A stretch of 58,998 bases of DNA from an uncultured Tepidisphaeraceae bacterium. GTDB taxonomy: Bacteria > Planctomycetota > Phycisphaerae > Tepidisphaerales > Tepidisphaeraceae. The notes under the pieces were generated by a model. The model did no database searches. It saw nothing but the letters and a program-made list of their open reading frames with translations, and was not told the DNA's origin. The DNA lies in NCBI GenBank assembly GCA_964446155.1, contig CAYUNS010000001.1, forward strand, positions 1-58,998, in the 5' to 3' direction. This document shows, one piece after another, positions 1 to 58,998 of the stretch (its first letter is position 1; every line of letters begins with the position of its first letter). The translations under genes and the position numbers were made by a program.

Positions 1-1
1 G

Positions 2-244
2 CGGCAATGGCAGCGGCTTGGCGTGTGGGATCGGGCGTATCACTCCGAGCCGCATCGCAGGACGCCGTCGGTGCGAGCCATCGCCACGGAGATTGCCCGA
101 CGCAACATGCCGCACGGCAGCGGCTTGGGTGTGTACCGCTGGTTCGTCGAACAGACGCTGGCTTTGATGCACCAGTTCAAGCGGCTGCGGACGATGCTGG
201 GGCATGGAATGGAGCCGGACGGAATCAGAAAACAAGCCACTTAA
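2..244 (+). mobile_element. 3' remnant of an IS5/IS4-superfamily DDE transposase gene (5' part outside the window; possibly decayed)
   Basis: The frame is open from the window start to TAA 242-244. The translation ...DRAYHSEPHRRTPSVRAIATEIARRNMPHGSGLGVYRWFVEQTLALMHQFKRLR reproduces the conserved C-terminal block of IS5-family transposases (D[KR]GY ... IARR..HGSGLG..RWVVERTFAWL..F[KR]RLR). The tail after RLR is atypical. The track shows only the GTG-initiated part 23..244. Confidence 0.5.
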
Positions 245-330
245 GATTGTCGCGGCCATCCACGGCTTTGGGAAATAGTTCCATCGCAACCGCAGGGAGC
301 CGATGCACCGCTCATCCGGGCGAGCCGATG

Positions 331-1098
331 TCAGCTCATGCCCATCTTCTTCAGATTTTTATAGCTGATGGCGAGGGATTCAAACGGGTCGCGGCCGTTG
401 CAGTCGTCCTGTTCGACGATGTACCACTCGACGCCGGCGGCTTTGCAGGCTTGAAGGATGCCGTCCCAGTTGAGATTCCCCTCGCCGACCTCGGCCATGT
501 ACTGCGTGCGGTCGTTGCGGATGCCCATGTCCTTGAGGTGGATGCAGGGGATGCGTCCTTTCACCTTGTCGATCCACTGGACCGGATCCCCGCCGCCGTG
601 CGCGACCCAGTAGGTGTCGATCTCGAACCAGATGGATTTGTCGAGCTTTTCGACCAGCATGCCCAGCGGCGTCTGATCGTCATACTTCACGAACTCGTGG
701 CTGTGGTTGTGATAGCCGATGGCGATGCCCGAGCCTTGAAACTTCTTCGCGACGGCGTTGTAGCGATCGGCGAAGCTCAGCCAGTCCTCCCAGGTCGGAT
801 CCTTCGGGAAAAACCCGCCGATCGCGGTGTACTTGCAGTTCCACAACTTGTGCTCTTCGACGACGGCGCCCGTCTCCGATTCCATTCGATCGATCGGAAT
901 GTGCGTGACGACGTTCTGGAGTCCGATGTTCTTCAGCAGCGCCGCCAGTTCCTTCGGATCGATCTTGCCGATGCCCGACACCTGCACGGCGTCGTAGCCG
1001 ATCTCCTTCACTTTTTGCAACGACCGGGCGATGTCCTCGGGCGTTTTGCAGAAATCCCGAAGCGTGTAGAGCTGAACGGCAAGTTGTGAGGCGGGCAT
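331..1098 (-). CDS. sugar phosphate isomerase/epimerase (xylose isomerase-like TIM barrel family)
   Basis: ORF 331..1179(-). Motifs GYHNHSHEF, CIHLKD and WYIVEQD are typical of this metal-dependent TIM-barrel family. I place the start at ATG 1098 (MPASQLAVQLYTL...); the track start at 1179 is a TTG with an implausible leader. Confidence 0.8.
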   Translation of the reverse strand: MPASQLAVQLYTLRDFCKTPEDIARSLQKVKEIGYDAVQVSGIGKIDPKELAALLKNIGLQNVVTHIPIDRMESETGAVVEEHKLWNCKYTAIGGFFPKDPTWEDWLSFADRYNAVAKKFQGSGIAIGYHNHSHEFVKYDDQTPLGMLVEKLDKSIWFEIDTYWVAHGGGDPVQWIDKVKGRIPCIHLKDMGIRNDRTQYMAEVGEGNLNWDGILQACKAAGVEWYIVEQDDCNGRDPFESLAISYKNLKKMGMS

Positions 1099-1238
1099 GG
1101 ATGGGTTCCTTGGAAAGTCGGCATGGATGAAGACCGATGCATTGGACCGCCACGTTATGAAATCAGGCGGAAAATGCAAGATGGCGACTGCCGGCAGTCG
1201 CGATCCTGGTCAATCCGGGGTTCGGGGTTTGCCCGCTT

Positions 1239-2435
1239 TCACTTGGCGGGGTGTTCCTTCAGGTCGTTTTGTGCGTTCTGCAGCGCCAGAATGGCATAGG
1301 AGGTCACCAGCACGGGATTGGTTTCCATCCATCGTTCGACGCCGACCCAGCTACCGTCCTCGTGTTGCCTGCTGACGATGGCGTCGATCAGTTCGACCCG
1401 CCAATCATGTTCGTTGCCCTGGGAATCCGTGAGGATTGGCTGGTTGTAGACGTCGAGCGCCCGCCCGAGGGTCATGTAGTAATAATAGAGGCCGTTCTCG
1501 GCCTTGGCGGGATCGCCGAGGCGCATGCCGGGGTTTTCATCCAGGGTCCAGTTCCGGGTGATCCAGTCCCACGCGCCTTTGACTCGCGGGTCATCCCTGG
1601 TGAGACCCGCGTAGATCATCGACTTGAGACCGGCGTAGGTCATCGATCCATAGCTGTGAAGGCGGCGCATGGTTTCCCCACCTCCACCGGGGGCGTTGTA
1701 TTCACCGGCCGCCGATTCACCGTTCCGCGCGGGCGTGTAGATGAATCCACCGTCGTTGGAAGCCCACGGCTGATCGTTGGTCTCGGAGAGATTCTGCGAT
1801 CGCGTGATGAACTTGAGGGCGTTCTGAAACGCGGGGTCTTCCGGTGGAAGGCCCGAGGCGTGGAGCGCATCGAGCGCGAGTTGGGCATTGCTCATGTCCG
1901 GTCGCCCATGCCGGCCATAGCCCCAGCCGCCTTCCCATGCCGCGTTTTCCTCGATGACGCGCTCGCCCTTGGGTCCGATCGAGGCGTCCGTCCATTGAAG
2001 TTGCCTGAGATAATTCACCGCCGCATCGATCCGGGGCCGGTATTCCGGGTTTTCGGCGGCCGACAATGCCGCAACCGCGATGGCGGTGTTGTAATTCGCC
2101 AGCAAATCCTTGTAGATGCCGCCGTCCTCCATCTGGAATGACAGCAGCTTCTCATATCCCTTTTTCACGAAATCGGTGTTGGCGTCGTACTTCTCATCCT
2201 GAACGATCGCCATGAGCACGATGGCCGAGATGGCCGGAGGCTGCTGCTCGTTCGCCTGCCATCCACCATCGGGATTCTGCATGGTTTTCAGATAGGCGAT
2301 GCCGCGATCGATCGCGGCCTGGGCGGTTTCGGCGGGAGTCCGTCCTTCGTCTTTCGCCTGCTGCGCCATCGCGGGCGCCACGGAGACCAACAGCATCAGC
2401 GCGGCGGGAATAATACGGTGAGACCAGAGACGCAT
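1239..2435 (-). CDS. secreted prenyltransferase/squalene-oxidase repeat (alpha/alpha-toroid) protein
   Basis: Signal peptide MRLWSHRIIPAALMLLVSVAPAMA. Repeated QW-like motifs (NPDGGWQ, MEDGGIY, AWEGGWGY, SNDGGFIY, HEDGSWVG). Confidence 0.7.
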   Translation of the reverse strand: MRLWSHRIIPAALMLLVSVAPAMAQQAKDEGRTPAETAQAAIDRGIAYLKTMQNPDGGWQANEQQPPAISAIVLMAIVQDEKYDANTDFVKKGYEKLLSFQMEDGGIYKDLLANYNTAIAVAALSAAENPEYRPRIDAAVNYLRQLQWTDASIGPKGERVIEENAAWEGGWGYGRHGRPDMSNAQLALDALHASGLPPEDPAFQNALKFITRSQNLSETNDQPWASNDGGFIYTPARNGESAAGEYNAPGGGGETMRRLHSYGSMTYAGLKSMIYAGLTRDDPRVKGAWDWITRNWTLDENPGMRLGDPAKAENGLYYYYMTLGRALDVYNQPILTDSQGNEHDWRVELIDAIVSRQHEDGSWVGVERWMETNPVLVTSYAILALQNAQNDLKEHPAK

Positions 2436-2578
2436 GATTCACTCCTTCGGGAAGACCGGTTCCAGCGACCCTTATTATAGTAGGCCGATCGTGGAGAAAC
2501 GCCCCTGTGCATAATTTGCACGATCCTGAGAGGCTCCGCATGGATCGTTTCATCCCGTTTGCGTGCGGTTTTCGGGTT

Positions 2579-3259
2579 TCATTCGTCGGACTTCCGATGT
2601 TTTCGGAGTTTTTCCTCGAGCAATTCCAACTCCTTCTGTTGCGTCGCGAGGCGGGCGCGGCGTTCGACGAGTTCCTTCGCGAGGCGGATTTCCGGCGGCT
2701 CCTGATGAAGATGGGAATAGGGGATCGCGTAATCCGCGGGCAGGATGCCCAGGTCCGCCGGCGGGGGATGCCGGCTCATGTCGCGCATGGCGCCGATCGA
2801 CAGTATCAGCAGTCCGGCGAAGGACAGGGACATCCCGATCGCGATCGCCCGAAGCACGATCGAATCCATCCGGTCGATCGTGAAAACCGTCTGCACCACC
2901 CAGAACATCGTCGCGAGGCAGGTGAGCAGGGCGGCGGCGAGAGGGGCGCGGCGGTGCTGGGCCTGAAGTCCCAGTCCGATGCCGGCCAGCGCGATCCCAA
3001 AAAAAACGCCGCAGGTGACGCTTAACGTGATGGCCCGCTGCGCCGAGTACATCGCTTCGGCCGATGCGTCCGGCGATTGCCCCCAGCCGGTGACGCGCAG
3101 TTCCTCGCGTGTGGCCCATTCGCGAGAGAGCAGCCCGCTGCCGCAGCAGATGAGCATCATTCCGAGAAACAGGAACACGCCGAAAAACTGAAAGACCGTT
3201 CCCACGCCCTGCGCAAACGCGCGGGGCGGCGCGGGCGGCGATGAATGCGTCTTCTCCAT
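2579..3259 (-). CDS. hypothetical polytopic membrane protein with charged coiled-coil C-terminus
   Basis: Several hydrophobic helices (VFQFFGVFLFLGMMLICCG, VFFGIALAGIGLGL, LAAALLTCLATMFWVV, AIAIGMSLSFAGLLILSIG) are followed by LAKELVERRARLATQQKELELLEEKLRKHRK. No family recognised. The competing ORF 2550..3263(-) is Arg/Pro-rich. Confidence 0.55.
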   Translation of the reverse strand: MEKTHSSPPAPPRAFAQGVGTVFQFFGVFLFLGMMLICCGSGLLSREWATREELRVTGWGQSPDASAEAMYSAQRAITLSVTCGVFFGIALAGIGLGLQAQHRRAPLAAALLTCLATMFWVVQTVFTIDRMDSIVLRAIAIGMSLSFAGLLILSIGAMRDMSRHPPPADLGILPADYAIPYSHLHQEPPEIRLAKELVERRARLATQQKELELLEEKLRKHRKSDE

Positions 3260-3658
3260 TCACCGCTCAGTCTAAACCCGGCCGATGCGAAGTCCATCGG
3301 AGATGCCGTTGCAGAGGATTTCCCGAGACCGTCCATCGCCTCAAGGCGCAGGGGGGAAAGGTCGCGGACGGTGAGACATCGCCTTGTTCCTGAACGTTCC
3401 CGCATGGCGGGATCCGCGCATTGGCAGGCTCAAATCATCAAGGAATTGTTCCGTTTTCCACCTGCGCCCGGCGTTTGACGGGATTTCGGCATCCTTTGCC
3501 GTAGAAACGTAAGTCCAAGGGGGCCGGTGCGGGTTATGTTATCGATGTTGCCTGTACCACCGGGTTGCAGGAGATGCACTTCAACGTATGTCGGTTTATG
3601 TCGGCGAGCCATGGGGGGGTTGAAACTTGCCGGAGACACATATCACGAGGAGAAGGCT

Positions 3659-5569
3659 ATGCGAACGTGGACATGGGAGATCGATCGTGGCGGCGAGAAG
3701 GCGACCGGGAACCGGGGCTGGTCGGCATTGGCGATGGCGACAATGGGCATTGTGGCGCTGTCGCTGACGGGCGCGTCGACGGAAGCGGCGGTATGGAACA
3801 ACTCCGGAACGGATTTCAACGATGGCGAAAGCTGGGTGGATGGGCTTCTTCCCACGGGAGGCGTCGCCCAGTTCGACAGCGCGCCGATAACGCAGCCGGG
3901 CCTGAGCGCCGACATCTCGGTCGGCCAACTCAATTTCGCCACCGGCGTGAGCGGTTATACGTTGGGAGGCGCCGGAAAGCTCACGATGACATCCGCCACG
4001 GCGATCCTCGCCCAGAACAACAGCGGCACGAACACGATTACGGCGCCCGTGGAACTGGGTCGCGCGGCGGGGAACACTTTTTCGCAGACCGGCGGGGGCA
4101 CGCTGGCGATCTCGGGCAATATCACGGAGGCGAATGCGGGGACGGTGCTCAATTTGGCGGGCGGCAGTTCCATCTACCACCTCTCCGGCGACAACAGCTA
4201 CACGGGCGGGACGAACATCGGCAGTTCAAACATTCGCATCAATATCCTCGGCGCGACGGCGCTGGGAAGCGCTCGGATCAGTGTCGGCGCGAACAATCCG
4301 ACCTTCGACAACACCAGTGGCGGCGCGTTGACGATCACCAATGACCTCCAGTGGACCGCGGCTGTTCCGGCCATGACTTTCGCCGGCGCCAGCCCGCTGA
4401 CTCTTTCGGGCAATGTCGCATTGGACCAAAGCACCGGCGCGACGACGACAATCACCGTGTCCGGCTCCAGCGTTCTGACCTTGAGCGGACAGATCATCGA
4501 CAATGGCGGGGGAAAGAATCTGACCACGGCCAGCACAAGCAGCCCGGGGACGCTGGTGCTCGCGGGGAACAATACATACGGCGGCACGACGCTGGTGGGC
4601 GCGATCGGAACGTTGCGGATCGCGCATGACAATGCGCTGGGTTCCACCGCGAACGGTACGACGCTGGATGGCATCCTCGAGATGACCGGCGGGATCACCG
4701 TGACGGGCGAGGCGCTGCAAACCAAGGGCACGCTCAAGAACATTTCCGGTGACAATGAATGGGCCGGCGCGATCACGATTTATGGCGGTGCGTGCGTCTT
4801 TCAATCGGATACGGGCACACTCACGATCAGCGGTGATGTGAACGGCGACACAAGCGGCCGGCCGGTGACGCTGGCGGGCGAGGGGACCGTGATCCTGAGC
4901 GGCTCGATCGGTTCAAACGTGACTCCGGTTGCCAAGCATGGAGGGGGCCTCGCCATCCTGTCGGGAAGCAATCAGTACATTGGAGCCACCAACGTGTCGG
5001 CGGGCACGCTGCTGGTCAACGGAACGCATACGGGCGGCGACGATTACAACGTGGGCGCCGGCGGAACGCTCGGCGGGACGGGCATGATCGCGCTCCAGTC
5101 GGGCAAGACCATCAGCGTCACGGGCACGCTGGCGCCCGGCGGCGAGAGCCTTGGATCGCTTACGGTTGACGGCAATGTCGTCATCAACAGCACGGGCAGG
5201 ATGCTGGTGCGGGTGAACGCCGTCTCCAGCGACCTGCTCGCGGTGAGCGGCGATCTGACGCTGGCCGACGGTGGGGAGGAGACGGACCTCTCCCGCCTGG
5301 ACATCAGTGGAACCCTCGGGGGCATCGCGGAATATACTCTGGCGACCTATGGCGGCACGCTCAGCGGGACGTTCGACGAGGTTTATTTCAATGACGCGCT
5401 GGTTCTGAATCCGGAAGTCGGCGGGATCGGCGACTACAAACTGGTTTACGGCGCGGCGAGCGGGGGCGATGTCCGGCTGGTTCTCGTTCCCGAGCCGGCG
5501 TCGGTCACGGCGCTGCTGCTGGCGGGAGGCGCGGGGCTGCTGGCGCGTCATCGATCCCGTCGTTGTTAA
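3659..5569 (+). CDS. autotransporter-associated beta-strand repeat protein with PEP-CTERM sorting signal (surface adhesin-like)
   Basis: ORF 3527..5569. I moved the start to ATG 3659 (GAGGAG 6 nt upstream, hydrophobic signal-like segment WSALAMATMGIVALSLTGAST). Repeats LSGDNSYTGGTNIG, LAGNNTYGGTTLVG and LSGSNQYIGATNVSAGTLLVNG. The C-terminus VPEPASVTALLLAGGAGLLARHRSRR is a PEP-CTERM signal. Confidence 0.8.
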   Translation: MRTWTWEIDRGGEKATGNRGWSALAMATMGIVALSLTGASTEAAVWNNSGTDFNDGESWVDGLLPTGGVAQFDSAPITQPGLSADISVGQLNFATGVSGYTLGGAGKLTMTSATAILAQNNSGTNTITAPVELGRAAGNTFSQTGGGTLAISGNITEANAGTVLNLAGGSSIYHLSGDNSYTGGTNIGSSNIRINILGATALGSARISVGANNPTFDNTSGGALTITNDLQWTAAVPAMTFAGASPLTLSGNVALDQSTGATTTITVSGSSVLTLSGQIIDNGGGKNLTTASTSSPGTLVLAGNNTYGGTTLVGAIGTLRIAHDNALGSTANGTTLDGILEMTGGITVTGEALQTKGTLKNISGDNEWAGAITIYGGACVFQSDTGTLTISGDVNGDTSGRPVTLAGEGTVILSGSIGSNVTPVAKHGGGLAILSGSNQYIGATNVSAGTLLVNGTHTGGDDYNVGAGGTLGGTGMIALQSGKTISVTGTLAPGGESLGSLTVDGNVVINSTGRMLVRVNAVSSDLLAVSGDLTLADGGEETDLSRLDISGTLGGIAEYTLATYGGTLSGTFDEVYFNDALVLNPEVGGIGDYKLVYGAASGGDVRLVLVPEPASVTALLLAGGAGLLARHRSRRC

Positions 5570-5616
5570 GGGGAAGTGCATGGGGCGAAGTTGTCGTTGC
5601 CTAAAGAGGTGCCATC

Positions 5617-6462
5617 ATGTTCTTTCAAGATATTCCGACGAAGCGGACTCGGCGGGGATTTACACTGGTCGAGCTTCTTGTCGTCATTGGCATTATCGCT
5701 TTGCTTATCGCGATTCTGATGCCGGCGTTGAAGAAGGCGCAAAAAGCCGCGCAGTCCGTGGTATGTCAGAGCAATCTCCGGCAATGCGGGCTGGCTATGC
5801 GGATGTACTCCGACGATTGGCGCGGCGTGGTGGTTTCAGAGTATGTCGATACGGGAGGAGGCGTCTATCTCTGGCCACCGTTTGCGACGGGATATGGTCT
5901 CACCAGCACGCAGCAGAGCACGGCGTTTCTCGATGTGGGCAGCGGTGTCTTTGCGTGTCCGAGCAGTTGGGCGTATGTCGACGATCTCAACAAGAAGCTC
6001 TATGGCATCGGCGGCAGTGAGATATCCCGCAACTACGGCTATGGGATGTATGTCGCGCGTTCGGAAGCGGCGACGCTGGGCTTCGGCTGGGTGCAGAATC
6101 TGGGGCCTGCGGACCTGGATGTGAATTCCCAGGATGCATACAAGCCATCGATGCAACTCCATCACATCAATAAAGTCAAAAACGCCGCGGAAGTTGTCTG
6201 GATGGCGGACACGACGAGCAATCGATCGAGCTTTCTCAACTCCGGGGGATATGGGCGATCGATCGCGCAATTCACCGCGCAGGACATTTATCCCGGCTCG
6301 GCGTTGCATGGCGCGGCGATTCACTTGCTCCACGACAATGCGGCGAATGCGCTCTTTTATGATGGTCATGTGGAACGGATGACCAGGGAGCAACTCAGAT
6401 GGACGCGAGCGCACATCACACGTTTTTATACGTCGGATATCCAACCCATCCATGTGCCTTGA
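5617..6462 (+). CDS. DUF1559 family protein with prepilin-type N-terminal cleavage/methylation helix (H-X9-DG type)
   Basis: N-terminus [27 protein letters not shown]. The C-terminal HDNAANALFYDGH fits H-X9-DG. Confidence 0.85.
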   Translation: MFFQDIPTKRTRRGFTLVELLVVIGIIALLIAILMPALKKAQKAAQSVVCQSNLRQCGLAMRMYSDDWRGVVVSEYVDTGGGVYLWPPFATGYGLTSTQQSTAFLDVGSGVFACPSSWAYVDDLNKKLYGIGGSEISRNYGYGMYVARSEAATLGFGWVQNLGPADLDVNSQDAYKPSMQLHHINKVKNAAEVVWMADTTSNRSSFLNSGGYGRSIAQFTAQDIYPGSALHGAAIHLLHDNAANALFYDGHVERMTREQLRWTRAHITRFYTSDIQPIHVP

Positions 6463-6490
6463 CAGAGTCAGGGGCGCGGCTTTTCACGGG

Positions 6491-7309
6491 ATGAGATTCA
6501 TGATGATTCCACGGATCGGGAAGATGGTAGTGGTCGCGTTGCTGTTCACGGTCGCAACGGCGCTGGCGCAGGATGCGGAGCACGCGCGGCGGCAGGCGGA
6601 CATCTGGCGAAGCGCCGCTGCGGACAACGCCGGTCGATTCGAGCGGTTCGGCGAGTTTACGCGCGGTGACATCGAGCAGGCGACGAAGGATTTCGAGCAG
6701 GCGGCGCAGGCGTGGGAGAACGTGGCGGCGGCGATCGAGACAGGCGAGGAGGAAGTGATGACGGCAGCCCGGGAGCGCGCCGAGGCGATGCTTCCGGTCC
6801 GCCAGATGTGGCAGGATCGCTTTGACGCGCGGATGCGACAGGCCGGTCAGGCGCCAACCGAAGAATGGATCGCCAAACGCTGGGTTTCCGAAGCGGCCAG
6901 GCCGCAATTCGAGGCGTGGGTGGAAGCGCGCAAGGCGGCGGCGGAAGCCTGGGATGCGCTCGCGGAAGCCATCACGCCCAACGCCTCGCCGGAAATGGTC
7001 GCGGATCTTCGCGAACACGCGCAGATCGCGGATGGAGAAGCGGGAATCGCCGAATCCCAGTTTGTCTGGGCGCGGAGCCTGACATCGCAGTTGAGGGATC
7101 CGTCCGTGTCGTCCGAGCAATTGACCCTTGGTCTCCAGCATCTTCGCGAAATGGAAGAGGCCGTGGTTCGGGAGCGTCGGGCACTGCTGGAGCAGCGGCG
7201 GAAAGTGCTCGAATTGGAAGCCCGACGAAAGCAGGCGGAGCAACAGGTTCACGAAGCTTACGGGCAGGCGAAGGAGAGCCAGGTGGCGACCGTGCCTGCG
7301 GGTCAATGA
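6491..7309 (+). CDS. secreted Ala/Glu/Arg/Gln-rich helical (coiled-coil-like) hypothetical protein
   Basis: ORF 6452..7309. ATG 6491 gives the signal peptide MRFMMIPRIGKMVVVALLFTVATALA|QD. The rest is low-complexity helical sequence. No family recognised. Confidence 0.6.
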   Translation: MRFMMIPRIGKMVVVALLFTVATALAQDAEHARRQADIWRSAAADNAGRFERFGEFTRGDIEQATKDFEQAAQAWENVAAAIETGEEEVMTAARERAEAMLPVRQMWQDRFDARMRQAGQAPTEEWIAKRWVSEAARPQFEAWVEARKAAAEAWDALAEAITPNASPEMVADLREHAQIADGEAGIAESQFVWARSLTSQLRDPSVSSEQLTLGLQHLREMEEAVVRERRALLEQRRKVLELEARRKQAEQQVHEAYGQAKESQVATVPAGQ

Positions 7310-7377
7310 CCCGGGCGTCGATCATGCCGCCTCCGCGCTGCGAGGGGATCGAGTTCCGCGAATACGAGGAGTTGAAG

Positions 7378-8691
7378 ATGATTTTTGGGCGCTCACGTCT
7401 GCCGGTCCTGATTTTCCCGCTGCTGGCGATGCCGTTGCAGGCCGGGACGGTGGAAACGACGAAAGGGCAGGCATACGAAGGGGAAATCCATTTCGAGGCG
7501 CCTGAAACGGTCGTGGTGCATCCGGCGCGAGGCGAAGCGGTGCATGTTCCGTTGGCGGAAGTGACGCGATTGTCCCGCACGTCGCGCACGAAGCATTCAC
7601 CGGAATCGCCACTTTCGCCCTGGTTGTCGGAGGATGTTGGCCGAGTAAAATTGCCCGGCAAGGCGGCATTCGACGCGGGGCATCTCCGAATGTCGGGAGC
7701 CGGGTGGGGACTTGAAGGAACCAGGGACTCCTTTCATTTCATCCATCAGCCGTTGAAGGGCGATGGACAGATTGTGGCTCGACTGGATACGCCGCTCGGC
7801 GACTTCGGCGCGCGAGGGGCTTTGATCGTTCGCGAAAGCCTGTCCGCCGATGCACGGTCCATTTCACTGGCGTTGAGACCTCACAGCGACGCGCGCCTGG
7901 GTAGCCGCCCCTGGCTCCAGGGGGAAGATTCGGCCTGGCTGGCCGAGCCGCCACGCTGGGTCCGGCTGATCCGCGAGGAGGATCATTTCTCGGCGTTGTC
8001 GTCGATGGACGGCAAGACGTGGCGACTGTTGGGCGAGCGCGACATCGATCTCCCCGACGAAGCGTTGTGGGGAGTGGGGGCGTGGACGACCTCCAACATG
8101 TCGCTCGGCGAGATGATGTTCAGCCATGTCCAGGTCATCGACGGGCCTGCATATACAACGTTTGTGCCTGATTCGCCTTTCCCATCCCGCGGCGTGGTGC
8201 TGGTCGACGGCACGCAGGTGGCCGGCGATGAATTGCGCGTGACGGAAGGACGAGCGCGATTCATGCATGCCGGAACGGAGCAAGAGGTTTCACTGGACCA
8301 GGTGGCGATGCTCATCTTCAATCCGGTTGAAGCGGATGTTTTGGCGCTGGCCGAGTCCAGGTCGGGCGCGCTGCTGGTCGATGGAGACGTGTTTGAGGGA
8401 GAACTGGTCGGTCTGGAAGACGGCAAGGCGAATATGAACTCGGTCATTTTCGGTTCCGCGACGTTCGAGGTGGAAAGGGAGTTGGCCGCGGTGCTGTTTC
8501 GGGCGGTGCGTCCGCGGGATGCGACGTATATCATCGCGACAGCGGATGGAACAGCCTGGCGAGGAGAGAAAGTGACGTTCGGCGACAATGTCGTGATCGT
8601 GGAAGGAACCGCCTGGGGAACGCGGACATTGCCGGCGGGGGAAGTCACCGGGATTCAACGAGGGGGAAATGAAACCGACAACGATGGCTGA
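7378..8691 (+). CDS. secreted hypothetical protein: ConA/LamG-like (DUF1349-like) core flanked by about 45-aa repeated beta modules
   Basis: ORF 6865..8691. The first 171 codons overlap the previous gene and look non-coding. ATG 7378 (GAGGAG upstream) gives the signal peptide MIFGRSRLPVLIFPLLAMPLQA. Core: FHFIHQPLKGDGQIVARLD...GALIVRESL...DGKTWRLLG. Confidence 0.6.
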   Translation: MIFGRSRLPVLIFPLLAMPLQAGTVETTKGQAYEGEIHFEAPETVVVHPARGEAVHVPLAEVTRLSRTSRTKHSPESPLSPWLSEDVGRVKLPGKAAFDAGHLRMSGAGWGLEGTRDSFHFIHQPLKGDGQIVARLDTPLGDFGARGALIVRESLSADARSISLALRPHSDARLGSRPWLQGEDSAWLAEPPRWVRLIREEDHFSALSSMDGKTWRLLGERDIDLPDEALWGVGAWTTSNMSLGEMMFSHVQVIDGPAYTTFVPDSPFPSRGVVLVDGTQVAGDELRVTEGRARFMHAGTEQEVSLDQVAMLIFNPVEADVLALAESRSGALLVDGDVFEGELVGLEDGKANMNSVIFGSATFEVERELAAVLFRAVRPRDATYIIATADGTAWRGEKVTFGDNVVIVEGTAWGTRTLPAGEVTGIQRGGNETDNDG

Positions 8692-8712
8692 TCGCCCGTT
8701 GTCGGTTTCGTT
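8671..8712. terminator. 13-bp perfect hairpin between convergent genes (candidate bidirectional terminator)
   Basis: GAAACCGACAACG (8671-8683), a 13-nt loop containing the TGA stop at 8689-8691, then CGTTGTCGGTTTC (8697-8709), followed by GTTCTTCATT. It lies between the 7378..8691(+) and 8774..10444(-) gene ends. Confidence 0.5.
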
Positions 8713-8773
8713 CTTCATTCCAGTCGCATCAGGGTTCCGGATTTTCGCGGAAACCTCACATCATGAAATGATC

Positions 8774-10444
8774 TTAACCAGCGGCGGTTTTCCGGGTGGA
8801 ACGATTCCGCGGGTCGCTTCTTAAACCGGACACGGACGGATCGATCGTAACATGCAGGTTTGTTGTGGCGGAGACGATGGGATCGGTGACGGTCACTCCC
8901 ACGATGAAGGCCCGCGCGTTGTCGGGGCGGGTGAGAATCTGGCCGGCGTGTTTGAGCGTCTTCACGAGCGCATCCGAGGGCACATCCTGCACGGCCGAGT
9001 TTTCCTCCAGCGAGATCGACGCGGCGATCGCCGCCGATTGCCCGAGCACCATCAGCACCGGTTCCATGCGAATGGAGCCGAAGCTGATATGGGACGCCGA
9101 GAGGCAGAACAGCACGAGCAGGTTGGTGCATTCGCCGCGTCTGGGGATGATCGAGCGGTATGAGACCGGATACGGGAGAATGCCGCCGGCCTGCACGTCC
9201 CCTTCATTGACGACGCGGCCATTCAGAATGATCCGGCGGCAGTTGTGGGAGTCCATCGCGTAGGCCGCCATCGCCACCGGGTCTTCGGCGACCGCGTGGC
9301 CGCGACAATGTCGCTCGGACATGACGTAATCGGAGATCATTCGGCGGCTTTCACGGACGTAAAGCTGATGAGGCCAACCGCCGCAGTCCTGGAATTCATC
9401 GGCACACAAGCCCCATTCGCGCATGCGCTCGCGGATGGAGTCGGGGATTTCCGGATCATTGGCGAGGCACCACATCAGCCCTTGCTGCCAGGAGACATGA
9501 GCCTGGAAGATGCGTTCGCGCGATGCATAGTCGGCTTCGGGATAGCCGTGATTCATCCCGATGAAATCGGTGGAGACGGCGCCGTGGTTGTTGGTGTCGG
9601 TCTTGTCGTTTTGGACAGGGTTGAATTCGCGGAAGACGTCATTCCATCCTGTGGCGAGGACGCGTTTGAGCAGAAGATAGGATGCGGGGTTGTAATCGGC
9701 GGGTTTGGGGAATGGCCGCCGCAGTTCCGACCGGCGGGTCAGGCACATACGGAAGTTGTATGCCTGGACGCACGCATCCCCCTGTCCCCGCCGATATTCG
9801 CCGCTCGCATCGATCCCGGGCAGCACGCCGCTGGAGGGAACGCCCGGCATGACATAGGGATCGACTGGAGCTTCAAACTGGTGTCCCTCGTGCATCTGCT
9901 CGCCGTTGATGGTTTCACCATGAACGGAGTTGGACTCGCGCCCAACGGTGTAGGAGACGCCCGCGCCGGCCATCAGGTCGCCTTCGTAGCTGGCGTCGAT
10001 GAACATTTTTGCCTTCACGGTCAGCCCGCTGACGGTGCGAAGGGCGACAATCGCGCCATTCGCCATCGCAACATCGGACAAGAACTGCCTCCGGAACACG
10101 CGGACATCGGTTTCATCAAGCCAGTCTTCGAGCACCTGCTCGGCCACATGTGGCTCGAAGCGCCATTCCACGGGCACGCCATAATGGCGTCCGACGCGTT
10201 GATAGAATTCGCGCGCCAGTCCGCCGATGACATGTTTGTTTCCCACATCGGTCATGCCCAGCCCGCCGGTGGTCATTCCACCGAGATGCGCGCTGGGCTC
10301 GAGCAGGATGACATCCAGCCCGCGCCGGGCGGCCTCGATGGCGGCGATCACTCCGCCGGCGATGCCGCCGTAGATGCACAGATCCGCGGTCAGGATTTGA
10401 GGTTCATGAGGAGCAGGCTGGTAATAATGTGGATGGGTGGGCAT
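8774..10444 (-). CDS. FAD-dependent oxidoreductase (FAD_oxidored/PF12831-like)
   Basis: Dinucleotide-binding N-terminus DLCIYGGIAGGVIAAIEAARRG, then LEPSAHLGGMTTGGLG. This family is commonly found in PVC/Bacteroidota glycan loci. Confidence 0.8.
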   Translation of the reverse strand: MPTHPHYYQPAPHEPQILTADLCIYGGIAGGVIAAIEAARRGLDVILLEPSAHLGGMTTGGLGMTDVGNKHVIGGLAREFYQRVGRHYGVPVEWRFEPHVAEQVLEDWLDETDVRVFRRQFLSDVAMANGAIVALRTVSGLTVKAKMFIDASYEGDLMAGAGVSYTVGRESNSVHGETINGEQMHEGHQFEAPVDPYVMPGVPSSGVLPGIDASGEYRRGQGDACVQAYNFRMCLTRRSELRRPFPKPADYNPASYLLLKRVLATGWNDVFREFNPVQNDKTDTNNHGAVSTDFIGMNHGYPEADYASRERIFQAHVSWQQGLMWCLANDPEIPDSIRERMREWGLCADEFQDCGGWPHQLYVRESRRMISDYVMSERHCRGHAVAEDPVAMAAYAMDSHNCRRIILNGRVVNEGDVQAGGILPYPVSYRSIIPRRGECTNLLVLFCLSASHISFGSIRMEPVLMVLGQSAAIAASISLEENSAVQDVPSDALVKTLKHAGQILTRPDNARAFIVGVTVTDPIVSATTNLHVTIDPSVSGLRSDPRNRSTRKTAAG

Positions 10445-10796
10445 ATCGAAACACCAGTAAGATCAGTGAGCTGTTTTGCTCGATGCATCGCCGAGGCTCG
10501 AAACGGACGAGCCAGTCGTGAAAACATACCTCGTGTCTTCCGGTGACGGATGCGTACTCTGCGTCAAACCATTCCAAATTCCCGTAATCGGCCGTTTCGA
10601 CGGGTTGTGCGTGGATGACTGAATCGGCGTCGGCGACGAAAAAGAGGAATGCATTGACGAAGAAACGGTCTGTCGCGAACGATGGGAGCGGGTAGCATTC
10701 AGAACGAATGAATGGAGGGGGAACGGCGGGCCTTTCCGGGATGATTTATCTTCGCGGCGCTGGTGGTTTGCCGCGGACAGAAAGGAATGTCACGTC

Positions 10797-13118
10797 ATGC
10801 GATGGTTTCCGATTTTTGTCACCACGGTTTTGGCGATGCTGTGCATCCAGGGGTCGGCGAGCGCGGGAGGGCCGGTTTCCCTGCTGGATGGTGAGGAGAA
10901 GGATTTCGGTTGGCGTTTCGGTGACGGGCCTGAATTTCCCGGTGCCGTGGGGTCGCTCTCCGCCGACCCATCGATGAAATACAACGATCGTCCGTCGCTG
11001 AAACTGGAATCCAATTTTTCCGCCGGCGGGGCATATGTGCAGGCCGGTCGAAACATCCCCTCCGTCGAAGTCCATGAATTGTCGTTCTGGATGAAGGATC
11101 CGGATTCGGAAGGGCTGACTTTCCGGCTGATCGACGATGCGGGGCAGGTTCATCAATTCAAGCTTCGCAAGCCGAAGTCCGCGGATTGGCAGCAGGTGGT
11201 GTTTCCCCTGGAGCGGTTTTTTGCAGGGCGGGGAACGGAAAACGCCGTGCCCGGGGTGACACAGTATCAGCATTGGTCCGGTCCGAACGATGGGAAATGG
11301 CGTGGTCCGGCCAAAGCGATTTATGTGTTGTCCTCGAAGAAGGAAGCGGAGGTTCGGACGATGTGGCTTGGCGATATCGCCGCGACACCGCCCCCCGAAT
11401 CGCCGAAGACGATTGTGCGTCTGGATGAGTTTCCCGACGGCCGGATCGACTGGGAATTTCTCCCAGGACATGACGCCCCCGGAGCCAAAGGCTCGCTTGC
11501 CGTGACGGAGGAAATGCCCGCGCCGGGGCAATCCGGGCTGACCCTGACGGCCGACTTTTCCGAAGGCGGCCAGCAGGTGGGGATGCTCAGGGAACTGAAG
11601 GGCAATGTCACGGCCGTTGTTCTTCGATACAAGACCGATGACGTGCAACTGGTGACCATTCGCATGGCCGACGCCACTGGGCAGGTTCATCAACGCCGGC
11701 GCATGAAGCTTACGGCGGATGGCAACTGGCATGAATTGGTCATCAAGCCCCAACAGATAGCCGGTGGAGATCGTGCCGGCGGCGCGCGAGACGGCGTGTG
11801 GCATGCGCCGGCGGCGTGGGTGTCAATTTCCATCCCATACTATTCCAAGCCGGAAACAACCACATATGCCCTGCACCTGGCCGACATCCGCGCCGAGTTT
11901 GTGCAGGGCGAGGAGAATTTCGAGATGACTCAATCGATCGTGAACGAGCCGATTCCAACCCTGCTGCCCCTCGCGGAAAACCCGCGGTCCCGTCCGGCAT
12001 ACGGTTTCGAACTCACCTATCGCTGGGAAAACGTCAAGCCGATGTCGAGGGACTACACGGTCTTTGTCCATTTCGTCGACAAGGACGGCAAAACGGTGTT
12101 GCGCGATGACCATCAACCGCCGACGCGGACAAGTCGATGGAACGGCGATGTGAAATATACGCGCAAGATATTCCTTCCCCTGTGGATGCCCGATCGCAAT
12201 CGCACGCTTCCGCCGTTGCCCGATGGGGAATATGCGATCTATGCCGGCCTGCATGATGAGCGGGGGCGCAAGCCCGTTCAGTCGGGTCCGGGCGTGCAGG
12301 TGGACGGCGAGCAGCGTCACAAGATCGGCGTGCTCACCCTCGACAGCAATCTTCCCGCGCCGCAACTCGGTCCGGAATCAGTGGACCTGCCCGGCTACAA
12401 GATGACCTTCAGCGACGAATTCGATGAGCCGCTCAGCGTATCGGCCTGGGGGCCATGCGGTCCGGGCGGGACGCGATGGATCGCGCACACACCGTATCGA
12501 GGGGACTTCGGCGACGCTCGCTTCGCCGATCCCGCGCCGGAGTTCCCGTTCACGGTGAATGACGGCGTCCTCCGCATCGAGGTGAGCAAGCGGGACGGGC
12601 GCTGGGAAGGCGGGCTGCTGGCATCGGTCGATCCCGAGGGCAACGGTTTTTCACAGACCTATGGATACTTCGAGATGCGCGCCAAGCTTCCCGAGGGTCC
12701 GGGCACATGGCCGGCGTTCTGGATTCATGCCCTTCAGCGTGTGACCAATTACGCGGACAAAACGTTGACCGATCTTGAGATCGACGTTCTTGAGCAATAC
12801 GGACATTGGCCGAACAAGCTCAGCACCGCCGTTCATCAATGGAATCGCAGCGGCGGTCCCAGTAAAAACGAGGGCAAGAATTTCCTCGTGAGCGGCATGA
12901 CCGAGGATTTTCATGATTACGGAGTGCTGGTCACCGAGGAATACATCACGTTCTATTTCGATGGCGTCGAGCTTCGTCGGGAAAAGACCCCGCCTTCCGG
13001 GCACGGCCCGATGTATGTCATGGTCAACCTGACGCTTGGTCCGGGTTGGCCGCTGGATAAGACGCCCAGTCCGTCCTATTTGTATGTGGATCATGTTCGG
13101 GTATATGCAAAGGAATGA
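10797..13118 (+). CDS. secreted multidomain glycoside hydrolase family 16 enzyme (two CBM-like modules + shared unknown module + GH16)
   Basis: Signal peptide MRWFPIFVTTVLAMLCIQGSASA. Two tandem CBM-like repeats (..EFPGAVGSLS.. / ..DAPGAKGSLA..). GH16 catalytic motif LEIDVLEQ (ExDxxE) and YFEMRAKLPEGPGTWPAFW. Confidence 0.8.
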   Translation: MRWFPIFVTTVLAMLCIQGSASAGGPVSLLDGEEKDFGWRFGDGPEFPGAVGSLSADPSMKYNDRPSLKLESNFSAGGAYVQAGRNIPSVEVHELSFWMKDPDSEGLTFRLIDDAGQVHQFKLRKPKSADWQQVVFPLERFFAGRGTENAVPGVTQYQHWSGPNDGKWRGPAKAIYVLSSKKEAEVRTMWLGDIAATPPPESPKTIVRLDEFPDGRIDWEFLPGHDAPGAKGSLAVTEEMPAPGQSGLTLTADFSEGGQQVGMLRELKGNVTAVVLRYKTDDVQLVTIRMADATGQVHQRRRMKLTADGNWHELVIKPQQIAGGDRAGGARDGVWHAPAAWVSISIPYYSKPETTTYALHLADIRAEFVQGEENFEMTQSIVNEPIPTLLPLAENPRSRPAYGFELTYRWENVKPMSRDYTVFVHFVDKDGKTVLRDDHQPPTRTSRWNGDVKYTRKIFLPLWMPDRNRTLPPLPDGEYAIYAGLHDERGRKPVQSGPGVQVDGEQRHKIGVLTLDSNLPAPQLGPESVDLPGYKMTFSDEFDEPLSVSAWGPCGPGGTRWIAHTPYRGDFGDARFADPAPEFPFTVNDGVLRIEVSKRDGRWEGGLLASVDPEGNGFSQTYGYFEMRAKLPEGPGTWPAFWIHALQRVTNYADKTLTDLEIDVLEQYGHWPNKLSTAVHQWNRSGGPSKNEGKNFLVSGMTEDFHDYGVLVTEEYITFYFDGVELRREKTPPSGHGPMYVMVNLTLGPGWPLDKTPSPSYLYVDHVRVYAKE

Positions 13119-13243
13119 CGGCATGCATGGTCGGCCGATCGCTCCAAGGGGCTTCCGGGACCAGCGCAAGCCATGCGCGCCAGGCATGAAAACACGAGTG
13201 CGTTGGATGTGCCGGGAAGTTTTCCGACATGTGCCGGAGGCAT

Positions 13244-14407
13244 ATGCAGCCCCATCGTCGCGTCATTCTGCTGATCGAGGCCACCTCGGCCTACGGCCGC
13301 GGATGCCTGCGCGGCATCGCCCGCTATGCCCGCGCGCGTGGTGGATGGATCTTCTTCCACCGTCTGCGCTATCCATTCGAGTTGTTGAAATTCAATGAGC
13401 TGCGGAATTGGAACGCGGATGGCATCATCGCGCGCATCGATAATCCGTCGGTCGCGCGGATCGTGCGGCGGCTTGCCTTGCCGGCGGTTGATCTCAGCGG
13501 ATCGTCGGTGATTGAAGGCGTGGCCGGCGTGTTTCCCGATCACCGGAAGATCATCACACTGGCGGCCGAACACCTGGTTTCCAATGGCTTGCGCAACCTG
13601 GCGTTCTGCGGTTATCCCGGCGTCTATTTTTCGGATTTCCGCCAAGGCGTGTTTGACAGCGAAGTGCAGGCTCAACACGGCGTCAAGTGCGTTTTTGAGC
13701 CTCCCCCAATCACCGATGCGATCTCGTATGAGCAGCGCGGCGTTCTTGACGCCGAGGCGCTCCAGGCATGGGTCGGGCAATTGCCCAAACCCATTGGAGT
13801 CATCGCGTGCAGCGACACGCGCGGCCGGCAAGTCCTGGAAGCCTGCGATGCGGTGGGCATCAAGGTTCCCCACGAAGTTTCAGTCATCGGGGTGGATGAC
13901 GATGATGTCGTTTGCGAATTGTCCAACCCGAGACTCAGCAGCGTGGTGCCGAATGTGGAAACCACCGGCTACGAGGCGGCACGACTGCTCGATCGTCTTT
14001 TTGGCGGCGAACCCTGTCCCGATGAACCTCTGCTCATTCCGCCCATCGCCATCGAAGGCCGCACCTCGAGCGACATGACCGCATTGAGCGATCCGGCGCT
14101 GGCCGCCGCGGTGCAGTTCATCCGCAACCGGGTGGGGGAGGGAATTAACGTCGAGGATGTCCTCGCGAAGGTGGAAATCTCCCGCTCGACATTGGAGCGG
14201 CAATTCTACGAGCACCTGGGTTGCACGCCTCACGAATTCATCCTGCGCTGCCGGATCGAGCGGGCCAAGCAGTTGCTCCTGGACACGGACTATCCTCTGG
14301 CGCGGATCGCGCGGATGGCGGGTTTCCGTCGTGTCGGCCACATGATCACCGTTTTTCGCGAGCGCTCCGGGCAAACGCCCGCCAAATATCGCCGCGCGAC
14401 GAACTGA
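13244..14407 (+). CDS. XylR-like transcriptional regulator (periplasmic-binding-protein-like sugar sensor domain + AraC-type HTH)
   Basis: ORF 13229..14407. N-terminal PBP-like domain (RVILLIEATSAYGRGCLRGIARYA, IGVIACSDTRGRQVLEAC, VSVIGVDDDD). C-terminal AraC HTH (ISRSTLERQFYEHLGCTPHEFILRCRIERAKQLL...IARMAGF). Confidence 0.8.
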   Translation: MQPHRRVILLIEATSAYGRGCLRGIARYARARGGWIFFHRLRYPFELLKFNELRNWNADGIIARIDNPSVARIVRRLALPAVDLSGSSVIEGVAGVFPDHRKIITLAAEHLVSNGLRNLAFCGYPGVYFSDFRQGVFDSEVQAQHGVKCVFEPPPITDAISYEQRGVLDAEALQAWVGQLPKPIGVIACSDTRGRQVLEACDAVGIKVPHEVSVIGVDDDDVVCELSNPRLSSVVPNVETTGYEAARLLDRLFGGEPCPDEPLLIPPIAIEGRTSSDMTALSDPALAAAVQFIRNRVGEGINVEDVLAKVEISRSTLERQFYEHLGCTPHEFILRCRIERAKQLLLDTDYPLARIARMAGFRRVGHMITVFRERSGQTPAKYRRATN

Positions 14408-14436
14408 TGCGGGGGCATCGGCGATGAATGGGTGTT

Positions 14437-15687
14437 TCATGGGATTTTTTGGTAGACGCGCACATGATCGACTTCCATCACGGATGGGTTGGGGGTTTTG
14501 TCGATCGGCCAGCCGCTGCCCAGCGCCAGGTTGACGAGGATGTAGAACTCGGCGTTGGCCTCCGGGGGCGTCGGTTGGCGCCACAGCTCGACGCCGTCGA
14601 AATACCAGATCATCTCCTTTTCGTCCCAATAGAAACCGTAGTCGTGAAAATTCTCGGTCATATCGGAGACGATGAAGTAATCTCCGACACCGCGATGCCC
14701 GCCGTCCTTGAGCCACCAGTGATAGTTGGCGTGGAAGTTCCGCGGCGCGTGGCCGTACTGTTCGAGGATGTCGATCTCGAAGCTTCCGAGCTTTCCGTCC
14801 GGTCCCCTGTAGCGCTGGTCGCTCAGCAACCAGAACGCCGGCCAGGTTCCGGGGCCTTGGGGCATTTTGGCGCGCATCTCGAAATAGCCGTATTTCTGCC
14901 TGAAACCATTGGAGTCGGCGTCGTTTGAACAAAGGAGACCGGATCGCCACCGGCCGGATTCATCCTTGCGCGCCTCGATGCGGAGGATGCCGTCCACGGT
15001 GGTGAAGGGAAAGCCGTCGCGCGGGCTGGTGAAGAGGGCGTCGCCGAAATTACCGTCATCGGGCTTGTGGGCGATCCAGCGGGTCTTGCCCACGATCGGA
15101 CCATACGCGGAGATCGCCAGGTCATCGAACTCGTCGCTGAATGTGAGTTCGAACTGCGACAGATCGAGCGTTTTGGGCTTGTCCGAGTCGAGCCGGGGTT
15201 CGGGCGCGTCGGCGTCAATCCTGACCGAAGCGACGGTGTAACCCCGCTCGTTGTTCGGTTGAACGCCGGGTCCGGCGTTGAGGGGCTGGCGGCCTTCCTG
15301 TCGATTCCACAGGCCGACCACCACGCGATAAACGCCGTCGGGCATGTCGGCCGGAACGATGATCCGCCGCGTATAGCTGGCTTTGCCTTCCCACGTCGAG
15401 GTTTTCGTCGGCCAGGGCAGCGTGTGATCGTCCTGCGCCATGGTTCTGCCGGATTCGTTGACGAGGTGAACGAAGACATCGTAGTCCTTTCCCATGGGTT
15501 TGCCTTCCCACAGGTAGTTGATCTTGAAGGCCCTGCCCGGCGGAACGGTGTCAGGCTCGATTCCGGCGGGGAGCGCGGTGGGGAGATCGGGCTGGTTGCC
15601 CGGCTCCCGTGCCGCTGCACCGGCCGGCAGGACCAGAAGCAGACCGGCGAGGAGCGTAAACAATGGAATGGCGATGGAGAATGACAT
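14437..15687 (-). CDS. secreted glycoside hydrolase family 16 enzyme (paralogue of the C-terminal half of 10797..13118)
   Basis: ORF 14437..15711. ATG 15687 gives the signal peptide MSFSIAIPLFTLLAGLLLVLPAGAAA. Catalytic FEIDILEQ, plus YFEMRAKMPQGPGTWPAFW. Confidence 0.8.
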   Translation of the reverse strand: MSFSIAIPLFTLLAGLLLVLPAGAAAREPGNQPDLPTALPAGIEPDTVPPGRAFKINYLWEGKPMGKDYDVFVHLVNESGRTMAQDDHTLPWPTKTSTWEGKASYTRRIIVPADMPDGVYRVVVGLWNRQEGRQPLNAGPGVQPNNERGYTVASVRIDADAPEPRLDSDKPKTLDLSQFELTFSDEFDDLAISAYGPIVGKTRWIAHKPDDGNFGDALFTSPRDGFPFTTVDGILRIEARKDESGRWRSGLLCSNDADSNGFRQKYGYFEMRAKMPQGPGTWPAFWLLSDQRYRGPDGKLGSFEIDILEQYGHAPRNFHANYHWWLKDGGHRGVGDYFIVSDMTENFHDYGFYWDEKEMIWYFDGVELWRQPTPPEANAEFYILVNLALGSGWPIDKTPNPSVMEVDHVRVYQKIP

Positions 15688-15750
15688 GGAGAGAATCCCG
15701 GTGAAACACAATCGACTCGCGTCCCCGTCATGCGGGGCGCGACCACCCGA

Positions 15751-16452
15751 TCATTCGGTGATGCGCAGGACGATGTTGCCGTAAACCTGTTCGTCGAAAT
15801 TTTTCGTGCCGATCAGGACCAGTTCGTTGAACGAGGTGATGGTGGCGTCGGTGAAGGCCACCGACGCGCCCGCGCCCTGGTTCCACGCCTTGCCGGAGAA
15901 GGTCCATCGGCCCTGGGCATCGCGGGTGATGGTGAGAGGGTTCAGCCCGCCGCCGTCCTTCACGCTCTTCTGCGTGCCGTCGATTTCCTCGTTCGCCCAG
16001 GTCTTGTCCCCGGGCGCCACGCGATTCTTCACCGGCGCCCACTGGACGGCCCACTCCGCCTTGACGCGCCGCGTCTCGAACACATAGCCGTTGCCGTCGG
16101 CGTCCAGCAGCATGAAGGAGACCAGGTCCGCGCCCTGATCGGCATCGCCCCAGCCCCAGCCGACATCGAGCGACAACTCGAGCTTCGTTGGATTCCTGAT
16201 TTCATCGAACGTTTTGCTGAGCGTGCCGTCCGGTTCGTTGGCTTTGAAGCGGACGATCCAGCCGGGATTGTTGGTCGCGTCCGGGTACTTGTAAGTTTCC
16301 CAGGCGCCGTCGGCTTTCCAGCCCTGGGCGTCGATGTCTCCCTTGGAGAAATCGGCGTCGATGACGGTCGTCTGGGCGGGGGCGATTGCCGCCGTCCAGG
16401 CCCCGAACAAAGCGCAGGCCGCAATGGTCAGTATGCGTCGCATTGATTTCAT
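15751..16452 (-). CDS. secreted hypothetical protein, probable beta-sandwich/lectin-like fold
   Basis: ORF 15751..16491. ATG 16452 (or 16443) gives the signal peptide MKSMRRILTIAACALFGAWTAAIAPAQT. The mature part is rich in beta-strand-type alternation (WIVRFKA, LELSLDVGW, YVFETRRV, WTFSGKAW). No family recognised. Confidence 0.6.
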   Translation of the reverse strand: MKSMRRILTIAACALFGAWTAAIAPAQTTVIDADFSKGDIDAQGWKADGAWETYKYPDATNNPGWIVRFKANEPDGTLSKTFDEIRNPTKLELSLDVGWGWGDADQGADLVSFMLLDADGNGYVFETRRVKAEWAVQWAPVKNRVAPGDKTWANEEIDGTQKSVKDGGGLNPLTITRDAQGRWTFSGKAWNQGAGASVAFTDATITSFNELVLIGTKNFDEQVYGNIVLRITE

Positions 16453-16491
16453 CCCATCAAGAAGGGGCGGTCGCCGCCGTCGGTGTTTCAT

Positions 16492-17337
16492 TCACTCCGG
16501 CAGGATGAGTCGTTCCTGCTTGTCGCGTGTATGGAAATATCGCGGCCCGGTGGGGGTGGCGTGGATTTCCCTGGCGGTCATGGTTTGGGCATGTCCGTCA
16601 TAGAAGGCGACGTTGGCGACTCCTTCCGCGTTCGTGCCGTGCTGGAGATGGATGCCGGCCCAGTAATGAGCTTGCTCGAACGGTGGACCAAAGGCGCCCA
16701 GCATGAAGCCGCCGCCGTTGTTTGGCCAGATTCCAAACGACCCATGGTATGAGATGGTGTCGGCCATCATCACCATTTCCGCCGGGGGGAAGGTGGGGCT
16801 GGACCACTTCTGGTAGGTGAGATACCAGTGGTTACCGGGGAGCTTCACTCGCTTCTGGAATTGTCCGCTGTCGGAGTCGTTGCGGAAGTAGTACAGACCG
16901 TAGCCGATCTGTCCGAACTCGTTTCCGGCCTGATCCGGTCCCCAGTTCATGGATGCGTCGTAGTATCGTGTTGATGGGCAGACGGCGACCTTCATGTTGA
17001 GGTAGACCGGGTTTTGCCGGCCGTATCCCGTGTCCCGTCCTCCGACGACAAACCACGGCCAGAACCGCAGGGCCGCATAGACGCCGGCGCTGTCAGGTCC
17101 ACCTTCCAGGATGACGGGGATGCGTCCGTCGTTGGCGTTGGCGTACATTTGCAGCGCCACCGCGCATTGCCGCAGATTGCTGAGGCACGCGGTGGTGCGC
17201 GCCGCTTCCCTGGCTTTGTTGAGCGCCGGCATCAGTATGGCTATGAGAAGGGCGATAATGCCAATGACCACAAGCAGTTCCACCAGCGTGAATCCGCCGG
17301 CTCGGTTGTGATGGCGGGATGAGAAGGTGAAAACCAT
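16492..17337 (-). CDS. DUF1559 family protein with prepilin-type N-terminal cleavage/methylation helix
   Basis: ORF 16492..17370, with ATG 17337 preferred. N-terminus [27 protein letters not shown] is nearly identical to 5617..6462. C-terminal [10 protein letters not shown]. Confidence 0.85.
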
Positions 17338-17440
17338 AATGAACCTCTCTTCCGGGCGATGGGTGTACATGCGGACGTTTCTCGAAAACCGGCTGACCTT
17401 CCCCCCGCGTCCGGCGGTGCGGGGGGAAGGCCACGCAAGC

Positions 17441-18169
17441 TCACCCGTTCGAGCGGCGCCGTGCCAACAGCGACAGACCGCCGAGAGCCATCAGCGCCAT
17501 CGCGGTCGGCTCGGGCACCGGGACGATCTGGAAGCCCGCGAATCCGACGTTTGCGCCGCCGGTGTTGAGCAGATCGAAGAACACCGATTCGCTGGTCAGT
17601 CCGCTGAACACCGCGTAATTGGTGATTTCGCTCGGGTTTTCCGAATCGGTGGAAGTGGCCTGTGCGTACGTGAGAGAAGTATCGGCGGTGATGAAGTGGA
17701 TCGTCGTTCCATTCGCCGTCACGCTGCCGGCGCGGTTGCCGGGACCACCAAAGTAAACGTACAGGTCGTACGCTTCATAAGGGATTTCGGCGATCGAAAC
17801 GCGGAGAATTTTTTCGCCGGTCGTCTCACGAAATTGGGAGAGAAGACGGCGATCGCCGCTGTCGCCTGCATTCGGGAAGGATGAATACCACCCACCTCCA
17901 TAGCCATAGTCTCCACTATTCACCAGGCTGTAATCCGCGGTCGTTCCATTCCCATCACTGTCGATGAGGTTGGACGCCGCGCTGCTGCCGACGTTGTTCC
18001 AGTTGTCGACATGCACGCCCGGCGCGCCTGCGGTCTGTTCCGAGGTGATGATATGATCCTCGCTGATACGAAGATTCACGCTGATGACGGCCGCCTGCGC
18101 GGCGCTGCCGCCAAGCCCCAGCATGGCCACGAGGCCCATAATCGTCCGAAATGAAATACGCTTCGTCAT
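17441..18169 (-). CDS. PEP-CTERM sorting-domain surface protein
   Basis: ORF 17441..18232. ATG 18169 gives the signal peptide [26 protein letters not shown]. The C-terminus [25 protein letters not shown] is a PEP-CTERM signal. Confidence 0.75.
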
Positions 18170-18321
18170 TTTCTTCTCCTTCAGTTCACAAGTTGCGTTC
18201 GACCCCAAACGAAATGAAATACGATCTGCCATTTTTCGCTCCTTTTAGGTTGAGAAATGCATTTGATCTCCAATGAATCGCCTCAGGAAGTTCCATGGAT
18301 AGCCGACTGACCGGCACCCGA

Positions 18322-18759
18322 TCACCCGTCGCGCCGCTCCCCGGCTTCGGCGGGGGGTTCCATATTTTCGGGTTTCTCCGGGGTTTTTTCGGCATCGGGT
18401 TCAGCGCGTTGTTGGGCCTCCTTTTCCGCCCTGGTGTCGGACTCGGTGCGGGCCTCGGCTTCCTCCTGCGCCTTGACGTCCGATTCGGTGCGTTTCTGAG
18501 CCTCCTCTTCAGCCCTGGCGTCGGATTCGGCGCGAAGCTCGGCCTCTTCCTGCGCCCTGGCATCCGACTTGGCGCGGAACATGGCTTCCTCCTCCGCCTT
18601 GAGGTCCGACTCGGCGCGGGCGTCGGCTTCCTCCTGCGCCTTGACATCCGACTCGGTGCGGGCCTGGGTTTCTTCCTCGGCCATCGCCTGGGCGTTTCCT
18701 CCCGCCGCGCCCAGCAAACACCCCGCAGTCACCACAACAGCAAGTTGAAACATTTTCAT
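18322..18759 (-). CDS. secreted acidic tandem-repeat protein (14-aa R-[TA]-E-S-D-x-[KR]-A-[QE]-E-E-A-x-x repeats)
   Basis: Signal peptide MKMFQLAVVVTAGCLLGAAGGNAQA, then six full 14-aa repeats. This is the only one of the three overlapping ORFs with a signal peptide and protein-like composition. Confidence 0.6.
   Translation of the reverse strand: MKMFQLAVVVTAGCLLGAAGGNAQAMAEEETQARTESDVKAQEEADARAESDLKAEEEAMFRAKSDARAQEEAELRAESDARAEEEAQKRTESDVKAQEEAEARTESDTRAEKEAQQRAEPDAEKTPEKPENMEPPAEAGERRDG
18385..18684 (-). repeat. 42-bp head-to-tail tandem repeat array (six complete copies plus partial flanking copies)
   Basis: Period-42 units such as cctggtgtcggactcggtgcgggcctcggcttcctcctgcgc / cttgacgtccgattcggtgcgtttctgagcctcctcttcagc recur across 18409-18660 with degenerate ends. 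There are no unique spacers, so this is not CRISPR. Confidence 0.85.
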
Positions 18760-19133
18760 CGTGCATCTTCCTTAATCAGGATTCACTCATTGGTTTGAAT
18801 CCGGGTGAATGGTCACAGGTCATACACATTCCGATTGGATACCGGCCAACTCGGACAAGCCTCGTCGCCCGCACGGCGCTTTGTCGACTCCGTCGCGTCG
18901 CGGCACGCCGCCGCCCGTATTTTCTCCACGACGGCATCACGGTCGCGGGCAACCAAAGAACGACAAAAAAACCGGACTTCCAAAGATTTGTACCAGGCGA
19001 TGGCCACCTGGCGGTTATCGGTCATGCCGTTCCCGAACTCCGCCGACAACCACCGATCGCACGAGTGGAAGAATACCCCGGAACAGGGATGTGCCAAGAT
19101 GAATATTATCTTGAAATCATATAAGATTGTCTT

Positions 19134-19967
19134 ATGCGCTCTTATCCTCGCGTTCAAATTCCTACAAATAGCCCCGATCCGCGTCCAATCACGGTTGGTG
19201 AGTTCGTCGCCGATCGTCGAGCCTTGCGGCCTGGCGGGACGCGCGACTGGCTGTTGGTCTATACGCATAGCGGACTGGCCGACGCGATCCATCCCGGAGG
19301 CAAGATCGTGATGACCGGAGGGGACGTGCTGCTGATTGCGCCCCGCACGCCGCAGGACTACGGATCGGCCGAGCCTGGCCATCGCTGGCATCAGATCTGG
19401 GCGCACTTCTACCCCGACCCGGGCATGCTGGACTGGATCGACTGGCCGCAACCTTCACCGGGCATGTATCACGTGCATACCGAGGGCAAGCTCCAGCGTG
19501 AGGTCTTCATGACGTTGCGGCAGATGGTTCGCGCGATGGATGTCGTCCGCCCGCGCCAGGGACAACTGGCGATGAACTCGCTGGAGCGCGCCTTGTTGAT
19601 CGCCGACGCCGCCAATCCCAACCGCGACGCCGCCTATCGCGACGCGCGCATCCGGGCCGCGATCGAACTGGTGATGACCCACCTCCAGGAGCCGCTGCCC
19701 ATTGACCGCCTCGCCGATGCCGCCGGCGTCTCGCGATCGCGGTTTTCGGCATTGTTCAAGAACGCCGTCGGCGTCGCTCCGGCGAGATTCGTCGAGCGTC
19801 AGCGATTGGCCCACGCCAAGCACATGCTGGAAATGTCCGACCTCACGCTGAAGCAAATCGCCCATCAGCTTGGCTTCAGCACGCCATTCTATTTGTCGCT
19901 TCGATTCAAGCAGTTGTTTGGCGTGAGTCCCAGGCAGTACCGGAAAAATGAATTGAAGAAAATATGA
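19134..19967 (+). CDS. AraC family transcriptional regulator (cupin-like sensor + HTH)
   Basis: C-terminal HTH LPIDRLADAAGVSRSRFSALFKNAVGVAPARFVERQRLAHAKHMLEMSDLTLKQIAHQLGFSTPFYLSLRFKQLFGVSPRQYR. Confidence 0.8.
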   Translation: MRSYPRVQIPTNSPDPRPITVGEFVADRRALRPGGTRDWLLVYTHSGLADAIHPGGKIVMTGGDVLLIAPRTPQDYGSAEPGHRWHQIWAHFYPDPGMLDWIDWPQPSPGMYHVHTEGKLQREVFMTLRQMVRAMDVVRPRQGQLAMNSLERALLIADAANPNRDAAYRDARIRAAIELVMTHLQEPLPIDRLADAAGVSRSRFSALFKNAVGVAPARFVERQRLAHAKHMLEMSDLTLKQIAHQLGFSTPFYLSLRFKQLFGVSPRQYRKNELKKI

Positions 19968-20013
19968 CGCCTCGTGGTTGTGGCATGATCGCAACGGGTT
20001 GGGGTGGGGGCGA

Positions 20014-21117
20014 CTAAACGGGCGTTTTGCCGCCGCAGGATTGCCGGATAATCAGCTTCGCGTGCAGGAGGATCTGCCGGCCGGGGAGATGTGGCTCGGC
20101 GAGGCGCTCGATCATCGCCCGTGTGGCGGCCTTGCCGATGTCCTGACAGGGGAGGCGCATCGTGGTGAGCGGCGCGGGGAGGAGCGTGGCATAGTCCACA
20201 TCGTCGAATCCAGCCACCCGAAGATCGTCAGGCACTTTTACGTCCTGATCGGACAGGGTGCGGATCAACATGGCGGCGGTGAGATCGTTGGAGCAAATGA
20301 CCGCATCGGCATGATGCGGGCCTGCGAGGAGTTGCCCGGCGAATCCCGGGTCGGCGGGGTCGCCCACCAGGACGCGGATCTGATCCGAATGTCCGGGGGT
20401 GGGGGCGCGGCGCAAGGCCTCGCGGCAGCCTGCAAGGCGCTGATCGGTCGTGGATGGATATTGTGGTCGGGTGACGAACGCGAGCCGGCGGCAGCCGATG
20501 TGCAGCAGGTGGCGGGCGAGGACGAACCCGGCCGAAAAATTGTCCACGCCGATCAAGTCGAGGTCGCTGCGATAAGGAAATGATTCCAAATCGCGATCCA
20601 GCAGCACCACGGTGATGCCGGCCTCGGTCAGCCGGGCGACAAGCCGCTGGTTGACCGTTTCGCGATCCTCGGGCAATTCAAGGGGAGCGAAGAAGACGCC
20701 GGCGACTTTTCGCTCGATGTATTGTTCACAAATCGCCTCGGCATCGGCGGAGGAGGAACCGTCGGAAAAGGGGTTTCCCCAGAGCATGGCAAATCCATTT
20801 TGCTCGGCGACGCGCGAGATTTCCCGACAGACGGGATCGAGGATTTCAGTCTTTCCCAGCCCGGGAACGAGCAGCCCGAGGAGGCGGGTTGTGGTTGGAG
20901 GCGTCGCGCGGAGATAGGTTCCCGATCCCACCCGGCGCTCCAGCAGCCCCATTTTCTGAAGTTCCATCAGCGCACGCGCGACGGTAGGCCGCGACAGATT
21001 GAATCGACGGACCAATTGCATCTCGCTGGGCAGCCGTCCGGTGCGGGCATATTTCCCCGAACTGATTTCCCGATGAAGAAGATCAAACAATTCGCGATGC
21101 TTGGGGACGCGGCTCAT
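20014..21117 (-). CDS. GntR-family HTH regulator fused to a LacI/PBP1-type sugar-binding domain
   Basis: LPSEMQLVRRFNLSRPTVARALMELQKMGLLERRVGSGTYL (GntR winged helix), then LLGLLVPGLG, ITVVLLDRD, IGVDNF, DAVICSNDLTAAMLIRTL, VPDDLRVAGFDD. Confidence 0.8.
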   Translation of the reverse strand: MSRVPKHRELFDLLHREISSGKYARTGRLPSEMQLVRRFNLSRPTVARALMELQKMGLLERRVGSGTYLRATPPTTTRLLGLLVPGLGKTEILDPVCREISRVAEQNGFAMLWGNPFSDGSSSADAEAICEQYIERKVAGVFFAPLELPEDRETVNQRLVARLTEAGITVVLLDRDLESFPYRSDLDLIGVDNFSAGFVLARHLLHIGCRRLAFVTRPQYPSTTDQRLAGCREALRRAPTPGHSDQIRVLVGDPADPGFAGQLLAGPHHADAVICSNDLTAAMLIRTLSDQDVKVPDDLRVAGFDDVDYATLLPAPLTTMRLPCQDIGKAATRAMIERLAEPHLPGRQILLHAKLIIRQSCGGKTPV

Positions 21118-21137
21118 TGATTCACCTTTGTTTCTTA

Positions 21138-21148
21138 ATATGTCATAT
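21138..21148. promoter_or_regulatory. 11-bp perfect palindrome ATATGTCATAT in the AT-rich divergent promoter region (candidate operator)
   Basis: It lies 20 bp upstream of the regulator start (21117) and about 90-110 bp upstream of the kinase-HAD gene. It sits in the only AT-rich stretch locally. Function is inferred from position only. Confidence 0.25.
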
Positions 21149-21239
21149 CAACTTTTATGCCTGTTTTGAAGATTCCACTTGCCAATAGTTGAAGTGAGGC
21201 CATTATCGTCATGGATGAATGGGCGACAAGCGGTAAGGG

Positions 21240-23159
21240 GTGTTTTGGAAATCTGTAATGACTGATTTAAGCAATCCGACTTGGCTGGAAGACTGTTTGG
21301 AGCAATTGCCGCAAGGGCGGGTGGGGGTGTTTGGGGATTTCGGCCTCGACGCCTACTGGGAAATCGATGAAGGCCGGGAGGAACGCTCGCTGGAAACGGG
21401 GCTTCCGATTCGTCATGTTCGTCGGCAACGATACGACCTGGGCGGGGCGGGGAATGTGGCGGCGAATCTCATGAGCCTGGGGGTGGGGCGCGTCGATGCG
21501 GTGGGCGTCGTTGGGATGGACCCGTTCGGCGATCGGATGTGCCGTCTGCTGGCCGATCGGGGAATCGACACCACCGGCATCGTCCGTTGCAGGGAGGGTT
21601 TTCAGACCATCGTGTATGGCAAACCCATCACCGCGGCCGGGGAAATCAATCGATTCGATTTCGGCACATGCAACGAACTGGCCGCGAGCACGCTCGAACG
21701 CGCGATGAATGAACTGGATCGCATCGCGGGCGCCTGTGATGTCGTGATCCTGAATCAACAGGTCGAGAGTGGCGTGAACACGCCGGAGGCGATTGACCGG
21801 ATCAACGCGATCATCGGCGACCATCCGGCCACGCGGTTCATCGTGGATGCGCGCGACAAGGGGGATCGATATCATGGGTGCATCCTCAAGCTCAATCTCC
21901 AGGAGGCGGTGCGATTCCTCTCGAACGGCGGTGATGAGCGCTGTGGGCAGGACGCGAAAACGATCGCCCGGCGTCTTCATGAAAAGACCGGTCGTCCGGT
22001 TTTCGTCACGCGCGCCGAAGCGGGGATTCTCGTGGCGGATGCGGATCGCGTGCATGAGGTTCCCGGCATTCAGATCATCGATCGGATCGATCCCGTGGGC
22101 GCGGGGGATACGGTCGTCGCGGCATTGGCGGGAGGCATGGCGATCGGGCGGGATCCGGTGACGTGCGCGCAACTGGCCAACCTGGCCGCGTCCATCACCA
22201 TTCGGAAGCTGCGAATGACGGGCACGGCCACGCCGGCGGAGATGCGCGCCGTCGGGGCGATGCCGGACTACATTTACGAACCCGATCTTGCGGCCGATCC
22301 GCGACACGCGAAGATGATCGAGGGAACGGAGTTCGAGATCATCCACGAGCTTCCGCAAACGCTCGGCATCCGTCATGCGATCTTCGACCACGACGGCACA
22401 CTGTCAACGCTGCGCGAAGGATGGGAGAAGATCATGGAGCCGATGATGGTGCGCGCCATTCTCGGCGAGCGGATCGGGGAGGTGTCGAAAGAGACATTTG
22501 ACCGGATCACGGCGATCGCTCGGCGGTTCATCGACCGGACGACGGGGATTCAGACGCTGGTGCAGATGCAGGGGCTTGTGAAGATCGTTCACGAATGCGG
22601 TTACGTTCCGGCGGATCGGATCCTGGACGAAGCGGGGTACAAGCGGGTCTACAACGAGCAATTGTTGGAGATGGTGCGATGGCGGATTCGCAAGCTTGAG
22701 CGCGGGGAGTTGGAGAGCGGTGATTTCCAGATCAGAAATGCGGCCGCCATGCTCAAGGCGTTGCATGCGCGCGGCGTGAAGCTCTATCTTGCCAGCGGAA
22801 CCGATGAGCAGGATGTGGTGGCGGAAGCCCGGGCAATGGGGTATGCCGATCTGTTCGAAGGCCGGATCTTCGGGGCGGTCGGTGATGTCAACGTCGAGGC
22901 GAAGAAAGTCGTGCTCGAGCGGATTATCCGTGAGAATGGATTAAGCGGGCATGAGTTCGTCACGTTCGGCGATGGGCCGGTGGAAATGCGCGAGACGCGC
23001 AAGCGGGGCGGGATATGCGTCGGTCTGTGCAGCGATGAGGTGCGGCGATTCGGCATGAATCCAGCCAAGCGTGGCCGGTTGATTCGCGGCGGCGCGGGAC
23101 TGTTGATTCCCGATTTCAGCCAGCTTCCGCAACTCATGCGGTTGCTTCAGTTGGCTTGA
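21240..23159 (+). CDS. fusion protein: RfaE/HldE domain-I-like PfkB sugar kinase (heptose-7-phosphate kinase-like) + C-terminal HAD-superfamily hydrolase
   Basis: The N-terminal ~330 aa match E. coli HldE domain I by eye (VGVFGDFGLDAYW, LGGAGNVAANLMSLG, DPVGAGDTVVAAL). The C-terminal ~300 aa carry HAD motifs FDHDGTLS (I), LASGT (II) and FGDGPVE (IV). The start is GTG 21240 or ATG 21258. Confidence 0.75.
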   Translation: MFWKSVMTDLSNPTWLEDCLEQLPQGRVGVFGDFGLDAYWEIDEGREERSLETGLPIRHVRRQRYDLGGAGNVAANLMSLGVGRVDAVGVVGMDPFGDRMCRLLADRGIDTTGIVRCREGFQTIVYGKPITAAGEINRFDFGTCNELAASTLERAMNELDRIAGACDVVILNQQVESGVNTPEAIDRINAIIGDHPATRFIVDARDKGDRYHGCILKLNLQEAVRFLSNGGDERCGQDAKTIARRLHEKTGRPVFVTRAEAGILVADADRVHEVPGIQIIDRIDPVGAGDTVVAALAGGMAIGRDPVTCAQLANLAASITIRKLRMTGTATPAEMRAVGAMPDYIYEPDLAADPRHAKMIEGTEFEIIHELPQTLGIRHAIFDHDGTLSTLREGWEKIMEPMMVRAILGERIGEVSKETFDRITAIARRFIDRTTGIQTLVQMQGLVKIVHECGYVPADRILDEAGYKRVYNEQLLEMVRWRIRKLERGELESGDFQIRNAAAMLKALHARGVKLYLASGTDEQDVVAEARAMGYADLFEGRIFGAVGDVNVEAKKVVLERIIRENGLSGHEFVTFGDGPVEMRETRKRGGICVGLCSDEVRRFGMNPAKRGRLIRGGAGLLIPDFSQLPQLMRLLQLA

Positions 23160-23194
23160 GGGAACAATGAATTCAATCGGAGGCAGGGCATCAC

Positions 23195-23689
23195 ATGGCC
23201 ATTGAACATCCTGGAATATTGTCGGTCGAGCAAATGCGTCGAGAGCGGGACCGGCTTGTCGGGGAGGGGAAAAAGCTCGTGTTCACCAACGGTTGCTTCG
23301 ACATCGTGCATCGCGGTCATGTCACGTACCTGACCTTCGCGCGAAACCAGGGCGATGCGCTGGTGGTCGGCGTGAACAGCGACGCATCGGTCAGGACGAA
23401 CAAGGGGGACAAGCGGCCGATCAATTCGCAGGAGGATCGGGCTTATGTTCTGGCGAGCTTGCGTCCGGTCGATTACGTCGTCATCTTTGATCAGAAGGAG
23501 CCGAAGGATCTGATCGCCCGGATTCTTCCCCAGGTGCTGGTCAAGGGAAGGGACTGGGCGCATTATGTCAGCGGTCGCGAGGTGGTCGAGGCCAATGGTG
23601 GGACGGTGGTGCTGGCGGACATGGTGGAAGGGCGGTCCACCACGAATATGATTGATCGAATCGTCGAGGTTTATGGAAAAGGTGGTTGA
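23195..23689 (+). CDS. hldC: D-beta-D-heptose 1-phosphate adenylyltransferase (stand-alone RfaE/HldE domain II)
   Basis: FTNGCFDIVHRGHVTYL, VGVNSDASVRTNKGDKRPIN, VLVKGRDW and GRSTTNMIDRI align closely with E. coli HldE domain II (GCFDILHAGHVSYL ... VNSDAS ... LVKGGDY ... CSTTNII). Confidence 0.85.
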   Translation: MAIEHPGILSVEQMRRERDRLVGEGKKLVFTNGCFDIVHRGHVTYLTFARNQGDALVVGVNSDASVRTNKGDKRPINSQEDRAYVLASLRPVDYVVIFDQKEPKDLIARILPQVLVKGRDWAHYVSGREVVEANGGTVVLADMVEGRSTTNMIDRIVEVYGKGG

Positions 23690-23694
23690 ACCGG

Positions 23695-24660
23695 ATGGGC
23701 AAGCGAATTGTGGTCACGGGCGCGGCGGGGTTCATCGGCCGGAATGTCGTCGCGGAGCTGAACGCGCGCGGGCGGGATGATTTGATCCTCGTCGATCGCC
23801 TCGGCACGGAAAACAAATGGAAGCAGCTCCTGGGACTTGGCTTCGAGGACCTGATCGATCCCGACGAATACCTCGAGCGGGTGCTTGATCGCAAGGCGCC
23901 GGCCGTCGATGCGGTCATCCACCTGGGCGCGTGCAGCGCGACGACGGAGCGCGATGTCGATTTCCTCCTGCGCAACAACTACCGCTACACGCGCGCGCTC
24001 TGCGAGCATTGCCTCGAGACCGGCGCGCGCTTCGTCTATGCCTCCAGCGCGGCGACTTATGGAGACGGAGCGCAGGGCTACAGCGACGACGACATGCTGA
24101 CGCCGAAGCTGCGCCCGTTGAATCCGTATGGCTATTCCAAGCATATTTTCGACTTGTGGGCGTTGAGGCACGGGCTGTTCGATCGGATCGTGGGGCTGAA
24201 ATATTTCAACGTTTTCGGCCCGTATGAAGACCACAAGGGCGACATGCGATCGGTGGTGCAGAAATCGTTTCACCAGATTCGTGAGACGGGAAAGGTGTCG
24301 TTGTTCAGGAGCCACCGGGCGGACTATGGCGATGGAGAGCAGAAGCGGGACTTCATTTACGTCAGGGACGCGGTGGACGTGACGCTGCATTTCATCGAGC
24401 ATCGCGATCGGGGCGGACTGCTTAATTGCGGAACGGGGCAGGCGCGGACCTGGAAGGACCTGGCGCTGGCGGTGTTCGCGGCGATGGGGCGAGAGCCGAG
24501 GATCGAGTTCATCGACATGCCCGAGGCGCTGCGCGGGAAATACCAGTATTTCACGCAGGCGGATGTCGCCAAGCTTCGCAAGGCAGGCTATACAAGACCC
24601 TTCACGACCCTCGAGGAATCGGTCAGGGACTATGTGCATCGCCACCTCGCCCATGAATGA
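23695..24660 (+). CDS. hldD: ADP-L-glycero-D-manno-heptose 6-epimerase
   Basis: ORF 23686..24660 with ATG at 23695. IVVTGAAGFIG, HLGACSATTE, FVYASSAATYG, LNPYGYSK, YFNVFGPYEDHKGDMRSV, KRDFIYVRD and YQYFTQADVAKLRKAGY match E. coli HldD/RfaD throughout. Confidence 0.9.
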   Translation: MGKRIVVTGAAGFIGRNVVAELNARGRDDLILVDRLGTENKWKQLLGLGFEDLIDPDEYLERVLDRKAPAVDAVIHLGACSATTERDVDFLLRNNYRYTRALCEHCLETGARFVYASSAATYGDGAQGYSDDDMLTPKLRPLNPYGYSKHIFDLWALRHGLFDRIVGLKYFNVFGPYEDHKGDMRSVVQKSFHQIRETGKVSLFRSHRADYGDGEQKRDFIYVRDAVDVTLHFIEHRDRGGLLNCGTGQARTWKDLALAVFAAMGREPRIEFIDMPEALRGKYQYFTQADVAKLRKAGYTRPFTTLEESVRDYVHRHLAHE

Positions 24661-27600
24661 TCGCTCACCTCTCCCGCATCGGGGAGAGCCACCGCGGCCG
24701 ATGGGGTTGTCGTTTCCGGCACGGCTCGAAGGCCGCTTTTTCGTGGCCAGCCCATCAAACCATCACAAACAACGGAGTCATCGTGGAAAGAGAAGCGCCC
24801 GTTTATGATCCGAATCTCACCCATTTGCGGGCCGCGCGGTTGCTGGAGGAGGTGATTCGCCCCTCCGTTTACAGCGACCGCCGCCCGCTGGAAGTCGCGG
24901 TGTTTCAGTGCTCCGATCCGATTTCTTATGACGAGGCGATCGGCCGGGAATACAAGCCCGTCGATCTGGGGTTTTGCTGGGGGCCGGTCTGGTCCACCGC
25001 CTGGTTCCGGCTGCGGGGCCGCGTGCCGGTGGAATTCGGCGAGGAATTCCGCCTGCTCTTCGACACGCGCACGGAGGCCCTGTGCTGGTGGGACGGCGCG
25101 CCGTACCAGGGCGTCGAGTTGCATCGCCAGGATGTGAAGCTGCCGTCCGTCGTGCGCGCCGGGGACACGATCGAAGTGTTCATTGAAGCGGCGTGCAATC
25201 ATATGCTGGGCGTCGGTCGGGAATACGGCGATTTCGCCCGCATGGGCGAGTTGTCCTCGACGCAATCCGGCACGCTGACGCTCGCGCATGTGGCTCGTCA
25301 TCATCCCGCGCGAGCGGCGCTGCTGGTGGAATTCGAGTTGCTTCTGGATCTTGCCAGGGACCTGCCGCCCGATTCGCCGCGGGCGCGTCATGTGAACGAG
25401 GCGCTCCGCGACGCGGTGGCGTCGCTGAGGTTCGACCGGATCGATGAAACATTGCCGGCCGTGCGGGCGCGAATCGCCGAGGCGCTGACCACGCCGAATG
25501 CCGGCGATGCGACGGATGCGTACTGCATCGGCAATGCGCATATCGACCTGGCGTGGCTCTGGCCGATCCGGGAGACGAAGCGCAAGGCGTCGCGGACCTT
25601 TTCCACGGTGCTGCGCTACATGGAACGCCATCCCGAGTATTGCTTCCTGCAAAGCCAGGCGCAGTTGTATGAATGGGTGCGGGAGAAGTATCCGGCGTTG
25701 TTCGAGCAGATCAGGGAACGCGTGCGGGAAGGGCGCTGGGAGGCCGGTGGATCAACCTGGGTCGAGCCGGACTGCAACATTCCGTCCGGGGAATCGCTCG
25801 TTCGCCAACTGCTGCTGGGCGCGCGCTATTTTCAGGAGCATTTCGGCGTCAGGCAGAGCTACCTGTGGCAGCCGGACGTGTTTGGATATTCCGCGGCGTT
25901 GCCGCAGATTCTGAAGCTCGCGGAGCTGGATGTCTTCTTTTCGCAGAAGATCAGTTGGAATCAGTACAACAAATTTCCCCATCATTCCTTTCGATGGGCC
26001 GGCATCGACGGGACGGAAGTGGTCAGTCACTTTTTCCCGGCCGACACCTATATCGGGACGAACCTTCCGACGGAGCTGCGACACGGGCAGAAAAACTACC
26101 AGCAGTCGGCCCGCGCGCCGCTCTGGTTGCAGGCGTATGGCTGGGGCGATGGAGGCGGCGGACCGACCGAGGCGATGATCGAGCGCGTCGCCCTTCAGAG
26201 GGACTGCGCCGGTGTCCCGCGAGCACGGCACGGGCGGGCCGATCAGTTCGCGCGCAAACTGCTGGAACATGCCGATGCGCTGCCCAGGTGGGTGGGGGAA
26301 CTCTATCTCGAGCTGCATCGCGGAACCTATACGACGCACGCGCTTGTGAAGAAGCGCAATCGGCTCGGTGAACGCGCGCTCCAGGACCTGGAGATCGTTC
26401 AAAGCCTCTCGATCGTGAACGGCGGGACGAGAGCGGATGAACAAAGGAAGGAAACCGATCGCCTTTGGAAGCTGCTTCTGCTCAACCAGTTTCATGACAT
26501 TCTTCCCGGTTCGTCGATCGGCTGGGTCTACAAGGACGCGCATGAGGACTACGGGCAGGTGCTCGGCGGCGCGCGCAAAATGCTGGAGGAAACGCTGGGC
26601 GCGGGAGCGCCGGACGCCGGCGGGGAGTTGATCGTGCTCAACACTTCCGGGCGGGCACGCGGCGAAACGATCACCCTGCCCTCCGGCGTCAACCCCCGTG
26701 CGTTGCGGGTCTCCGACTCGGAGTCGATCCCGACGCAGGAGGTGACGACGCTCACCGGCGGGCGGGAGCGGATCGCGTTTCTTCCCGCGTTGCCGCCTTT
26801 GGCGACGATCGTCGTCCGCGCCGCCGATGAACAGCCCGGCGAGGCTTCGACACTGGCCGTCGGTGATCTCTGGATCGAGAACGAGCATCTGCGCGCCGAG
26901 CTTGATCCATCCGGCCGGGTGGTGTCGCTGTTCGACAAGCGCACCGGACGTGAGGCGATTCAACCGGGTCGACCGGCGAATCAGTTCGTCCTGTACGAGG
27001 ATTATCCATCCAATCACGATGCGTGGGATGTCGATCTGGGCTATCGCGACAAGCCTGAATCCGTGGACTCGCCGGCGGAGCATCGCATCGTCGAACGCGG
27101 GCCGGTTCGCGCGGCGATCGAGTTCGCCCGCGATTTGGGTCGCGGGAGCAGGCTTGTTCAACATGTTCGGTTGTGCGGCGCCGGCCGGTTCATCGAGTTC
27201 GTGACGCGCGTGACATGGAAGGAATCCCATCGGTTCCTGCGCGTGCTGCATCCGGTGGATGTGCATGGCGATCATGCGACTTATGAGATTCAGTTCGGTC
27301 ATTTGCGCCGGCCGAATCATTTCAATACGTCCTGGGATTACGGGCGATTCGAAGTGCCCGCGCAGCGCTGGATGGACTACAGCGAAACGGATTTCGGCGT
27401 GACGATGATCAACGACTGCAAGTACGGGCACTCCTGTCTCGGCGACGTGATGGGTCTGTCGCTGCTGCGATCGACGAAATCGCCCGATCCCGACGCCGAC
27501 ATGGGCGAGCATGAGTTCCGCTATGCGCTGATGCCGCATGCGGCGTTCGATCCTTCGGAGGCGATCGCGGCGGCGGAGTCGTTCAACCAGCCGCCGGTGG

Positions 27601-27911
27601 TCGTGCCCGCGGCGGGGAAACGCTCGTGGGAGGCGTCGGTTCCCTTCGCCGAGCTTCCTTCCCAATCCGGCGTCGTCATCGACACGATCAAGCCCGCGGA
27701 AGACGGGGACGGGCTGATTCTTCGCATCTACGAATCGCGCGGTGGGCGAACTTCGTTCACGATGAAGCTCCATCCCTCGATCGTCTCGATCGAGCAGGTG
27801 AACCTGCTGGAGCGGCAGGCGCGGAGCGTCGCGTTCGACGCCCGATCGCATTCGCTGGAACTGTCGCTGCGCGCGTTTGAAATCCGCACGCTGCGCCTGC
27901 GGTTGAAGTGA
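24657..27911 (+). CDS. glycoside hydrolase family 38 alpha-mannosidase (no signal peptide, cytoplasmic type)
   Basis: CIGNAHIDLAWLWPIRETKRKASRTF, GGSTWVEPDCNIPSGESLVRQ, YLWQPDVFGYS, LNQFHDILPGSSI. ATG 24657 overlaps the hldD stop (ATGA), but its first 42 codons look non-protein-like. GTG 24783 (GGAG 5 nt upstream) is an equally likely start. Confidence 0.85.
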   Translation: MIAHLSRIGESHRGRWGCRFRHGSKAAFSWPAHQTITNNGVIVEREAPVYDPNLTHLRAARLLEEVIRPSVYSDRRPLEVAVFQCSDPISYDEAIGREYKPVDLGFCWGPVWSTAWFRLRGRVPVEFGEEFRLLFDTRTEALCWWDGAPYQGVELHRQDVKLPSVVRAGDTIEVFIEAACNHMLGVGREYGDFARMGELSSTQSGTLTLAHVARHHPARAALLVEFELLLDLARDLPPDSPRARHVNEALRDAVASLRFDRIDETLPAVRARIAEALTTPNAGDATDAYCIGNAHIDLAWLWPIRETKRKASRTFSTVLRYMERHPEYCFLQSQAQLYEWVREKYPALFEQIRERVREGRWEAGGSTWVEPDCNIPSGESLVRQLLLGARYFQEHFGVRQSYLWQPDVFGYSAALPQILKLAELDVFFSQKISWNQYNKFPHHSFRWAGIDGTEVVSHFFPADTYIGTNLPTELRHGQKNYQQSARAPLWLQAYGWGDGGGGPTEAMIERVALQRDCAGVPRARHGRADQFARKLLEHADALPRWVGELYLELHRGTYTTHALVKKRNRLGERALQDLEIVQSLSIVNGGTRADEQRKETDRLWKLLLLNQFHDILPGSSIGWVYKDAHEDYGQVLGGARKMLEETLGAGAPDAGGELIVLNTSGRARGETITLPSGVNPRALRVSDSESIPTQEVTTLTGGRERIAFLPALPPLATIVVRAADEQPGEASTLAVGDLWIENEHLRAELDPSGRVVSLFDKRTGREAIQPGRPANQFVLYEDYPSNHDAWDVDLGYRDKPESVDSPAEHRIVERGPVRAAIEFARDLGRGSRLVQHVRLCGAGRFIEFVTRVTWKESHRFLRVLHPVDVHGDHATYEIQFGHLRRPNHFNTSWDYGRFEVPAQRWMDYSETDFGVTMINDCKYGHSCLGDVMGLSLLRSTKSPDPDADMGEHEFRYALMPHAAFDPSEAIAAAESFNQPPVVVPAAGKRSWEASVPFAELPSQSGVVIDTIKPAEDGDGLILRIYESRGGRTSFTMKLHPSIVSIEQVNLLERQARSVAFDARSHSLELSLRAFEIRTLRLRLK

Positions 27912-27959
27912 CGGGCTGCGGAGGAAGCGGCTCCGGGCGTGGTCACGCGATGAGACGGC

Positions 27960-29264
27960 TCATTCGGCCGGCGCCGTCGTCGCGGGGGCGTCGGAGTGGG
28001 AGACAGTGACGGGGTCGCCGTTGGCGAGGCGCTCGTTGCCGGTGACGATCACTTCCCGCGCGTCGAGTCCGTTGATAATGGCGACGTGGCCGTCGCGTCG
28101 AACACCCTGGCGGATGAGGTGCTCACGGGCTTTGCCGTCCTCGACGCTGAAGACGCGATCGGTTCCCGCGAAGCTGACGATCGCCCCGCTCGGGACGAAC
28201 GGAACTTGCGGATCCTCGCCATGGACAACCCCGCCGCGCGCGAAAGCGCCCGGGCGGAGGAGGCGTTGCGGGTTGGGGACGATCGCCTCGATTTCAAAGG
28301 TGCGGCTCGCCGGATCAATGGCCGGATTGATGCGGCTGATCGTGCCGTTGAAGGCCTGCGGGTATCCCTCGACGCGAATGTGCGCGGTCTGCCCGGTGGC
28401 GAGGGAAGCGATGAACCGTTCGGGGACGGCGGCGCGGAACTTGATGGGATCGTCGGCGACGACGTTCATCATCGGGGCGCCTTCGCTGACATATTCACCG
28501 ACGGAGACCCGCCGCTGGGTGATCGCGAGCGGCTTGAGGGAGGAGGTCGTCGCCTGCGTGGCCGGCGGGTTGGTGGCGATCGAGTAATAGCTGGGGGCGC
28601 GGATGATGGTGTCGGCCAGGCGCTGTTGGGCGGCATCCAACTCGGATTGCCGGGTGCGGACGAGGGCGAGTTGGGACTGCGCCTCGAGTTGTGCGACGTC
28701 GTAGTCGCGCTTGGCGACTTCAAAGGCGGTTTCGAGATCGGCGTAATCCTGCTCACTGATGAGCGGCGGATCCTGGGTGAACAATTGCCTGGCGCGCTCG
28801 AAGCGGGCGCCGGCATTGGCGGCCTGGAACTTGGCGCGCTCGACGGTGGCGATGGCGAGAAGGTCGAAATCGTCGGGAGGAGGCTGGGACAAGCCGAGCG
28901 CCGCGAGCGCTTCCCGCGTGGCCATGGTGCGTTGATCGACGGCGAGCTGGTAATCGGTGGGATCGATTTCGACGAGGGGTTGCCCGGGATCGACGCGATC
29001 GCCCACATCGACGAGGACCCGCATGATTCGGCCGGGGACTTTGGCGCTGAGGGTCGCCTCCTCATCGCCGTGAAGGGAGCCGACGACCTCGACGATGCGT
29101 TCGACGGATTCGGTCCGCACGGCGGTGAGAGTGACGGGGACAGGCTCACGGGAGGGAGGTTGCCCGCCGCCGCCGATGGCTTTGTCTTCATCGCAGCCGG
29201 CGAGGGAGATCGCGGCGGCGAGGAAGGCGGCGAGAGTGATCCGGTGGGCGATCGAATGGGGCAT
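27960..29264 (-). CDS. efflux RND transporter periplasmic adaptor (membrane fusion protein), lipoprotein
   Basis: Lipobox AISLAGC. Motifs LSAKVPGRIMRVLVDVGDRVDPGQPLVEIDPTDYQLAV, a coiled-coil hairpin region, and VFSVEDGKAREHLI. Confidence 0.85.
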   Translation of the reverse strand: MPHSIAHRITLAAFLAAAISLAGCDEDKAIGGGGQPPSREPVPVTLTAVRTESVERIVEVVGSLHGDEEATLSAKVPGRIMRVLVDVGDRVDPGQPLVEIDPTDYQLAVDQRTMATREALAALGLSQPPPDDFDLLAIATVERAKFQAANAGARFERARQLFTQDPPLISEQDYADLETAFEVAKRDYDVAQLEAQSQLALVRTRQSELDAAQQRLADTIIRAPSYYSIATNPPATQATTSSLKPLAITQRRVSVGEYVSEGAPMMNVVADDPIKFRAAVPERFIASLATGQTAHIRVEGYPQAFNGTISRINPAIDPASRTFEIEAIVPNPQRLLRPGAFARGGVVHGEDPQVPFVPSGAIVSFAGTDRVFSVEDGKAREHLIRQGVRRDGHVAIINGLDAREVIVTGNERLANGDPVTVSHSDAPATTAPAE

Positions 29265-29399
29265 GAACGTCTCCGCGAATGGTTTGACCGGACGCCGGAC
29301 GGACTTACAATGCGTCCTTCAATACTGACGGGTCGGTTTTTGCGAACTCCGCCCCGATGGTAAATCCCTTTTGTCCCCAGGGCAAGCGAAAGACCGGGC

Positions 29400-29975
29400 A
29401 TGCAGCGTCCTGATGAAGCAAAACGACTGGCGATCATGGCGTCCGCGGCGGCGTTGTTCGCGACCCGTCCGTTTCACGAGGTGCGGCTGGACGACATCGC
29501 CGAGGCCGCGAGCGTCGGCAAGGGGACGCTGTATATCTATTTCAAGAGCAAGGACGAGTTGTACGGCCGGCTGGTGCTTGAAGGATTGACACAGGTGGTG
29601 AATCGCCTGAAAAAGTGGGTGGAGGCGGATTCGATGGATGCGTGGGAGACGCTGACGGCGATCGTGCGGGAACTGGTCTGTTGGGCGAAGCGATCGCCGC
29701 ATTTTTTCCAGCTTACCCGCCCCGGTGAGCCGCACACCCCCATCGCGGGGCTGCGCGAGAAGCGGCAGGAGCTGGCGAAGCTGATCGAAAAGACGATCGT
29801 GCGCGGTGTGCGCGCGGGGGTCATGGTCGATCCGAGACCGGACCTCACCGCGCAGTTTCTGCCCTCCTGCATCCGGGGCGCGCTGCGGTTCGCCCCGACG
29901 GATGTCGGGCAGGAAGCATTGACGAATCACATCCTCCGGATTTTTTCCGGTGGAATCCTGAGGAAGGACGCATGA
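29400..29975 (+). CDS. TetR/AcrR family transcriptional regulator
   Basis: AAALFATRPFHEVRLDDIAEAASVGKGTLYIYFKSKDELY is a TetR N-terminal HTH. Its stop overlaps the next start (ATGA at 29972). Confidence 0.85.
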   Translation: MQRPDEAKRLAIMASAAALFATRPFHEVRLDDIAEAASVGKGTLYIYFKSKDELYGRLVLEGLTQVVNRLKKWVEADSMDAWETLTAIVRELVCWAKRSPHFFQLTRPGEPHTPIAGLREKRQELAKLIEKTIVRGVRAGVMVDPRPDLTAQFLPSCIRGALRFAPTDVGQEALTNHILRIFSGGILRKDA

Positions 29976-31432
29976 GGCAATACAGGCGATGGACATCCTT
30001 CGCGGTGGTGACGCTGCTGTCGCTGCTGCCGGCGGGCGGATGCCGGGTGAATCATGACGAGGAGCGCGGGATTTATCGCGAGATCCTCGATCTGCCCGCT
30101 CATCGGCACGAGTCGGAGCAGTCGCTGTCGCTGCGGGATGCGTTGCTGCTGGCGAATCGCAACAACGAGGAATTGTCGATGCGGGGGGAGCAATATTTCC
30201 GCTCGTGGATCGCGCGCAGGCGGACGGTCGCCAATTTTCTGCCGACGGTGAACCTCGTCGCGTCGGCGGTGGAGCGGGATCGCGTCTCCTCGTCGAACGG
30301 GGACGGGGGATCATCCAATGACAGCACGTTCGACGTGTCGGGGCAACTCAACTGGAACCTGTTCAACGGCTTTCGGGACGTGAACCGCTATTGGCGGGAC
30401 ACTTATCTCATCGAGCAGAGCCGAAACGAATTGCTGTCCTTCCAGGAATCGCTGCTGCTGGACGTGGCGGCGACCTATTATCAGATTCTGCGGTCGGAAG
30501 CGTCGGTGCATGTGCTGGAGAACTCGCTGGCGGTGCAGGAGGAGCGGCTGCGCGACACGCAGGGCCGGTTGGACGCGGGGGTGGCGCGGCCGCTGGATCT
30601 GGCGCAGACCCAGGCGCAGGTGTCGGCGACGCGGACGATTCTGATCAACGCCCGTCGGGATGTGTCCAACGCGCGGGATGTCCTGGAGTTGCTGATCGCC
30701 TTCCCGGTGCATCAAGCGAGCCTGGTCGATGAATTTGAATTGCCCGCGCGGATTGGGGAGCTGGATGCGTATCTTGAGGCGGCGATGAATGCCCGGCACG
30801 ACCTGCAAGCGGGGGAGATGGCGATCCTTGCCGCGAGGCGGGAGGTGGAGGTCGCGATCGGGCAGTATTACCCGACGGTGGCGTTGAATCTCGAGGCGTT
30901 CGTGTATCGGGAGACGGTCCCGGATGAGCGGGACTGGACGGGGTTGCTGGTGGCGAACGTGCCGATCTTCGCGGCGGGGCGGATTCGCGCGGATGTGCGC
31001 GAGGCATGGAGCTTTTTTCGCGAGGCGCTGCTGGTGCGGTCGATCCTGTACCGGCAGGTGAGGCAGCAGGTGCGGCAGGCATACCATGACCTGGCGGCGA
31101 GCGAATCGCGGCTGTCGGAGTTGCAGGTGCAGCTTCGGGCCGCGGAGCAGGCGTCACGGCAGGCGGAGGCGTCTTACCGGGTCGGGCTGGCGACGAACCT
31201 GGAGCGGGTCGCGGCGCAGGATGCGCTGTTGTCGGCGCAGCTTCAACTCGCCAGCGAGGAATTTGACCGAAAGGTGCTGTATCTCATCCTGCTGAGGTCG
31301 TCGGGGCTGCTGCGGGAGGATCTGGAGGGGAAGAAGACCGAAGGGGTGTATCCGTCGATGGACGAAGGCTCGCCTTCGGATGGATCGATGCGGCTCAAGC
31401 CGGTGACGCAGCCGGCGGTGGAGCGGGAGTGA
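29972..31432 (+). CDS. TolC/NodT-family outer-membrane efflux protein (probable lipoprotein)
   Basis: Signal/lipobox LLPAGGC. There are two repeats of the outer-membrane efflux protein pattern (LSLRDALLLANRNNEEL..., LDLAQTQAQVSATR..., LEAAMNARHDLQAGE..., LERVAAQDALLSAQLQL). Confidence 0.8.
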   Translation: MRQYRRWTSFAVVTLLSLLPAGGCRVNHDEERGIYREILDLPAHRHESEQSLSLRDALLLANRNNEELSMRGEQYFRSWIARRRTVANFLPTVNLVASAVERDRVSSSNGDGGSSNDSTFDVSGQLNWNLFNGFRDVNRYWRDTYLIEQSRNELLSFQESLLLDVAATYYQILRSEASVHVLENSLAVQEERLRDTQGRLDAGVARPLDLAQTQAQVSATRTILINARRDVSNARDVLELLIAFPVHQASLVDEFELPARIGELDAYLEAAMNARHDLQAGEMAILAARREVEVAIGQYYPTVALNLEAFVYRETVPDERDWTGLLVANVPIFAAGRIRADVREAWSFFREALLVRSILYRQVRQQVRQAYHDLAASESRLSELQVQLRAAEQASRQAEASYRVGLATNLERVAAQDALLSAQLQLASEEFDRKVLYLILLRSSGLLREDLEGKKTEGVYPSMDEGSPSDGSMRLKPVTQPAVERE

Positions 31433-31499
31433 ATCGGGGTGCAACATCGAACCGCCTGACGGATAACATTATTTGTCCCGCGCGTTCTCCAGGAGACGC

Positions 31500-34400
31500 A
31501 TGCAGAAGTTCATCAACACATTCATCACCCGGCCGGTCTTTGCGAGCATGATCATTCTCGGGCTGGTCGTCGTGGGATCGGCGGCGTATACCGGCCTGGG
31601 CGTGGACCGCTTCCCCTCGGTCGATCTGCCGACGATCTCGGTACGCACCAGCCTGCCGGGCGCATCTCCGGAGGAGGTGGAATCCGAGTTGATCGAGCCG
31701 ATCGAGGAGGTCGTCAACACGGTTGCGGGGATCGACGAGCTGCGCGCGATCGCGGGCAACGGCACCGCGGTCATCATCGCGACGTTCGATCTCAATCGCG
31801 ACATCGAGATCGCCGCGCAGGATGTGCGGGACAAGGTTTCGACCGTCATCCGCCGGTTGCCTGATGACGCGGACGTGCCCACCGTCAGCAAGTTCGACAA
31901 CGACTCGAGGCCGGTGATCACGTTCGCGCTCTCGGGCGATCGCTCGCTGCGCGAGCTGTCGGAGATCGCGGACAAGATCGTGAAGGTGCAGCTCGAGCGC
32001 GCCGCGGGCGTGGGCGAGGTGGACATCAACGGCGAGGCCGAGCGGACGATCAACATCGACGTGGACGCCGACCGCCTGGCGGCGTATGGGCTGCCGATCA
32101 CGGCGGTGCGCGACGCGGTCGAGCGGCAGAACACGGAGATTCCCGGGGGGAACATCACCGGGGCGTCGCGCGAGCAGACGCTTCGGACGCTGGGCCGGCT
32201 GACGTCGGCCGAGCAGTTCGCGGACATCGTGATCAGCTACGTCAACGGCGCTCCGATCCGGCTGCGCGACGTGGCGAGGGTCGAGGACGGAGTGGCGGAG
32301 CGTCGCTCCATCTCGCGGTTGAACGGCCGGACGGCGGTCTCGCTCAACGTCCGCAGGCAAAGCGGCGCGAACACGATCGAGGTGATCGAATCGGTCAAGG
32401 AGAACGCCGCACTGGCCAGGGCGCAACTGCCTTCGGGCGTCGAGCTGGAGATCATCCAGGACCAGTCCAATTACATTTACACGGCGCTGCACGAGATCAA
32501 CCTGCACCTGGTGCTGGGATCGATCCTCGCCTGCACGGTGGTGTTCGCGTTCACGCGAAGCTGGCGGAGCACGGTCATCGCGGGGGTGGCGATCCCGGCG
32601 TCGGTGATCAGCACCTTCGCGATGATGTGGGTACTCGATTTCACGCTGAACAGCGTGACCATGCTGGCGCTGGTGCTGATGGTGGGGGTGGTGATCGACG
32701 ACGCGATCGTGGTGCTCGAGAACATCTTCCGGTTCGTCGAGGAAAAGAAGATGCCTCCGATGGAGGCCGCGAGGCAGGGGGCGGCGGAGATCGCGCTGGC
32801 GGTGCTGGCGACGACGCTGTCACTGGCGGTGATTTTCGTGCCGGTGTCGTTCATGAGTTCGATCAGCGGGCGGTTCCTGTACCAGTTCGGGATCACGGCG
32901 GCGGTGGCGGTGATGGTCAGCCTGCTGGTGAGCTTCGTTCTCACACCGACGCTCTCGGCGAGGATGCTGGGCGCCGAAGCCGTGAAGGCGGCCCAGGCGC
33001 ATCAGGGCGCGGGCAGTCGCGGGGGATTTTATTATTACATCGACCTCGTTTACACGGCGTTGCTCAAGCTGGTGATGCGGTTCCGCTGGATCACCGCCGG
33101 GGTGGCGCTGCTGGTCATGCTCAGCGCGATTCCGCTGTTCTCGCTCGTGCAGCAGGGATATTTGCCGCAAGGCGCGGACGAGGCGGAGTTTCGCGTCGAT
33201 ATCGAAGGCCCGCAGGGGATGAGCTTCGGCGCGATCGACGAGGCGATGCGCTCCATCGAGGCGGACCTGATGGAGATTCCGGAGGTGCGTCTGATTCTCG
33301 CCGAGGCCGGCGGGGGCTGGATCGGCGGGGTGAACAGGGGGGATGTCCACGTCGCCATCGCGCCGCACTCGGAGCGCTACTGGACATTCACGCGCATCAT
33401 CAAGGGGATCGCAAGCGGCGATCCGCTGGCGGCGTTCCGGGGGAACTACACGCAGAACGAGGTGATGGACAAGGTCCGCCGGGAGATCGGCGCGAAATAT
33501 GCGCGGCAAGGGTTGAGCGTGCGGGTGCGCGAGTACGGGGGCTTCAACATTGGCGGGGGGAACTTCGACATCGACTTCTCCATTTCCGGGCCGAGCCTTG
33601 AAAAGCTGTCGGAGTATTCGCGGGCGCTCGCGGCGCGCGCCGAGGCGATCGGGGGCATCATCAACATCAACACGACGCTCGAGCTGGAGAAGCCCGAACT
33701 GCGGGTGAGCATCGATCGCGAGCGCGCCGCCGACCTGGGCATCAGCAGTCGGGACATCGGCACGGCGCTGCGGCTGATGGTCGGCGGGGACCAGGAGATC
33801 AGCCGGTTCCGCGATCCGGCGACGAATGAGAATTACGACGTGCGATTGCGTCTTCAGGAGACGTATCGCAACAATCCCGACAACATTCCCAATCTGCTGC
33901 TGACCGGGGAAAGCGGGAGGCTGATCGAGTTGACGAACTTCGCGTCGATTGAACAGGCGGTCAGCGCGGCGAGGATCGACCGCCTCGATCGCGGCCGGGA
34001 CGCGCGCGTCCGCGCCACGGTCGCGACGGGCTTCGCGATGGCGGAGCGAACCCAGGCGCTGCTGGAGGAAGCGAACCGGATGGGGATGGATCCGGGCTAC
34101 ACCGTGAGCGTGCGCGGCAAGGGGCGCGAGTTCGAGCGCACGTTCAACGAGTTCATCTTCGCGTTCGCGCTGTCGGTCGTCTTCATGTACATGATTCTCG
34201 CCAGCCAGTACGAGCATCTCGTGCATCCGGTGACGATCCTGATCTCGCTGCCGCTGGCGGTGCCGTTCGCGCTGTTGTCGCTGCTGATGTTCGGGGAGCA
34301 GCTCAACCTCTATTCGGCGCTGGGGATCCTGGTGTTGTTCGGCGTGGTGAAGAAGAACTCGATTTTACAGATCGATCACATGAATCACCTGCGGCGGGAC

Positions 34401-34727
34401 TATGGGCTGCCCCGCTACGAGGCGGTGATCCAGGGGAACCGCGATCGCCTGCGTCCGATCCTGATGACGACGTTGTCGCTGGTCGCGGGGATGCTGCCCT
34501 TGTGGCTGGGGACCGGTCCGGGGGCGGAAGAGCGCCGCGCGGTGGCGGTGGTGGTCATCGGGGGGCAGTCCATGTCGTTGATGCTGACGCTGCTGGTGAC
34601 ACCGGTGATGTACACGCTGCTGGACGACCTGGGGCTGTTCATCCGCCACCGACGGCTGCGCGGAGAAGCGCCGGCGCCACCATCGGCGCCGGCGCACGAG
34701 CATGAACTGGAAGCGGTGGGGAAGTGA
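31500..34727 (+). CDS. RND efflux pump, AcrB/AcrD/AcrF (HAE1-like) inner-membrane subunit
   Basis: ORF 31473..34727, ATG 31500 with AGGAG upstream. MQKFINTFITRPVFASMIILGLVVVG, VGVVIDDAIVVLENIF, about 12 TM segments and two large periplasmic loops. Confidence 0.9.
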   Translation: MQKFINTFITRPVFASMIILGLVVVGSAAYTGLGVDRFPSVDLPTISVRTSLPGASPEEVESELIEPIEEVVNTVAGIDELRAIAGNGTAVIIATFDLNRDIEIAAQDVRDKVSTVIRRLPDDADVPTVSKFDNDSRPVITFALSGDRSLRELSEIADKIVKVQLERAAGVGEVDINGEAERTINIDVDADRLAAYGLPITAVRDAVERQNTEIPGGNITGASREQTLRTLGRLTSAEQFADIVISYVNGAPIRLRDVARVEDGVAERRSISRLNGRTAVSLNVRRQSGANTIEVIESVKENAALARAQLPSGVELEIIQDQSNYIYTALHEINLHLVLGSILACTVVFAFTRSWRSTVIAGVAIPASVISTFAMMWVLDFTLNSVTMLALVLMVGVVIDDAIVVLENIFRFVEEKKMPPMEAARQGAAEIALAVLATTLSLAVIFVPVSFMSSISGRFLYQFGITAAVAVMVSLLVSFVLTPTLSARMLGAEAVKAAQAHQGAGSRGGFYYYIDLVYTALLKLVMRFRWITAGVALLVMLSAIPLFSLVQQGYLPQGADEAEFRVDIEGPQGMSFGAIDEAMRSIEADLMEIPEVRLILAEAGGGWIGGVNRGDVHVAIAPHSERYWTFTRIIKGIASGDPLAAFRGNYTQNEVMDKVRREIGAKYARQGLSVRVREYGGFNIGGGNFDIDFSISGPSLEKLSEYSRALAARAEAIGGIININTTLELEKPELRVSIDRERAADLGISSRDIGTALRLMVGGDQEISRFRDPATNENYDVRLRLQETYRNNPDNIPNLLLTGESGRLIELTNFASIEQAVSAARIDRLDRGRDARVRATVATGFAMAERTQALLEEANRMGMDPGYTVSVRGKGREFERTFNEFIFAFALSVVFMYMILASQYEHLVHPVTILISLPLAVPFALLSLLMFGEQLNLYSALGILVLFGVVKKNSILQIDHMNHLRRDYGLPRYEAVIQGNRDRLRPILMTTLSLVAGMLPLWLGTGPGAEERRAVAVVVIGGQSMSLMLTLLVTPVMYTLLDDLGLFIRHRRLRGEAPAPPSAPAHEHELEAVGK

Positions 34728-34748
34728 CGCGGGACGGTGGAAGGGAAA

Positions 34749-35789
34749 TCACGGGCTTCGCCCTTCCGGCGTGAGGTAGAGGTCGAGTTTTTCCGTCTTG
34801 CGGATGAGGGTGAGCTTCGTCACCTGGCCGATGCGCTCGCCGGTCAGTTCGCGGAGAAGATCGTCGATGGTGGCGACGGGGTGGTCGTTGATGGCGACGA
34901 TGACGTCGTTCTCCCGGATGCCGGCGCGGGCGGCGGGGCCGGTGGGCTCGAGGGTGAGGACCATCATGCCGCTGTCCACATCGAGGTTGAAGAACCGCAC
35001 GATGCGGCGATGCAGCGGGACGTTCTGCCCGCCGACGCCGATGTAGCTGCGTTCGATTTTCCCGTCACGGATGAGTTTCGCGGCGACGTGCTTGGCGGTG
35101 TTGATGGGGATGGCGAAGCAGAGTCCCTGCGCGGGAAGGATGACGGCGGTGTTGACGCCGATGACCTTGCCGCGGCTGTTGACGAGCGGTCCGCCGGAGT
35201 TGCCGGGGTTGAGGGCGGCATCCGTTTGGATGATATTGTCGATCAATCGCCCGGACCCGGCACGGAATGACCTGGCCAGCGCGCTGACCACGCCGGCGGT
35301 GACGGTGGCCTGGAAGCCATAGGGGTTGCCGATGGCGATGCAGAGCTGGCCGACCTGGATCGAGTCGGAATCGCCCAACTCGGCAAAAGCGAGTTGAGGC
35401 GCATCAATGCGGATGACGGCCAGATCGGTGTCGGGATCATCCCCGATCAGTCTCGCGGGGATGGTTCGTCCATCGGAGAGCATGACCGTAATGTCGGTCG
35501 CGCCGTGGACGACGTGGCTGTTGGTGAGGATGAAGCCGTCGGGGGTGAAGATGAAGCCCGAGCCGCTGCCGCGTCCGTCGCCGCGTGCCGGTCGCCCATG
35601 TGACGCCGGATTGACCGGATGGCGCACTTCGATGAAAACGACGCTGTCGCCCATGCGTTTGGCCGCGCCGGAAACGGCGCGGGAGTAAGCATCCATCAAT
35701 TCGTCATTGTCCGGTGGGACGATGGACGGGGTGACGGATGGTGCGGTCGATGGGTTCGAAGTTGAGATCAGTTCATGAAATCGATTCAT
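34749..35789 (-). CDS. HtrA/DegP-family S1C serine protease with one PDZ domain
   Basis: Catalytic triad contexts TNSHVVHGA, DTDLAVIRI and GNSGGPLVN. C-terminal PDZ (GMMVLTLEPTGPAARAGIRENDVIVAINDHPV). I see no N-terminal hydrophobic segment. Confidence 0.85.
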   Translation of the reverse strand: MNRFHELISTSNPSTAPSVTPSIVPPDNDELMDAYSRAVSGAAKRMGDSVVFIEVRHPVNPASHGRPARGDGRGSGSGFIFTPDGFILTNSHVVHGATDITVMLSDGRTIPARLIGDDPDTDLAVIRIDAPQLAFAELGDSDSIQVGQLCIAIGNPYGFQATVTAGVVSALARSFRAGSGRLIDNIIQTDAALNPGNSGGPLVNSRGKVIGVNTAVILPAQGLCFAIPINTAKHVAAKLIRDGKIERSYIGVGGQNVPLHRRIVRFFNLDVDSGMMVLTLEPTGPAARAGIRENDVIVAINDHPVATIDDLLRELTGERIGQVTKLTLIRKTEKLDLYLTPEGRSP

Positions 35790-35858
35790 CGCGGTCCTTT
35801 CGATGGTTGTTTCAACGACCAATGGTAGGCGCGCTGGTCAGGAAAGTGTGGAGCAGGC

Positions 35859-36128
35859 ATGTGGTGGGTTATCGGGATTTATGGGCTGATGAGCGTGGTG
35901 GCGTTCAATGCCTATGCCATTGACAAGACGCGGGCCCGCCGGGGGCGGTGGCGGATCAGGGAAAGCACGCTGCATCTGCTGGCGCTATTCGGTGGATTCA
36001 TTGGGTCGCTGGCGGGGCAGCGCGTGTTCCGTCACAAATACCGCAAGACGGGATTCGTGGCGTTGACGTGGGGGATCGGGATGTTGCACGTCGTTTTCTG
36101 GGTCTGGATCGCGTTGCGAACGTCATGA
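35859..36128 (+). CDS. DUF1294 family small membrane protein
   Basis: The 89-aa sequence YAIDKTRARRGRWRIRESTLHLLALFGGFIGSLAGQRVFRHKYRKTGF matches the DUF1294 signature (DK..A......RI.E..L......GG..G......HKT.K). Confidence 0.7.
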   Translation: MWWVIGIYGLMSVVAFNAYAIDKTRARRGRWRIRESTLHLLALFGGFIGSLAGQRVFRHKYRKTGFVALTWGIGMLHVVFWVWIALRTS

Positions 36129-36134
36129 ATGGGT

Positions 36135-36217
36135 CCACGAATGAACACGAATGTTCACGAATCATGAAGATGGAGGAATGGTTCTCCCACTTCGTGAAGG
36201 TTCGTGTCCATTCGTGG
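36135..36217. repeat. 27-nt imperfect inverted repeat built from three 10-bp-phased CACGAA units on each arm
   Basis: Arm 1 is CCACGAATGAACACGAATGTTCACGAA (36135-36161). Arm 2 is TTCGTGAAGGTTCGTGTCCATTCGTGG (36191-36217). 24 of 27 positions are complementary. It lies in the 120-bp spacer between the convergent DUF1294 and HNH genes and could act as a bidirectional terminator. Confidence 0.7.
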
Positions 36218-36248
36218 GGGATGTTTTCCTGAACGAAGGAGAGCGAGG

Positions 36249-36929
36249 CTACTTCAGTTCCACGGTCCAGTAGGCGTTGTCGAGGAACTGCTTCCAGCTT
36301 TGGTAGCGTTCGTCGGCGAGGCGGATGTTGATGACGGGGGATCGCCGGGGCTTGACGGGCTTGGTGATGAGGTGCATGTGGGCCTGCTCGGGGGTTCGGC
36401 CGCCTTTTTTGACGTTGCATTTGACGCAGCAGCAGACGATGTTGGTCCAACTGCTTCGACCGCCCTGGCTTTTGGGGACGACGTGATCGAGCGAGAGTTC
36501 GGTCGTTGGAAATCGCCGGCCGCAATACTGGCATTTGCTGCCGTCGCGGGCATAGATGTTGCGGCGGTTGAACTTCACGTCCTGCCGGGGGAGCTTGTCA
36601 TATCCGAACAGGCGGATGATGCGCGGGACCGCGATCTGGAATCGTACGGTGTGGATCCAGTCGTAGTCGTCAGGCTCGAACTCGGCCTTGAGGGTGGAGA
36701 TTTCCCGCCAGCCCTCGAAATCGAAGTTTTGCCATTTGGATTGTCCGGCCGAGTCGGTCTCGATGTGGACAACTTCGGCGAGATCGCGGCAGAGCAGCGA
36801 GAAGGCCCGGCGGACATTGACGACGCGAATCGCCTGGTAGTACTTGTTGAGAACAAGGACGTTGGCACTGAGGGCGGCGACGGCCGCGCCGCTGGTGTGC
36901 AGGGAGGATGGATGCGCGTCAAATTGCAT
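36249..36929 (-). CDS. HNH endonuclease family protein (McrA-like, two CxxC pairs)
   Basis: RNIYARDGSKCQYCGRRFPTTELSLDHVVPKSQGGRSSWTNIVCCCVKCNVKKGGRTP is an HNH/zinc-finger motif. The N-terminal ~110 aa (VLVLNKYYQAIRVVNVRRAFSLL) resemble a conserved accessory domain of this stand-alone family. Confidence 0.8.
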   Translation of the reverse strand: MQFDAHPSSLHTSGAAVAALSANVLVLNKYYQAIRVVNVRRAFSLLCRDLAEVVHIETDSAGQSKWQNFDFEGWREISTLKAEFEPDDYDWIHTVRFQIAVPRIIRLFGYDKLPRQDVKFNRRNIYARDGSKCQYCGRRFPTTELSLDHVVPKSQGGRSSWTNIVCCCVKCNVKKGGRTPEQAHMHLITKPVKPRRSPVINIRLADERYQSWKQFLDNAYWTVELK

Positions 36930-37239
36930 GGCTCGCCGAACTGGACCTCGAGTACGGGTGAGTACGCTTTGTCAGTCTTGCAGCCTGATCCGATGACACC
37001 GGAGCGCCCGTGTGGCCGACTGGCGCCTTAGCCCCGAAACGCGAGAAGAATTGTACAAGCCCCGCAATGGAAAGGCCAGTGACGCCAACGGTCGAACGGC
37101 AGGGTCCATGCGCCAGGCAGTCGATAAGCGGGGACGCCTGGGAGGGAGAACACCCTTTCGCGCCACTTTTTCTTTTCTTCCTGCAACTTTGTGCGGAACG
37201 GGGCATAAATAGAAAGGGTCACGGGGGATGGGAGTCGAT

Positions 37240-38079
37240 ATGCGCATCGTTCCGATTTGTCTCGCGATTCTGTTGAGCATGGCGGCGGGGGTGGAAGGGG
37301 CGCCGCGCGGATCGGTGAAGGCGAAGCTGGTTTCCGATATTGCCACGGTCAAGCCCGGTGAGGCGTTTCATGTCGGGGTGGAGCTGGAGATCACGCCGGG
37401 ATGGCATGTGTATTGGACGAATCCGGGGGATTCGGGGCAATCGACGGAGGTGACGTTCGCACTGCCGGAGGGCTTCACGGTCGGGCAGGTGATGTATCCG
37501 GTTCCGACGATGTTTCTTCAGCCGGGCGATTTGGTGGGATATGGATATGAGGATCGCGTGCTGCTGCTGGCGAAGGTGACCCCTCCGAAGGAGGCGTTGC
37601 GGCCGGAGGAGGTGAAGGTGTCCGCGTCGGCGTCGTGGCTGGTGTGCAAGGAGGTTTGCATACCGGGGAGCGCGGCATTGTCGGCGTCGCTTCAGGAACT
37701 CGCGGTGGACGAGGCGTCGTCATCGGCCATCCAGCGGACGCTTCAACGGATACCCGTCAAGCCGGCCGACGCGCCGGCGACGGTCCGCTTCGACGGCGGA
37801 CTTGCGCCCGACGCGCGCGAAGGCGTCCATACCATCCGGATGGATTGGAAGGAGCCGGTGGCCAATGTCGCCTTTTATCCCGGCGTGGACGAGGTGCTGG
37901 CGATCGGCGATGTACGGACGAGCCTGGAGGGACGGACGGCGACCATCACCTTCAACGTCGAGGTGTTCGCGGGAAAATCCATTTCGGCCGAGACACTGGA
38001 TTCGGTCGTTGCCTATGATGATGCCGATGGCGTCCGGCGGGGGATCGAATTGCCGGTCCCGCTGAAGACAAAAAAGTAA
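37240..38079 (+). CDS. secreted DsbD N-terminal-domain-like (thiol:disulfide interchange) protein
   Basis: ORF 37228..38079, ATG 37240. Signal peptide MRIVPICLAILLSMAAGVEG. Motifs PGWHVYWTNPGDSGQ and SWLVCKEVCIPG are typical of the DsbD-alpha/ScsB N-terminal domain. Confidence 0.65.
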   Translation: MRIVPICLAILLSMAAGVEGAPRGSVKAKLVSDIATVKPGEAFHVGVELEITPGWHVYWTNPGDSGQSTEVTFALPEGFTVGQVMYPVPTMFLQPGDLVGYGYEDRVLLLAKVTPPKEALRPEEVKVSASASWLVCKEVCIPGSAALSASLQELAVDEASSSAIQRTLQRIPVKPADAPATVRFDGGLAPDAREGVHTIRMDWKEPVANVAFYPGVDEVLAIGDVRTSLEGRTATITFNVEVFAGKSISAETLDSVVAYDDADGVRRGIELPVPLKTKK

Positions 38080-38147
38080 AAGTCGGGGAATAACCAGGGG
38101 ATGTCGCCCGTTTGTTACGGGACAAACACTAATCTGGAGGATCGGTC

Positions 38148-38756
38148 ATGCGAAAGAAATTGATTGGCGCCGTCGCCCTGGTGGCATTGGTCGCGGTGAT
38201 GCTGTCTCAGTCGGTCGCGGATGAGGCCAAATCATCGGCGGTGAAGATCGGCGACAAGGCGCCGGCGTTTTCACTGGCGAATCACAACGGCGAGCAGGTG
38301 AGCCTGTCGGATTACACCGGCAAGGTGGTCGTGCTGGAATGGTTCAACGAGGAATGCCCCTATGTGGTCCGTCACTACAAGGCGAAGACGATGACGGACC
38401 TGGCGTCGCAGTACGCCGATCGCGACGTGGTGTGGCTGGCGATCAACTCGACCAGCGGCAAGGACAACGTCGCCAACGCCAAAATCGCCGGTGAATGGTC
38501 GATTCCGTATCCGATTCTGAACGACGCCACCGGCCAGGTCGGCCGTCAGTTCGGCGCGAAGACCACGCCGCACATGTACATCATCGACAAGGATGGCGTG
38601 GTGCGCTACATGGGTGGGATCGACAACGATCAGCGCGGCAACAAGTCGGATCGCGTGAATTATGTGCAGAAGGCGCTGGACGAAGTCCTCGCCGGCCAGA
38701 GCGTCAGCGAACCGCAGACGAAGGAATACGGTTGCAGCGTGAAGTACGCGAAATAA
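38148..38756 (+). CDS. secreted thioredoxin-fold redoxin (AhpC/TSA-TlpA-like)
   Basis: Signal peptide MRKKLIGAVALVALVAVMLSQSVA. GDKAPAFSLANHNGEQVSLSDYTGKVVVLEWFNEECPYV, TPHMYIIDKDG, and a C-terminal YGCSVKY. Confidence 0.8.
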   Translation: MRKKLIGAVALVALVAVMLSQSVADEAKSSAVKIGDKAPAFSLANHNGEQVSLSDYTGKVVVLEWFNEECPYVVRHYKAKTMTDLASQYADRDVVWLAINSTSGKDNVANAKIAGEWSIPYPILNDATGQVGRQFGAKTTPHMYIIDKDGVVRYMGGIDNDQRGNKSDRVNYVQKALDEVLAGQSVSEPQTKEYGCSVKYAK

Positions 38757-38786
38757 TCGCGGATCATGCTTTGAGGAGATTCATCA

Positions 38787-38818
38787 GGCCCCGGATCGGT
38801 TGATCCGGGGCCTTTTTG
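38787..38818 (+). terminator. rho-independent terminator
   Basis: GGCCCCGGATC (38787-38797), GGTT loop, GATCCGGGGCC (38802-38812), then TTTTTG. It starts 31 nt after the redoxin stop codon (38754-38756). Confidence 0.8.
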
Positions 38819-38922
38819 CTGGTCGTCGGGAAGTTCCGATCTTCGCGAAACGGCGAGAGCGCTTGGCATTGGAGGCCGGCTTCCATACAACATGGGCAAC
38901 TCAATCACAGGAACGCCTTTCA

Positions 38923-39525
38923 ATGACCGATCAGCCGCCAGGGCCTCCGCCGGAGCCGTCATATGTTCAACCGGGATACACCGCGCCGCCGCCGAAGCCG
39001 AGACCGACTTCGGTGACGGTGTTGAGCATCATCGGGATCATCTTCGGCACGCTGGGAACCCTCGGTGGATTCTGCGGGTTCGCCCAATTGTTGATAACGC
39101 CCGAGACCGCGGAACTGATCCCGATGGCGAAGGCGCTCGGTGAGCACGGGTTTCTGCGGTTGTATCATCCTGTTTCGATGATGATCAACTGGGTGTTGTC
39201 GGGGGTGCTGCTGGCGGGGAGCATCGGCTCGGTTTCACTCAAGCCCTGGGCGTGGAGCGCGATGCTGCGATATGCGTGGGCGTCGGTGTTGGTGGGGGTG
39301 ATCGCGACGGTGGTGTTGCTGGTGGTGGTCGTTCCGGTCATTTTGCCGTTCATGGACTCCTCCGATCCGTCCGAGCAGGCCGCCGCCTGGGGCGCGATCA
39401 GGCGAAACCTGATGGGGATTGTGGTCGCATTGGTCTACGCGCTCGCCGTGCTGGTTGTTTATCGCAAGCCGCGGGTGGTCGAGGCGTTCGCCGGAAGCGG
39501 TCCCCCTTCGCCCGCCCGGGCATGA
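38923..39525 (+). CDS. hypothetical membrane protein (Pro-rich N-terminus, about 4 TM helices)
   Basis: ORF 38800..39525. The part upstream of ATG 38923 spans the terminator and so is non-coding. MTDQPPGPPPEPSYVQPGYTAPPPKPRP, then helices VLSIIGIIFGTLGTLGGFCGF, VLSGVLLAGSIGSV, VLVGVIATVVLLVVVVPVILPF and GIVVALVYALAVLVVY. Confidence 0.55.
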   Translation: MTDQPPGPPPEPSYVQPGYTAPPPKPRPTSVTVLSIIGIIFGTLGTLGGFCGFAQLLITPETAELIPMAKALGEHGFLRLYHPVSMMINWVLSGVLLAGSIGSVSLKPWAWSAMLRYAWASVLVGVIATVVLLVVVVPVILPFMDSSDPSEQAAAWGAIRRNLMGIVVALVYALAVLVVYRKPRVVEAFAGSGPPSPARA

Positions 39526-39541
39526 TCGGGGCGAACCGCGG

Positions 39542-40579
39542 TCATTTCTGCTTGCCCATGATGAGCAGGGCGATGGTGAGGGTTTGCAGCATCAGTGCGA
39601 GCAGCAGCGTTGACTGGAGCGCGGCCGATTGGTCGCGTTGCAGATAAGCCACGAACAGCGCCGCCAGCGCGAGCACCTGGACGATGCCGGCAAGCAGCCG
39701 GCTGACCGAGAAATCGGAGACGGCGTGCTGATCGCGCCGCCGGGTGTCGTCGATGAGTTGCCGGAGCAGCGATTCAACCCTGGTGAGATCAACCCTTGGC
39801 GAGGCCGGGGAATCGGCGATGGCGGGGCTGTCGGGAGCGGCGGGCGGGATGGTCGATCGAAGGTCGGATCGCGCGGGGGCGGATGAATCGTCGGCGTCAT
39901 CGTCATCATCAAAGGAATCGTCCGGATCGGGCGCGGTGTTGACGGCAGCGGGCGTGGGAGGATCGTCGCGATGCCGTTCGATGCGGTCGATGGCCTGGCC
40001 GAGGGTGGGGACTTCAAAATCCGGCGCGACCCGCCGGGGCGCGTGGGCGGCGGGGGACAGGGGCAGGGCGGGGTCCAGAAAAAGAACGGTGCGGCAACCG
40101 GCGGCGTGACCGGCTTCGATGTCGCGCGGGGCGTCTCCGACGGCCCAGCTTTTCGAGAGATCGAGCGAGAGTTTTTCGGCGGCGCGGTGGATCATGCCGG
40201 GGCGAGGTTTGCGAAGCTCGCTGTCCCGGCGGTATTGCTCGATGACCCCTTCGGGGTGAAACGGGCAATACTCGTGGTGATCGATGACGGCGGCGGGGTT
40301 TTGCTCGAGGAGCATCGCATCGAGGCGGGCGTTGACGGCCTGGACGGCGGCCTCGTCGAACAAGCCTCGCGCCACCCCGCTTTGATTGCTGAAGACCACC
40401 GTGACGTATCCCAAGGCCCGCGCCCGCGCGACGGCGTCGGCGGCGCCATCGACCAGCACCACCCGATCGGGGTCGCCCAGATATCCATCGCTGGCGATCA
40501 GGGTGTTGTCGCGATCGAAAAAGATCGCGGGGCGGCGGGGGATGGGCGCGGATGGCTCGGTCGCGGTCATTGTCCGCAT
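39542..40579 (-). CDS. gmhB: GmhB-like HAD-IIIA phosphatase (D-glycero-D-manno-heptose 1,7-bisphosphate phosphatase-like) with long C-terminal linker and 2-TM membrane anchor
   Basis: ORF 39542..40672, ATG 40579 or 40570. AIFFDRDNTLI (motif I), VVFSNQSGVARG (II), YCPFHPEG, LRKPRPGM (III) and WAVGDAPRDIEAGHAAG (IV). Then a Pro/Asp-rich tail and LLAGIVQVLALAALFVAYL / LLLALMLQTLTIALLIMG. Confidence 0.65.
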   Translation of the reverse strand: MRTMTATEPSAPIPRRPAIFFDRDNTLIASDGYLGDPDRVVLVDGAADAVARARALGYVTVVFSNQSGVARGLFDEAAVQAVNARLDAMLLEQNPAAVIDHHEYCPFHPEGVIEQYRRDSELRKPRPGMIHRAAEKLSLDLSKSWAVGDAPRDIEAGHAAGCRTVLFLDPALPLSPAAHAPRRVAPDFEVPTLGQAIDRIERHRDDPPTPAAVNTAPDPDDSFDDDDDADDSSAPARSDLRSTIPPAAPDSPAIADSPASPRVDLTRVESLLRQLIDDTRRRDQHAVSDFSVSRLLAGIVQVLALAALFVAYLQRDQSAALQSTLLLALMLQTLTIALLIMGKQK

Positions 40580-40662
40580 TATGCGGGCGGGAGGGGGATT
40601 GGCAATGACAGGAACATGAGCGGCAAGGCAAGCGGGGGCGGGCGAGGTGGGCACGAAAAGTG

Positions 40663-43428
40663 ATGGACGCATCGACGGTGCATGGCGCGGGAAGGGATGG
40701 ACTGTATCATACGCCCGATCTTATGGATGATGCAGCACAACAATCCGATGCCGCGACGGTGGACGCGGGGGATGCCGCGACGAAGGGTGCGGGAGCGAAG
40801 CGGAAGGGGGAGGCGCCCGCGCTGTCGCCGGCGATGCGGCAGTACCAGCAGTTCAAGCAGCAGTATCCCGATTATGTGCTGTTCTTTCGGATGGGGGATT
40901 TTTACGAGATGTTCTGGGAGGACGCGAAGGTCGCGGCCAAGTCGCTGGGGGTGGCGCTGACGAGCCGGAGCCGCGGCGGGCTGGACGCGGAGGATGCGAT
41001 CCCGATGGCGGGGGTGCCGTTTCATTCGGTCGAGAATTATCTGCGGAAGATGATCGCGGCGGGGCACAAGGTGGCGATTTGCGAGCAGATGGAAGACCCC
41101 GCGACGGCCAAGGGCGTGGTGCGGCGGGACGTGGTGCGGTTGATGACGCCGGGCACGTTGACGGACGATCCGCTGCTGGATGGCCGGAGTGACAATTATC
41201 TTGCGGCGGTGGCGACGGGGATCACGAAGCGCGACGGATACAGGACGGCGATGGCGTGGGTGGAATTGTCCACGGGCGCGTGCGTGGCGATGAGCGGGAC
41301 GCAGGGGCAGGTGATGGACGAGATCGCGCGGCTTCGACCGGCGGAGGTGGTGACGCCTGAACTGCCGTCGGGTCAGCCTCATGAAATCAGCAAGGCGATC
41401 GAGGCGGCGGGCGTCCAGGCGATCACGGTTCGGCCGGGGTGGCAGTTCACGCCGCACCACGCGCTCGAGCAGTTGCATCGACAATGGCGGACAAAGACGG
41501 CGGAGGGATTCGGATTCGCCGACGACGATCCGGCGGTGCTGGCGACAGGCGCGGTGCTGACCTATCTCGAAGAGACGCAGAAGATGGGCCTGGCGCACCT
41601 GCGGCCGCTGCGAAGACACGTGGTGGAGGACCATCTCAGCATCGATCCGGCAAGCTGGAGGAGCCTCGAGGTGGATCGGACGATCCGATCGGGAGGAACG
41701 GAAGGCTCGCTGCTGTCGGCGATCGATCGGACGCGCACACCGATGGGTGGAAGGCTGTTGCGGCAATGGCTGCGCACGCCGCTGTGCGACCTGGAGCACA
41801 TTACGGCGCGGCAGTCGGCGATCGCGGCGTTTCTGGAATCACCGCCGGAGATGAGAGCGGTGATCGAGGCGCTGGAAGGGGTATGCGACATCGAGCGGAT
41901 CATCGCGCGGATCTCGGTCGGCCGGGCAAGCCCGCGCGACCTGGCGGCGCTGTCGCGCTGCCTCGCGTCGATGCCGGGTCTGTTCGCGAAGCTCGAGGCG
42001 ATGCGGCATACGGAGGATGTCGCGCCCGAATTGCTGGCGATGCGCGGGTTCTGCGAAGAGCAGTCGGCGTTCCTCGCGTCGGCGATCCTGTCCGATCCCG
42101 CGCCGCATCTGCGCGAGGGGGGCGTGATCAACGGCGGGTTCGACGCCGAGCTGGATCGGCTGCGCGACATCGGCACGAACAGCCGACAATGGCTGGCGGA
42201 GTATCAGCGGCGATTGTCGACGGAATCCGGCATCGCGTCGCTGAAGGTCGGGTACAACAAGGTCTTCGGTTATTACATCGAGGTGACGGACGCGCACCGC
42301 GACAAGGTTCCGGACGGGTGGACGCGCAAGCAGACGATCAAGAACGCCGAACGCTACATCACCGCGGAACTGAAGGCGTTCGAGAACGAGGCGCTGGGCG
42401 CGCACGACCGGGCGGTGGCGTTGGAGCAATCGCTGTTCGAGAGGATTCGACAGACGCTGTTGCCGCATGTGGCGTCGTTCCAGGAACTGGCGCATGGACT
42501 GGCGAGGGTCGATGTGCTGGCGGCGATGGCGATGCTGGCCCACGAGCGGAAGTATTGCCGCCCGACGGTGGTGGAGGATCGCATCCTGGAGATCATCGAT
42601 GGGAGACATCCGGTGCTCGACGGGCAGCTCGGCGGCGAGTTCGTCGCGAACGACGCGCACTTCGGGGAGGCCGATTCGCTGAGCCTCATCACGGGTCCGA
42701 ACATGGCGGGCAAGAGCACCTACATCCGGCAGGTGGCGTTGATCGCGCTGCTGGCGCAGGTGGGCAGCTATGTGCCGGCGAAGCGCGCGACGGTGGGGAT
42801 CGTCGATCGGCTCTTCACCCGCATCGGCGCGAGCGACGAGCTGCACAGTGGGCAATCGACGTTCATGGTGGAGATGACCGAGACCGCGAACATTCTCAAC
42901 AACGCCACGGAGAGGAGCCTGGTCATCCTCGACGAGATCGGGCGCGGCACGAGCACGCTGGACGGGCTGAGCCTGGCGTGGGCGATCGCCGAGCACATCG
43001 CGGCGAATGTGCGGTGCAGGACCTTGTTCGCGACGCATTACCATGAGCTGACGGATTTGGCCATGCGGTTCAAGGGGGTGAAGAACCTGAACGTGTCGGT
43101 GCGCGAATGGGAGGACCAGGTGATCTTCCTGCATCGGATCGTGGAAGGCGGAACGGATCGGAGCTATGGCATCCACGTCGCGCGACTGGCGGGCGTGCCG
43201 AAGGGGGTGCTGGACCGGGCAAGGCAGCTCCTGGGGGAGCTGGCGGTGCAGCATGTGGGACACGGCAAGGCGATCCGAAACCGGCGCGAGGACGATCAGC
43301 AGATGGAGCTGTTCGCCGATCCGTCGAAGGAGCTTCGCAGGGAACTGGCGGGGCTGGACCTGGACGGCCTGACGCCGATGGCGGCGTTCGATGTGCTGAG
43401 GAAATGGAAAGAGGCGTTTGGGAAATAG
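40663..43428 (+). CDS. mutS: DNA mismatch repair protein MutS
   Basis: SPAMRQYQQFKQQYPDYVLFFRMGDFYEMFWEDA, the Walker A motif ITGPNMAGKSTYIRQ, LVILDEIGRGTSTLDGLSLA and FATHYHELT. The N-terminal ~55 aa are poorly conserved, so the start is uncertain (GTG 40660, ATG 40663 or ATG 40723). Confidence 0.92.
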   Translation: MDASTVHGAGRDGLYHTPDLMDDAAQQSDAATVDAGDAATKGAGAKRKGEAPALSPAMRQYQQFKQQYPDYVLFFRMGDFYEMFWEDAKVAAKSLGVALTSRSRGGLDAEDAIPMAGVPFHSVENYLRKMIAAGHKVAICEQMEDPATAKGVVRRDVVRLMTPGTLTDDPLLDGRSDNYLAAVATGITKRDGYRTAMAWVELSTGACVAMSGTQGQVMDEIARLRPAEVVTPELPSGQPHEISKAIEAAGVQAITVRPGWQFTPHHALEQLHRQWRTKTAEGFGFADDDPAVLATGAVLTYLEETQKMGLAHLRPLRRHVVEDHLSIDPASWRSLEVDRTIRSGGTEGSLLSAIDRTRTPMGGRLLRQWLRTPLCDLEHITARQSAIAAFLESPPEMRAVIEALEGVCDIERIIARISVGRASPRDLAALSRCLASMPGLFAKLEAMRHTEDVAPELLAMRGFCEEQSAFLASAILSDPAPHLREGGVINGGFDAELDRLRDIGTNSRQWLAEYQRRLSTESGIASLKVGYNKVFGYYIEVTDAHRDKVPDGWTRKQTIKNAERYITAELKAFENEALGAHDRAVALEQSLFERIRQTLLPHVASFQELAHGLARVDVLAAMAMLAHERKYCRPTVVEDRILEIIDGRHPVLDGQLGGEFVANDAHFGEADSLSLITGPNMAGKSTYIRQVALIALLAQVGSYVPAKRATVGIVDRLFTRIGASDELHSGQSTFMVEMTETANILNNATERSLVILDEIGRGTSTLDGLSLAWAIAEHIAANVRCRTLFATHYHELTDLAMRFKGVKNLNVSVREWEDQVIFLHRIVEGGTDRSYGIHVARLAGVPKGVLDRARQLLGELAVQHVGHGKAIRNRREDDQQMELFADPSKELRRELAGLDLDGLTPMAAFDVLRKWKEAFGK

Positions 43429-43530
43429 CATGGGACGTTTCGCGGGGCGCGGGCGTTTTGCCCGGTTCAGGGCATTTTTCACGTTGAGCGATTTCGAATT
43501 CCGGTTTGATAATGGGCCGGGAGGCCCACG

Positions 43531-44028
43531 ATGATCCAGACATCTTCAGGCGATCGGCACACGTCGTCGTATTATGCTTCGCAGCCGTGGCGGAAACGCG
43601 CGCGCGGTTCAGGGGGATGGGCGCGGTGGGTGCTATGGACGCCGCTGGTGATGGGAGGGATCGTCGCGGCGGCGATGGCGGCACGACGCAGACGCGCGCG
43701 CGACTGGCTGCGGCGATTCTTCGAGGAGTGGGATCCGTCGGTGGCGCCTCCGCGTCGACGGGTGGCTTCAGCGGGGCGCGAGTCGGCGATGAAGTCGGTG
43801 CGCGAGGCGATTCTGGGAAATACGAAGCGGACGATCGTCGCCGGCTTCGGCGCGCCGAAGGCGGCGGCGCGCGAGGGGACGGCGCTCGGGTCGGCGTCGT
43901 TCTGGCAGACGGACGTATGGTACTACCCGCTGGACCCGCGAAAGCGATCGATCATGGCGATCACGTTTCAGGACGGGGTGGCGAACGAGGTGGAATTCAT
44001 TCGGCCGGGCATGAAGGTGGAGAGATGA
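43531..44028 (+). CDS. hypothetical single-pass membrane protein
   Basis: GGGAGG lies 6 nt upstream of ATG 43531. One TM segment (WARWVLWTPLVMGGIVAAAMA) is followed by a small globular-looking domain (FWQTDVWYYPLDPRKRSIMAITFQDGVANEVEFI). G/C-rich third codon positions. Confidence 0.55.
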   Translation: MIQTSSGDRHTSSYYASQPWRKRARGSGGWARWVLWTPLVMGGIVAAAMAARRRRARDWLRRFFEEWDPSVAPPRRRVASAGRESAMKSVREAILGNTKRTIVAGFGAPKAAAREGTALGSASFWQTDVWYYPLDPRKRSIMAITFQDGVANEVEFIRPGMKVER

Positions 44029-44092
44029 GCGGAGCCTGCCCGGCATCTCCGCGCAAAGACGCCCCGCCGCGAGACGGGGCTGCCGAGGCGCG

Positions 44093-46258
44093 TTACTGTG
44101 TGGTCGGTGTGGTGGAGGCGGGGGGCTGGGTCGTGGTCCGAATCCTCAATTCGATGACGCGCAGGTCTTCCGCGAAGCGCTGGTGAAGGGGCGGGTTCAT
44201 CTTCTTCACTTCCGCAATCAGCGCCAGCGCATTGTCGTACTCTTCCTTGTTCTCGAGGCCCTCGATGGTGTTGCGGAACATCGGCCACATGGTCTGCTGT
44301 TGCGCGGGGTCGGTGGTGATGGAATCGGCGGCGAAGGCGGCGGCTTCGGCGTATTGCCGGCTTTCGAGCAGGGCTTCCATGAGTTGACGGACCAGTCCTT
44401 CGAGAACCATCGCGCCGAAATTCTGGGCTTTCTTGAATTGGAGTGCGGCCCGCAGATAGGGGACGGCCTCGGCGGGCTGATCGAGCTGAAGATGGAGCGC
44501 GCCGATGTCCTGTTGGACGCCGGCGAGATCGTCATCCTTGCGATCCTTCTCGAGCGCGTCGGCCAGCGCCTTGAGAACGACGAGTCGCCTTTGCGGCTGG
44601 TCGCGGAAGTGTTGCGCGAAACGGTTGAGATCCTCGGCGCCGGCGGTGGGGAAGAGGCCTTCGAGCACCCGCCATGCGGCATCACGGACGGCCTCGCTTT
44701 CCTCCCGCGGGGAAAGTCGCGGCACGAGGAGGGTGGCTTGCGCGAAGGTGGCGGTGGAACCGAGGGCGTTGACGGCGTCGAGTCGAACGGCCGGATCGGG
44801 ATGATCCAGCGAAGTCGCGATGATGTCGGCGGCACGGGGATCGCGCAACTCGCCGAGGGCGCGCAACGCCGCGCGCTGAACGGGAACCGGCTCGCGCTGG
44901 TGGACCAGTTCGAGCAGCGGATTGAGCAGCGATCGGCTGCGCAGGGGCGCCATCGCATTGACGAGGGTTTCGCGGAATTGCGCCTGTTCCGTCCGGCTGG
45001 TGCGGGTTTCAAACGCGCGACGAAGGGCCTGGGCGGTTTCATCGGCGAGGTTGGGGTCTTTCTCGCGGAGGACCGGGCCGATGTAGGCGAGGGTTTTTGC
45101 GGCGGTTTCGGCGATGTTGATGGAAGGGTCGTCCAGGAGCCGGTTGAGGATGGGGACGGCGCGGATGTCGCGAATGGGTTCGAGCGCGGCGGCGAGGGCG
45201 CGGCGGATGCCGGGATCGGTCTCTATCGCGATCTGGACGAGAATAGGTTCGAGCGCCATCGGGTCGTTCACCCGAACGAGCGCCTCGGCGACGGCGAGGC
45301 GGACCATCGGGGAGCTGTCGCCGACCATCAGGCGGAGCTGATCCCTGGCGGCGGCGGGAGGACGGCGCGCCTCGATGATCGACTGGGCGATCAGGCGCGG
45401 ACCTTTGACGCGAATCGCCGGGGCCGAGGAACGCATGATCCGCAGAAGCAGATCGGATTGCTCGCTTGCGGGGGTGGACTGATAGATTTCATCCAGCAGC
45501 GACTGCGTCTGGACCGCGAGGGTGTCGTAGTTGTCCTGCACGCGGTCGTAACGCGCGGCACGGAGCATGACGACGTCGAGCTTCCAGTCGGTGTCGGACT
45601 TGTCCTGGTTCTCCCGCCACCATTGCCGCCAGCGCTCGACATCCCGGTCGTTTTCGGACAGGCCGGTGAGATCGACCAGGGCGTCGGCGGCGGCGATGCG
45701 GACGGTGAGGGTCTCCTCGGTGTCGATGAGCAATTCGATAAGACCGGCGGCGGCGCGTTTTTCGACAAAGGAGCCGACGGCGTGAACCGCCGCGACGCGA
45801 ACGAAGTCCCGCTGGTCGCGCGGGGCGGCGAAACGGGTCATGAGACGGGCGAGAATGTCGAGATTCCGCTTGTAGCACGCGAGCGCTTCGGCCGCGGCGT
45901 CGGTCAGGGCGCGGTCGGTCCCCATCAGGGCGAAGAGGGGATCGATGTGAGTCGGATCGAGCGTCGGATTGGACGCGAGGGCGCGGGTAATGGCGAGCTG
46001 CGCGCCGCGATTGCCGGGATCGATCAGGAAATTGCGGACGATCTCGTGCGATTCCCCATCGGGACGCTGGACCAGCCGGCGGGCCAGCTCGTCCTTCTGC
46101 ACCTGGCTGACGGCGGTGTCGTGAAGTTGCTCGACGAGCTGATCCAGATGGTGCTGGGCGAGGTTGTCGGGCAGCGGCGCCGGGATCGTGGTCGCGACGG
46201 CTTCCTGCGCGAACAGCGCGCGCGGAGCGGCGGCGGCAACCGCCGCTGCCAGGAGCAT
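44093..46258 (-). CDS. secreted HEAT/ARM-repeat protein with TPR-like C-terminal region
   Basis: ORF 44093..46411. The start is likely ATG 46258 (MLLAAAVAAAAPRALFA) or GTG 46288. HEAT-like repeats (DSSPMVRLAVAEALVRVNDPMALEPIL, DPGIRRALAAALEPIRDIRAVPILNRLLDD, DHPDPAVRLDAVNALG). Confidence 0.7.
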   Translation of the reverse strand: MLLAAAVAAAAPRALFAQEAVATTIPAPLPDNLAQHHLDQLVEQLHDTAVSQVQKDELARRLVQRPDGESHEIVRNFLIDPGNRGAQLAITRALASNPTLDPTHIDPLFALMGTDRALTDAAAEALACYKRNLDILARLMTRFAAPRDQRDFVRVAAVHAVGSFVEKRAAAGLIELLIDTEETLTVRIAAADALVDLTGLSENDRDVERWRQWWRENQDKSDTDWKLDVVMLRAARYDRVQDNYDTLAVQTQSLLDEIYQSTPASEQSDLLLRIMRSSAPAIRVKGPRLIAQSIIEARRPPAAARDQLRLMVGDSSPMVRLAVAEALVRVNDPMALEPILVQIAIETDPGIRRALAAALEPIRDIRAVPILNRLLDDPSINIAETAAKTLAYIGPVLREKDPNLADETAQALRRAFETRTSRTEQAQFRETLVNAMAPLRSRSLLNPLLELVHQREPVPVQRAALRALGELRDPRAADIIATSLDHPDPAVRLDAVNALGSTATFAQATLLVPRLSPREESEAVRDAAWRVLEGLFPTAGAEDLNRFAQHFRDQPQRRLVVLKALADALEKDRKDDDLAGVQQDIGALHLQLDQPAEAVPYLRAALQFKKAQNFGAMVLEGLVRQLMEALLESRQYAEAAAFAADSITTDPAQQQTMWPMFRNTIEGLENKEEYDNALALIAEVKKMNPPLHQRFAEDLRVIELRIRTTTQPPASTTPTTQ

Positions 46259-46840
46259 CGTTTTGAACCACACCGTCCCGCTGGTCACTCGCCTGCCTTT
46301 GTCTGACGATTTCACGGAAGAATCAGCACGGGAGGGGCCGCCATCCCATCCTCGCGAAGCAAATCCTGCCTGCACAACGCCCGCTGTCCGTACGGGCGCG
46401 ACGCCCATCATACTTATCGTCGAAAATCCGAAGTTACCGTATTTTCAGCCTGCGGAAAAGTATACGGCGGTTTGGTGGGGCTTATGGGAGGATGCTTACC
46501 GGATCATTGCCCGCGCGGCGGTGGAGATTCATCGGAAGCCATGCCAGGCACGGCATGGCGCCAGGACGATCAGCAATGCAAGACGGGAGCGAATTATTTT
46601 GTTCTGAAGCCAGCCCTGGGATTTTGAATAGGTGTATCGCATGCGCGCGAGTATACCCGATGCCGCGCCCCGTATGGGTCGCCCTGTTTCTCCATCCGCT
46701 GGCCGCCTGGCGGGCATTGATCCCGTCCCCTGTTTCAGAAGGATGAATCGGGGGGGCTTCAACTTGCTCTTTCGTCATGAGTATGAGTAAAGTAAGCGTA
46801 CCTGAAGCGTTGGTTTTCCCCCTTTGCGTACGGCGAGCTT

Positions 46841-48202
46841 ATGAACGACTGGTATGAAGCCGAGCAGCGTGTCGAAAAGGCCCAGGAGTTGTTCGAGCAG
46901 CGCAAGTGGCCTGAAGCGCTGGCGGAGCTGCGCGCCGCCACGGACATCAATCCCTACAACAGCGGCTGGTTTTTCAATATCGGGTTGACTCTCGATGAAA
47001 TGGGGCGTTTCGACGAGGCGATCGAGGCGTATCGCCGCGCGTCGGAGATCGACACCAATGATTTGCAGGCGATGAATCACCTGGGGGTGGACCTGTCGCG
47101 AATGGGGCGGTTCGAGGAGTCGCTGCGTATTTTCGAGCGCTGCGAGGCGGTCGATCCGTCCTTCGAGCCGGCCTACTGCAATCGGATCATCACCTACAGT
47201 GAGACGGGCCAGCACGACAAGGCCGAGGAGATGTTCTACCTTGCCCGTCTTTACAAGGAACATTGCCCGCATTGCTATTACAACATCGGGTGCAGCCTCG
47301 GCAGCCGGGGGCTGTATGACAAGGCGATTTATTGCTGGCAAAAAACGCTGGACCTGGATGAATCCCACCCGGAGGTGCATGCCCGCATCGCCGAGGCGCT
47401 GCGGAGCAAGGGGGAGCATGAGCAGGCGAGACAGCATTATCTGCTCTCGTTGAGGCAGGATCCGGGCGATACGGAGATTCTGCTGGATTTGGGCGATCTT
47501 CTGCTGGACATGGGCCGGCTGGAAGAAGCCGGAGAGAAGTTCCGCCGGATGATCGAGCTTGCGCCGGAGGAGCCGGCCGGCTATTACTGCCACGGGCGAT
47601 GGCTGGCGCGAGCCGAACGATATGATGAGGCGATTCTGGCATTCACCCGCGTGTTGCAACTCGATCCCACCTGGCCGGGAGCGCATCTGAAACTCGGGCG
47701 GATTCATTGCGAGCTGGGGGACGCGGAGCGGGCGCGGCGGCATTTGCGCAGCGAGATGCAGTTGCGCTCGGAAGAGCCGGACATCCTGATGGAGTTGTCC
47801 AATCTGTTGATGGACCTGGGCGAAGCCCGGGCGGCGACGGCGTGCCTCAAGCGATTGGCGCAAAACGAACCCACCAATGCCCGGGCGTGGCAAAGCCTGG
47901 CGGTTTCGGAGTTTATGCGCGGCCGATACCGCGAAGGGATCGGTCATTGCCATGAATCGCTCAAGCACGACGCGCAAAGCCTGACGACGATCTACAACCT
48001 GGCGTTGGCGCATGAGCGGCTGGGGGAGTATGACCAGGGGCTGGCCTGGGCGCGGCGGGGGATCGCGCTGGATGCGAAGGATGTGTCCCTGCAAAAGCTG
48101 GAGTTCCGCCTGCGGGCGCTGAAGCTGCGAAGCTGGGTCGGGCGGATCACCCGCGGGGCGATTCGGACCCTTTCGCCTCGCCGGCAGGGAAGTCCGCGAT
48201 AG
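46841..48202 (+). CDS. tetratricopeptide (TPR) repeat protein
   Basis: More than 10 TPR-like units (KWPEALAELRAATDINPYN, RFDEAIEAYRRASEIDTND, LYDKAIYCWQKTLDLDESH, RYDEAILAFTRVLQLDPTW, etc.). Confidence 0.8.
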   Translation: MNDWYEAEQRVEKAQELFEQRKWPEALAELRAATDINPYNSGWFFNIGLTLDEMGRFDEAIEAYRRASEIDTNDLQAMNHLGVDLSRMGRFEESLRIFERCEAVDPSFEPAYCNRIITYSETGQHDKAEEMFYLARLYKEHCPHCYYNIGCSLGSRGLYDKAIYCWQKTLDLDESHPEVHARIAEALRSKGEHEQARQHYLLSLRQDPGDTEILLDLGDLLLDMGRLEEAGEKFRRMIELAPEEPAGYYCHGRWLARAERYDEAILAFTRVLQLDPTWPGAHLKLGRIHCELGDAERARRHLRSEMQLRSEEPDILMELSNLLMDLGEARAATACLKRLAQNEPTNARAWQSLAVSEFMRGRYREGIGHCHESLKHDAQSLTTIYNLALAHERLGEYDQGLAWARRGIALDAKDVSLQKLEFRLRALKLRSWVGRITRGAIRTLSPRRQGSPR

Positions 48203-48223
48203 CGCGGTGTCGCGGGGGTGGTC

Positions 48224-49948
48224 TTACGCGACCTTCACGATCATCATGGTGACATCATCGGTTCGCTTGGCGAGGCCGACGAACCGCCGCAATTCCCACA
48301 GGATGTGCTGCGCGATCATCTCGGAGGTCTCTCCGCCTTTCTTGAAGGCGTCGATGACGCGCTGGCGGCCGAAGGTTTCCTGCTGGAAGTTCATCGCGTC
48401 GGGCAGACCGTCGGTGTAAAGCAGCAGCGCATCGCCGCTTTGCAGGTCGAACATGGATTGGGAATACGCCTCTTCGGGATCGACGCCGAGAACCATGTTT
48501 TCAGCTTGCAGCTCGATGATCTCCCCATCGCGCAGCACCAGCGCGGGGGGGTGTCCGGCGCTGCAATAGGTGACGCGCTTGGCGCTGCAATCGAGCACGC
48601 CGTAGAACAGCGTGACGAACTCGCTGGGCAGCGTGTCGCGGAACAGCATGACGTTGATGCGGCGCATCACCTCGTAGAGATAATAGACGTTGTCCACCTG
48701 GGCCCGCAGGGCCGCGCGCACCGACGCCATGATGAGGCTGGCGGGCACGCCCTTGCCGCTGACGTCGGCGATGCCGAGACCGACGTTGTTGTCGGGAAGA
48801 AGGATGAAATCGAAGAAGTCGCCTCCCAGCTCGAAGCAGGGGACATAGACGCTCGCGAAGTCGTATCCGGGGATTTTCGGGGGTTTTTGCGGGATCATCC
48901 GAAGCTGCACCGCCGCCGCCGTCGCGACCTGTTTCTCGAGCGCTTCGGCGGCGATGGATTCCGCGAGCAGCCGCGCGTTCTCGATCGCCGCCGCCGCCTG
49001 CGCCGCGATCGCCTTGAGCAGGTCGATGCGCAGTTGCGAGAACTGCTGCTCCTCGTCGGTGTAGACGCGCAGCACGCCGATCGCCCGGCCTTTGTAGCGC
49101 ATCCCCGCCGACATCATCGAGACGATTCCTTCCCGTCGCGATTCCTCGGGATACTGCACGCGCGGATCGGTCGTCATGTTCCTGACATATTCATATCCCT
49201 TGGGCGAGAGCGCGACGCGATCGATCTCGGCCTTGCTGAGGCGGATGGCGCCCTTGTTGAGATATTGATTGGACAGGTTGTGGACGGCCTTGATGACCAG
49301 TTCGTCGTGCTCGTGGTCGATCAGCCGGATGGAGGAGGCCTTGGTTTCCATGACCTCCGCGACCAGTTCCACGGTGCGCTTGAGCACCTTCTGAAGATCG
49401 CGCGCGTCGGAGAGGATCGTGGTGACGTTGTAAACCGCCGTCAGCTCGTTGATGCGCTGCCGGAGTTGAAACTCCTGGAAGCAGAGCCGCGCGATCGCGT
49501 TGGCGAGCAGGAAAAGGAACTGAATCGCCGCGGGTCGGGTGTTCCGGCCTTTGAGCAGTTGCGCGGTGAGGGGCTTGAGCTGCCTGGCGTTCAAGCCGAG
49601 CTTCTCGGCCACCGCGATGAGCCGGGCGTCGTCGATCGAGCCGGCGTTGCCGTTGTCCGCGGACATGCGGATCGTCCCCAGCCGCTGGTTGTTGACGACG
49701 ATGGGGGCGATATATTCCGCGCCGTCCTTGTAAGGACCGTCGGCCTGCGATGCCTCGGCTTGCGCGATGATCTGCTGGCGGGCGAGAAATTCCTTCGTCG
49801 GGGTGGGCTGCGTGATTACGTTGCCATCGGCGTCGGTGATGGTCGCCTTGACGTTTGCGACGGCGGCGAAGCTATCCTGGATTTCCTGCAACGTGGGCAG
49901 GTCCATGAAATCCGTGAGACGCAGGTTGTCGGTATCGAACGCAGCCAT
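48224..49948 (-). CDS. PocR-like sensor + GAF + PP2C/SpoIIE-family serine phosphatase
   Basis: ORF 48224..50008, ATG 49948. N-terminal LPTLQEIQDSFAAVANVKATITDADGNVITQPT (PocR-type). GAF (LQKVLKRTVELVAEVMETKASSIRLID...GVLRVY). PP2C (ELGGDFFDF, GIADVSGKGVPASLIMA, TDGLPDA, DDVTMMIV). Confidence 0.8.
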   Translation of the reverse strand: MAAFDTDNLRLTDFMDLPTLQEIQDSFAAVANVKATITDADGNVITQPTPTKEFLARQQIIAQAEASQADGPYKDGAEYIAPIVVNNQRLGTIRMSADNGNAGSIDDARLIAVAEKLGLNARQLKPLTAQLLKGRNTRPAAIQFLFLLANAIARLCFQEFQLRQRINELTAVYNVTTILSDARDLQKVLKRTVELVAEVMETKASSIRLIDHEHDELVIKAVHNLSNQYLNKGAIRLSKAEIDRVALSPKGYEYVRNMTTDPRVQYPEESRREGIVSMMSAGMRYKGRAIGVLRVYTDEEQQFSQLRIDLLKAIAAQAAAAIENARLLAESIAAEALEKQVATAAAVQLRMIPQKPPKIPGYDFASVYVPCFELGGDFFDFILLPDNNVGLGIADVSGKGVPASLIMASVRAALRAQVDNVYYLYEVMRRINVMLFRDTLPSEFVTLFYGVLDCSAKRVTYCSAGHPPALVLRDGEIIELQAENMVLGVDPEEAYSQSMFDLQSGDALLLYTDGLPDAMNFQQETFGRQRVIDAFKKGGETSEMIAQHILWELRRFVGLAKRTDDVTMMIVKVA

Positions 49949-50115
49949 CCGTGTTTCCAATATCTCAAGCCGTCCCGGCTTCGGATGAGATTGTAGAGTC
50001 CGACCCATTCACTTCAACGCGCCCGACCCCGGGATCGAGCCGTAAATCCGATTTCCGCAGTTGACCCCGTCGCTTTATCCGCCTTTACTCCAATACGTTG
50101 GATAACGGAGTTGCC

Positions 50116-50907
50116 ATGCCCACAACCATGCGTTACGGCCAAACCATGCATTATCTTGAACAAGGCCAAGGCTTGCCCGTCGTGCTGTTGCACGGATTTC
50201 CACTCGATTCCCGCGTGTGGGAGCCGCTTCTGCTTCGGTTGAAGGGGAACCATCGGTTCATCGCGCCCGATCTCCGTGGTTTTGGTCAATCCACCGGCGG
50301 AGGAGCGTTCACGATGGAATCGGCCGCCGATGAGGTGCATGGGCTGCTCGAACAGCTTGGAGCGCTTCCCTGCGTGCTCGGGGGGCTGTCGATGGGGGGC
50401 TACATCGCGCTGGAATTCGCGCAACGTTGCCCGAAGGACCTCAAGGGTCTTATGTTCATCGACACCAAGGCCCAGGCCGACACCGCCGACGCCCGGCAGG
50501 CGCGGGATGAGATGATCGATCTCGTCCGCCGCGAGGGCGCCAAGGCGGTCGCCGACAGGATGCTGCCGAAAATGCTTGGCGATGACACCATTCGCAGGCG
50601 GCCCCAGGTGCTGCGCGATTTGCAGGCGATCATGGAAAGCTGTCCCGCCGAAACGATCGCCCACGCCCTGGCGGGCATGCGCGATCGCGAGGATCACACC
50701 GCCAATCTCGCGTCCATTCCCGTGCCCGCGCTGGTCATGGTCGGGGAAAGCGACGCCCTCATCCCTATCGCCACCGCCGAGGCGATGCGGCGTGAAATCC
50801 CCCATGCCACGCTCGCCGTGATCGAGTCCGCCGGACACATGGCCCCGATGGAGCAGCCCGACCAGGTCGCTTCGGTGATCGAGTCGTTTTTGCGATCCAT
50901 CCCCTGA
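50116..50907 (+). CDS. alpha/beta-fold hydrolase
   Basis: ORF 50098..50907 (TTG), with ATG 50116 preferred (GGAG upstream). VVLLHGFPLDSRVW, nucleophile elbow GLSMGG, C-terminal AGHMAPMEQP. Confidence 0.8.
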   Translation: MPTTMRYGQTMHYLEQGQGLPVVLLHGFPLDSRVWEPLLLRLKGNHRFIAPDLRGFGQSTGGGAFTMESAADEVHGLLEQLGALPCVLGGLSMGGYIALEFAQRCPKDLKGLMFIDTKAQADTADARQARDEMIDLVRREGAKAVADRMLPKMLGDDTIRRRPQVLRDLQAIMESCPAETIAHALAGMRDREDHTANLASIPVPALVMVGESDALIPIATAEAMRREIPHATLAVIESAGHMAPMEQPDQVASVIESFLRSIP

Positions 50908-51006
50908 TCGCGTCCCATTTTCACGATTTCCCGCCGCTCACGGGTTCATCGGTGGTTTAGGTCGCCTTGCGCGATTAGAATCCCCCGTTCTGTTTTGGGA
51001 GATTGA

Positions 51007-52599
51007 ATGAACCGTGAAAAAGCAGCATGGATGATCAGCGTCGTTCTTATCGCGATGCTCGCGTTTCAGTTGCCCGGCACGCTGGCGCAGCGGGATGACG
51101 ACTACACTTTCGTCCGCCGCCTCGTGGATATCCACCGTCACGTCGTGGACAACTACGTCGAGCCGGTCAACGAGGACAACCTGCGCGATGCCGCGATCGA
51201 CGGCATGCTCTCCGAGTTGGACCCCTACAGCATCTATGTCCCCCCGGCCGAGCAGGAACGTTTCGATCGGATGCTCGAAGGCAGCTTCAAGGGCGTCGGG
51301 ATTCAGCTCAACCAGAATCCCGAGACCGGGCTGGTCGAAGTCGTCACGCCGATCGACGAAAGCCCCGCTTTCGAGGCCGGCGTGCTCGCGGGGGACATCA
51401 TTCTCAAGGTCAACGGAGAATCGATCGAAGGCGAACGCCTCGAGGACATCATCAAGCGGATCGCCGGTCCGCTTGGATCGGAAGTCACGCTGACCGTGCG
51501 GCATCTCACCGGTGAGACCGAAGACCTCACCATGCATCGCGCCGAGATCAGCGTCCCCACCGTCAAGGGGTTCAGCCGCAAGCTCGACAACACCTGGAAT
51601 TATTATGCGGTCCAGGATCCGAAAATCGCCTACCTGCGCATCACGCAGTTCACCCCCGACACGTTCGCGAAGGTGAAGGAGGCGCTCGATCATCTCCTCG
51701 CCGACGGAATGCGGGGATTGATCCTCGATCTGCGCTTCAACCCCGGCGGGCGGCTCGACCAGGCGAAGGAGATCGTCGATCTGTTCATCGACTCGGGGGT
51801 CATCGTCGTCACGCGCGGACGAAATCGTCCCGAGGAGATCACCCGCGCCACCGCCGCTGAAACGCTGCCGGAATTTCCAATGATCGTCCTCGTCAACGAG
51901 CATTCCGCCAGCGCCTCCGAGATCGTCGCCGGAAGCCTCAAGGACAATCGCCGCGCCCTTGTCATCGGCACGCGGACCTACGGAAAAGGTTCCGTTCAGG
52001 AACTCATCCCGCTCGAGGGCAAGGGCGGCGAGCTGAAGCTCACGGTCGCCTATTATTATCTGCCCAGTGGTCGGCTGGTGCATCGCAAGAAGGATGCGAC
52101 CGACTGGGGCGTCGAGCCGCACATTGTCGTGCCCATGGACCCGACCGCCCAGCGCCTCGCGGTGCAGGCCCGGGCCGAGAATGAAAATCATCATCGTCCC
52201 GTGATTGAAAGCGCGACCCGTCCGAGCACCGCGCCGGCCACCCAGCCGGTTGATGCGCAGCTTCAACGCTCCGTGGACACCATGCTCGCGCTGCTCGTCC
52301 TCGGGGGCGACCGCGACGAAGCGCCCGCCACGCCGTTGCCATCCACCGGCGAGTCCATCGCTCCCCGCGGCCGCGTCGTCCCCGAATCCCCCGATTCCAC
52401 CGCCCCCGTGCCGATGCCGCTCCCCGCGACGCAACCGGCCTCGCAGCCCTCGGCGCCCGAGATCGAATCCGGTTCCTCTGTCGTTTCCCCGGAAGCCGAT
52501 CCGATCGTCATCCCCGACGCCGACGAGCAAGTCGATGAATCGCCCGCGACTGCCCCGGCGACAGTTCCCGTGTCGCCGGCCGTCGGCGATGAGCCATGA
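51007..52599 (+). CDS. S41-family C-terminal processing peptidase with PDZ domain and P/A/S/T-rich C-terminal tail
   Basis: N-terminal anchor WMISVVLIAMLAFQL. FKGVGIQL, PDZ (SPAFEAGVLAGDIILKVNGESI), LILDLRFNPGG, NEHSASASEIVAGSL, GTRTYGKGSVQ. Confidence 0.85.
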   Translation: MNREKAAWMISVVLIAMLAFQLPGTLAQRDDDYTFVRRLVDIHRHVVDNYVEPVNEDNLRDAAIDGMLSELDPYSIYVPPAEQERFDRMLEGSFKGVGIQLNQNPETGLVEVVTPIDESPAFEAGVLAGDIILKVNGESIEGERLEDIIKRIAGPLGSEVTLTVRHLTGETEDLTMHRAEISVPTVKGFSRKLDNTWNYYAVQDPKIAYLRITQFTPDTFAKVKEALDHLLADGMRGLILDLRFNPGGRLDQAKEIVDLFIDSGVIVVTRGRNRPEEITRATAAETLPEFPMIVLVNEHSASASEIVAGSLKDNRRALVIGTRTYGKGSVQELIPLEGKGGELKLTVAYYYLPSGRLVHRKKDATDWGVEPHIVVPMDPTAQRLAVQARAENENHHRPVIESATRPSTAPATQPVDAQLQRSVDTMLALLVLGGDRDEAPATPLPSTGESIAPRGRVVPESPDSTAPVPMPLPATQPASQPSAPEIESGSSVVSPEADPIVIPDADEQVDESPATAPATVPVSPAVGDEP

Positions 52600-52624
52600 T
52601 CCACCATCTGACTTCCATCACACC

Positions 52625-53656
52625 ATGTCCCTCATCCTTGGAATCGAATCCACCTGCGATGAAACCGCCGCCGCCGTGGTGGCGGACGGGTTCGAGGTGC
52701 GCAGCAATGTCGTCGCGACGCAGGTCGATCTGCACGCGCGCTATCGCGGGGTCGTGCCCGAGATCGCCAGCCGGGCGCACATCGAAAACATCCTTCCGGT
52801 TTTGCGGGAGGCCTTGTCCGACGCCGATTGCCGGCTTGAAGACATCGACGCCGTCGCCGTGGCGCATCGTCCGGGATTGATCGGATCGCTTCTCATCGGC
52901 GTCACCGCCGCGAAGACGCTCGCGTGGTCGCTGGGCAAGCCGCTCATCGGCGTCGATCACGTTCATGCGCATCTCTACAGCGTCATGCTCGAGAGGAACG
53001 AGCCGCCGCCGTTTCCCGCAGTGGGAATGGTGTGCAGTGGGGGGCATACCGCGCTTTACGCCATCGATGGCTGGGACGCGGTGAAGCTGATCGGGTCCAC
53101 GATCGACGACGCCGTCGGCGAGGCGTATGACAAGGTGGCGGCGATTCTCGGTCTCGGTTATCCCGGCGGGCCGGTCCTCGACACGCTCGCACTCGCGGGA
53201 AACCCACGCGCCGTCCGATTCCCGCGCACGATGCTCGATGCGGATTCGCTCGATTTCTCCTTCAGCGGATTGAAGACGGCGGTGCTTTATCATGTGCGCG
53301 GTGTGCCCGGTCGCAAAGGCGCGCCGGCGCCGGTGAAGCCACCCCCGACCCGGCAGGAACTGCACGACATCGCCGCGAGTTTCCAGGCCGCCTGCATCGA
53401 CGTGATCCTCCGCAAGCTCGATCGCGCGTTGCGTCGGACTGGGGGACGGTCCCTCCTCGTCGGCGGGGGGGTATCGGCCAATCGCGGTTTGCGCGCGGCG
53501 CTCGAGCAACTCGACGTGCCCGTCTTCATGCCCCCCCTGCGATACTGCACCGACAATGCCGCCATGATCGCCGGCCTCGCCCATGTCGCCTTCGCACAGG
53601 GACGCACCAGCGCGCTCGATCTCGACGCCATCACCTACAGCCGGTTCCGCGAGTGA
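52625..53656 (+). CDS. tsaD: tRNA N6-adenosine threonylcarbamoyltransferase TsaD
   Basis: ORF 52205..53656. The first 140 codons overlap the peptidase tail and are Pro/Arg-rich. ATG 52625 gives MSLILGIESTCDETAAAVV, GVDHVHAHL, CSGGHT, DDAVGEAYDKVA, GYPGGP, LVGGGVSAN. Confidence 0.92.
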   Translation: MSLILGIESTCDETAAAVVADGFEVRSNVVATQVDLHARYRGVVPEIASRAHIENILPVLREALSDADCRLEDIDAVAVAHRPGLIGSLLIGVTAAKTLAWSLGKPLIGVDHVHAHLYSVMLERNEPPPFPAVGMVCSGGHTALYAIDGWDAVKLIGSTIDDAVGEAYDKVAAILGLGYPGGPVLDTLALAGNPRAVRFPRTMLDADSLDFSFSGLKTAVLYHVRGVPGRKGAPAPVKPPPTRQELHDIAASFQAACIDVILRKLDRALRRTGGRSLLVGGGVSANRGLRAALEQLDVPVFMPPLRYCTDNAAMIAGLAHVAFAQGRTSALDLDAITYSRFRE

Positions 53657-53693
53657 ATCCCTCGAAATCCGCCTTCCCTTCAACTCATTCAAC

Positions 53694-54626
53694 TCAATCG
53701 CCCAGCAGGTCGTTGACCGCATCGCCGACATGCGGGAATCGAAAGGTGAATCCCTCGTTCATCAGCCGGGTTGGAACGCATCGTCGCCCGAGCAGGGCAA
53801 GCTCCGGATCGGAACGCATGAGCCATGCCGCCACGCGAACCCCCATGCCCGGCGCCGGCGGCGACCAGGGCCGACCGACGGCGCTTCGCAGAGCTTTCAT
53901 GAACTCGCGGTTCGTCACCGGATTCGGCGCGGTCACGACGTAGACACCTTGCATCGAATCGTCGTTCAGCGCGCGGAGAATGATCGCATTGAGATCGGCG
54001 ACATGAATCCAACTGATGTACTGCTTTCCCGATCCGACCGTCCCCCCGAGAAAAAGCCGCGCCAGCTTCGTCAGCGTGCGCAGCGGGCCGCCGTTTCTCC
54101 CGAGAACGAAGCTGATCCGAAGAAGAACCTTTCGGCATCCGGGCAACGCTTCGTCCGACAGGGCGGCCTCCCATGCCGTGCCCACCTGCGGCGCGAATCC
54201 TTCACCAATGGGGGAGGATTCGTCCAGCACTTCATCGGTCGTGTCGCCATAAATGTGCGCCGTCGCCGACTGCACCCACACGCGCGGGGGATTCGCGCAT
54301 TGGCGCCACGCGCCGGCGAGCGCGCGTACGGAATCGACGCGGGATTCAAGGATGATCCGCTTGTTTTCCGGGGTTTTCCGGCAATCCACGCTTCTGCCGA
54401 CGAGGTTGATGACCGCGGCCGCGCCGTCCAGATGGGTCGCCCATTCACCGACGTCGCGCGCGTCCCAGTGAACATATCGCACCGGTCCATCCTGTCGATC
54501 GGAACCGCGGGTAAGGACGACGATCCGGTCGTATCGGTCCGTCAACTCACCGATCAGTCCCCGCCCCAGAAATCCCGATCCGCCCGCAATCACGACATGG
54601 CCGCGCTGTTTGCCGGTGTGGTTCAT
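53694..54626 (-). CDS. TIGR01777-family NAD-dependent epimerase/dehydratase (YfcH-like, DUF1731 C-terminus)
   Basis: ORF 53694..54644 (GTG), with ATG 54626 preferred. VVIAGGSGFLG, VINLVGRSV, SATAHIYGD, LRISFVLG, QYISWIHVADL. Confidence 0.8.
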   Translation of the reverse strand: MNHTGKQRGHVVIAGGSGFLGRGLIGELTDRYDRIVVLTRGSDRQDGPVRYVHWDARDVGEWATHLDGAAAVINLVGRSVDCRKTPENKRIILESRVDSVRALAGAWRQCANPPRVWVQSATAHIYGDTTDEVLDESSPIGEGFAPQVGTAWEAALSDEALPGCRKVLLRISFVLGRNGGPLRTLTKLARLFLGGTVGSGKQYISWIHVADLNAIILRALNDDSMQGVYVVTAPNPVTNREFMKALRSAVGRPWSPPAPGMGVRVAAWLMRSDPELALLGRRCVPTRLMNEGFTFRFPHVGDAVNDLLGD

Positions 54627-54718
54627 ACGATGCAGCGTAGGCACTTGTCCGGGATGAACAAGAAAAACCCCACGTGTTCTGAAGTTTCAGCGCCTGACAC
54701 AATGATTGAAAGATCCCG

Positions 54719-55606
54719 TTATGACGTTTCGTTGATACGTTTGACCTTCAGATCCCGATGTCCGCCGCCGCATCCCGCATATCCCGTTCCATCGTTGAAA
54801 ATCTCCGCAAGCTCGTGGCTTTCAACCCTGCGGCATTTGACCGAGTTGTAATGGAACTGGAGCGCGCGGCGACGCAGGGAGGAGCGGTTGGGCGGCGTGC
54901 CGTGATGCGCCAGCCCGCTGAAGAACATCACCCCGCCCGGGCGCAGCGGGACGGCGACGACATGCCCGGCATCGACGTCTTCATCCGACAACTGGCAATC
55001 ACGATCGTGATGGTGCGGTTTAGGTCCGAGCGCGTGGCTGCCGGGGATGACGTGCATGCAGCCGTTTTCAACCGTCGCATCATCCAGCGCCGTCCATGTT
55101 CCCAGGATCAGCTCGAGCGGCGCCATGCTGAAATAGGCCGTGTCCTGGTGCCAGGGCTTTTCCCGTCCCACATGCGCGGGCTTGAGCAGCGCCATGTCCT
55201 GGAGCAATCGGACCTCCGTTCCCACCAGCTCGCGCACGATCCTCAACAGCGTCGTGTTTTCCGCCGCCGCCTTCAGCCGGGCATCATGCTCGACAAAATA
55301 CATCACCTTGCGCACATATCGTTCCCGTTCCTCGACCGGCATGGTTTCGATCGACAATCCCTTCGCGGGGTCTTCGAAGGTGACGATGCGGGGATCTCCC
55401 TTCGCGATCAGATCCCGCAGGGCCTGCCTGCACGATTCGACTTCATCGATGGAGAAGACATTTTCGATCGCGAGGAACCCATCGCGTTGATATTGCCGGA
55501 GATGGGCCTCGCTCAACTCCTCCGGCGAGGAGATCGCGCGATGAATGGCGTGCGGCTTGTAGAGTTTTTCCGCGATGATCGACGGGCCTTGAGCCGTGAA
55601 ACTCAT
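54719..55606 (-). CDS. phytanoyl-CoA dioxygenase (PhyH) family Fe(II)/2-oxoglutarate oxygenase
   Basis: ORF 54719..55690, ATG 55606. LRQYQRDGFLAIENVFS, PWHQDTAYF (HxD), MHVIPGSH, GGVMFFSGLAHHGTPPNRS. Confidence 0.8.
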   Translation of the reverse strand: MSFTAQGPSIIAEKLYKPHAIHRAISSPEELSEAHLRQYQRDGFLAIENVFSIDEVESCRQALRDLIAKGDPRIVTFEDPAKGLSIETMPVEERERYVRKVMYFVEHDARLKAAAENTTLLRIVRELVGTEVRLLQDMALLKPAHVGREKPWHQDTAYFSMAPLELILGTWTALDDATVENGCMHVIPGSHALGPKPHHHDRDCQLSDEDVDAGHVVAVPLRPGGVMFFSGLAHHGTPPNRSSLRRRALQFHYNSVKCRRVESHELAEIFNDGTGYAGCGGGHRDLKVKRINETS

Positions 55607-55886
55607 GAAATGTCCTTTCTCGCTGTATCGTGTCTTCCGCCCCCAGAGGACGGGTGAAGTATCCTGCAATAAAACAAGACGGTTGACCATGAATTCATCC
55701 GATTCGATTTTGTGTTATTCCGTCATCCAAAGGTATCTTGGCCTTCTTCGCCGCGCGCCGGGTCCGGGCTTTGCGGGGTTTTCATGAATTTGACGGAGGG
55801 CATACAGACAGGTGGGCGCGTGGCGCGTAACATGGTGTCGTTTTCCGCTGCGGGAACCCACCGAAAAGTTGTGAAGGTATCGGTTT

Positions 55887-58800
55887 ATGAATCTGCAACA
55901 TGCCATTGGTCCGCTCGAAGAAAATCCCGAGGCGCTCAAGGCCCGCCGGCATCGCCTCCGTCGCCAGGCGCATCTGCTGCTCGTCGCCAACGGGCTGCTG
56001 CCCTATCTGCGGGAGGATGCGAACGTCGATGAGGTCTCGAGCAGCGTCCTCGTCGGGTTTCGCGAACAATCCCGTCTGCTGACGGACTATCGTTGTCCCG
56101 CCGATGAGCGCATCGAGCGGTTCCTGGAACGGCATTTCGCCGACCTGGGCCTGCGCCTTCGTCTGCCCGAGCGCACGCTGAGTCTTCCCGAGCATGGATT
56201 GGCGCGCGAGCTGTCGCTGCCCGAGGATGGGGACGAGCACGCCAGCCCGCTGTTGACGTCGTATCGCGTGCGCAACGGCGTGCTGCACAATCCCCGGAGT
56301 GATCGTCGCACGACGCAGGGGACGTTTCACGTCGTCGAAGGCGGCCTGCCCGTTCCCGGCGACAAGGAGGCGGTGCCCAAGCGCGTCTTCGCCGAGCTGT
56401 TCCAGCGCGCGATTCATCCGCCGGATGATCTGCTCACCGTTCCGTTCACCGCGCATCGTGAACGGGTGGCGAGGGGGTTCATCTCGCTGCTGCTGCGGCC
56501 TGTCGTCTGCCCGGAAGTGCCCGGGGTGTGTCCGTCAAAATCGCTCGAGATTCGGTTCTTCGCGCCCGGGTCGCTGGTGAGCAATCTCGATTTCGTCGAG
56601 TCGATCTTCGGCAACGCCGGCGATCCGGCTTTGCCGCGCAATGACGCGGGGCTGGACGTGGAGCACTGGACCGGGCACACCGGCTGCGTCATTCTCGCGC
56701 CGCATCTGGTGGACCTGACGAAGAAGGAACTGGGCCTGCCGAATTTCGCCGATGCCACCGATCGCCAGAAGCGCGATGGAATGTGCTGGAGGAATGCGGA
56801 TGAAAAATACAACAACGGCGATGCTTTCAAGATCACCTGCCGCACGGAAGCCGGGGTGATCGTCACGCTGATCGCGGACAACTACTACGGCTATTGCAAG
56901 AAGGAAGTGAAGACGCAGATCAGCTACGCCGCCAATCTGCTGGGCAATGTCGAGGAGGAACACGCCGGCGGCGCGCTGGCGTTCGCCAGCTACAGTTACG
57001 GCGGGATTTTCCAGACCGACAGCCGCACCGACAACGGCCGCACCTTCGCGGATGTCGTTCGCGATTACGGTGGGCGGATGCATCTGCAACCGCAAGGTTA
57101 CGGCATCGACAAAACCTTCCCCGAGGTTCTCTATGTTCCCGAAACCACCTGTGCCAGCGTCGCCCGACAGCGGGTGTGGTGGGGGCGCGACGACAACGAC
57201 ACTGAAAAGATGATCCCGCTCCGACCGGGCAAGGTCTACATGACCCCGTCGGGGTTTAATTTCCGCATGGAAAAGCACCCCGGCGCGCCGAGCTGGCGCA
57301 TCATCGGCACCAACGGCGAGGGCACGTTCTGCCACAAGCCCTGTACGGTGAGCGGCGGTGGAAAGAGCGAGATCAGCAAGTCCTTGCGCGACTACATGAT
57401 CTATGGGCCGATCTTCGCCGCCGATGTCGAGAAGGACCTCGAGCTGGTCGATCAGATCTTCCGGAAGGATTATTCCGATCGGTGGCGCCCCGACGCCGCC
57501 GAAAAACCCGACTACACCAACCGCCGAAGCCGCACCATTCTCAGCTCCCGGCGATCGGTCGGCAGCGTCATCAAGCTCCTGACGCCCTCGCCTGAATTCA
57601 CCGACGCCTACAACCAATGGCTCGCGTCGATCCCGAGCTACATCTATCCGATGGTCTTCATCATCAAGCGGTTTTATCGCCCGGAATGGGAAGGCGACTG
57701 GCGGCGGCATTTCAGCGTCGATATCGTCAACGGCTTTCCCGGACACGAGCTGAAGTTCGATGACCGCACGCTGGTGGGGAGCTATCTGCGCGTCGGTCTG
57801 CTGCAATCCAACGCCTGGCGGACATACAAGGTGAGGCAGGACTTCGCGGCGGCGGTGAAAATCCAGACCGAGGACGACATCTCCGCATCGGTGGTCGTTC
57901 CCGTTGCCCGGTTGTCGCATCTGAACAATCACGAGCACGCGATGGGCGTGAAGTTCGCGGTGAACTGCGAATACCGGCTTTTCCAGCGCCCCGACGACGC
58001 CATTCACCGCGGATTGGACAAGCAAACCGAGGCCGACCTGTCGCGCGGCGACAGCTTCATCTCCAATTTCCAGCCTCTCACGCCCGCGCAGGTGCGGGAG
58101 ATGGTGGAGAATGTCACGACGTTCGATGAGTTCACCCCGCCGATGCGGCAGATGCTGCGCGAAGGCGCGAAGCAGCGGGACGGGTATGTCGTTTCCTCGT
58201 CCGATCCGCGCCTCGTCGACGGCAAGCCGACGAAGAATCCCCGCTATCTTCAGAATCGTCCCGATCTGATGGACCCGGTCGCGAAATATGTCGGGGAAAT
58301 GGGGATGCGGTTCGCCCGCGCCGTGCCGGACGACCGGCCGGTCTACACGCCCGTCGATGCGGTTCTGGTCGGTCGGCGAAATAATCCCCCCGAGCCGGAA
58401 TCGAACATCCGCGCCCTGGCGGTCTACAATCCCATCCATTACCAGGAACTGCCCGAGCTCTTCATGGATTTCGTCTCATCCCTCACCGGCAAGAGTCCCT
58501 CGACCACCGGCGCGGGAAGCGAAGGCGCGCTGACCAAAGGTCCGTTCAACGCGCTGCGGCCGATCATCGATCTGAACAACGCGCTGGTCAGCTACATCCT
58601 CACCGGCCTGGCGGGTTTTTCCTCGTCGGCCGGTTATGTCGGCCCGCGAGTGCGCGTCGATCACGACATCAGCCTCCTCATCCCCGAAATCTGGTGCCGC
58701 CTCAGCCCCCGGGAACGCGATCCTGCCTTCCTGATCCGCGAAGGGCATCTCGAAGCCCTCAGGGATTTTCAGCACAACGGCGAAACCATTCTTGCCAGCC

Positions 58801-58998
58801 GCCTGGGATACCGCATCACCGATCGGTTCGTCCGCGCCTTCGCCGGGCGAATCTTCGACAACCCGCTCAAGGTTTTCGATGACGCCATGCTCAAGCCCGA
58901 GACGCAGGATCTCGAGGCGTTCGTCGATGGTGTGAAGAACATCACCGAAGCCCAGCAGCGCGTCGCGGCCAGCTACATCGAGGATCATTCCATCGACG
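55887..58998 (+). CDS. large (>1037 aa, 3'-truncated by the window end) PEPCK-superfamily protein; best guess PPi-dependent phosphoenolpyruvate carboxykinase
   Basis: It is absent from the supplied track because it has no stop in the window. TGA at 55872-55874, ATG at 55887, then an open frame to 58998. No other plus-strand ORF listed here shares this frame. The three long minus-strand ORFs here are Arg/Gly/Asp-rich shadows. My hand translation contains [35 protein letters not shown] (56868-56972); compare the PEPCK block YGG..KK...H, with the same 20-residue Lys-to-His spacing as GTP-PEPCK. It also contains a P-loop-like TVSGGGKSE (57345-57371) with an Asp 20 residues after the Lys (FAADVE). 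Existence of the CDS is about 0.9; the function is much less certain. Confidence 0.55.

Follow-up and report, generated by a model that had tools for sequence, protein, structure and literature searches.

A planctomycete locus with two PEP-CTERM/DUF1559 cassettes around GH16 genes: candidate envelope modules for glycan acquisition

What is the role of a region in which two sets of genes, on opposite strands, each begin with a PEP-CTERM protein and a pilin-like DUF1559 protein, and in which GH16 enzymes and a XylR-type regulator lie alongside? The window (the whole stretch of DNA that was analysed, 59 kb) belongs to a member of the Planctomycetota, probably of the Phycisphaerae. Our tentative answer, to which we assign a probability of roughly 0.45, is that the region is a sugar-regulated cluster for the utilisation of beta-1,3-glucan (laminarin-type), with the two cassettes as glycan-acquisition modules of the cell envelope. 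The features are as follows.

3659..5569, + strand: A1, PATR repeats and a PEP-CTERM tail
5617..6462, + strand: A2, prepilin-type DUF1559/HX9DG pilin-like protein
6491..7309, + strand: A3, secreted, A/E/R/Q-rich, probably helical
7378..8691, + strand: A4, secreted, DUF1349-like ConA-type domain
8774..10444, - strand: FAD-dependent oxidoreductase (PF12831)
10797..13118, + strand: central GH16, a secreted endo-beta-glucanase of 773 aa (PF00722)
13229..14407, + strand: XylR-type regulator (PBP1_XylR, Peripla_BP_3 and AraC HTH domains)
14437..15687, - strand: B4, secreted GH16 (PF00722)
15751..16452, - strand: B3, ConA-like beta-sandwich by AF2 model and Foldseek
16492..17337, - strand: B2, paralogue of A2 (N_methyl; DUF1559 below cut-off)
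17441..18169, - strand: B1, small secreted PEP-CTERM protein (PF07589)
19134..19967, + strand: AraC-family regulator flanking cassette B (HTH_18, HTH_AraC, AraC_binding)

Our analysis reproduced all eleven gene calls of the original prediction, in coordinates and in family. Two convergent, operon-like cassettes flank a core in which a second GH16 gene lies between the gene for a cytoplasmic FAD oxidoreductase and that for the XylR-type regulator. Within the cassettes the genes are co-oriented, with gaps of 28-103 bp, and may be co-transcribed; scans of the window for promoters and terminators gave results at chance level, and the hairpin that had been placed near 8671-8709 is indeed present, at 8681-8702, but is weakly terminator-like. 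In the whole 59 kb there are only two prepilin motifs and only two PEP-CTERM tails, and in each cassette a tail and a motif belong to neighbouring genes on the same strand. Since the chance of two such pairs in a simulation with 48 genes is ~1.5e-4, the arrangement is non-random.

Each cassette runs from a Sec-exported PEP-CTERM protein through a DUF1559/HX9DG protein to one secreted protein (cassette B) or two (cassette A), with a ConA-like fold in at least one, and in cassette B only does a secreted GH16 endo-beta-1,3-glucanase take the fourth position. The description of the cassettes as mirror images holds for their architecture but not as a duplication, since A2 and B2 alone are homologous (38% identity over 283 aa): the PEP-CTERM proteins A1 and B1 have nothing but the sorting tag in common, B3 is related to neither A3 nor A4, and the lectin-fold proteins come from unrelated families. 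Nor does each cassette carry a GH16 gene; cassette A lacks one, and the paralogue of B4 sits in the centre. SusC/SusD, TonB-dependent receptors and ABC importers were, as predicted, not found anywhere in the window, and the same holds for assembly genes of a pilus or a type II secretion system, an exosortase and a sugar transporter.

The GH16 enzymes point to the likely substrate. B4 matches PF00722 with E 6.9e-20, and its best solved relatives are endo-1,3-beta-glucanases/laminarinases (4crq, 2vy0 and 3azx, E 1e-21 to 1e-22); the central enzyme, 49% identical to B4, matches the same family with E 4.9e-17. Judged by sequence, both are of laminarinase type with an intact ExDxxE catalytic motif, EIDILE in B4 (residue 304) and EIDVLE in the central enzyme (residue 661); laminarin-type glucan would be their substrate. 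The carbohydrate-binding module attributed to the 773-aa enzyme could not be recovered, as its N-terminal 384 aa have no Pfam match; this N-terminus contains two tandem repeats of ~120 aa each, 30% identical (internal repeat E 1.5e-12), which are possibly carbohydrate-binding.

Profile searches bore out the DUF1559, N_methyl, PEP-CTERM and GH16 calls, but the HX9DG match of A2 (weak, 17.2 bits against a cut-off of 19) and the DUF1559 match of B2 (PF07596, 21.0 bits against 23.3) fell short. A2 itself passes for PF07596 with 26.2 bits, and N_methyl is matched by A2 (31.7 bits) and B2 (28.7 bits). The almost identical N-terminal helix reported for the two proteins is there, and B2 carries the residues that are invariant in an alignment of 35 homologues (F15, T16, L17, E19, C50, S52, N53, C114, P115, H239 and D249), in which G250 and H251 are nearly invariant. 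A2 has a class III (prepilin-type) signal peptide, and its AF2 model (pLDDT 91, pTM 0.86), in which an N-terminal helix of 50 residues is joined to an alpha/beta head, suggests a type IV pilin-like protein; the head has no solved relative, and Foldseek gives weak pilin matches only.

As for the PEP-CTERM proteins, A1 is the PEP-CTERM/autotransporter-repeat protein that had been described, secreted and with beta-helical repeats. PF12951 recognises these PATR repeats with 31.8 bits, and the tail, VPEPASVTALLLAGGAGLLARHRSRRC, reaches 16.7 bits for TIGR02595 (PEP-CTERM), where the cut-off is 16; an autotransporter barrel domain was not found in it. B1 matches PF07589 with 23.7 bits against a cut-off of 20.7; its domain has no family assignment and shows no similarity, beyond the tag, to the other PEP-CTERM proteins sampled.

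The remaining partners are more varied. A3 has an N-terminus resembling a signal peptide, no Pfam match at E <= 0.01, no NCBIfam match and no detectable homologue in any fetched locus; the proposed coiled coil reflects only its composition, A+E+R+Q making up 49% of residues. A4 likewise has no Pfam match at E <= 0.01 (its own DUF1349 match has E 0.065), and its ConA-like character comes from relatives, of which phmmer finds 9529: a ConA-type, DUF1349-like domain spans residues ~80-255 and recurs as repeats inside giant proteins, one of which (P0153) has seven DUF1349 matches (E 6e-42) and a match to GH43_C2 as well. There are also full-length relatives of ~440 aa. B3, with no Pfam match, belongs to a small, uncharacterised family of 29 proteins. 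Its AF2 model (pLDDT 92.6) resembles an L-type-lectin jelly roll, in keeping with the secreted beta-sandwich predicted: Foldseek returns legume lectins, calreticulin and SasG/Aap lectin domains with probability 1.0, E ~1e-7 and TM 0.5-0.59. In three other genomes, members of the B3 family have no DUF1559, PEP-CTERM or GH16 gene nearby.

Is the pairing of PEP-CTERM and DUF1559 genes peculiar to this window? We sampled 80 Planctomycetota loci with 98 DUF1559 genes, using a custom-made and crude gene caller and motif detectors, and shuffled labels within each locus. For 9 of the 98 DUF1559 genes the immediate upstream neighbour is a co-oriented PEP-CTERM gene, where 2.9 such cases are expected (P = 0.001), so that the predicted adjacency does exceed the shuffle, which is conservative because it preserves how densely PEP-CTERM genes occur locally. 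On the downstream side of DUF1559, PEP-CTERM genes show no significant enrichment (5 against 2.8 expected, P = 0.12). Of the 34 same-strand PEP-CTERM stop codons in the same 80 loci, 8 are followed by a prepilin motif at a distance of 0-300 bp, and PEP-CTERM is the commonest Pfam match among upstream co-oriented neighbours (5/68). The gene immediately 3' of DUF1559 is co-oriented in 75% of cases and encodes a hydrophobic N-terminus in 57%, against ~35% at other positions; among the genes downstream are those for small beta-sandwich proteins (CarboxypepD_reg 7, DUF4198 5), Laminin_G_3, two GH5, GH53, GH29, GH89 and a pectinesterase.

These numbers bear on the possibility that there is no specific coupling at all, abundant and independent envelope genes (PEP-CTERM, DUF1559, lectin-fold) simply gathering in variable, horizontally shuffled, co-regulated regions, with both cassettes having come together by chance in what is otherwise an ordinary beta-glucan cluster of GH16 and XylR genes. 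The DUF1559 family is certainly huge, with more than 7500 matches to A2 and 68-100 paralogues per genome (PMC10632474, PMC8567305); 89 of the 98 sampled genes (91%) have no upstream PEP-CTERM neighbour and ~9% have one; partners vary between the two cassettes and among genomes; the B3 family occurs elsewhere independently of DUF1559; and P0005 (49%), the closest of A2's widespread relatives, is solitary, its neighbours being a TetR/RND efflux cluster and genes for cytochrome c biogenesis. We nevertheless regard this explanation as unlikely, given that the adjacency beats the within-locus shuffle, that the order PATR/PEP-CTERM then DUF1559 is kept in three loci even as DUF1559 diverged to 38-58% identity, that DUF1559 adjoins XylR in five, and that the genes are co-oriented with short gaps.

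The four-gene cassette was not, however, upheld as a conserved unit: what recurs is the PEP-CTERM/DUF1559 pair, and DUF1559 in the company of a regulator or glycoside hydrolase. Since the metagenome collection yields no close orthologue of B2, and the fetched loci no detectable relatives of A3, the four-gene cassettes are lineage-specific assemblies. The phylogenetic scope narrows too, the nearest relatives being a pointer to Planctomycetota, probably Phycisphaerae, more than to PVC bacteria as a whole or Verrucomicrobiota.

The neighbourhoods of A2 relatives are informative. In locus L004 (58% to A2) a PATR/PEP-CTERM gene is followed by DUF1559 and LacI, and a second set of genes comes next, with a weakly L-type-lectin-like PEP-CTERM protein and another DUF1559 among them; in L088 (38%) the order is regulator, PATR/PEP-CTERM, DUF1559, DUF1559 and GH5. 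The architecture of A1 thus precedes A2 relatives in both, direct sequence similarity to A1 being demonstrated for the L004 protein only. XylR orthologues lie directly 3' of A2 relatives in L089 (45% to A2; XylR 61% identical to that of the window) and L090 (38%; XylR 58%), and more distant XylR homologues immediately adjoin DUF1559 genes in L016 (XylR, DUF1559, GH53), L021 (divergent XylR beside DUF1559, then a LamG-domain protein) and L031, the DUF1559 members of L016 and L021 being more distant. In other genomes, then, the subfamily of A2 sits beside XylR, LacI or GntR regulators with a periplasmic-binding-protein domain, and also beside ConA-like proteins, GH5, GH53 and GH16. This recurring placement is PUL-like logic, and because the genomic context recurs, the reading of the locus as a PUL analogue is partly supported, although the conserved four-gene unit is lacking and the B3 family does without DUF1559 elsewhere.

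Could DUF1559 instead be an inner-membrane-anchored oligosaccharide-binding protein, an analogue of solute-binding proteins that feeds an importer or signals to the adjacent XylR-type regulator? In classical xyl operons a binding-protein gene occupies just the position beside the XylR-type regulator that DUF1559 holds in the five loci, and the Pfam identifier of the DUF1559 family is SBP_bac_10. Periplasmic binding proteins are, however, expected to have a two-lobed fold, and the A2 model is a single pilin-like head without two lobes or a Foldseek match to a binding protein; there is no transporter in the window's glycan cluster or directly beside DUF1559 in L016, L021, L089 and L090, and XylR-type regulators work in the cytoplasm, where they bind their ligand themselves. 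We therefore consider a receptor role highly improbable, even with DUF1559 proteins detected in membrane fractions (PMC8567305).

How, then, might the cassettes work as glycan-acquisition modules? The PEP-CTERM tail marks its protein for exosortase sorting to the cell surface, where the lectin-fold and PEP-CTERM proteins would bind glucan and the GH16 enzymes would cut it. The DUF1559/HX9DG protein, with its predicted prepilin-peptidase cleavage site and type IV pilin architecture, would tie its co-encoded partners, presumably by contact with them, to a shared type IV pilus/type II secretion-like apparatus whose genes would lie in another part of the genome, acting either anchored in the inner membrane by its N-terminal helix or assembled into a short fibre. 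Each paralogue would be a substrate- or partner-specific adaptor.

An adaptor may also serve export rather than capture and uptake. In a system resembling type II secretion, DUF1559 would then be the pseudopilin-like, cargo-specific part, and each paralogue would help to push the co-encoded PEP-CTERM, lectin-fold and GH16 proteins across the outer membrane, itself neither binding nor importing glycan. The class III signal peptide, the pilin architecture of the A2 model and a best NCBIfam similarity to GspG and other pseudopilins (via the N-terminus only) would suit such a role; PEP-CTERM proteins, the most enriched upstream neighbours, need some surface route, and the diversity of neighbours (adhesin-like, lectins, glycoside hydrolases, FG-GAP, dockerin), overwhelmingly signal-peptide proteins (PMC8567305), fits generic export better than a glycan-specific function. 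Yet there is no GspD/E/F near the loci, bar one T2SSE/T2SSF locus among 68 upstream neighbours, and the known type II secretion systems each rely on a single, fixed set of five pseudopilins, unlike the ~100 cargo-specific DUF1559 proteins that this reading requires. Capture would account just as well for the tight adjacency to sugar-sensing regulators, and on balance export seems to us somewhat unlikely.

The idea of glycan acquisition through pilin-like proteins is not new: pili-like fibres of Planctomycetes bind dextran (PMC5394234), and pilin-like proteins fishing for polysaccharide are a published hypothesis for the group (PMC5394234, PMC12078418). The system is therefore undescribed in its gene assignment but not in its concept. 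The above-chance recurrence of the PEP-CTERM/DUF1559 pair offers a testable lead for polysaccharide capture by planctomycetes.

Finally, the FAD oxidoreductase of the core (PF12831, E 1.6e-105) has no signal peptide and no solved relative by sequence. Relatives lie downstream of the DUF1559-XylR pair in L089 (51%) and, divergently, next to a DUF1559 gene in L062 (48%).

Our analysis suggests, with a probability of about 0.45, that the window holds a beta-1,3-glucan cluster under XylR/AraC control with two envelope modules, whose DUF1559 proteins are functionally coupled to the surface and secreted partners encoded beside them. In each module, a pilin-like DUF1559 protein would be coupled to surface-sorted and secreted carbohydrate-binding proteins and to endo-glucanases. 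In composition, the locus is a glycan-utilisation cluster built round DUF1559 pilin-like and PEP-CTERM proteins, with all components drawn from known families. On re-calling, every gene of the original prediction was recovered at the same coordinates, and its N_methyl, PEP-CTERM and GH16 assignments were upheld by the profiles. The genes concerned are listed below, A1 to A4 and B1 to B4 being the members of the two four-gene cassettes.

A1: 3659-5569, + strand, PATR beta-helical repeats (PF12951, 31.8 bits) and PEP-CTERM tail (TIGR02595, 16.7 bits, cut-off 16)
A2: 5617-6462, + strand, prepilin N-methylation motif (31.7 bits), DUF1559 (26.2 against 23.3), weak HX9DG
A3: 6491-7309, + strand, signal peptide, no Pfam match at E <= 0.01
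A4: 7378-8691, + strand, signal peptide, no Pfam match at E <= 0.01
FAD oxidoreductase: 8774-10444, - strand, PF12831
773-aa GH16: 10797-13118, + strand, PF00722 (E 4.9e-17)
XylR-type regulator: 13229-14407, + strand, PBP1_XylR, Peripla_BP_3 and AraC HTH domains
B4, GH16: 15687-14437, - strand, PF00722 (E 6.9e-20)
B3: 16452-15751, - strand, no Pfam match
B2: 17337-16492, - strand, N_methyl (28.7 bits), DUF1559 at 21.0 bits, below threshold
B1: 18169-17441, - strand, PEP-CTERM tail (PF07589, 23.7 against 20.7)
AraC regulator: 19134-19967, outside the core between the cassettes

In a six-frame motif scan of the 59 kb, prepilin motifs and PEP-CTERM tails number exactly two each and form two adjacent co-oriented pairs; in a simulation with 48 genes, the chance of such pairing in the window is ~1.5e-4. 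Sugar-related genes elsewhere in the window encode a GntR-type regulator that includes a periplasmic-binding-protein domain, a PfkB kinase-HAD fusion, an epimerase and a GH38, and there are housekeeping genes as well (RND efflux, MutS, TsaD). The 59 kb hold no exosortase and no EPS-biosynthesis genes, the window proteins scanned include no T2SSE, T2SSF, secretin, peptidase A24 or other pilus or secretion assembly gene, and scans for Rfam families and tRNAs gave no hit in the window. Gaps of 28-103 bp are what lead us to infer that the cassette genes are co-transcribed. A promoter and terminator scan of 3000-19500 returned counts at chance level and is therefore uninformative on operon structure; the hairpin noted earlier (8681-8702) is a weak terminator-like match in this same scan. 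At A3 and A4 a naive longest-ORF caller chooses the wrong model: an alternative 608-aa ORF (6865-8691, +) prolongs A4 upstream and overlaps A3 (6452-7309, +) in another frame, and since the extension is Arg/Gly-rich and looks non-coding we prefer separate A3 and A4 genes.

The two cassettes had been described as mirror images, which holds for their architecture but not for their descent. When A1-A4 are compared with B1-B3 by BLASTP, A2 and B2 alone are homologous (38% identity over 283 aa), A1 and B1 have the sorting tag as their sole likeness, and B3 is unrelated to A3 and A4. The paralogue of B4 is the central 773-aa GH16 (49% over 399 aa, BLASTP), so that cassette A is left without a GH16 of its own. 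With paralogy limited to A2/B2 and the two GH16 enzymes, we can rule out that the cassettes are duplicated units.

The two DUF1559 proteins carry the hallmarks of type IV pilins and pseudopilins such as PilA and GspG. Each carries a class III signal peptide, with the cleavage site after RRG in A2 and after AGG in B2, and a G|FTLxE cleavage and methylation motif; A2 and B2 score 31.7 and 28.7 bits with N_methyl (cut-off 21.2), and 26.5 and 19.3 bits with TIGR02532 (cut-off 16.3). Also pilin-like are the ~50-residue N-terminal helix of A2, predicted to pack on a beta-sheet head, and a conserved cysteine pair, C50-C114, which would form a disulphide. In an alignment of 35 homologues including A2 and B2, the invariant residues of A2 are prepilin F15, T16, L17 and E19, cysteines C50 and C114, and S52 and N53; H239 and D249 are likewise invariant, and G250 and H251 nearly so. 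The HX9DG model (TIGR04294) gives A2 17.2 bits, slightly below its cut-off of 19, but since the HX9DG residues are conserved in the alignment we take the signature to be present despite the marginal score. With the DUF1559 profile itself (PF07596, SBP_bac_10, gathering threshold 23.3) the original assignment stands for A2 (26.2 bits) but falls short for B2 (21.0 bits). The residues that are invariant in the family occur in both proteins; unlike typical DUF1559 proteins, they are short (281 aa), and their Pfam match is confined to about the first 30 positions (2-32 of 268). Scores with TIGR02596 (22.9 and 28.5 bits, cut-off 70) and TIGR02599 (~16, cut-off 256.5) are far below the cut-offs and involve the N-terminal helix only, so these genes are not a Verru_Chthon cassette. 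The metagenome collection holds no close orthologue of B2, its matches there being similarities of the N-terminus.

The AlphaFold2 model of A2 is confident (pLDDT 91, pTM 0.86) and places a helix at residues 17-67 followed by an alpha/beta head. Its best Foldseek matches in the PDB are the pilins 1ay2, 3sok and 8tj2, all weak (E about 1), and a DUF1559 sequence-profile search of the PDB matches the N-terminal helix of pilins and pseudopilins alone. The model and these searches together indicate that A2 is a type IV pilin-like protein whose ~210-aa head lacks a solved relative. It departs from pilins in that the head carries conserved motifs of its own, C-x-S-N and H-x9-D-G-H, and the PDB offers it no structural relative (E about 1). 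DUF1559 genes lie scattered singly beside exoprotein genes, not grouped as in pilus or secretion operons, and a single genome holds tens to hundreds of family members. The Pfam name would suggest a solute-binding-protein fold, and hence an inner-membrane-anchored receptor resembling a solute-binding protein. Neither the fold nor the receptor, which we think very improbable, is supported by the A2 model, and Foldseek against the PDB returns no periplasmic-binding protein.

Both GH16 proteins keep the catalytic E-x-D-x-x-E motif (EIDILE at residue 304 of B4, EIDVLE at residue 661 of the 773-aa protein), and the best PDB relatives of B4 (4crq, 2vy0, 3azx, 3atg; E about 1e-21) are endo-beta-1,3-glucanases or laminarinases, so that the substrate is, judging by sequence, likely a laminarin-type beta-1,3-glucan. 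Pfam lends no support to the CBM that had been placed at the N-terminus of the 773-aa protein, a region consisting of two tandem ~120-aa repeats that are 30% identical. We regard these repeats as a candidate unclassified carbohydrate-binding module. This Pfam-less region (10797-11950, +) has a related domain in a protein of another genome (locus L092:3-1052, -), the gene of which is divergent from, and adjoins, an A2 relative of 57% identity.

Among the partner proteins, B3 (15751-16452, -) is one of 29 proteins in a small family that has not been characterised. Its AlphaFold2 model (pLDDT 92.6) is a jelly roll that Foldseek matches to legume lectins, calreticulin and the staphylococcal SasG/Aap lectin domains (probability 1.0, E 1e-7, TM 0.5-0.59), and on this model we are confident that B3 has an L-type-lectin-like fold in a family without a Pfam model. 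Elsewhere the B3 domain is sometimes the N-terminal part of 399-403-aa proteins; within 8 kb of the B3 homologues on three long contigs (L005:8001-9212, L006:8001-9200, L007:8001-8660) we found no prepilin, PEP-CTERM or GH16 gene, which rules out B3 as an obligate partner of DUF1559. A4 looked orphan-like in a word-indexed search, which found 3 relatives, but exhaustive phmmer found 9529 and overturned that status. The domain at residues ~80-255 of A4 occurs in up to 11 copies in giant proteins of 1000-4100 aa. DUF1349 matches one database relative, P0153, seven times (E 6e-42) and A4 itself at E 0.065, and through the transitive sequence links via P0153 and a second relative, P0189, to DUF1349 and GH43_C2, the A4 domain is DUF1349/GH43_C2-like, i.e. 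ConA-like. A3 has a high content of Ala, Glu, Arg and Gln; profile scans and the fetched loci reveal no relative of it. A1 and B1 share the tail architecture of the PEP-CTERM/exosortase system (PEP motif, hydrophobic helix, basic tail) together with an N-terminal signal peptide. The PATR repeats of A1 are passenger-type and end in the PEP-CTERM tail; Pfam and NCBIfam find no beta-barrel translocator domain, and A1 is therefore not an autotransporter. To our knowledge, pairing with a pilin-like gene is not part of the PEP-CTERM/exosortase system as described.

How often does such pairing occur elsewhere? From GTDB species representatives we sampled 80 loci round genes of DUF1559 type. Nearly all come from Planctomycetota, and the closest matches are MAGs of Phycisphaerales, Phycisphaerae and Tepidisphaerales, a hint at the lineage of the host. 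The loci were selected for carrying a DUF1559 gene, and the statistics rest on our own crude gene caller and regular-expression detectors. Within +/-10 kb there are 34 cases of a PEP-CTERM stop codon and a prepilin motif on the same strand; the stop lies 0-300 bp upstream of the motif in 8 of them and at 332 bp in one more. A co-oriented PEP-CTERM gene lies directly upstream of 9 of 98 DUF1559 genes, against a mean of 2.9 expected (P = 0.001) when labels are shuffled within each locus, a null that is conservative since it retains the local high density of PEP-CTERM genes. The proposed adjacency of the two families thus exceeds expectation in the upstream, co-oriented arrangement; downstream, 5 were found against 2.8 expected, which is not significant. 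By Pfam, PEP-CTERM is also the commonest upstream co-oriented neighbour (5/68), alongside sugar regulators and Laminin_G_3. The PEP-CTERM proteins beside DUF1559 are a diverse set in which we found no common domain. DUF1559 is among the largest paralogous families of Planctomycetota, with 68-100 copies per genome (PMC10632474, PMC8567305), and if such abundant envelope families merely cluster by coincidence, the locus is a common type of GH16/XylR beta-glucan cluster that has many envelope genes around it. We consider coincidence unlikely: the shuffle test speaks against it, as does the conservation of the pairs across 38-58% divergence.

On the downstream side, the next gene is co-oriented in 75% of cases and encodes a hydrophobic N-terminus in 57%, compared with ~35% at other positions. 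Small beta-sandwich proteins lead among the 77 downstream co-oriented neighbours (CarboxypepD_reg 7, DUF4198 5), the others including PEP-CTERM (4), FG-GAP, dockerin, Laminin_G_3, two GH5, GH53, GH29, GH89 and a pectinesterase. In Tuwongella immobilis, too, DUF1559 genes are flanked by genes for signal-peptide proteins, as in the window (PMC8567305). This diversity of signal-peptide neighbours fits well with a rival in which DUF1559 is a cargo-specific, pseudopilin-like secretion adaptor, a reading that genomic data alone do not tell apart from capture and that we nevertheless hold to be somewhat unlikely. In Pirellulales the usual next gene after DUF1559 encodes a small lipoprotein-like beta-sandwich (CarboxypepD_reg/DUF4198, 12/77 downstream neighbours; for example L083:3326-11477 and L060:4468-5870), and L083 shows two consecutive triplets of PEP-CTERM, DUF1559 and small lipoprotein. 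The Pirellulales unit may be a more general form of the window's unit of DUF1559 and beta-sandwich partner.

The contexts of individual A2 relatives are given below, with percentages denoting identity to A2 unless stated otherwise. The last four loci hold more distant members found in the 80-locus scan (27-60% over the best segment, often the N-terminus only).

L004: 58%; PATR/PEP-CTERM, DUF1559, LacI, then a second set with a PEP-CTERM protein (weak L-type-lectin match), an untagged paralogue, a second DUF1559 and a large secreted protein
L088: 38%; Peripla_BP_3 regulator, 609-aa PATR/PEP-CTERM protein, two DUF1559, GH5
L089: 45%; DUF1559, XylR (61% to the window XylR; pair at 9684-11762), FAD oxidoreductase (51% to the window's)
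L090: 38%; DUF1559, XylR (58% to the window XylR; pair at 6010-8154)
L091: 56%; divergent PEP-CTERM gene upstream
L092: 57%; divergent gene for a protein akin to the N-terminal repeat region of the 773-aa GH16
L016: XylR homologue, DUF1559 (pair at 5683-7847), GH53
L021: divergent XylR homologue adjoining DUF1559 (pair at 1167-3421), then a 1089-aa LamG-domain protein
L031: divergent XylR homologue immediately adjoining DUF1559 (pair at 6086-8225)
L062: divergent FAD oxidoreductase homologue (48% to the window's) immediately adjoining DUF1559

XylR-type regulators thus adjoin DUF1559 in five independent loci, co-oriented or divergent, across gaps of 112-345 bp, and in two of the five the regulator is orthologous (58-61%) to that of the window. 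Such adjacency points to direct control of DUF1559 genes by sugar-responsive regulators. A counter-example is P0005, a widespread relative (49%) that is solitary, its neighbours being a TetR/RND efflux cluster and genes for cytochrome c biogenesis. Taking contexts and counter-examples together, the recurring units are the pair of PEP-CTERM followed by DUF1559 and a grouping of sugar regulator, DUF1559 and lectin-fold protein or glycoside hydrolase. The four-gene cassettes as such do not recur among the relatives' loci. The proposal of a glycan-capture system analogous to a PUL is borne out in part, the elements demonstrated being families, folds, catalytic motifs, non-random adjacency and placement beside sugar regulators and glycoside hydrolases.

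What might such a cluster do in the cell? Planctomycetes can import polysaccharides intact, and dextran attaches to their pili-like fibres (PMC5394234); the genes for this process have yet to be assigned (PMC12078418). In the "fishing rod" hypothesis, pilin-like proteins bind polysaccharide at the surface (Boedeker et al. 2017, PMC5394234; review PMC12078418), the basis being microscopy of dextran on the fibres, with no genes named. Our analysis approaches the matter from the other side, since the fibres are known there from microscopy whereas here we have genes alone, offered as candidates from genomic context. It is conceivable, if improbable, that DUF1559/HX9DG proteins are the gene products behind polysaccharide capture in Planctomycetota, a PUL equivalent mechanistically unlike SusC/SusD. 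Each of the tens to hundreds of paralogues would then be a substrate-specific pilin-like adaptor, switched on by an adjoining XylR-, LacI- or GntR-type sugar sensor, and would mount its PEP-CTERM or lectin-fold partner on a shared retractile fibre resembling a type IV pilus or a pseudopilus, and the fibre would hand the glycan to secreted endo-glycanases and into the periplasm. Our main reading, functional coupling of DUF1559 to its co-encoded partners, would presumably involve physical contact between these proteins; the DUF1559 protein may stay membrane-anchored or enter a fibre, and may serve capture and uptake or export.

Like Bacteroidota PULs, the locus joins a sugar-sensing regulator, predicted surface glycan-binding proteins and secreted endo-glycanases, and clusters of this kind appear modular and substrate-specific (GH16 in the window, GH5 and GH53 in relatives). 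Unlike PULs, it encodes among the scanned window proteins no SusC-like TonB-dependent transporter, SusD, hybrid two-component or ECF/anti-sigma regulator, and tethering would use PEP-CTERM tails and the pilin helix, not lipoprotein anchors. The TonB_dep_Rec, Plug and SusD families have no match in these proteins, and the absence of a SusC/SusD pair, a TonB-dependent receptor and an ABC importer from the window, as originally noted, is confirmed. With SusC and SusD absent, the locus is not a Bacteroidota PUL.

If the link between DUF1559 and its partners is real, it represents an organisation of glycan utilisation distinct from the Bacteroidota PUL in a phylum important for marine and soil carbon turnover. 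Among the titles and abstracts we judged, no paper linked PEP-CTERM with prepilin-like or DUF1559 proteins in Planctomycetes, nor did the part of the literature that is searchable yield an association of DUF1559 with PEP-CTERM, XylR-type regulators or glycoside hydrolases. Two DUF1559 paralogues are essential in Planctopirus limnophila (PMC10632474). Our analysis ties one defined subfamily of DUF1559 to regulators that sense sugar, to PEP-CTERM surface proteins, to ConA-like proteins and to endo-glycanases; it thereby makes a vague capture hypothesis amenable to specific experiments in tractable planctomycetes and offers a handle on a large family with no assigned function.

Several further features of the window deserve mention. 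A small secreted, very acidic protein with about six tandem 14-aa repeats (42-bp period, 18436-18677) and no Pfam match is encoded at 18322-18759 (-), on the same strand as B1 and 152 bp upstream of it, and may belong to cassette B as a fifth gene. The FAD oxidoreductase (PF12831, 8774-10444, -) has no signal peptide and no solved relative; its homologues (48-51%) adjoin XylR and/or DUF1559 at L089:11920-13527 and L062:3789-5372. At 27960-34727 the window has an RND efflux cluster that includes a TetR gene (HlyD-type fusion protein, TetR, OEP, AcrB); in other genomes P0005, the solitary A2 relative, directly adjoins a TetR/RND cluster (L001:4389-10828), a resemblance that may be coincidence. 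Finally, a lone HNH endonuclease gene lies amid housekeeping genes at 36249-36929 (-).

Follow-up and report, generated by a model that had tools for sequence, protein, structure and literature searches.

An operon in the genome of a soil planctomycete (Tepidisphaeraceae, 94% complete) probably encodes a sugar-regulated ADP-heptose-type route made up of a kinase::HAD fusion, a nucleotidyltransferase (AT) and HldD, which would serve as an accessory second route beside canonical HldE. The locus occupies positions 20014-27911 of the window, meaning the whole stretch of 58,998 nucleotides that was analysed, and consists of a tight operon of these three genes and a GH38 gene, with a GntR/sugar-binding regulator gene transcribed divergently from it. 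ORFs and profile matches place the five genes where the sequence-only reading had put them, and they are listed here with two further features.

20014-21117, minus strand: GntR-HTH / LacI-type sugar-binding (PBP1) transcriptional regulator (PF00392, PF13377)
21141-21154, plus strand: operator-like motif TGTCATATCAACTT, in the regulator-operon intergenic region
21240-22274, plus strand: kinase domain of the fusion, HldE-domain-I / HldA type, PfkB fold (TIGR02198, PF00294, HldA 4e84)
22275-23159, plus strand: conserved linker and C1-capped HAD-IA hydrolase domain of the fusion (PF00702, motifs, AlphaFold model)
23195-23689, plus strand: stand-alone HldC / HldE-domain-II type heptose-1-phosphate nucleotidyltransferase (TIGR02199)
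23695-24660 (ORF open from TTG 23686), plus strand: HldD, ADP-glycero-manno-heptose 6-epimerase (TIGR02197)
24657-27911, plus strand: cytoplasmic GH38 alpha-mannosidase-family glycosidase, the last gene of the operon (five Pfam domains)
39542-40672, minus strand: GmhB-like HAD-IIIA phosphatase, outside the operon (NF006506, TIGR00213, TIGR01656)

The fusion and AT genes are separated by 36 bp, the AT gene and hldD by -4 to +5 bp depending on the hldD start, and the hldD stop and GH38 start overlap by 4 bp in the ATGA already described for this junction.

Domains of the kinase::HAD fusion

The fusion ORF (21240-23159) carries a PfkB kinase at residues 55-324 and a HAD domain (PF00702) at residues 377-581, and its start is probably ATG 21258 rather than GTG 21240, giving 633 residues as in an identical database protein (P0002). 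The kinase (PF00294, 104.7 bits) has as its best NCBIfam match TIGR02198 (rfaE_dom_I) at 141 bits, far under the cut-off of 345, so its sugar could be a different one. The only strong PDB match is the heptose-7-phosphate kinase HldA (4e84), which aligns end to end over residues 21-330 (E 1e-19), in agreement with the HldE-domain-I-like kinase named from the sequence, and 15 homologues all retain the residues of the GG, NxxE and GAGD motifs unchanged. The split HldA / HldC systems of Burkholderia and Neisseria likewise have a stand-alone nucleotidyltransferase, but their HldA is without a C-terminal HAD domain and their GmhB is a separate HAD-IIIA enzyme; we know of no linkage of these systems to a mannosidase or a regulator.

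All four catalytic motifs of the HAD domain (FDHDGT, ASGT, K555 and GDGPVE) are invariant among homologues. None of the curated HAD subfamily models matches this domain. Its AlphaFold model (pLDDT 92.5) has a C1-capped HAD-IA fold, the cap being four helices inserted between motifs I and II, and so bears out the proposal of a capped, non-GmhB hydrolase as opposed to a cap-less HAD-IIIA enzyme. The model matches YniC, beta-phosphoglucomutase (beta-PGM), PGP and the MtlD phosphatase domain with Z of 16-18, in a fold that is common to phosphatases and beta-PGM and does not by itself distinguish a phosphatase from a mutase. Fold and catalytic motifs are those of YniC (1te2), beta-PGM (1lvh/2wf5) and MtlD (7ocn), but identity is only 12-21% and the cap is longer, its four helices comprising about 100 residues. 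In Acinetobacter the bifunctional MtlD (7ocn) already shows a HAD-IA phosphatase joined in one protein to the enzyme that acts one step earlier in the pathway, and the fused domain here is a candidate heptose 1,7-bisphosphate 7-phosphatase.

The HAD domain might instead be a beta-PGM-like heptose phosphomutase interconverting the 1- and 7-phosphates, with the kinase merely supplying the 1,7-bisphosphate activator. We regard this as unlikely, since the plain sugar phosphatases YniC, PGP and the MtlD domain score as high as or higher than the beta-PGM structures, themselves among the top structural hits (Z 16-17; TM on the target up to 0.74), and since making activator in catalytic amounts hardly seems to call for a full-size, fully conserved kinase domain. 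The DxD motif with its second Asp is common to mutases and phosphatases, and a reversible enzyme would suit catabolic and anabolic directions alike, but the cassette would take the place of GmhB where no GmhB-like gene was found (see below). A more remotely related HAD domain of the subfamily is joined to RibBA, a partner for which one expects a phosphatase. The otherwise missing step of the riboflavin pathway is that of a HAD phosphatase, not a mutase.

The proposed route and its sugar

The AT matches TIGR02199 (rfaE_dom_II) at 186.9 bits, over the cut-off of 181.5, and its MVEGRSTT segment nearly matches the STTR5 motif (PMC11573728). HldD matches TIGR02197 at 388.6 bits (cut-off 274.6) with both GxxGxxG and YxxxK present, and is the sole HldD above cut-off in the genome. 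The GH38 protein has all four GH38 domains (PF01074, PF09261, PF07748 and PF17677) and an Ams1-like N-terminal domain (PF22907), and a search of its longest ORF found no signal peptide. It is 54% identical to the GH38 of a Phycisphaeraceae locus with the same layout (L072) and 37% to that of G072. Its first ~60 residues are unaligned with the two closest GH38s compared (by tblastn, the alignment begins at query residue 61 in L109 and spans ~1016 codons in L072), and, judged from these alignments, the true start may lie further in than 24657.

The analysis establishes which domains are present, their fold class and the gene order, as well as the distribution and co-occurrence of the cassette. 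Substrates and flux direction, which we infer, as we do the regulation and the role of GH38, would be as follows. The kinase domain would phosphorylate O1 to give heptose 1,7-bisphosphate, and the fused HAD domain would remove the 7-phosphate, doing the job of GmhB, such that a single polypeptide would achieve an ATP-driven shift of phosphate from C7 to C1. The stand-alone HldC-type enzyme would then make the nucleotide sugar and HldD would epimerise C6, with substrate coming from an unlinked GmhA, although imported sugar may also be used. The predicted chemistry and step order are those of the canonical HldE/GmhB pathway, with AT and HldD above curated cut-offs and a kinase of the same PfkB subfamily. 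In contrast to that pathway, the kinase has a phosphatase-type domain and not an adenylyltransferase as its fusion partner, the phosphatase is a C1-capped HAD-IA rather than a cap-less HAD-IIIA enzyme, the operon adds GH38 and a sugar-binding regulator, and GmhA is unlinked.

That AT and HldD pass heptose-specific equivalog cut-offs speaks against the cassette acting on another sugar, for example converting mannose 6-phosphate from alpha-mannosides to an NDP-hexose or other product, in which case the heptose-like annotations would reflect family resemblance. The kinase score and those of the in-locus GmhA-like proteins of related loci (170-187 versus 209 bits), both under curated cut-offs, would allow this, the neighbours are classic mannose-utilisation genes, and GmhA chemistry, from ketose to manno-aldose, would formally be that of a mannose-6-phosphate isomerase. 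C6 epimerisation, however, has no meaning on a hexose, the only GmhA of the host reaches a score similar to those of the in-locus proteins even though the genome has HldE and GT9 genes, and some genomes with GT9 genes have no heptose route but the cassette, all of which makes another sugar very improbable.

Spread and versions of the cassette

A survey showed that the kinase::HAD architecture is widespread and not a one-off. The fusion occurs in >521 species genomes of Acidobacteriota, Planctomycetota, PVC phyla and Bacteroidota, with >3000 full-length homologues, and 481 clusters at 50% identity contain its HAD subfamily; no paper on it was found in the literature. The kinase-phosphatase reading, as a predicted function, is supported by every comparative test run. 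The HAD subfamily is also fused to GmhA (P0246), a GmhA-like gene is present in 31 of 80 fusion loci, and a GmhA-like isomerase lies downstream in the same operon in half (12/24) of the related loci with the order fusion-AT(+HldD). In the Acidobacteriaceae genomes G006, G021 and G024, which have GT9 heptosyltransferases, no HldE-type kinase, rfaE_dom_II or HldD was found outside the cassette, and in G006 there was no GmhB-like gene at the threshold used. These observations favour the HAD domain carrying out the GmhB step.

The cassette family is large and uncharacterised and has two versions, since 24 loci have AT(+HldD), as in the window, immediately downstream of the fusion, 38 have a GSU2086-family protein there, and none has both. 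HldD or GSU2086 was found in all 50 fusion genomes tested, and across 180 heptose-pathway genomes of the host's phylum the two are nearly exclusive (both in 5, HldD only in 39, GSU2086 only in 106). GSU2086, a second unstudied enzyme family, thus appears to take over the part of the classical heptose epimerase. GSU2086-type cassettes consist of a GmhA-like protein, the kinase::HAD fusion and an NF052581 protein, as in GSU2085-2087 of Geobacter sulfurreducens, and a triple kinase::HAD::GSU2086 fusion exists (P0136). They have in common with the window version the fusion family (47-61% identity), the regulator family and the GH38/GH92/ROK/transporter neighbourhoods, and L072 has the layout of the window with GSU2086 where the window has AT and HldD. 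The window version has canonical AT and HldD and no GSU2086, whereas the GSU2086 version often lacks any nucleotidyltransferase, none having been found, for example, in the complete genome G013. Such loci are left unaccounted for by a purely biosynthetic reading.

The neighbours of the fusion in the 80 loci, from three phyla, include GH92 (19), ROK kinase (19), AGE epimerase (18), GH38 (17), SSF (13) and MFS (11) genes together with a sugar-binding regulator. Acidobacterial operons have the order fusion-AT-HldD-(GmhA)-MFS/ROK-GH92, and the window's layout of regulator / fusion-AT-HldD-...-GH38 recurs in a genome of the same class (L109). Linkage to these glycosidases, sugar kinases, epimerases and transporters is likewise something for which a purely biosynthetic reading does not account.

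Such neighbourhoods suggest a salvage or catabolic, Leloir-like route, which we consider possible but rather doubtful, for a manno-configured sugar taken up from outside; the likeliest would be heptose of LPS cores or other glycans. Here GH38 and GH92 would release the sugar, a transporter and ROK kinase would deliver heptose 7-phosphate, the fusion and AT would convert it to the ADP-sugar, HldD would interconvert the L,D and D,D forms, and GmhA would connect the D,D form with sedoheptulose 7-phosphate. Nucleotide activation would then be a mere handle for epimerisation, and one GSU2086-family enzyme could therefore replace AT and HldD, as the strict alternation of the two, even between the sister fusions L042 and L044, would fit; genomes of the GSU2086 type without any heptose nucleotidyltransferase also argue against glycosyl-donor synthesis there. 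However, a kinase plus a phosphatase makes the flow from 7-phosphate to 1-phosphate irreversible, towards activation and not sedoheptulose 7-phosphate, and the locus encodes nothing that would convert ADP-D,D-heptose back into heptose 7-phosphate. Several genomes offer their GT9 heptosyltransferases no ADP-heptose route other than the cassette, and no heptosidase is described in the literature searched. Furthermore, a Geobacter GSU2086 mutant has the same fitness defect as hldE and gmhA mutants (PMC5585712), which fits biosynthesis.

Regulation and place in the host genome

The regulator combines a GntR HTH (PF00392, residues 8-68) with a LacI-type sugar-binding domain (PF13377, residues 201-361), and at least 11 related loci, some of the AT/HldD and some of the GSU2086 type, have a homologue of 46-54% identity beside the fusion. 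In the 140-bp intergenic region between regulator and operon (21118-21257), the motif TGTCATATCAACTT overlaps the palindrome ATATGTCATAT, and the pattern TGTMATWWCAACTT has one match in the 59-kb window against 0.01 expected by chance. Similar putative operator-like motifs were seen by eye at the same place in most of eight regulator-fusion intergenic regions from four phyla. As part of the explanation favoured overall, the regulator is likely to control the operon 21258-27911. A role that goes beyond constitutive LPS synthesis, as had been suggested, fits the recurrence, in three phyla, of the regulator, GH38, GH92, ROK kinase and sugar transporters beside the fusion.

No GmhA is encoded in the window, as the sequence-only reading had stated, and a genome search located one on another contig (C158). 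That reading had missed the GmhB-like gene within the window, whose product scores 117.9 bits with NF006506 (cut-off 178), 105 with TIGR00213 (149.6) and 101.3 with TIGR01656 (above its 84.15), and whose 167-residue C-terminal extension (residues 210-376) had no match in a Pfam search. From these profile scores it is a candidate for the canonical GmhB of the genome, which also encodes a classical HldE and GT9 heptosyltransferases; no GSU2086 gene was found in the entire genome. Hence the fusion is additional to canonical HldE and the GmhB-like gene and does not replace them, and with HldE, GmhA and a GmhB-like gene already in the genome, the fusion and AT are redundant for LPS synthesis. A complete separation of the locus from LPS synthesis is improbable, because the genome has no HldD but the one encoded here. 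The Tepidisphaeraceae cassette is thus probably a sugar-induced accessory route that also supplies the only HldD of the genome, and, if this reading is true, the host operon would use an unstudied yet widespread enzyme in which a heptose kinase and a phosphatase are joined.

Organization of the locus and heptose genes elsewhere in the genome

Profile matches found all five genes of the locus at the places proposed in the sequence-only reading, namely a regulator gene and, divergent from it, an operon of four genes that opens with a kinase-HAD fusion. These are listed below, together with a GmhB-like gene found elsewhere in the window.

20014-21117, minus strand: regulator with a GntR helix-turn-helix and a LacI-type sugar-binding domain (domain matches)
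21240-23159, plus strand: kinase-HAD fusion, first gene of the operon (633-639 aa; PfkB kinase at residues 1-345, HAD domain, PF00702, in the last 260)
23195-23689, plus strand: stand-alone nucleotidyltransferase, here AT (164 aa; TIGR02199, 186.9 bits, cut-off 181.5)
23695-24660, plus strand: HldD epimerase (TIGR02197, 388.6 bits, cut-off 274.6)
24657-27911, plus strand: GH38, last gene of the operon (1084 aa; PF01074, 283.6 bits; PF09261, 84.7 bits; PF07748, 201.9 bits; PF17677, 60.6 bits)
39542-40672, minus strand: GmhB-like HAD-IIIA phosphatase (NF006506, 118 bits; TIGR01656 above cut-off)

The fusion begins at the ATG at 21258 in an identical database protein (633 aa), and the operon genes are closely packed, with 36 bp between the fusion and AT, either 5 bp or a slight overlap between AT and hldD according to which hldD start is used, and a 4-bp ATGA overlap between hldD and the GH38 gene. 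The GH38 protein matched Pfam models for its N-terminal catalytic, middle and C-terminal domains, and no signal peptide was found at its N-terminus. Since an unrelated AraC-type regulator lies upstream of the divergent regulator, and the stretch downstream of GH38 (27960-34727) holds a TetR/OEP/AcrB efflux operon together with a HlyD-type gene that is convergent, the unit was taken as 20014-27911. Farther away, the window also contains a beta-glycanase-like gene (10797-13118) and a XylR-type PBP/AraC regulator (13229-14407).

The regulator is separated from the operon by a 140-bp AT-rich spacer. Promoter and terminator scans gave counts at or under the shuffled expectation. The motif TGTMATWWCAACTT occurs once in the whole window, at 21141-21154 within this spacer (0.01 expected), and was seen again by eye in most of eight regulator-fusion spacers compared from four phyla. 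The stretch TGTCATATCAACTT, within 21118-21257, is a putative site for the regulator.

MutS encoded in the window shares 75-80% identity with proteins named Tepidisphaeraceae, Phycisphaerales and Humisphaera, which places the window in a Tepidisphaeraceae genome (Phycisphaerae, Planctomycetota). This genome (300 contigs, 94% complete) carries further heptose genes. A classical HldE is encoded on contig C84 (L007:1465-2955; NF008454, 433 bits), and contig C30 encodes a reversed fusion of AT (residues 18-157) and kinase (residues 186-509; L008:940-2502), a third heptose-kinase paralogue in this genome. The proposal that the window has no GmhA was borne out, and the search of the rest of the genome found a single GmhA-like isomerase on contig C158, unlinked to the operon (TIGR00441, 186 bits, under the cut-off of 209.45). 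Three PF01075 matches, on contigs C190, C59 and C7, represent GT9 heptosyltransferases. The GmhB-like gene lies 16 kb from the operon, is divergent from mutS (40660-43428) and encodes a 167-aa C-terminal extension with no Pfam match. Apart from the operon's own, the genome has no HldD above cut-off. Given these canonical HldE, GmhA-like and GmhB-like genes and the sole HldD, the fusion and AT are additional to a canonical heptose set, and the epimerase is common to both.

The kinase-HAD fusion and its probable reactions

The best family match of the kinase domain is domain I of HldE (TIGR02198, 141 bits against a cut-off of 345), and its only strong relative in the PDB is the heptose-7-phosphate kinase HldA (PDB 4e84), with an alignment that spans the full length of the domain (residues 21-330). 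The kinase motifs GG, NxxE and GAGD are invariant across the family homologues compared. The protein does not have the bifunctional HldE architecture, in which kinase and AT follow one another in one polypeptide, as the kinase is followed by the HAD domain and AT is a separate gene.

GmhB is a cap-less HAD-IIIA enzyme. The HAD domain of the fusion matched no GmhB or HAD-IIIA model among the curated models, and it carries the four catalytic motifs of the HAD superfamily (DxDxT, S/T, K and GDxxxD/E) as FDHDGT, ASGT, K555 and GDGPVE, with no variation among the 15-21 homologues compared. In an AlphaFold model of the domain (pLDDT 92.5, pTM 0.88), a four-helix cap (residues 51-142 of the model) is predicted between motifs I and II, and the structural neighbours are HAD-IA enzymes, namely YniC, beta-phosphoglucomutase, phosphoglycolate phosphatases and the phosphatase part of the bifunctional MtlD (Z 16-18). 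Among PDB sequences no close relative was found, the marginal matches being KdsC (E 1e-3) and phosphoserine phosphatase (E 4e-3). The model and the fold search thus point to a C1-capped HAD-IA domain that is not GmhB, as had been supposed from the sequence, and that may act like GmhB without being one. The fold search does not separate a phosphatase from a mutase of the beta-phosphoglucomutase type. A more distant natural fusion, RibBA-HAD (P0269, 675 aa), hints at phosphatase chemistry in this HAD subfamily, because the enzyme missing from the riboflavin pathway is a HAD phosphatase, and it suggests that a sister clade of the subfamily is that riboflavin-pathway phosphatase.

The survey of the PfkB-HAD architecture that had been proposed showed it to be widespread, with a relative of the fusion encoded in at least 521 genomes of the 600 pattern matches listed. 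The best 80 of the listed relatives come from Acidobacteriota, Planctomycetota, Verrucomicrobiota, Lentisphaerota, Kiritimatiellota, Bacteroidota (Prolixibacteraceae and Rikenellaceae), Armatimonadota and others; in the 80 named genomes the fusions are 45-61% identical to that of the window, with similarity over both domains and a conserved linker. More than 3000 full-length homologues were found in metagenomes, the top 120 at 57-63% identity over 94-100% of the length. A profile search with the HAD domain (E <= 1e-30) gave 481 clusters at 50% identity, mostly fusions of 615-657 aa and some stand-alone proteins of 270-310 aa. The distribution is patchy, since the fusion was not found in 18 genomes searched from the same family. 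Homologues are named in their sources only as "rfaE bifunctional protein kinase chain/domain," "PfkB family carbohydrate kinase" or "HAD family hydrolase," and nothing relevant on a kinase-HAD fusion, on heptose with GH38 or on a "heptosidase" was found in the literature searched. A 2024 commentary on a survey of NDP-heptose enzymes describes the nucleotidyltransferase-bearing enzymes as mono-, di- and tri-domain only, and a kinase-HAD fusion is absent from its architectures (PMC11573728).

Genomic evidence that the cassette carries out heptose steps 2 to 5 comes from three Acidobacteriaceae (G006, G021 and G024) with GT9 heptosyltransferases, in which no HldE-type kinase (E <= 1e-20), rfaE_dom_II or HldD was found outside the cassette. 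With no other kinase, AT or HldD found, the fusion must, to judge from gene content, be the pathway's kinase in these genomes, and it is very probably also the phosphatase; in G006 no GmhB-like gene was found at E <= 1e-10. Among the 24 loci that share the window's gene order, 12 have a GmhA-like gene after HldD, and a natural HAD-GmhA fusion (P0246, 488 aa) also exists. The proposal of a kinase-phosphatase fusion, with an HldE-domain-I-type kinase and a HAD domain that is not GmhB, is supported by comparative genomics (the sole-cassette genomes and the HAD-GmhA fusion), and we consider it reasonably probable that the fusion itself works as a biosynthetic kinase-phosphatase.

The AT protein carries MVEGRSTT, in which GRSTT has an Arg at position 5. 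This nearly matches the (F/L)XXGRSTT "STTR5" motif, reported to mark heptose nucleotidyltransferases that also accept CTP and UTP (PMC11573728). Because of this near match, the product of AT may not be ADP-heptose alone.

Alternation of AT and HldD with the GSU2086 family

In 80 related loci the gene directly after the fusion encodes AT, usually followed by HldD, in 24 and a protein of the GSU2086 family (NF052581, 370-400 aa) in 38; none has both, and the rest have neither nearby. The two types interleave on the fusion tree, where at least 12 changes are needed; for example, the fusion of an AT-type locus (L042) pairs with that of a GSU2086-type locus (L044) at 100% SH-aLRT, their branches being 0.13-0.14 long. 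One natural protein joins kinase, HAD and GSU2086 domains (P0136, 1021 aa). Two other apparent fusions, GSU2086-HldE and HldD-HldE (open frames of ~840 aa at hldE in the Planctomycetota sample), were rejected, as the tblastn parts lay in different frames and the genes are adjacent.

HldD and GSU2086 were also counted across whole genomes (Table).

Table. Genomes with HldD and GSU2086 family genes
Genome set: HldD only; GSU2086 only; both; neither
Fusion-bearing genomes (n = 50): 19; 24; 7; 0
Planctomycetota with rfaE_dom_II (n = 180): 39; 106; 5; 30

The phylum sample comprised 201 Planctomycetota genomes that were at least 90% complete, and in the 21 without rfaE_dom_II, HldD was found in 0 and GSU2086 in 2. 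The exclusion of HldD and GSU2086 in the phylum has a Fisher p of 2e-15, uncorrected for kinship; it stays so because only six independent pairs could be drawn from the fusion tree, too few for significance, with GSU2086 going against HldD in ~3 of them and with it in none (p ~0.25). All eight genomes with a fusion that has neither AT nor GSU2086 nearby have GSU2086 elsewhere and no HldD, and in the window's own family HldD is present in 16 of 25 other genomes, the two with GSU2086 lacking it. The HldD or the GSU2086 gene lies directly upstream of hldE in alternative, otherwise similar planctomycete operons (L112-L119), and one genome without HldD (G015) has a GSU2086-HldE-GmhA-GmhB-like operon beside a GT9 gene (L111, G015:C310:1-9000). 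In Geobacter sulfurreducens, the fitness defect that Tn-seq gave for GSU2086 matches that of the neighbouring hldE and gmhA (PMC5585712).

The exclusion with HldD and the exchange with AT plus HldD behind the same fusion suggest that GSU2086 does the job of HldD on heptose phosphate. A more specific reading, which we offer tentatively, is that this protein of deoxyhypusine-synthase fold is a nucleotide-independent heptose-phosphate C6 epimerase, a non-orthologous substitute for HldD or, in the cassettes, for AT plus HldD, and the majority solution in Planctomycetota, and that the cassettes are sugar-responsive modules of heptose salvage or turnover, some of whose GH38 and GH92 partners act on alpha-heptosides. 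Of the two versions of such a system, the window would then possibly show the "classical" one, from which the job of the GSU2086 version can be read.

A single clade (99% SH-aLRT) unites the HldD of the window with the stand-alone HldDs of its family relatives (68-75% identity) and with every cassette HldD, whereas the planctomycete HldDs beside hldE fall outside it. This clade fits either insertion of the fusion and AT beside a resident hldD or acquisition of the whole cassette.

The company of the cassette and the direction of the pathway

Open reading frames within 9 kb of the fusion were clustered in the 80 loci, and the recurrent partners are GmhA-like proteins (31 loci), GH92 alpha-mannosidases (19), ROK sugar kinases (19), AGE-family epimerases (18), GH38 proteins (17), and SSF (13) and MFS (11) transporters; homologues of the window's regulator (46-54% identity) occur in at least 11. 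The layout of the window recurs in a genome of the same class (G072, locus L109), with the regulator followed by fusion, AT, HldD, a 375-aa protein and GH38, and in a Phycisphaeraceae locus (L072) the regulator accompanies fusion, GSU2086 and a GH38 that is 54% identical to that of the window. In G072, whose cassette is the closest of those with this layout, the 375-aa protein has no Pfam match (L109:5731-6858, minus strand), and a relationship to GSU2086 or to URO-D/MtaA-like proteins was ruled out; after GH38 the same locus encodes a BNR/sialidase-like protein that has a LamG domain (L109:740-2563, minus strand). An MtaA/URO-D-like gene (weak match to TIGR01463) adjoins the fusion in a Phycisphaerae/Lentisphaerota clade with neither AT nor GSU2086 nearby (L025:8931-9983 and L032:3217-4263).

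This company bears on the direction of the pathway. A purely biosynthetic reading leaves unaccounted for both the linkage to mannosidases, ROK kinase, importers and a sugar sensor and the GSU2086-type cassettes in genomes with no heptose nucleotidyltransferase, such as the complete genome G013. If the cassette instead served salvage or a Leloir-like catabolism, both would be explained, as would the replacement of AT plus HldD by one enzyme, but such a pathway has no return step from the nucleotide sugar and conflicts with an irreversible kinase-phosphatase pair, and we regard it as rather unlikely. Since salvage explains the linkage and lacks the return step, our preference for a biosynthetic mechanism concerns the fusion itself, and the cassette as a whole may run in either direction.

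Heptose nucleotides are precursors of the LPS core, antibiotic targets and innate-immune agonists. If the biosynthetic mechanism is correct, the kinase-HAD fusion would be a fourth way of carrying out steps 2 and 3 of the pathway, in which a HAD subfamily unrelated to GmhB takes its place; more than 500 species have the fusion, and in three Acidobacteriaceae no other heptose kinase was found. A protein family of unknown function would gain a testable one from the strict alternation of AT plus HldD with GSU2086, together with the near-exclusive genome-wide pattern. On the same condition, the steady linkage of the cassette to mannosidases, transporters, a sugar sensor and ROK kinase would suggest that environmental glycan degraders tie heptose metabolism to the uptake of sugars, a coupling that to our knowledge the textbook pathway does not include.
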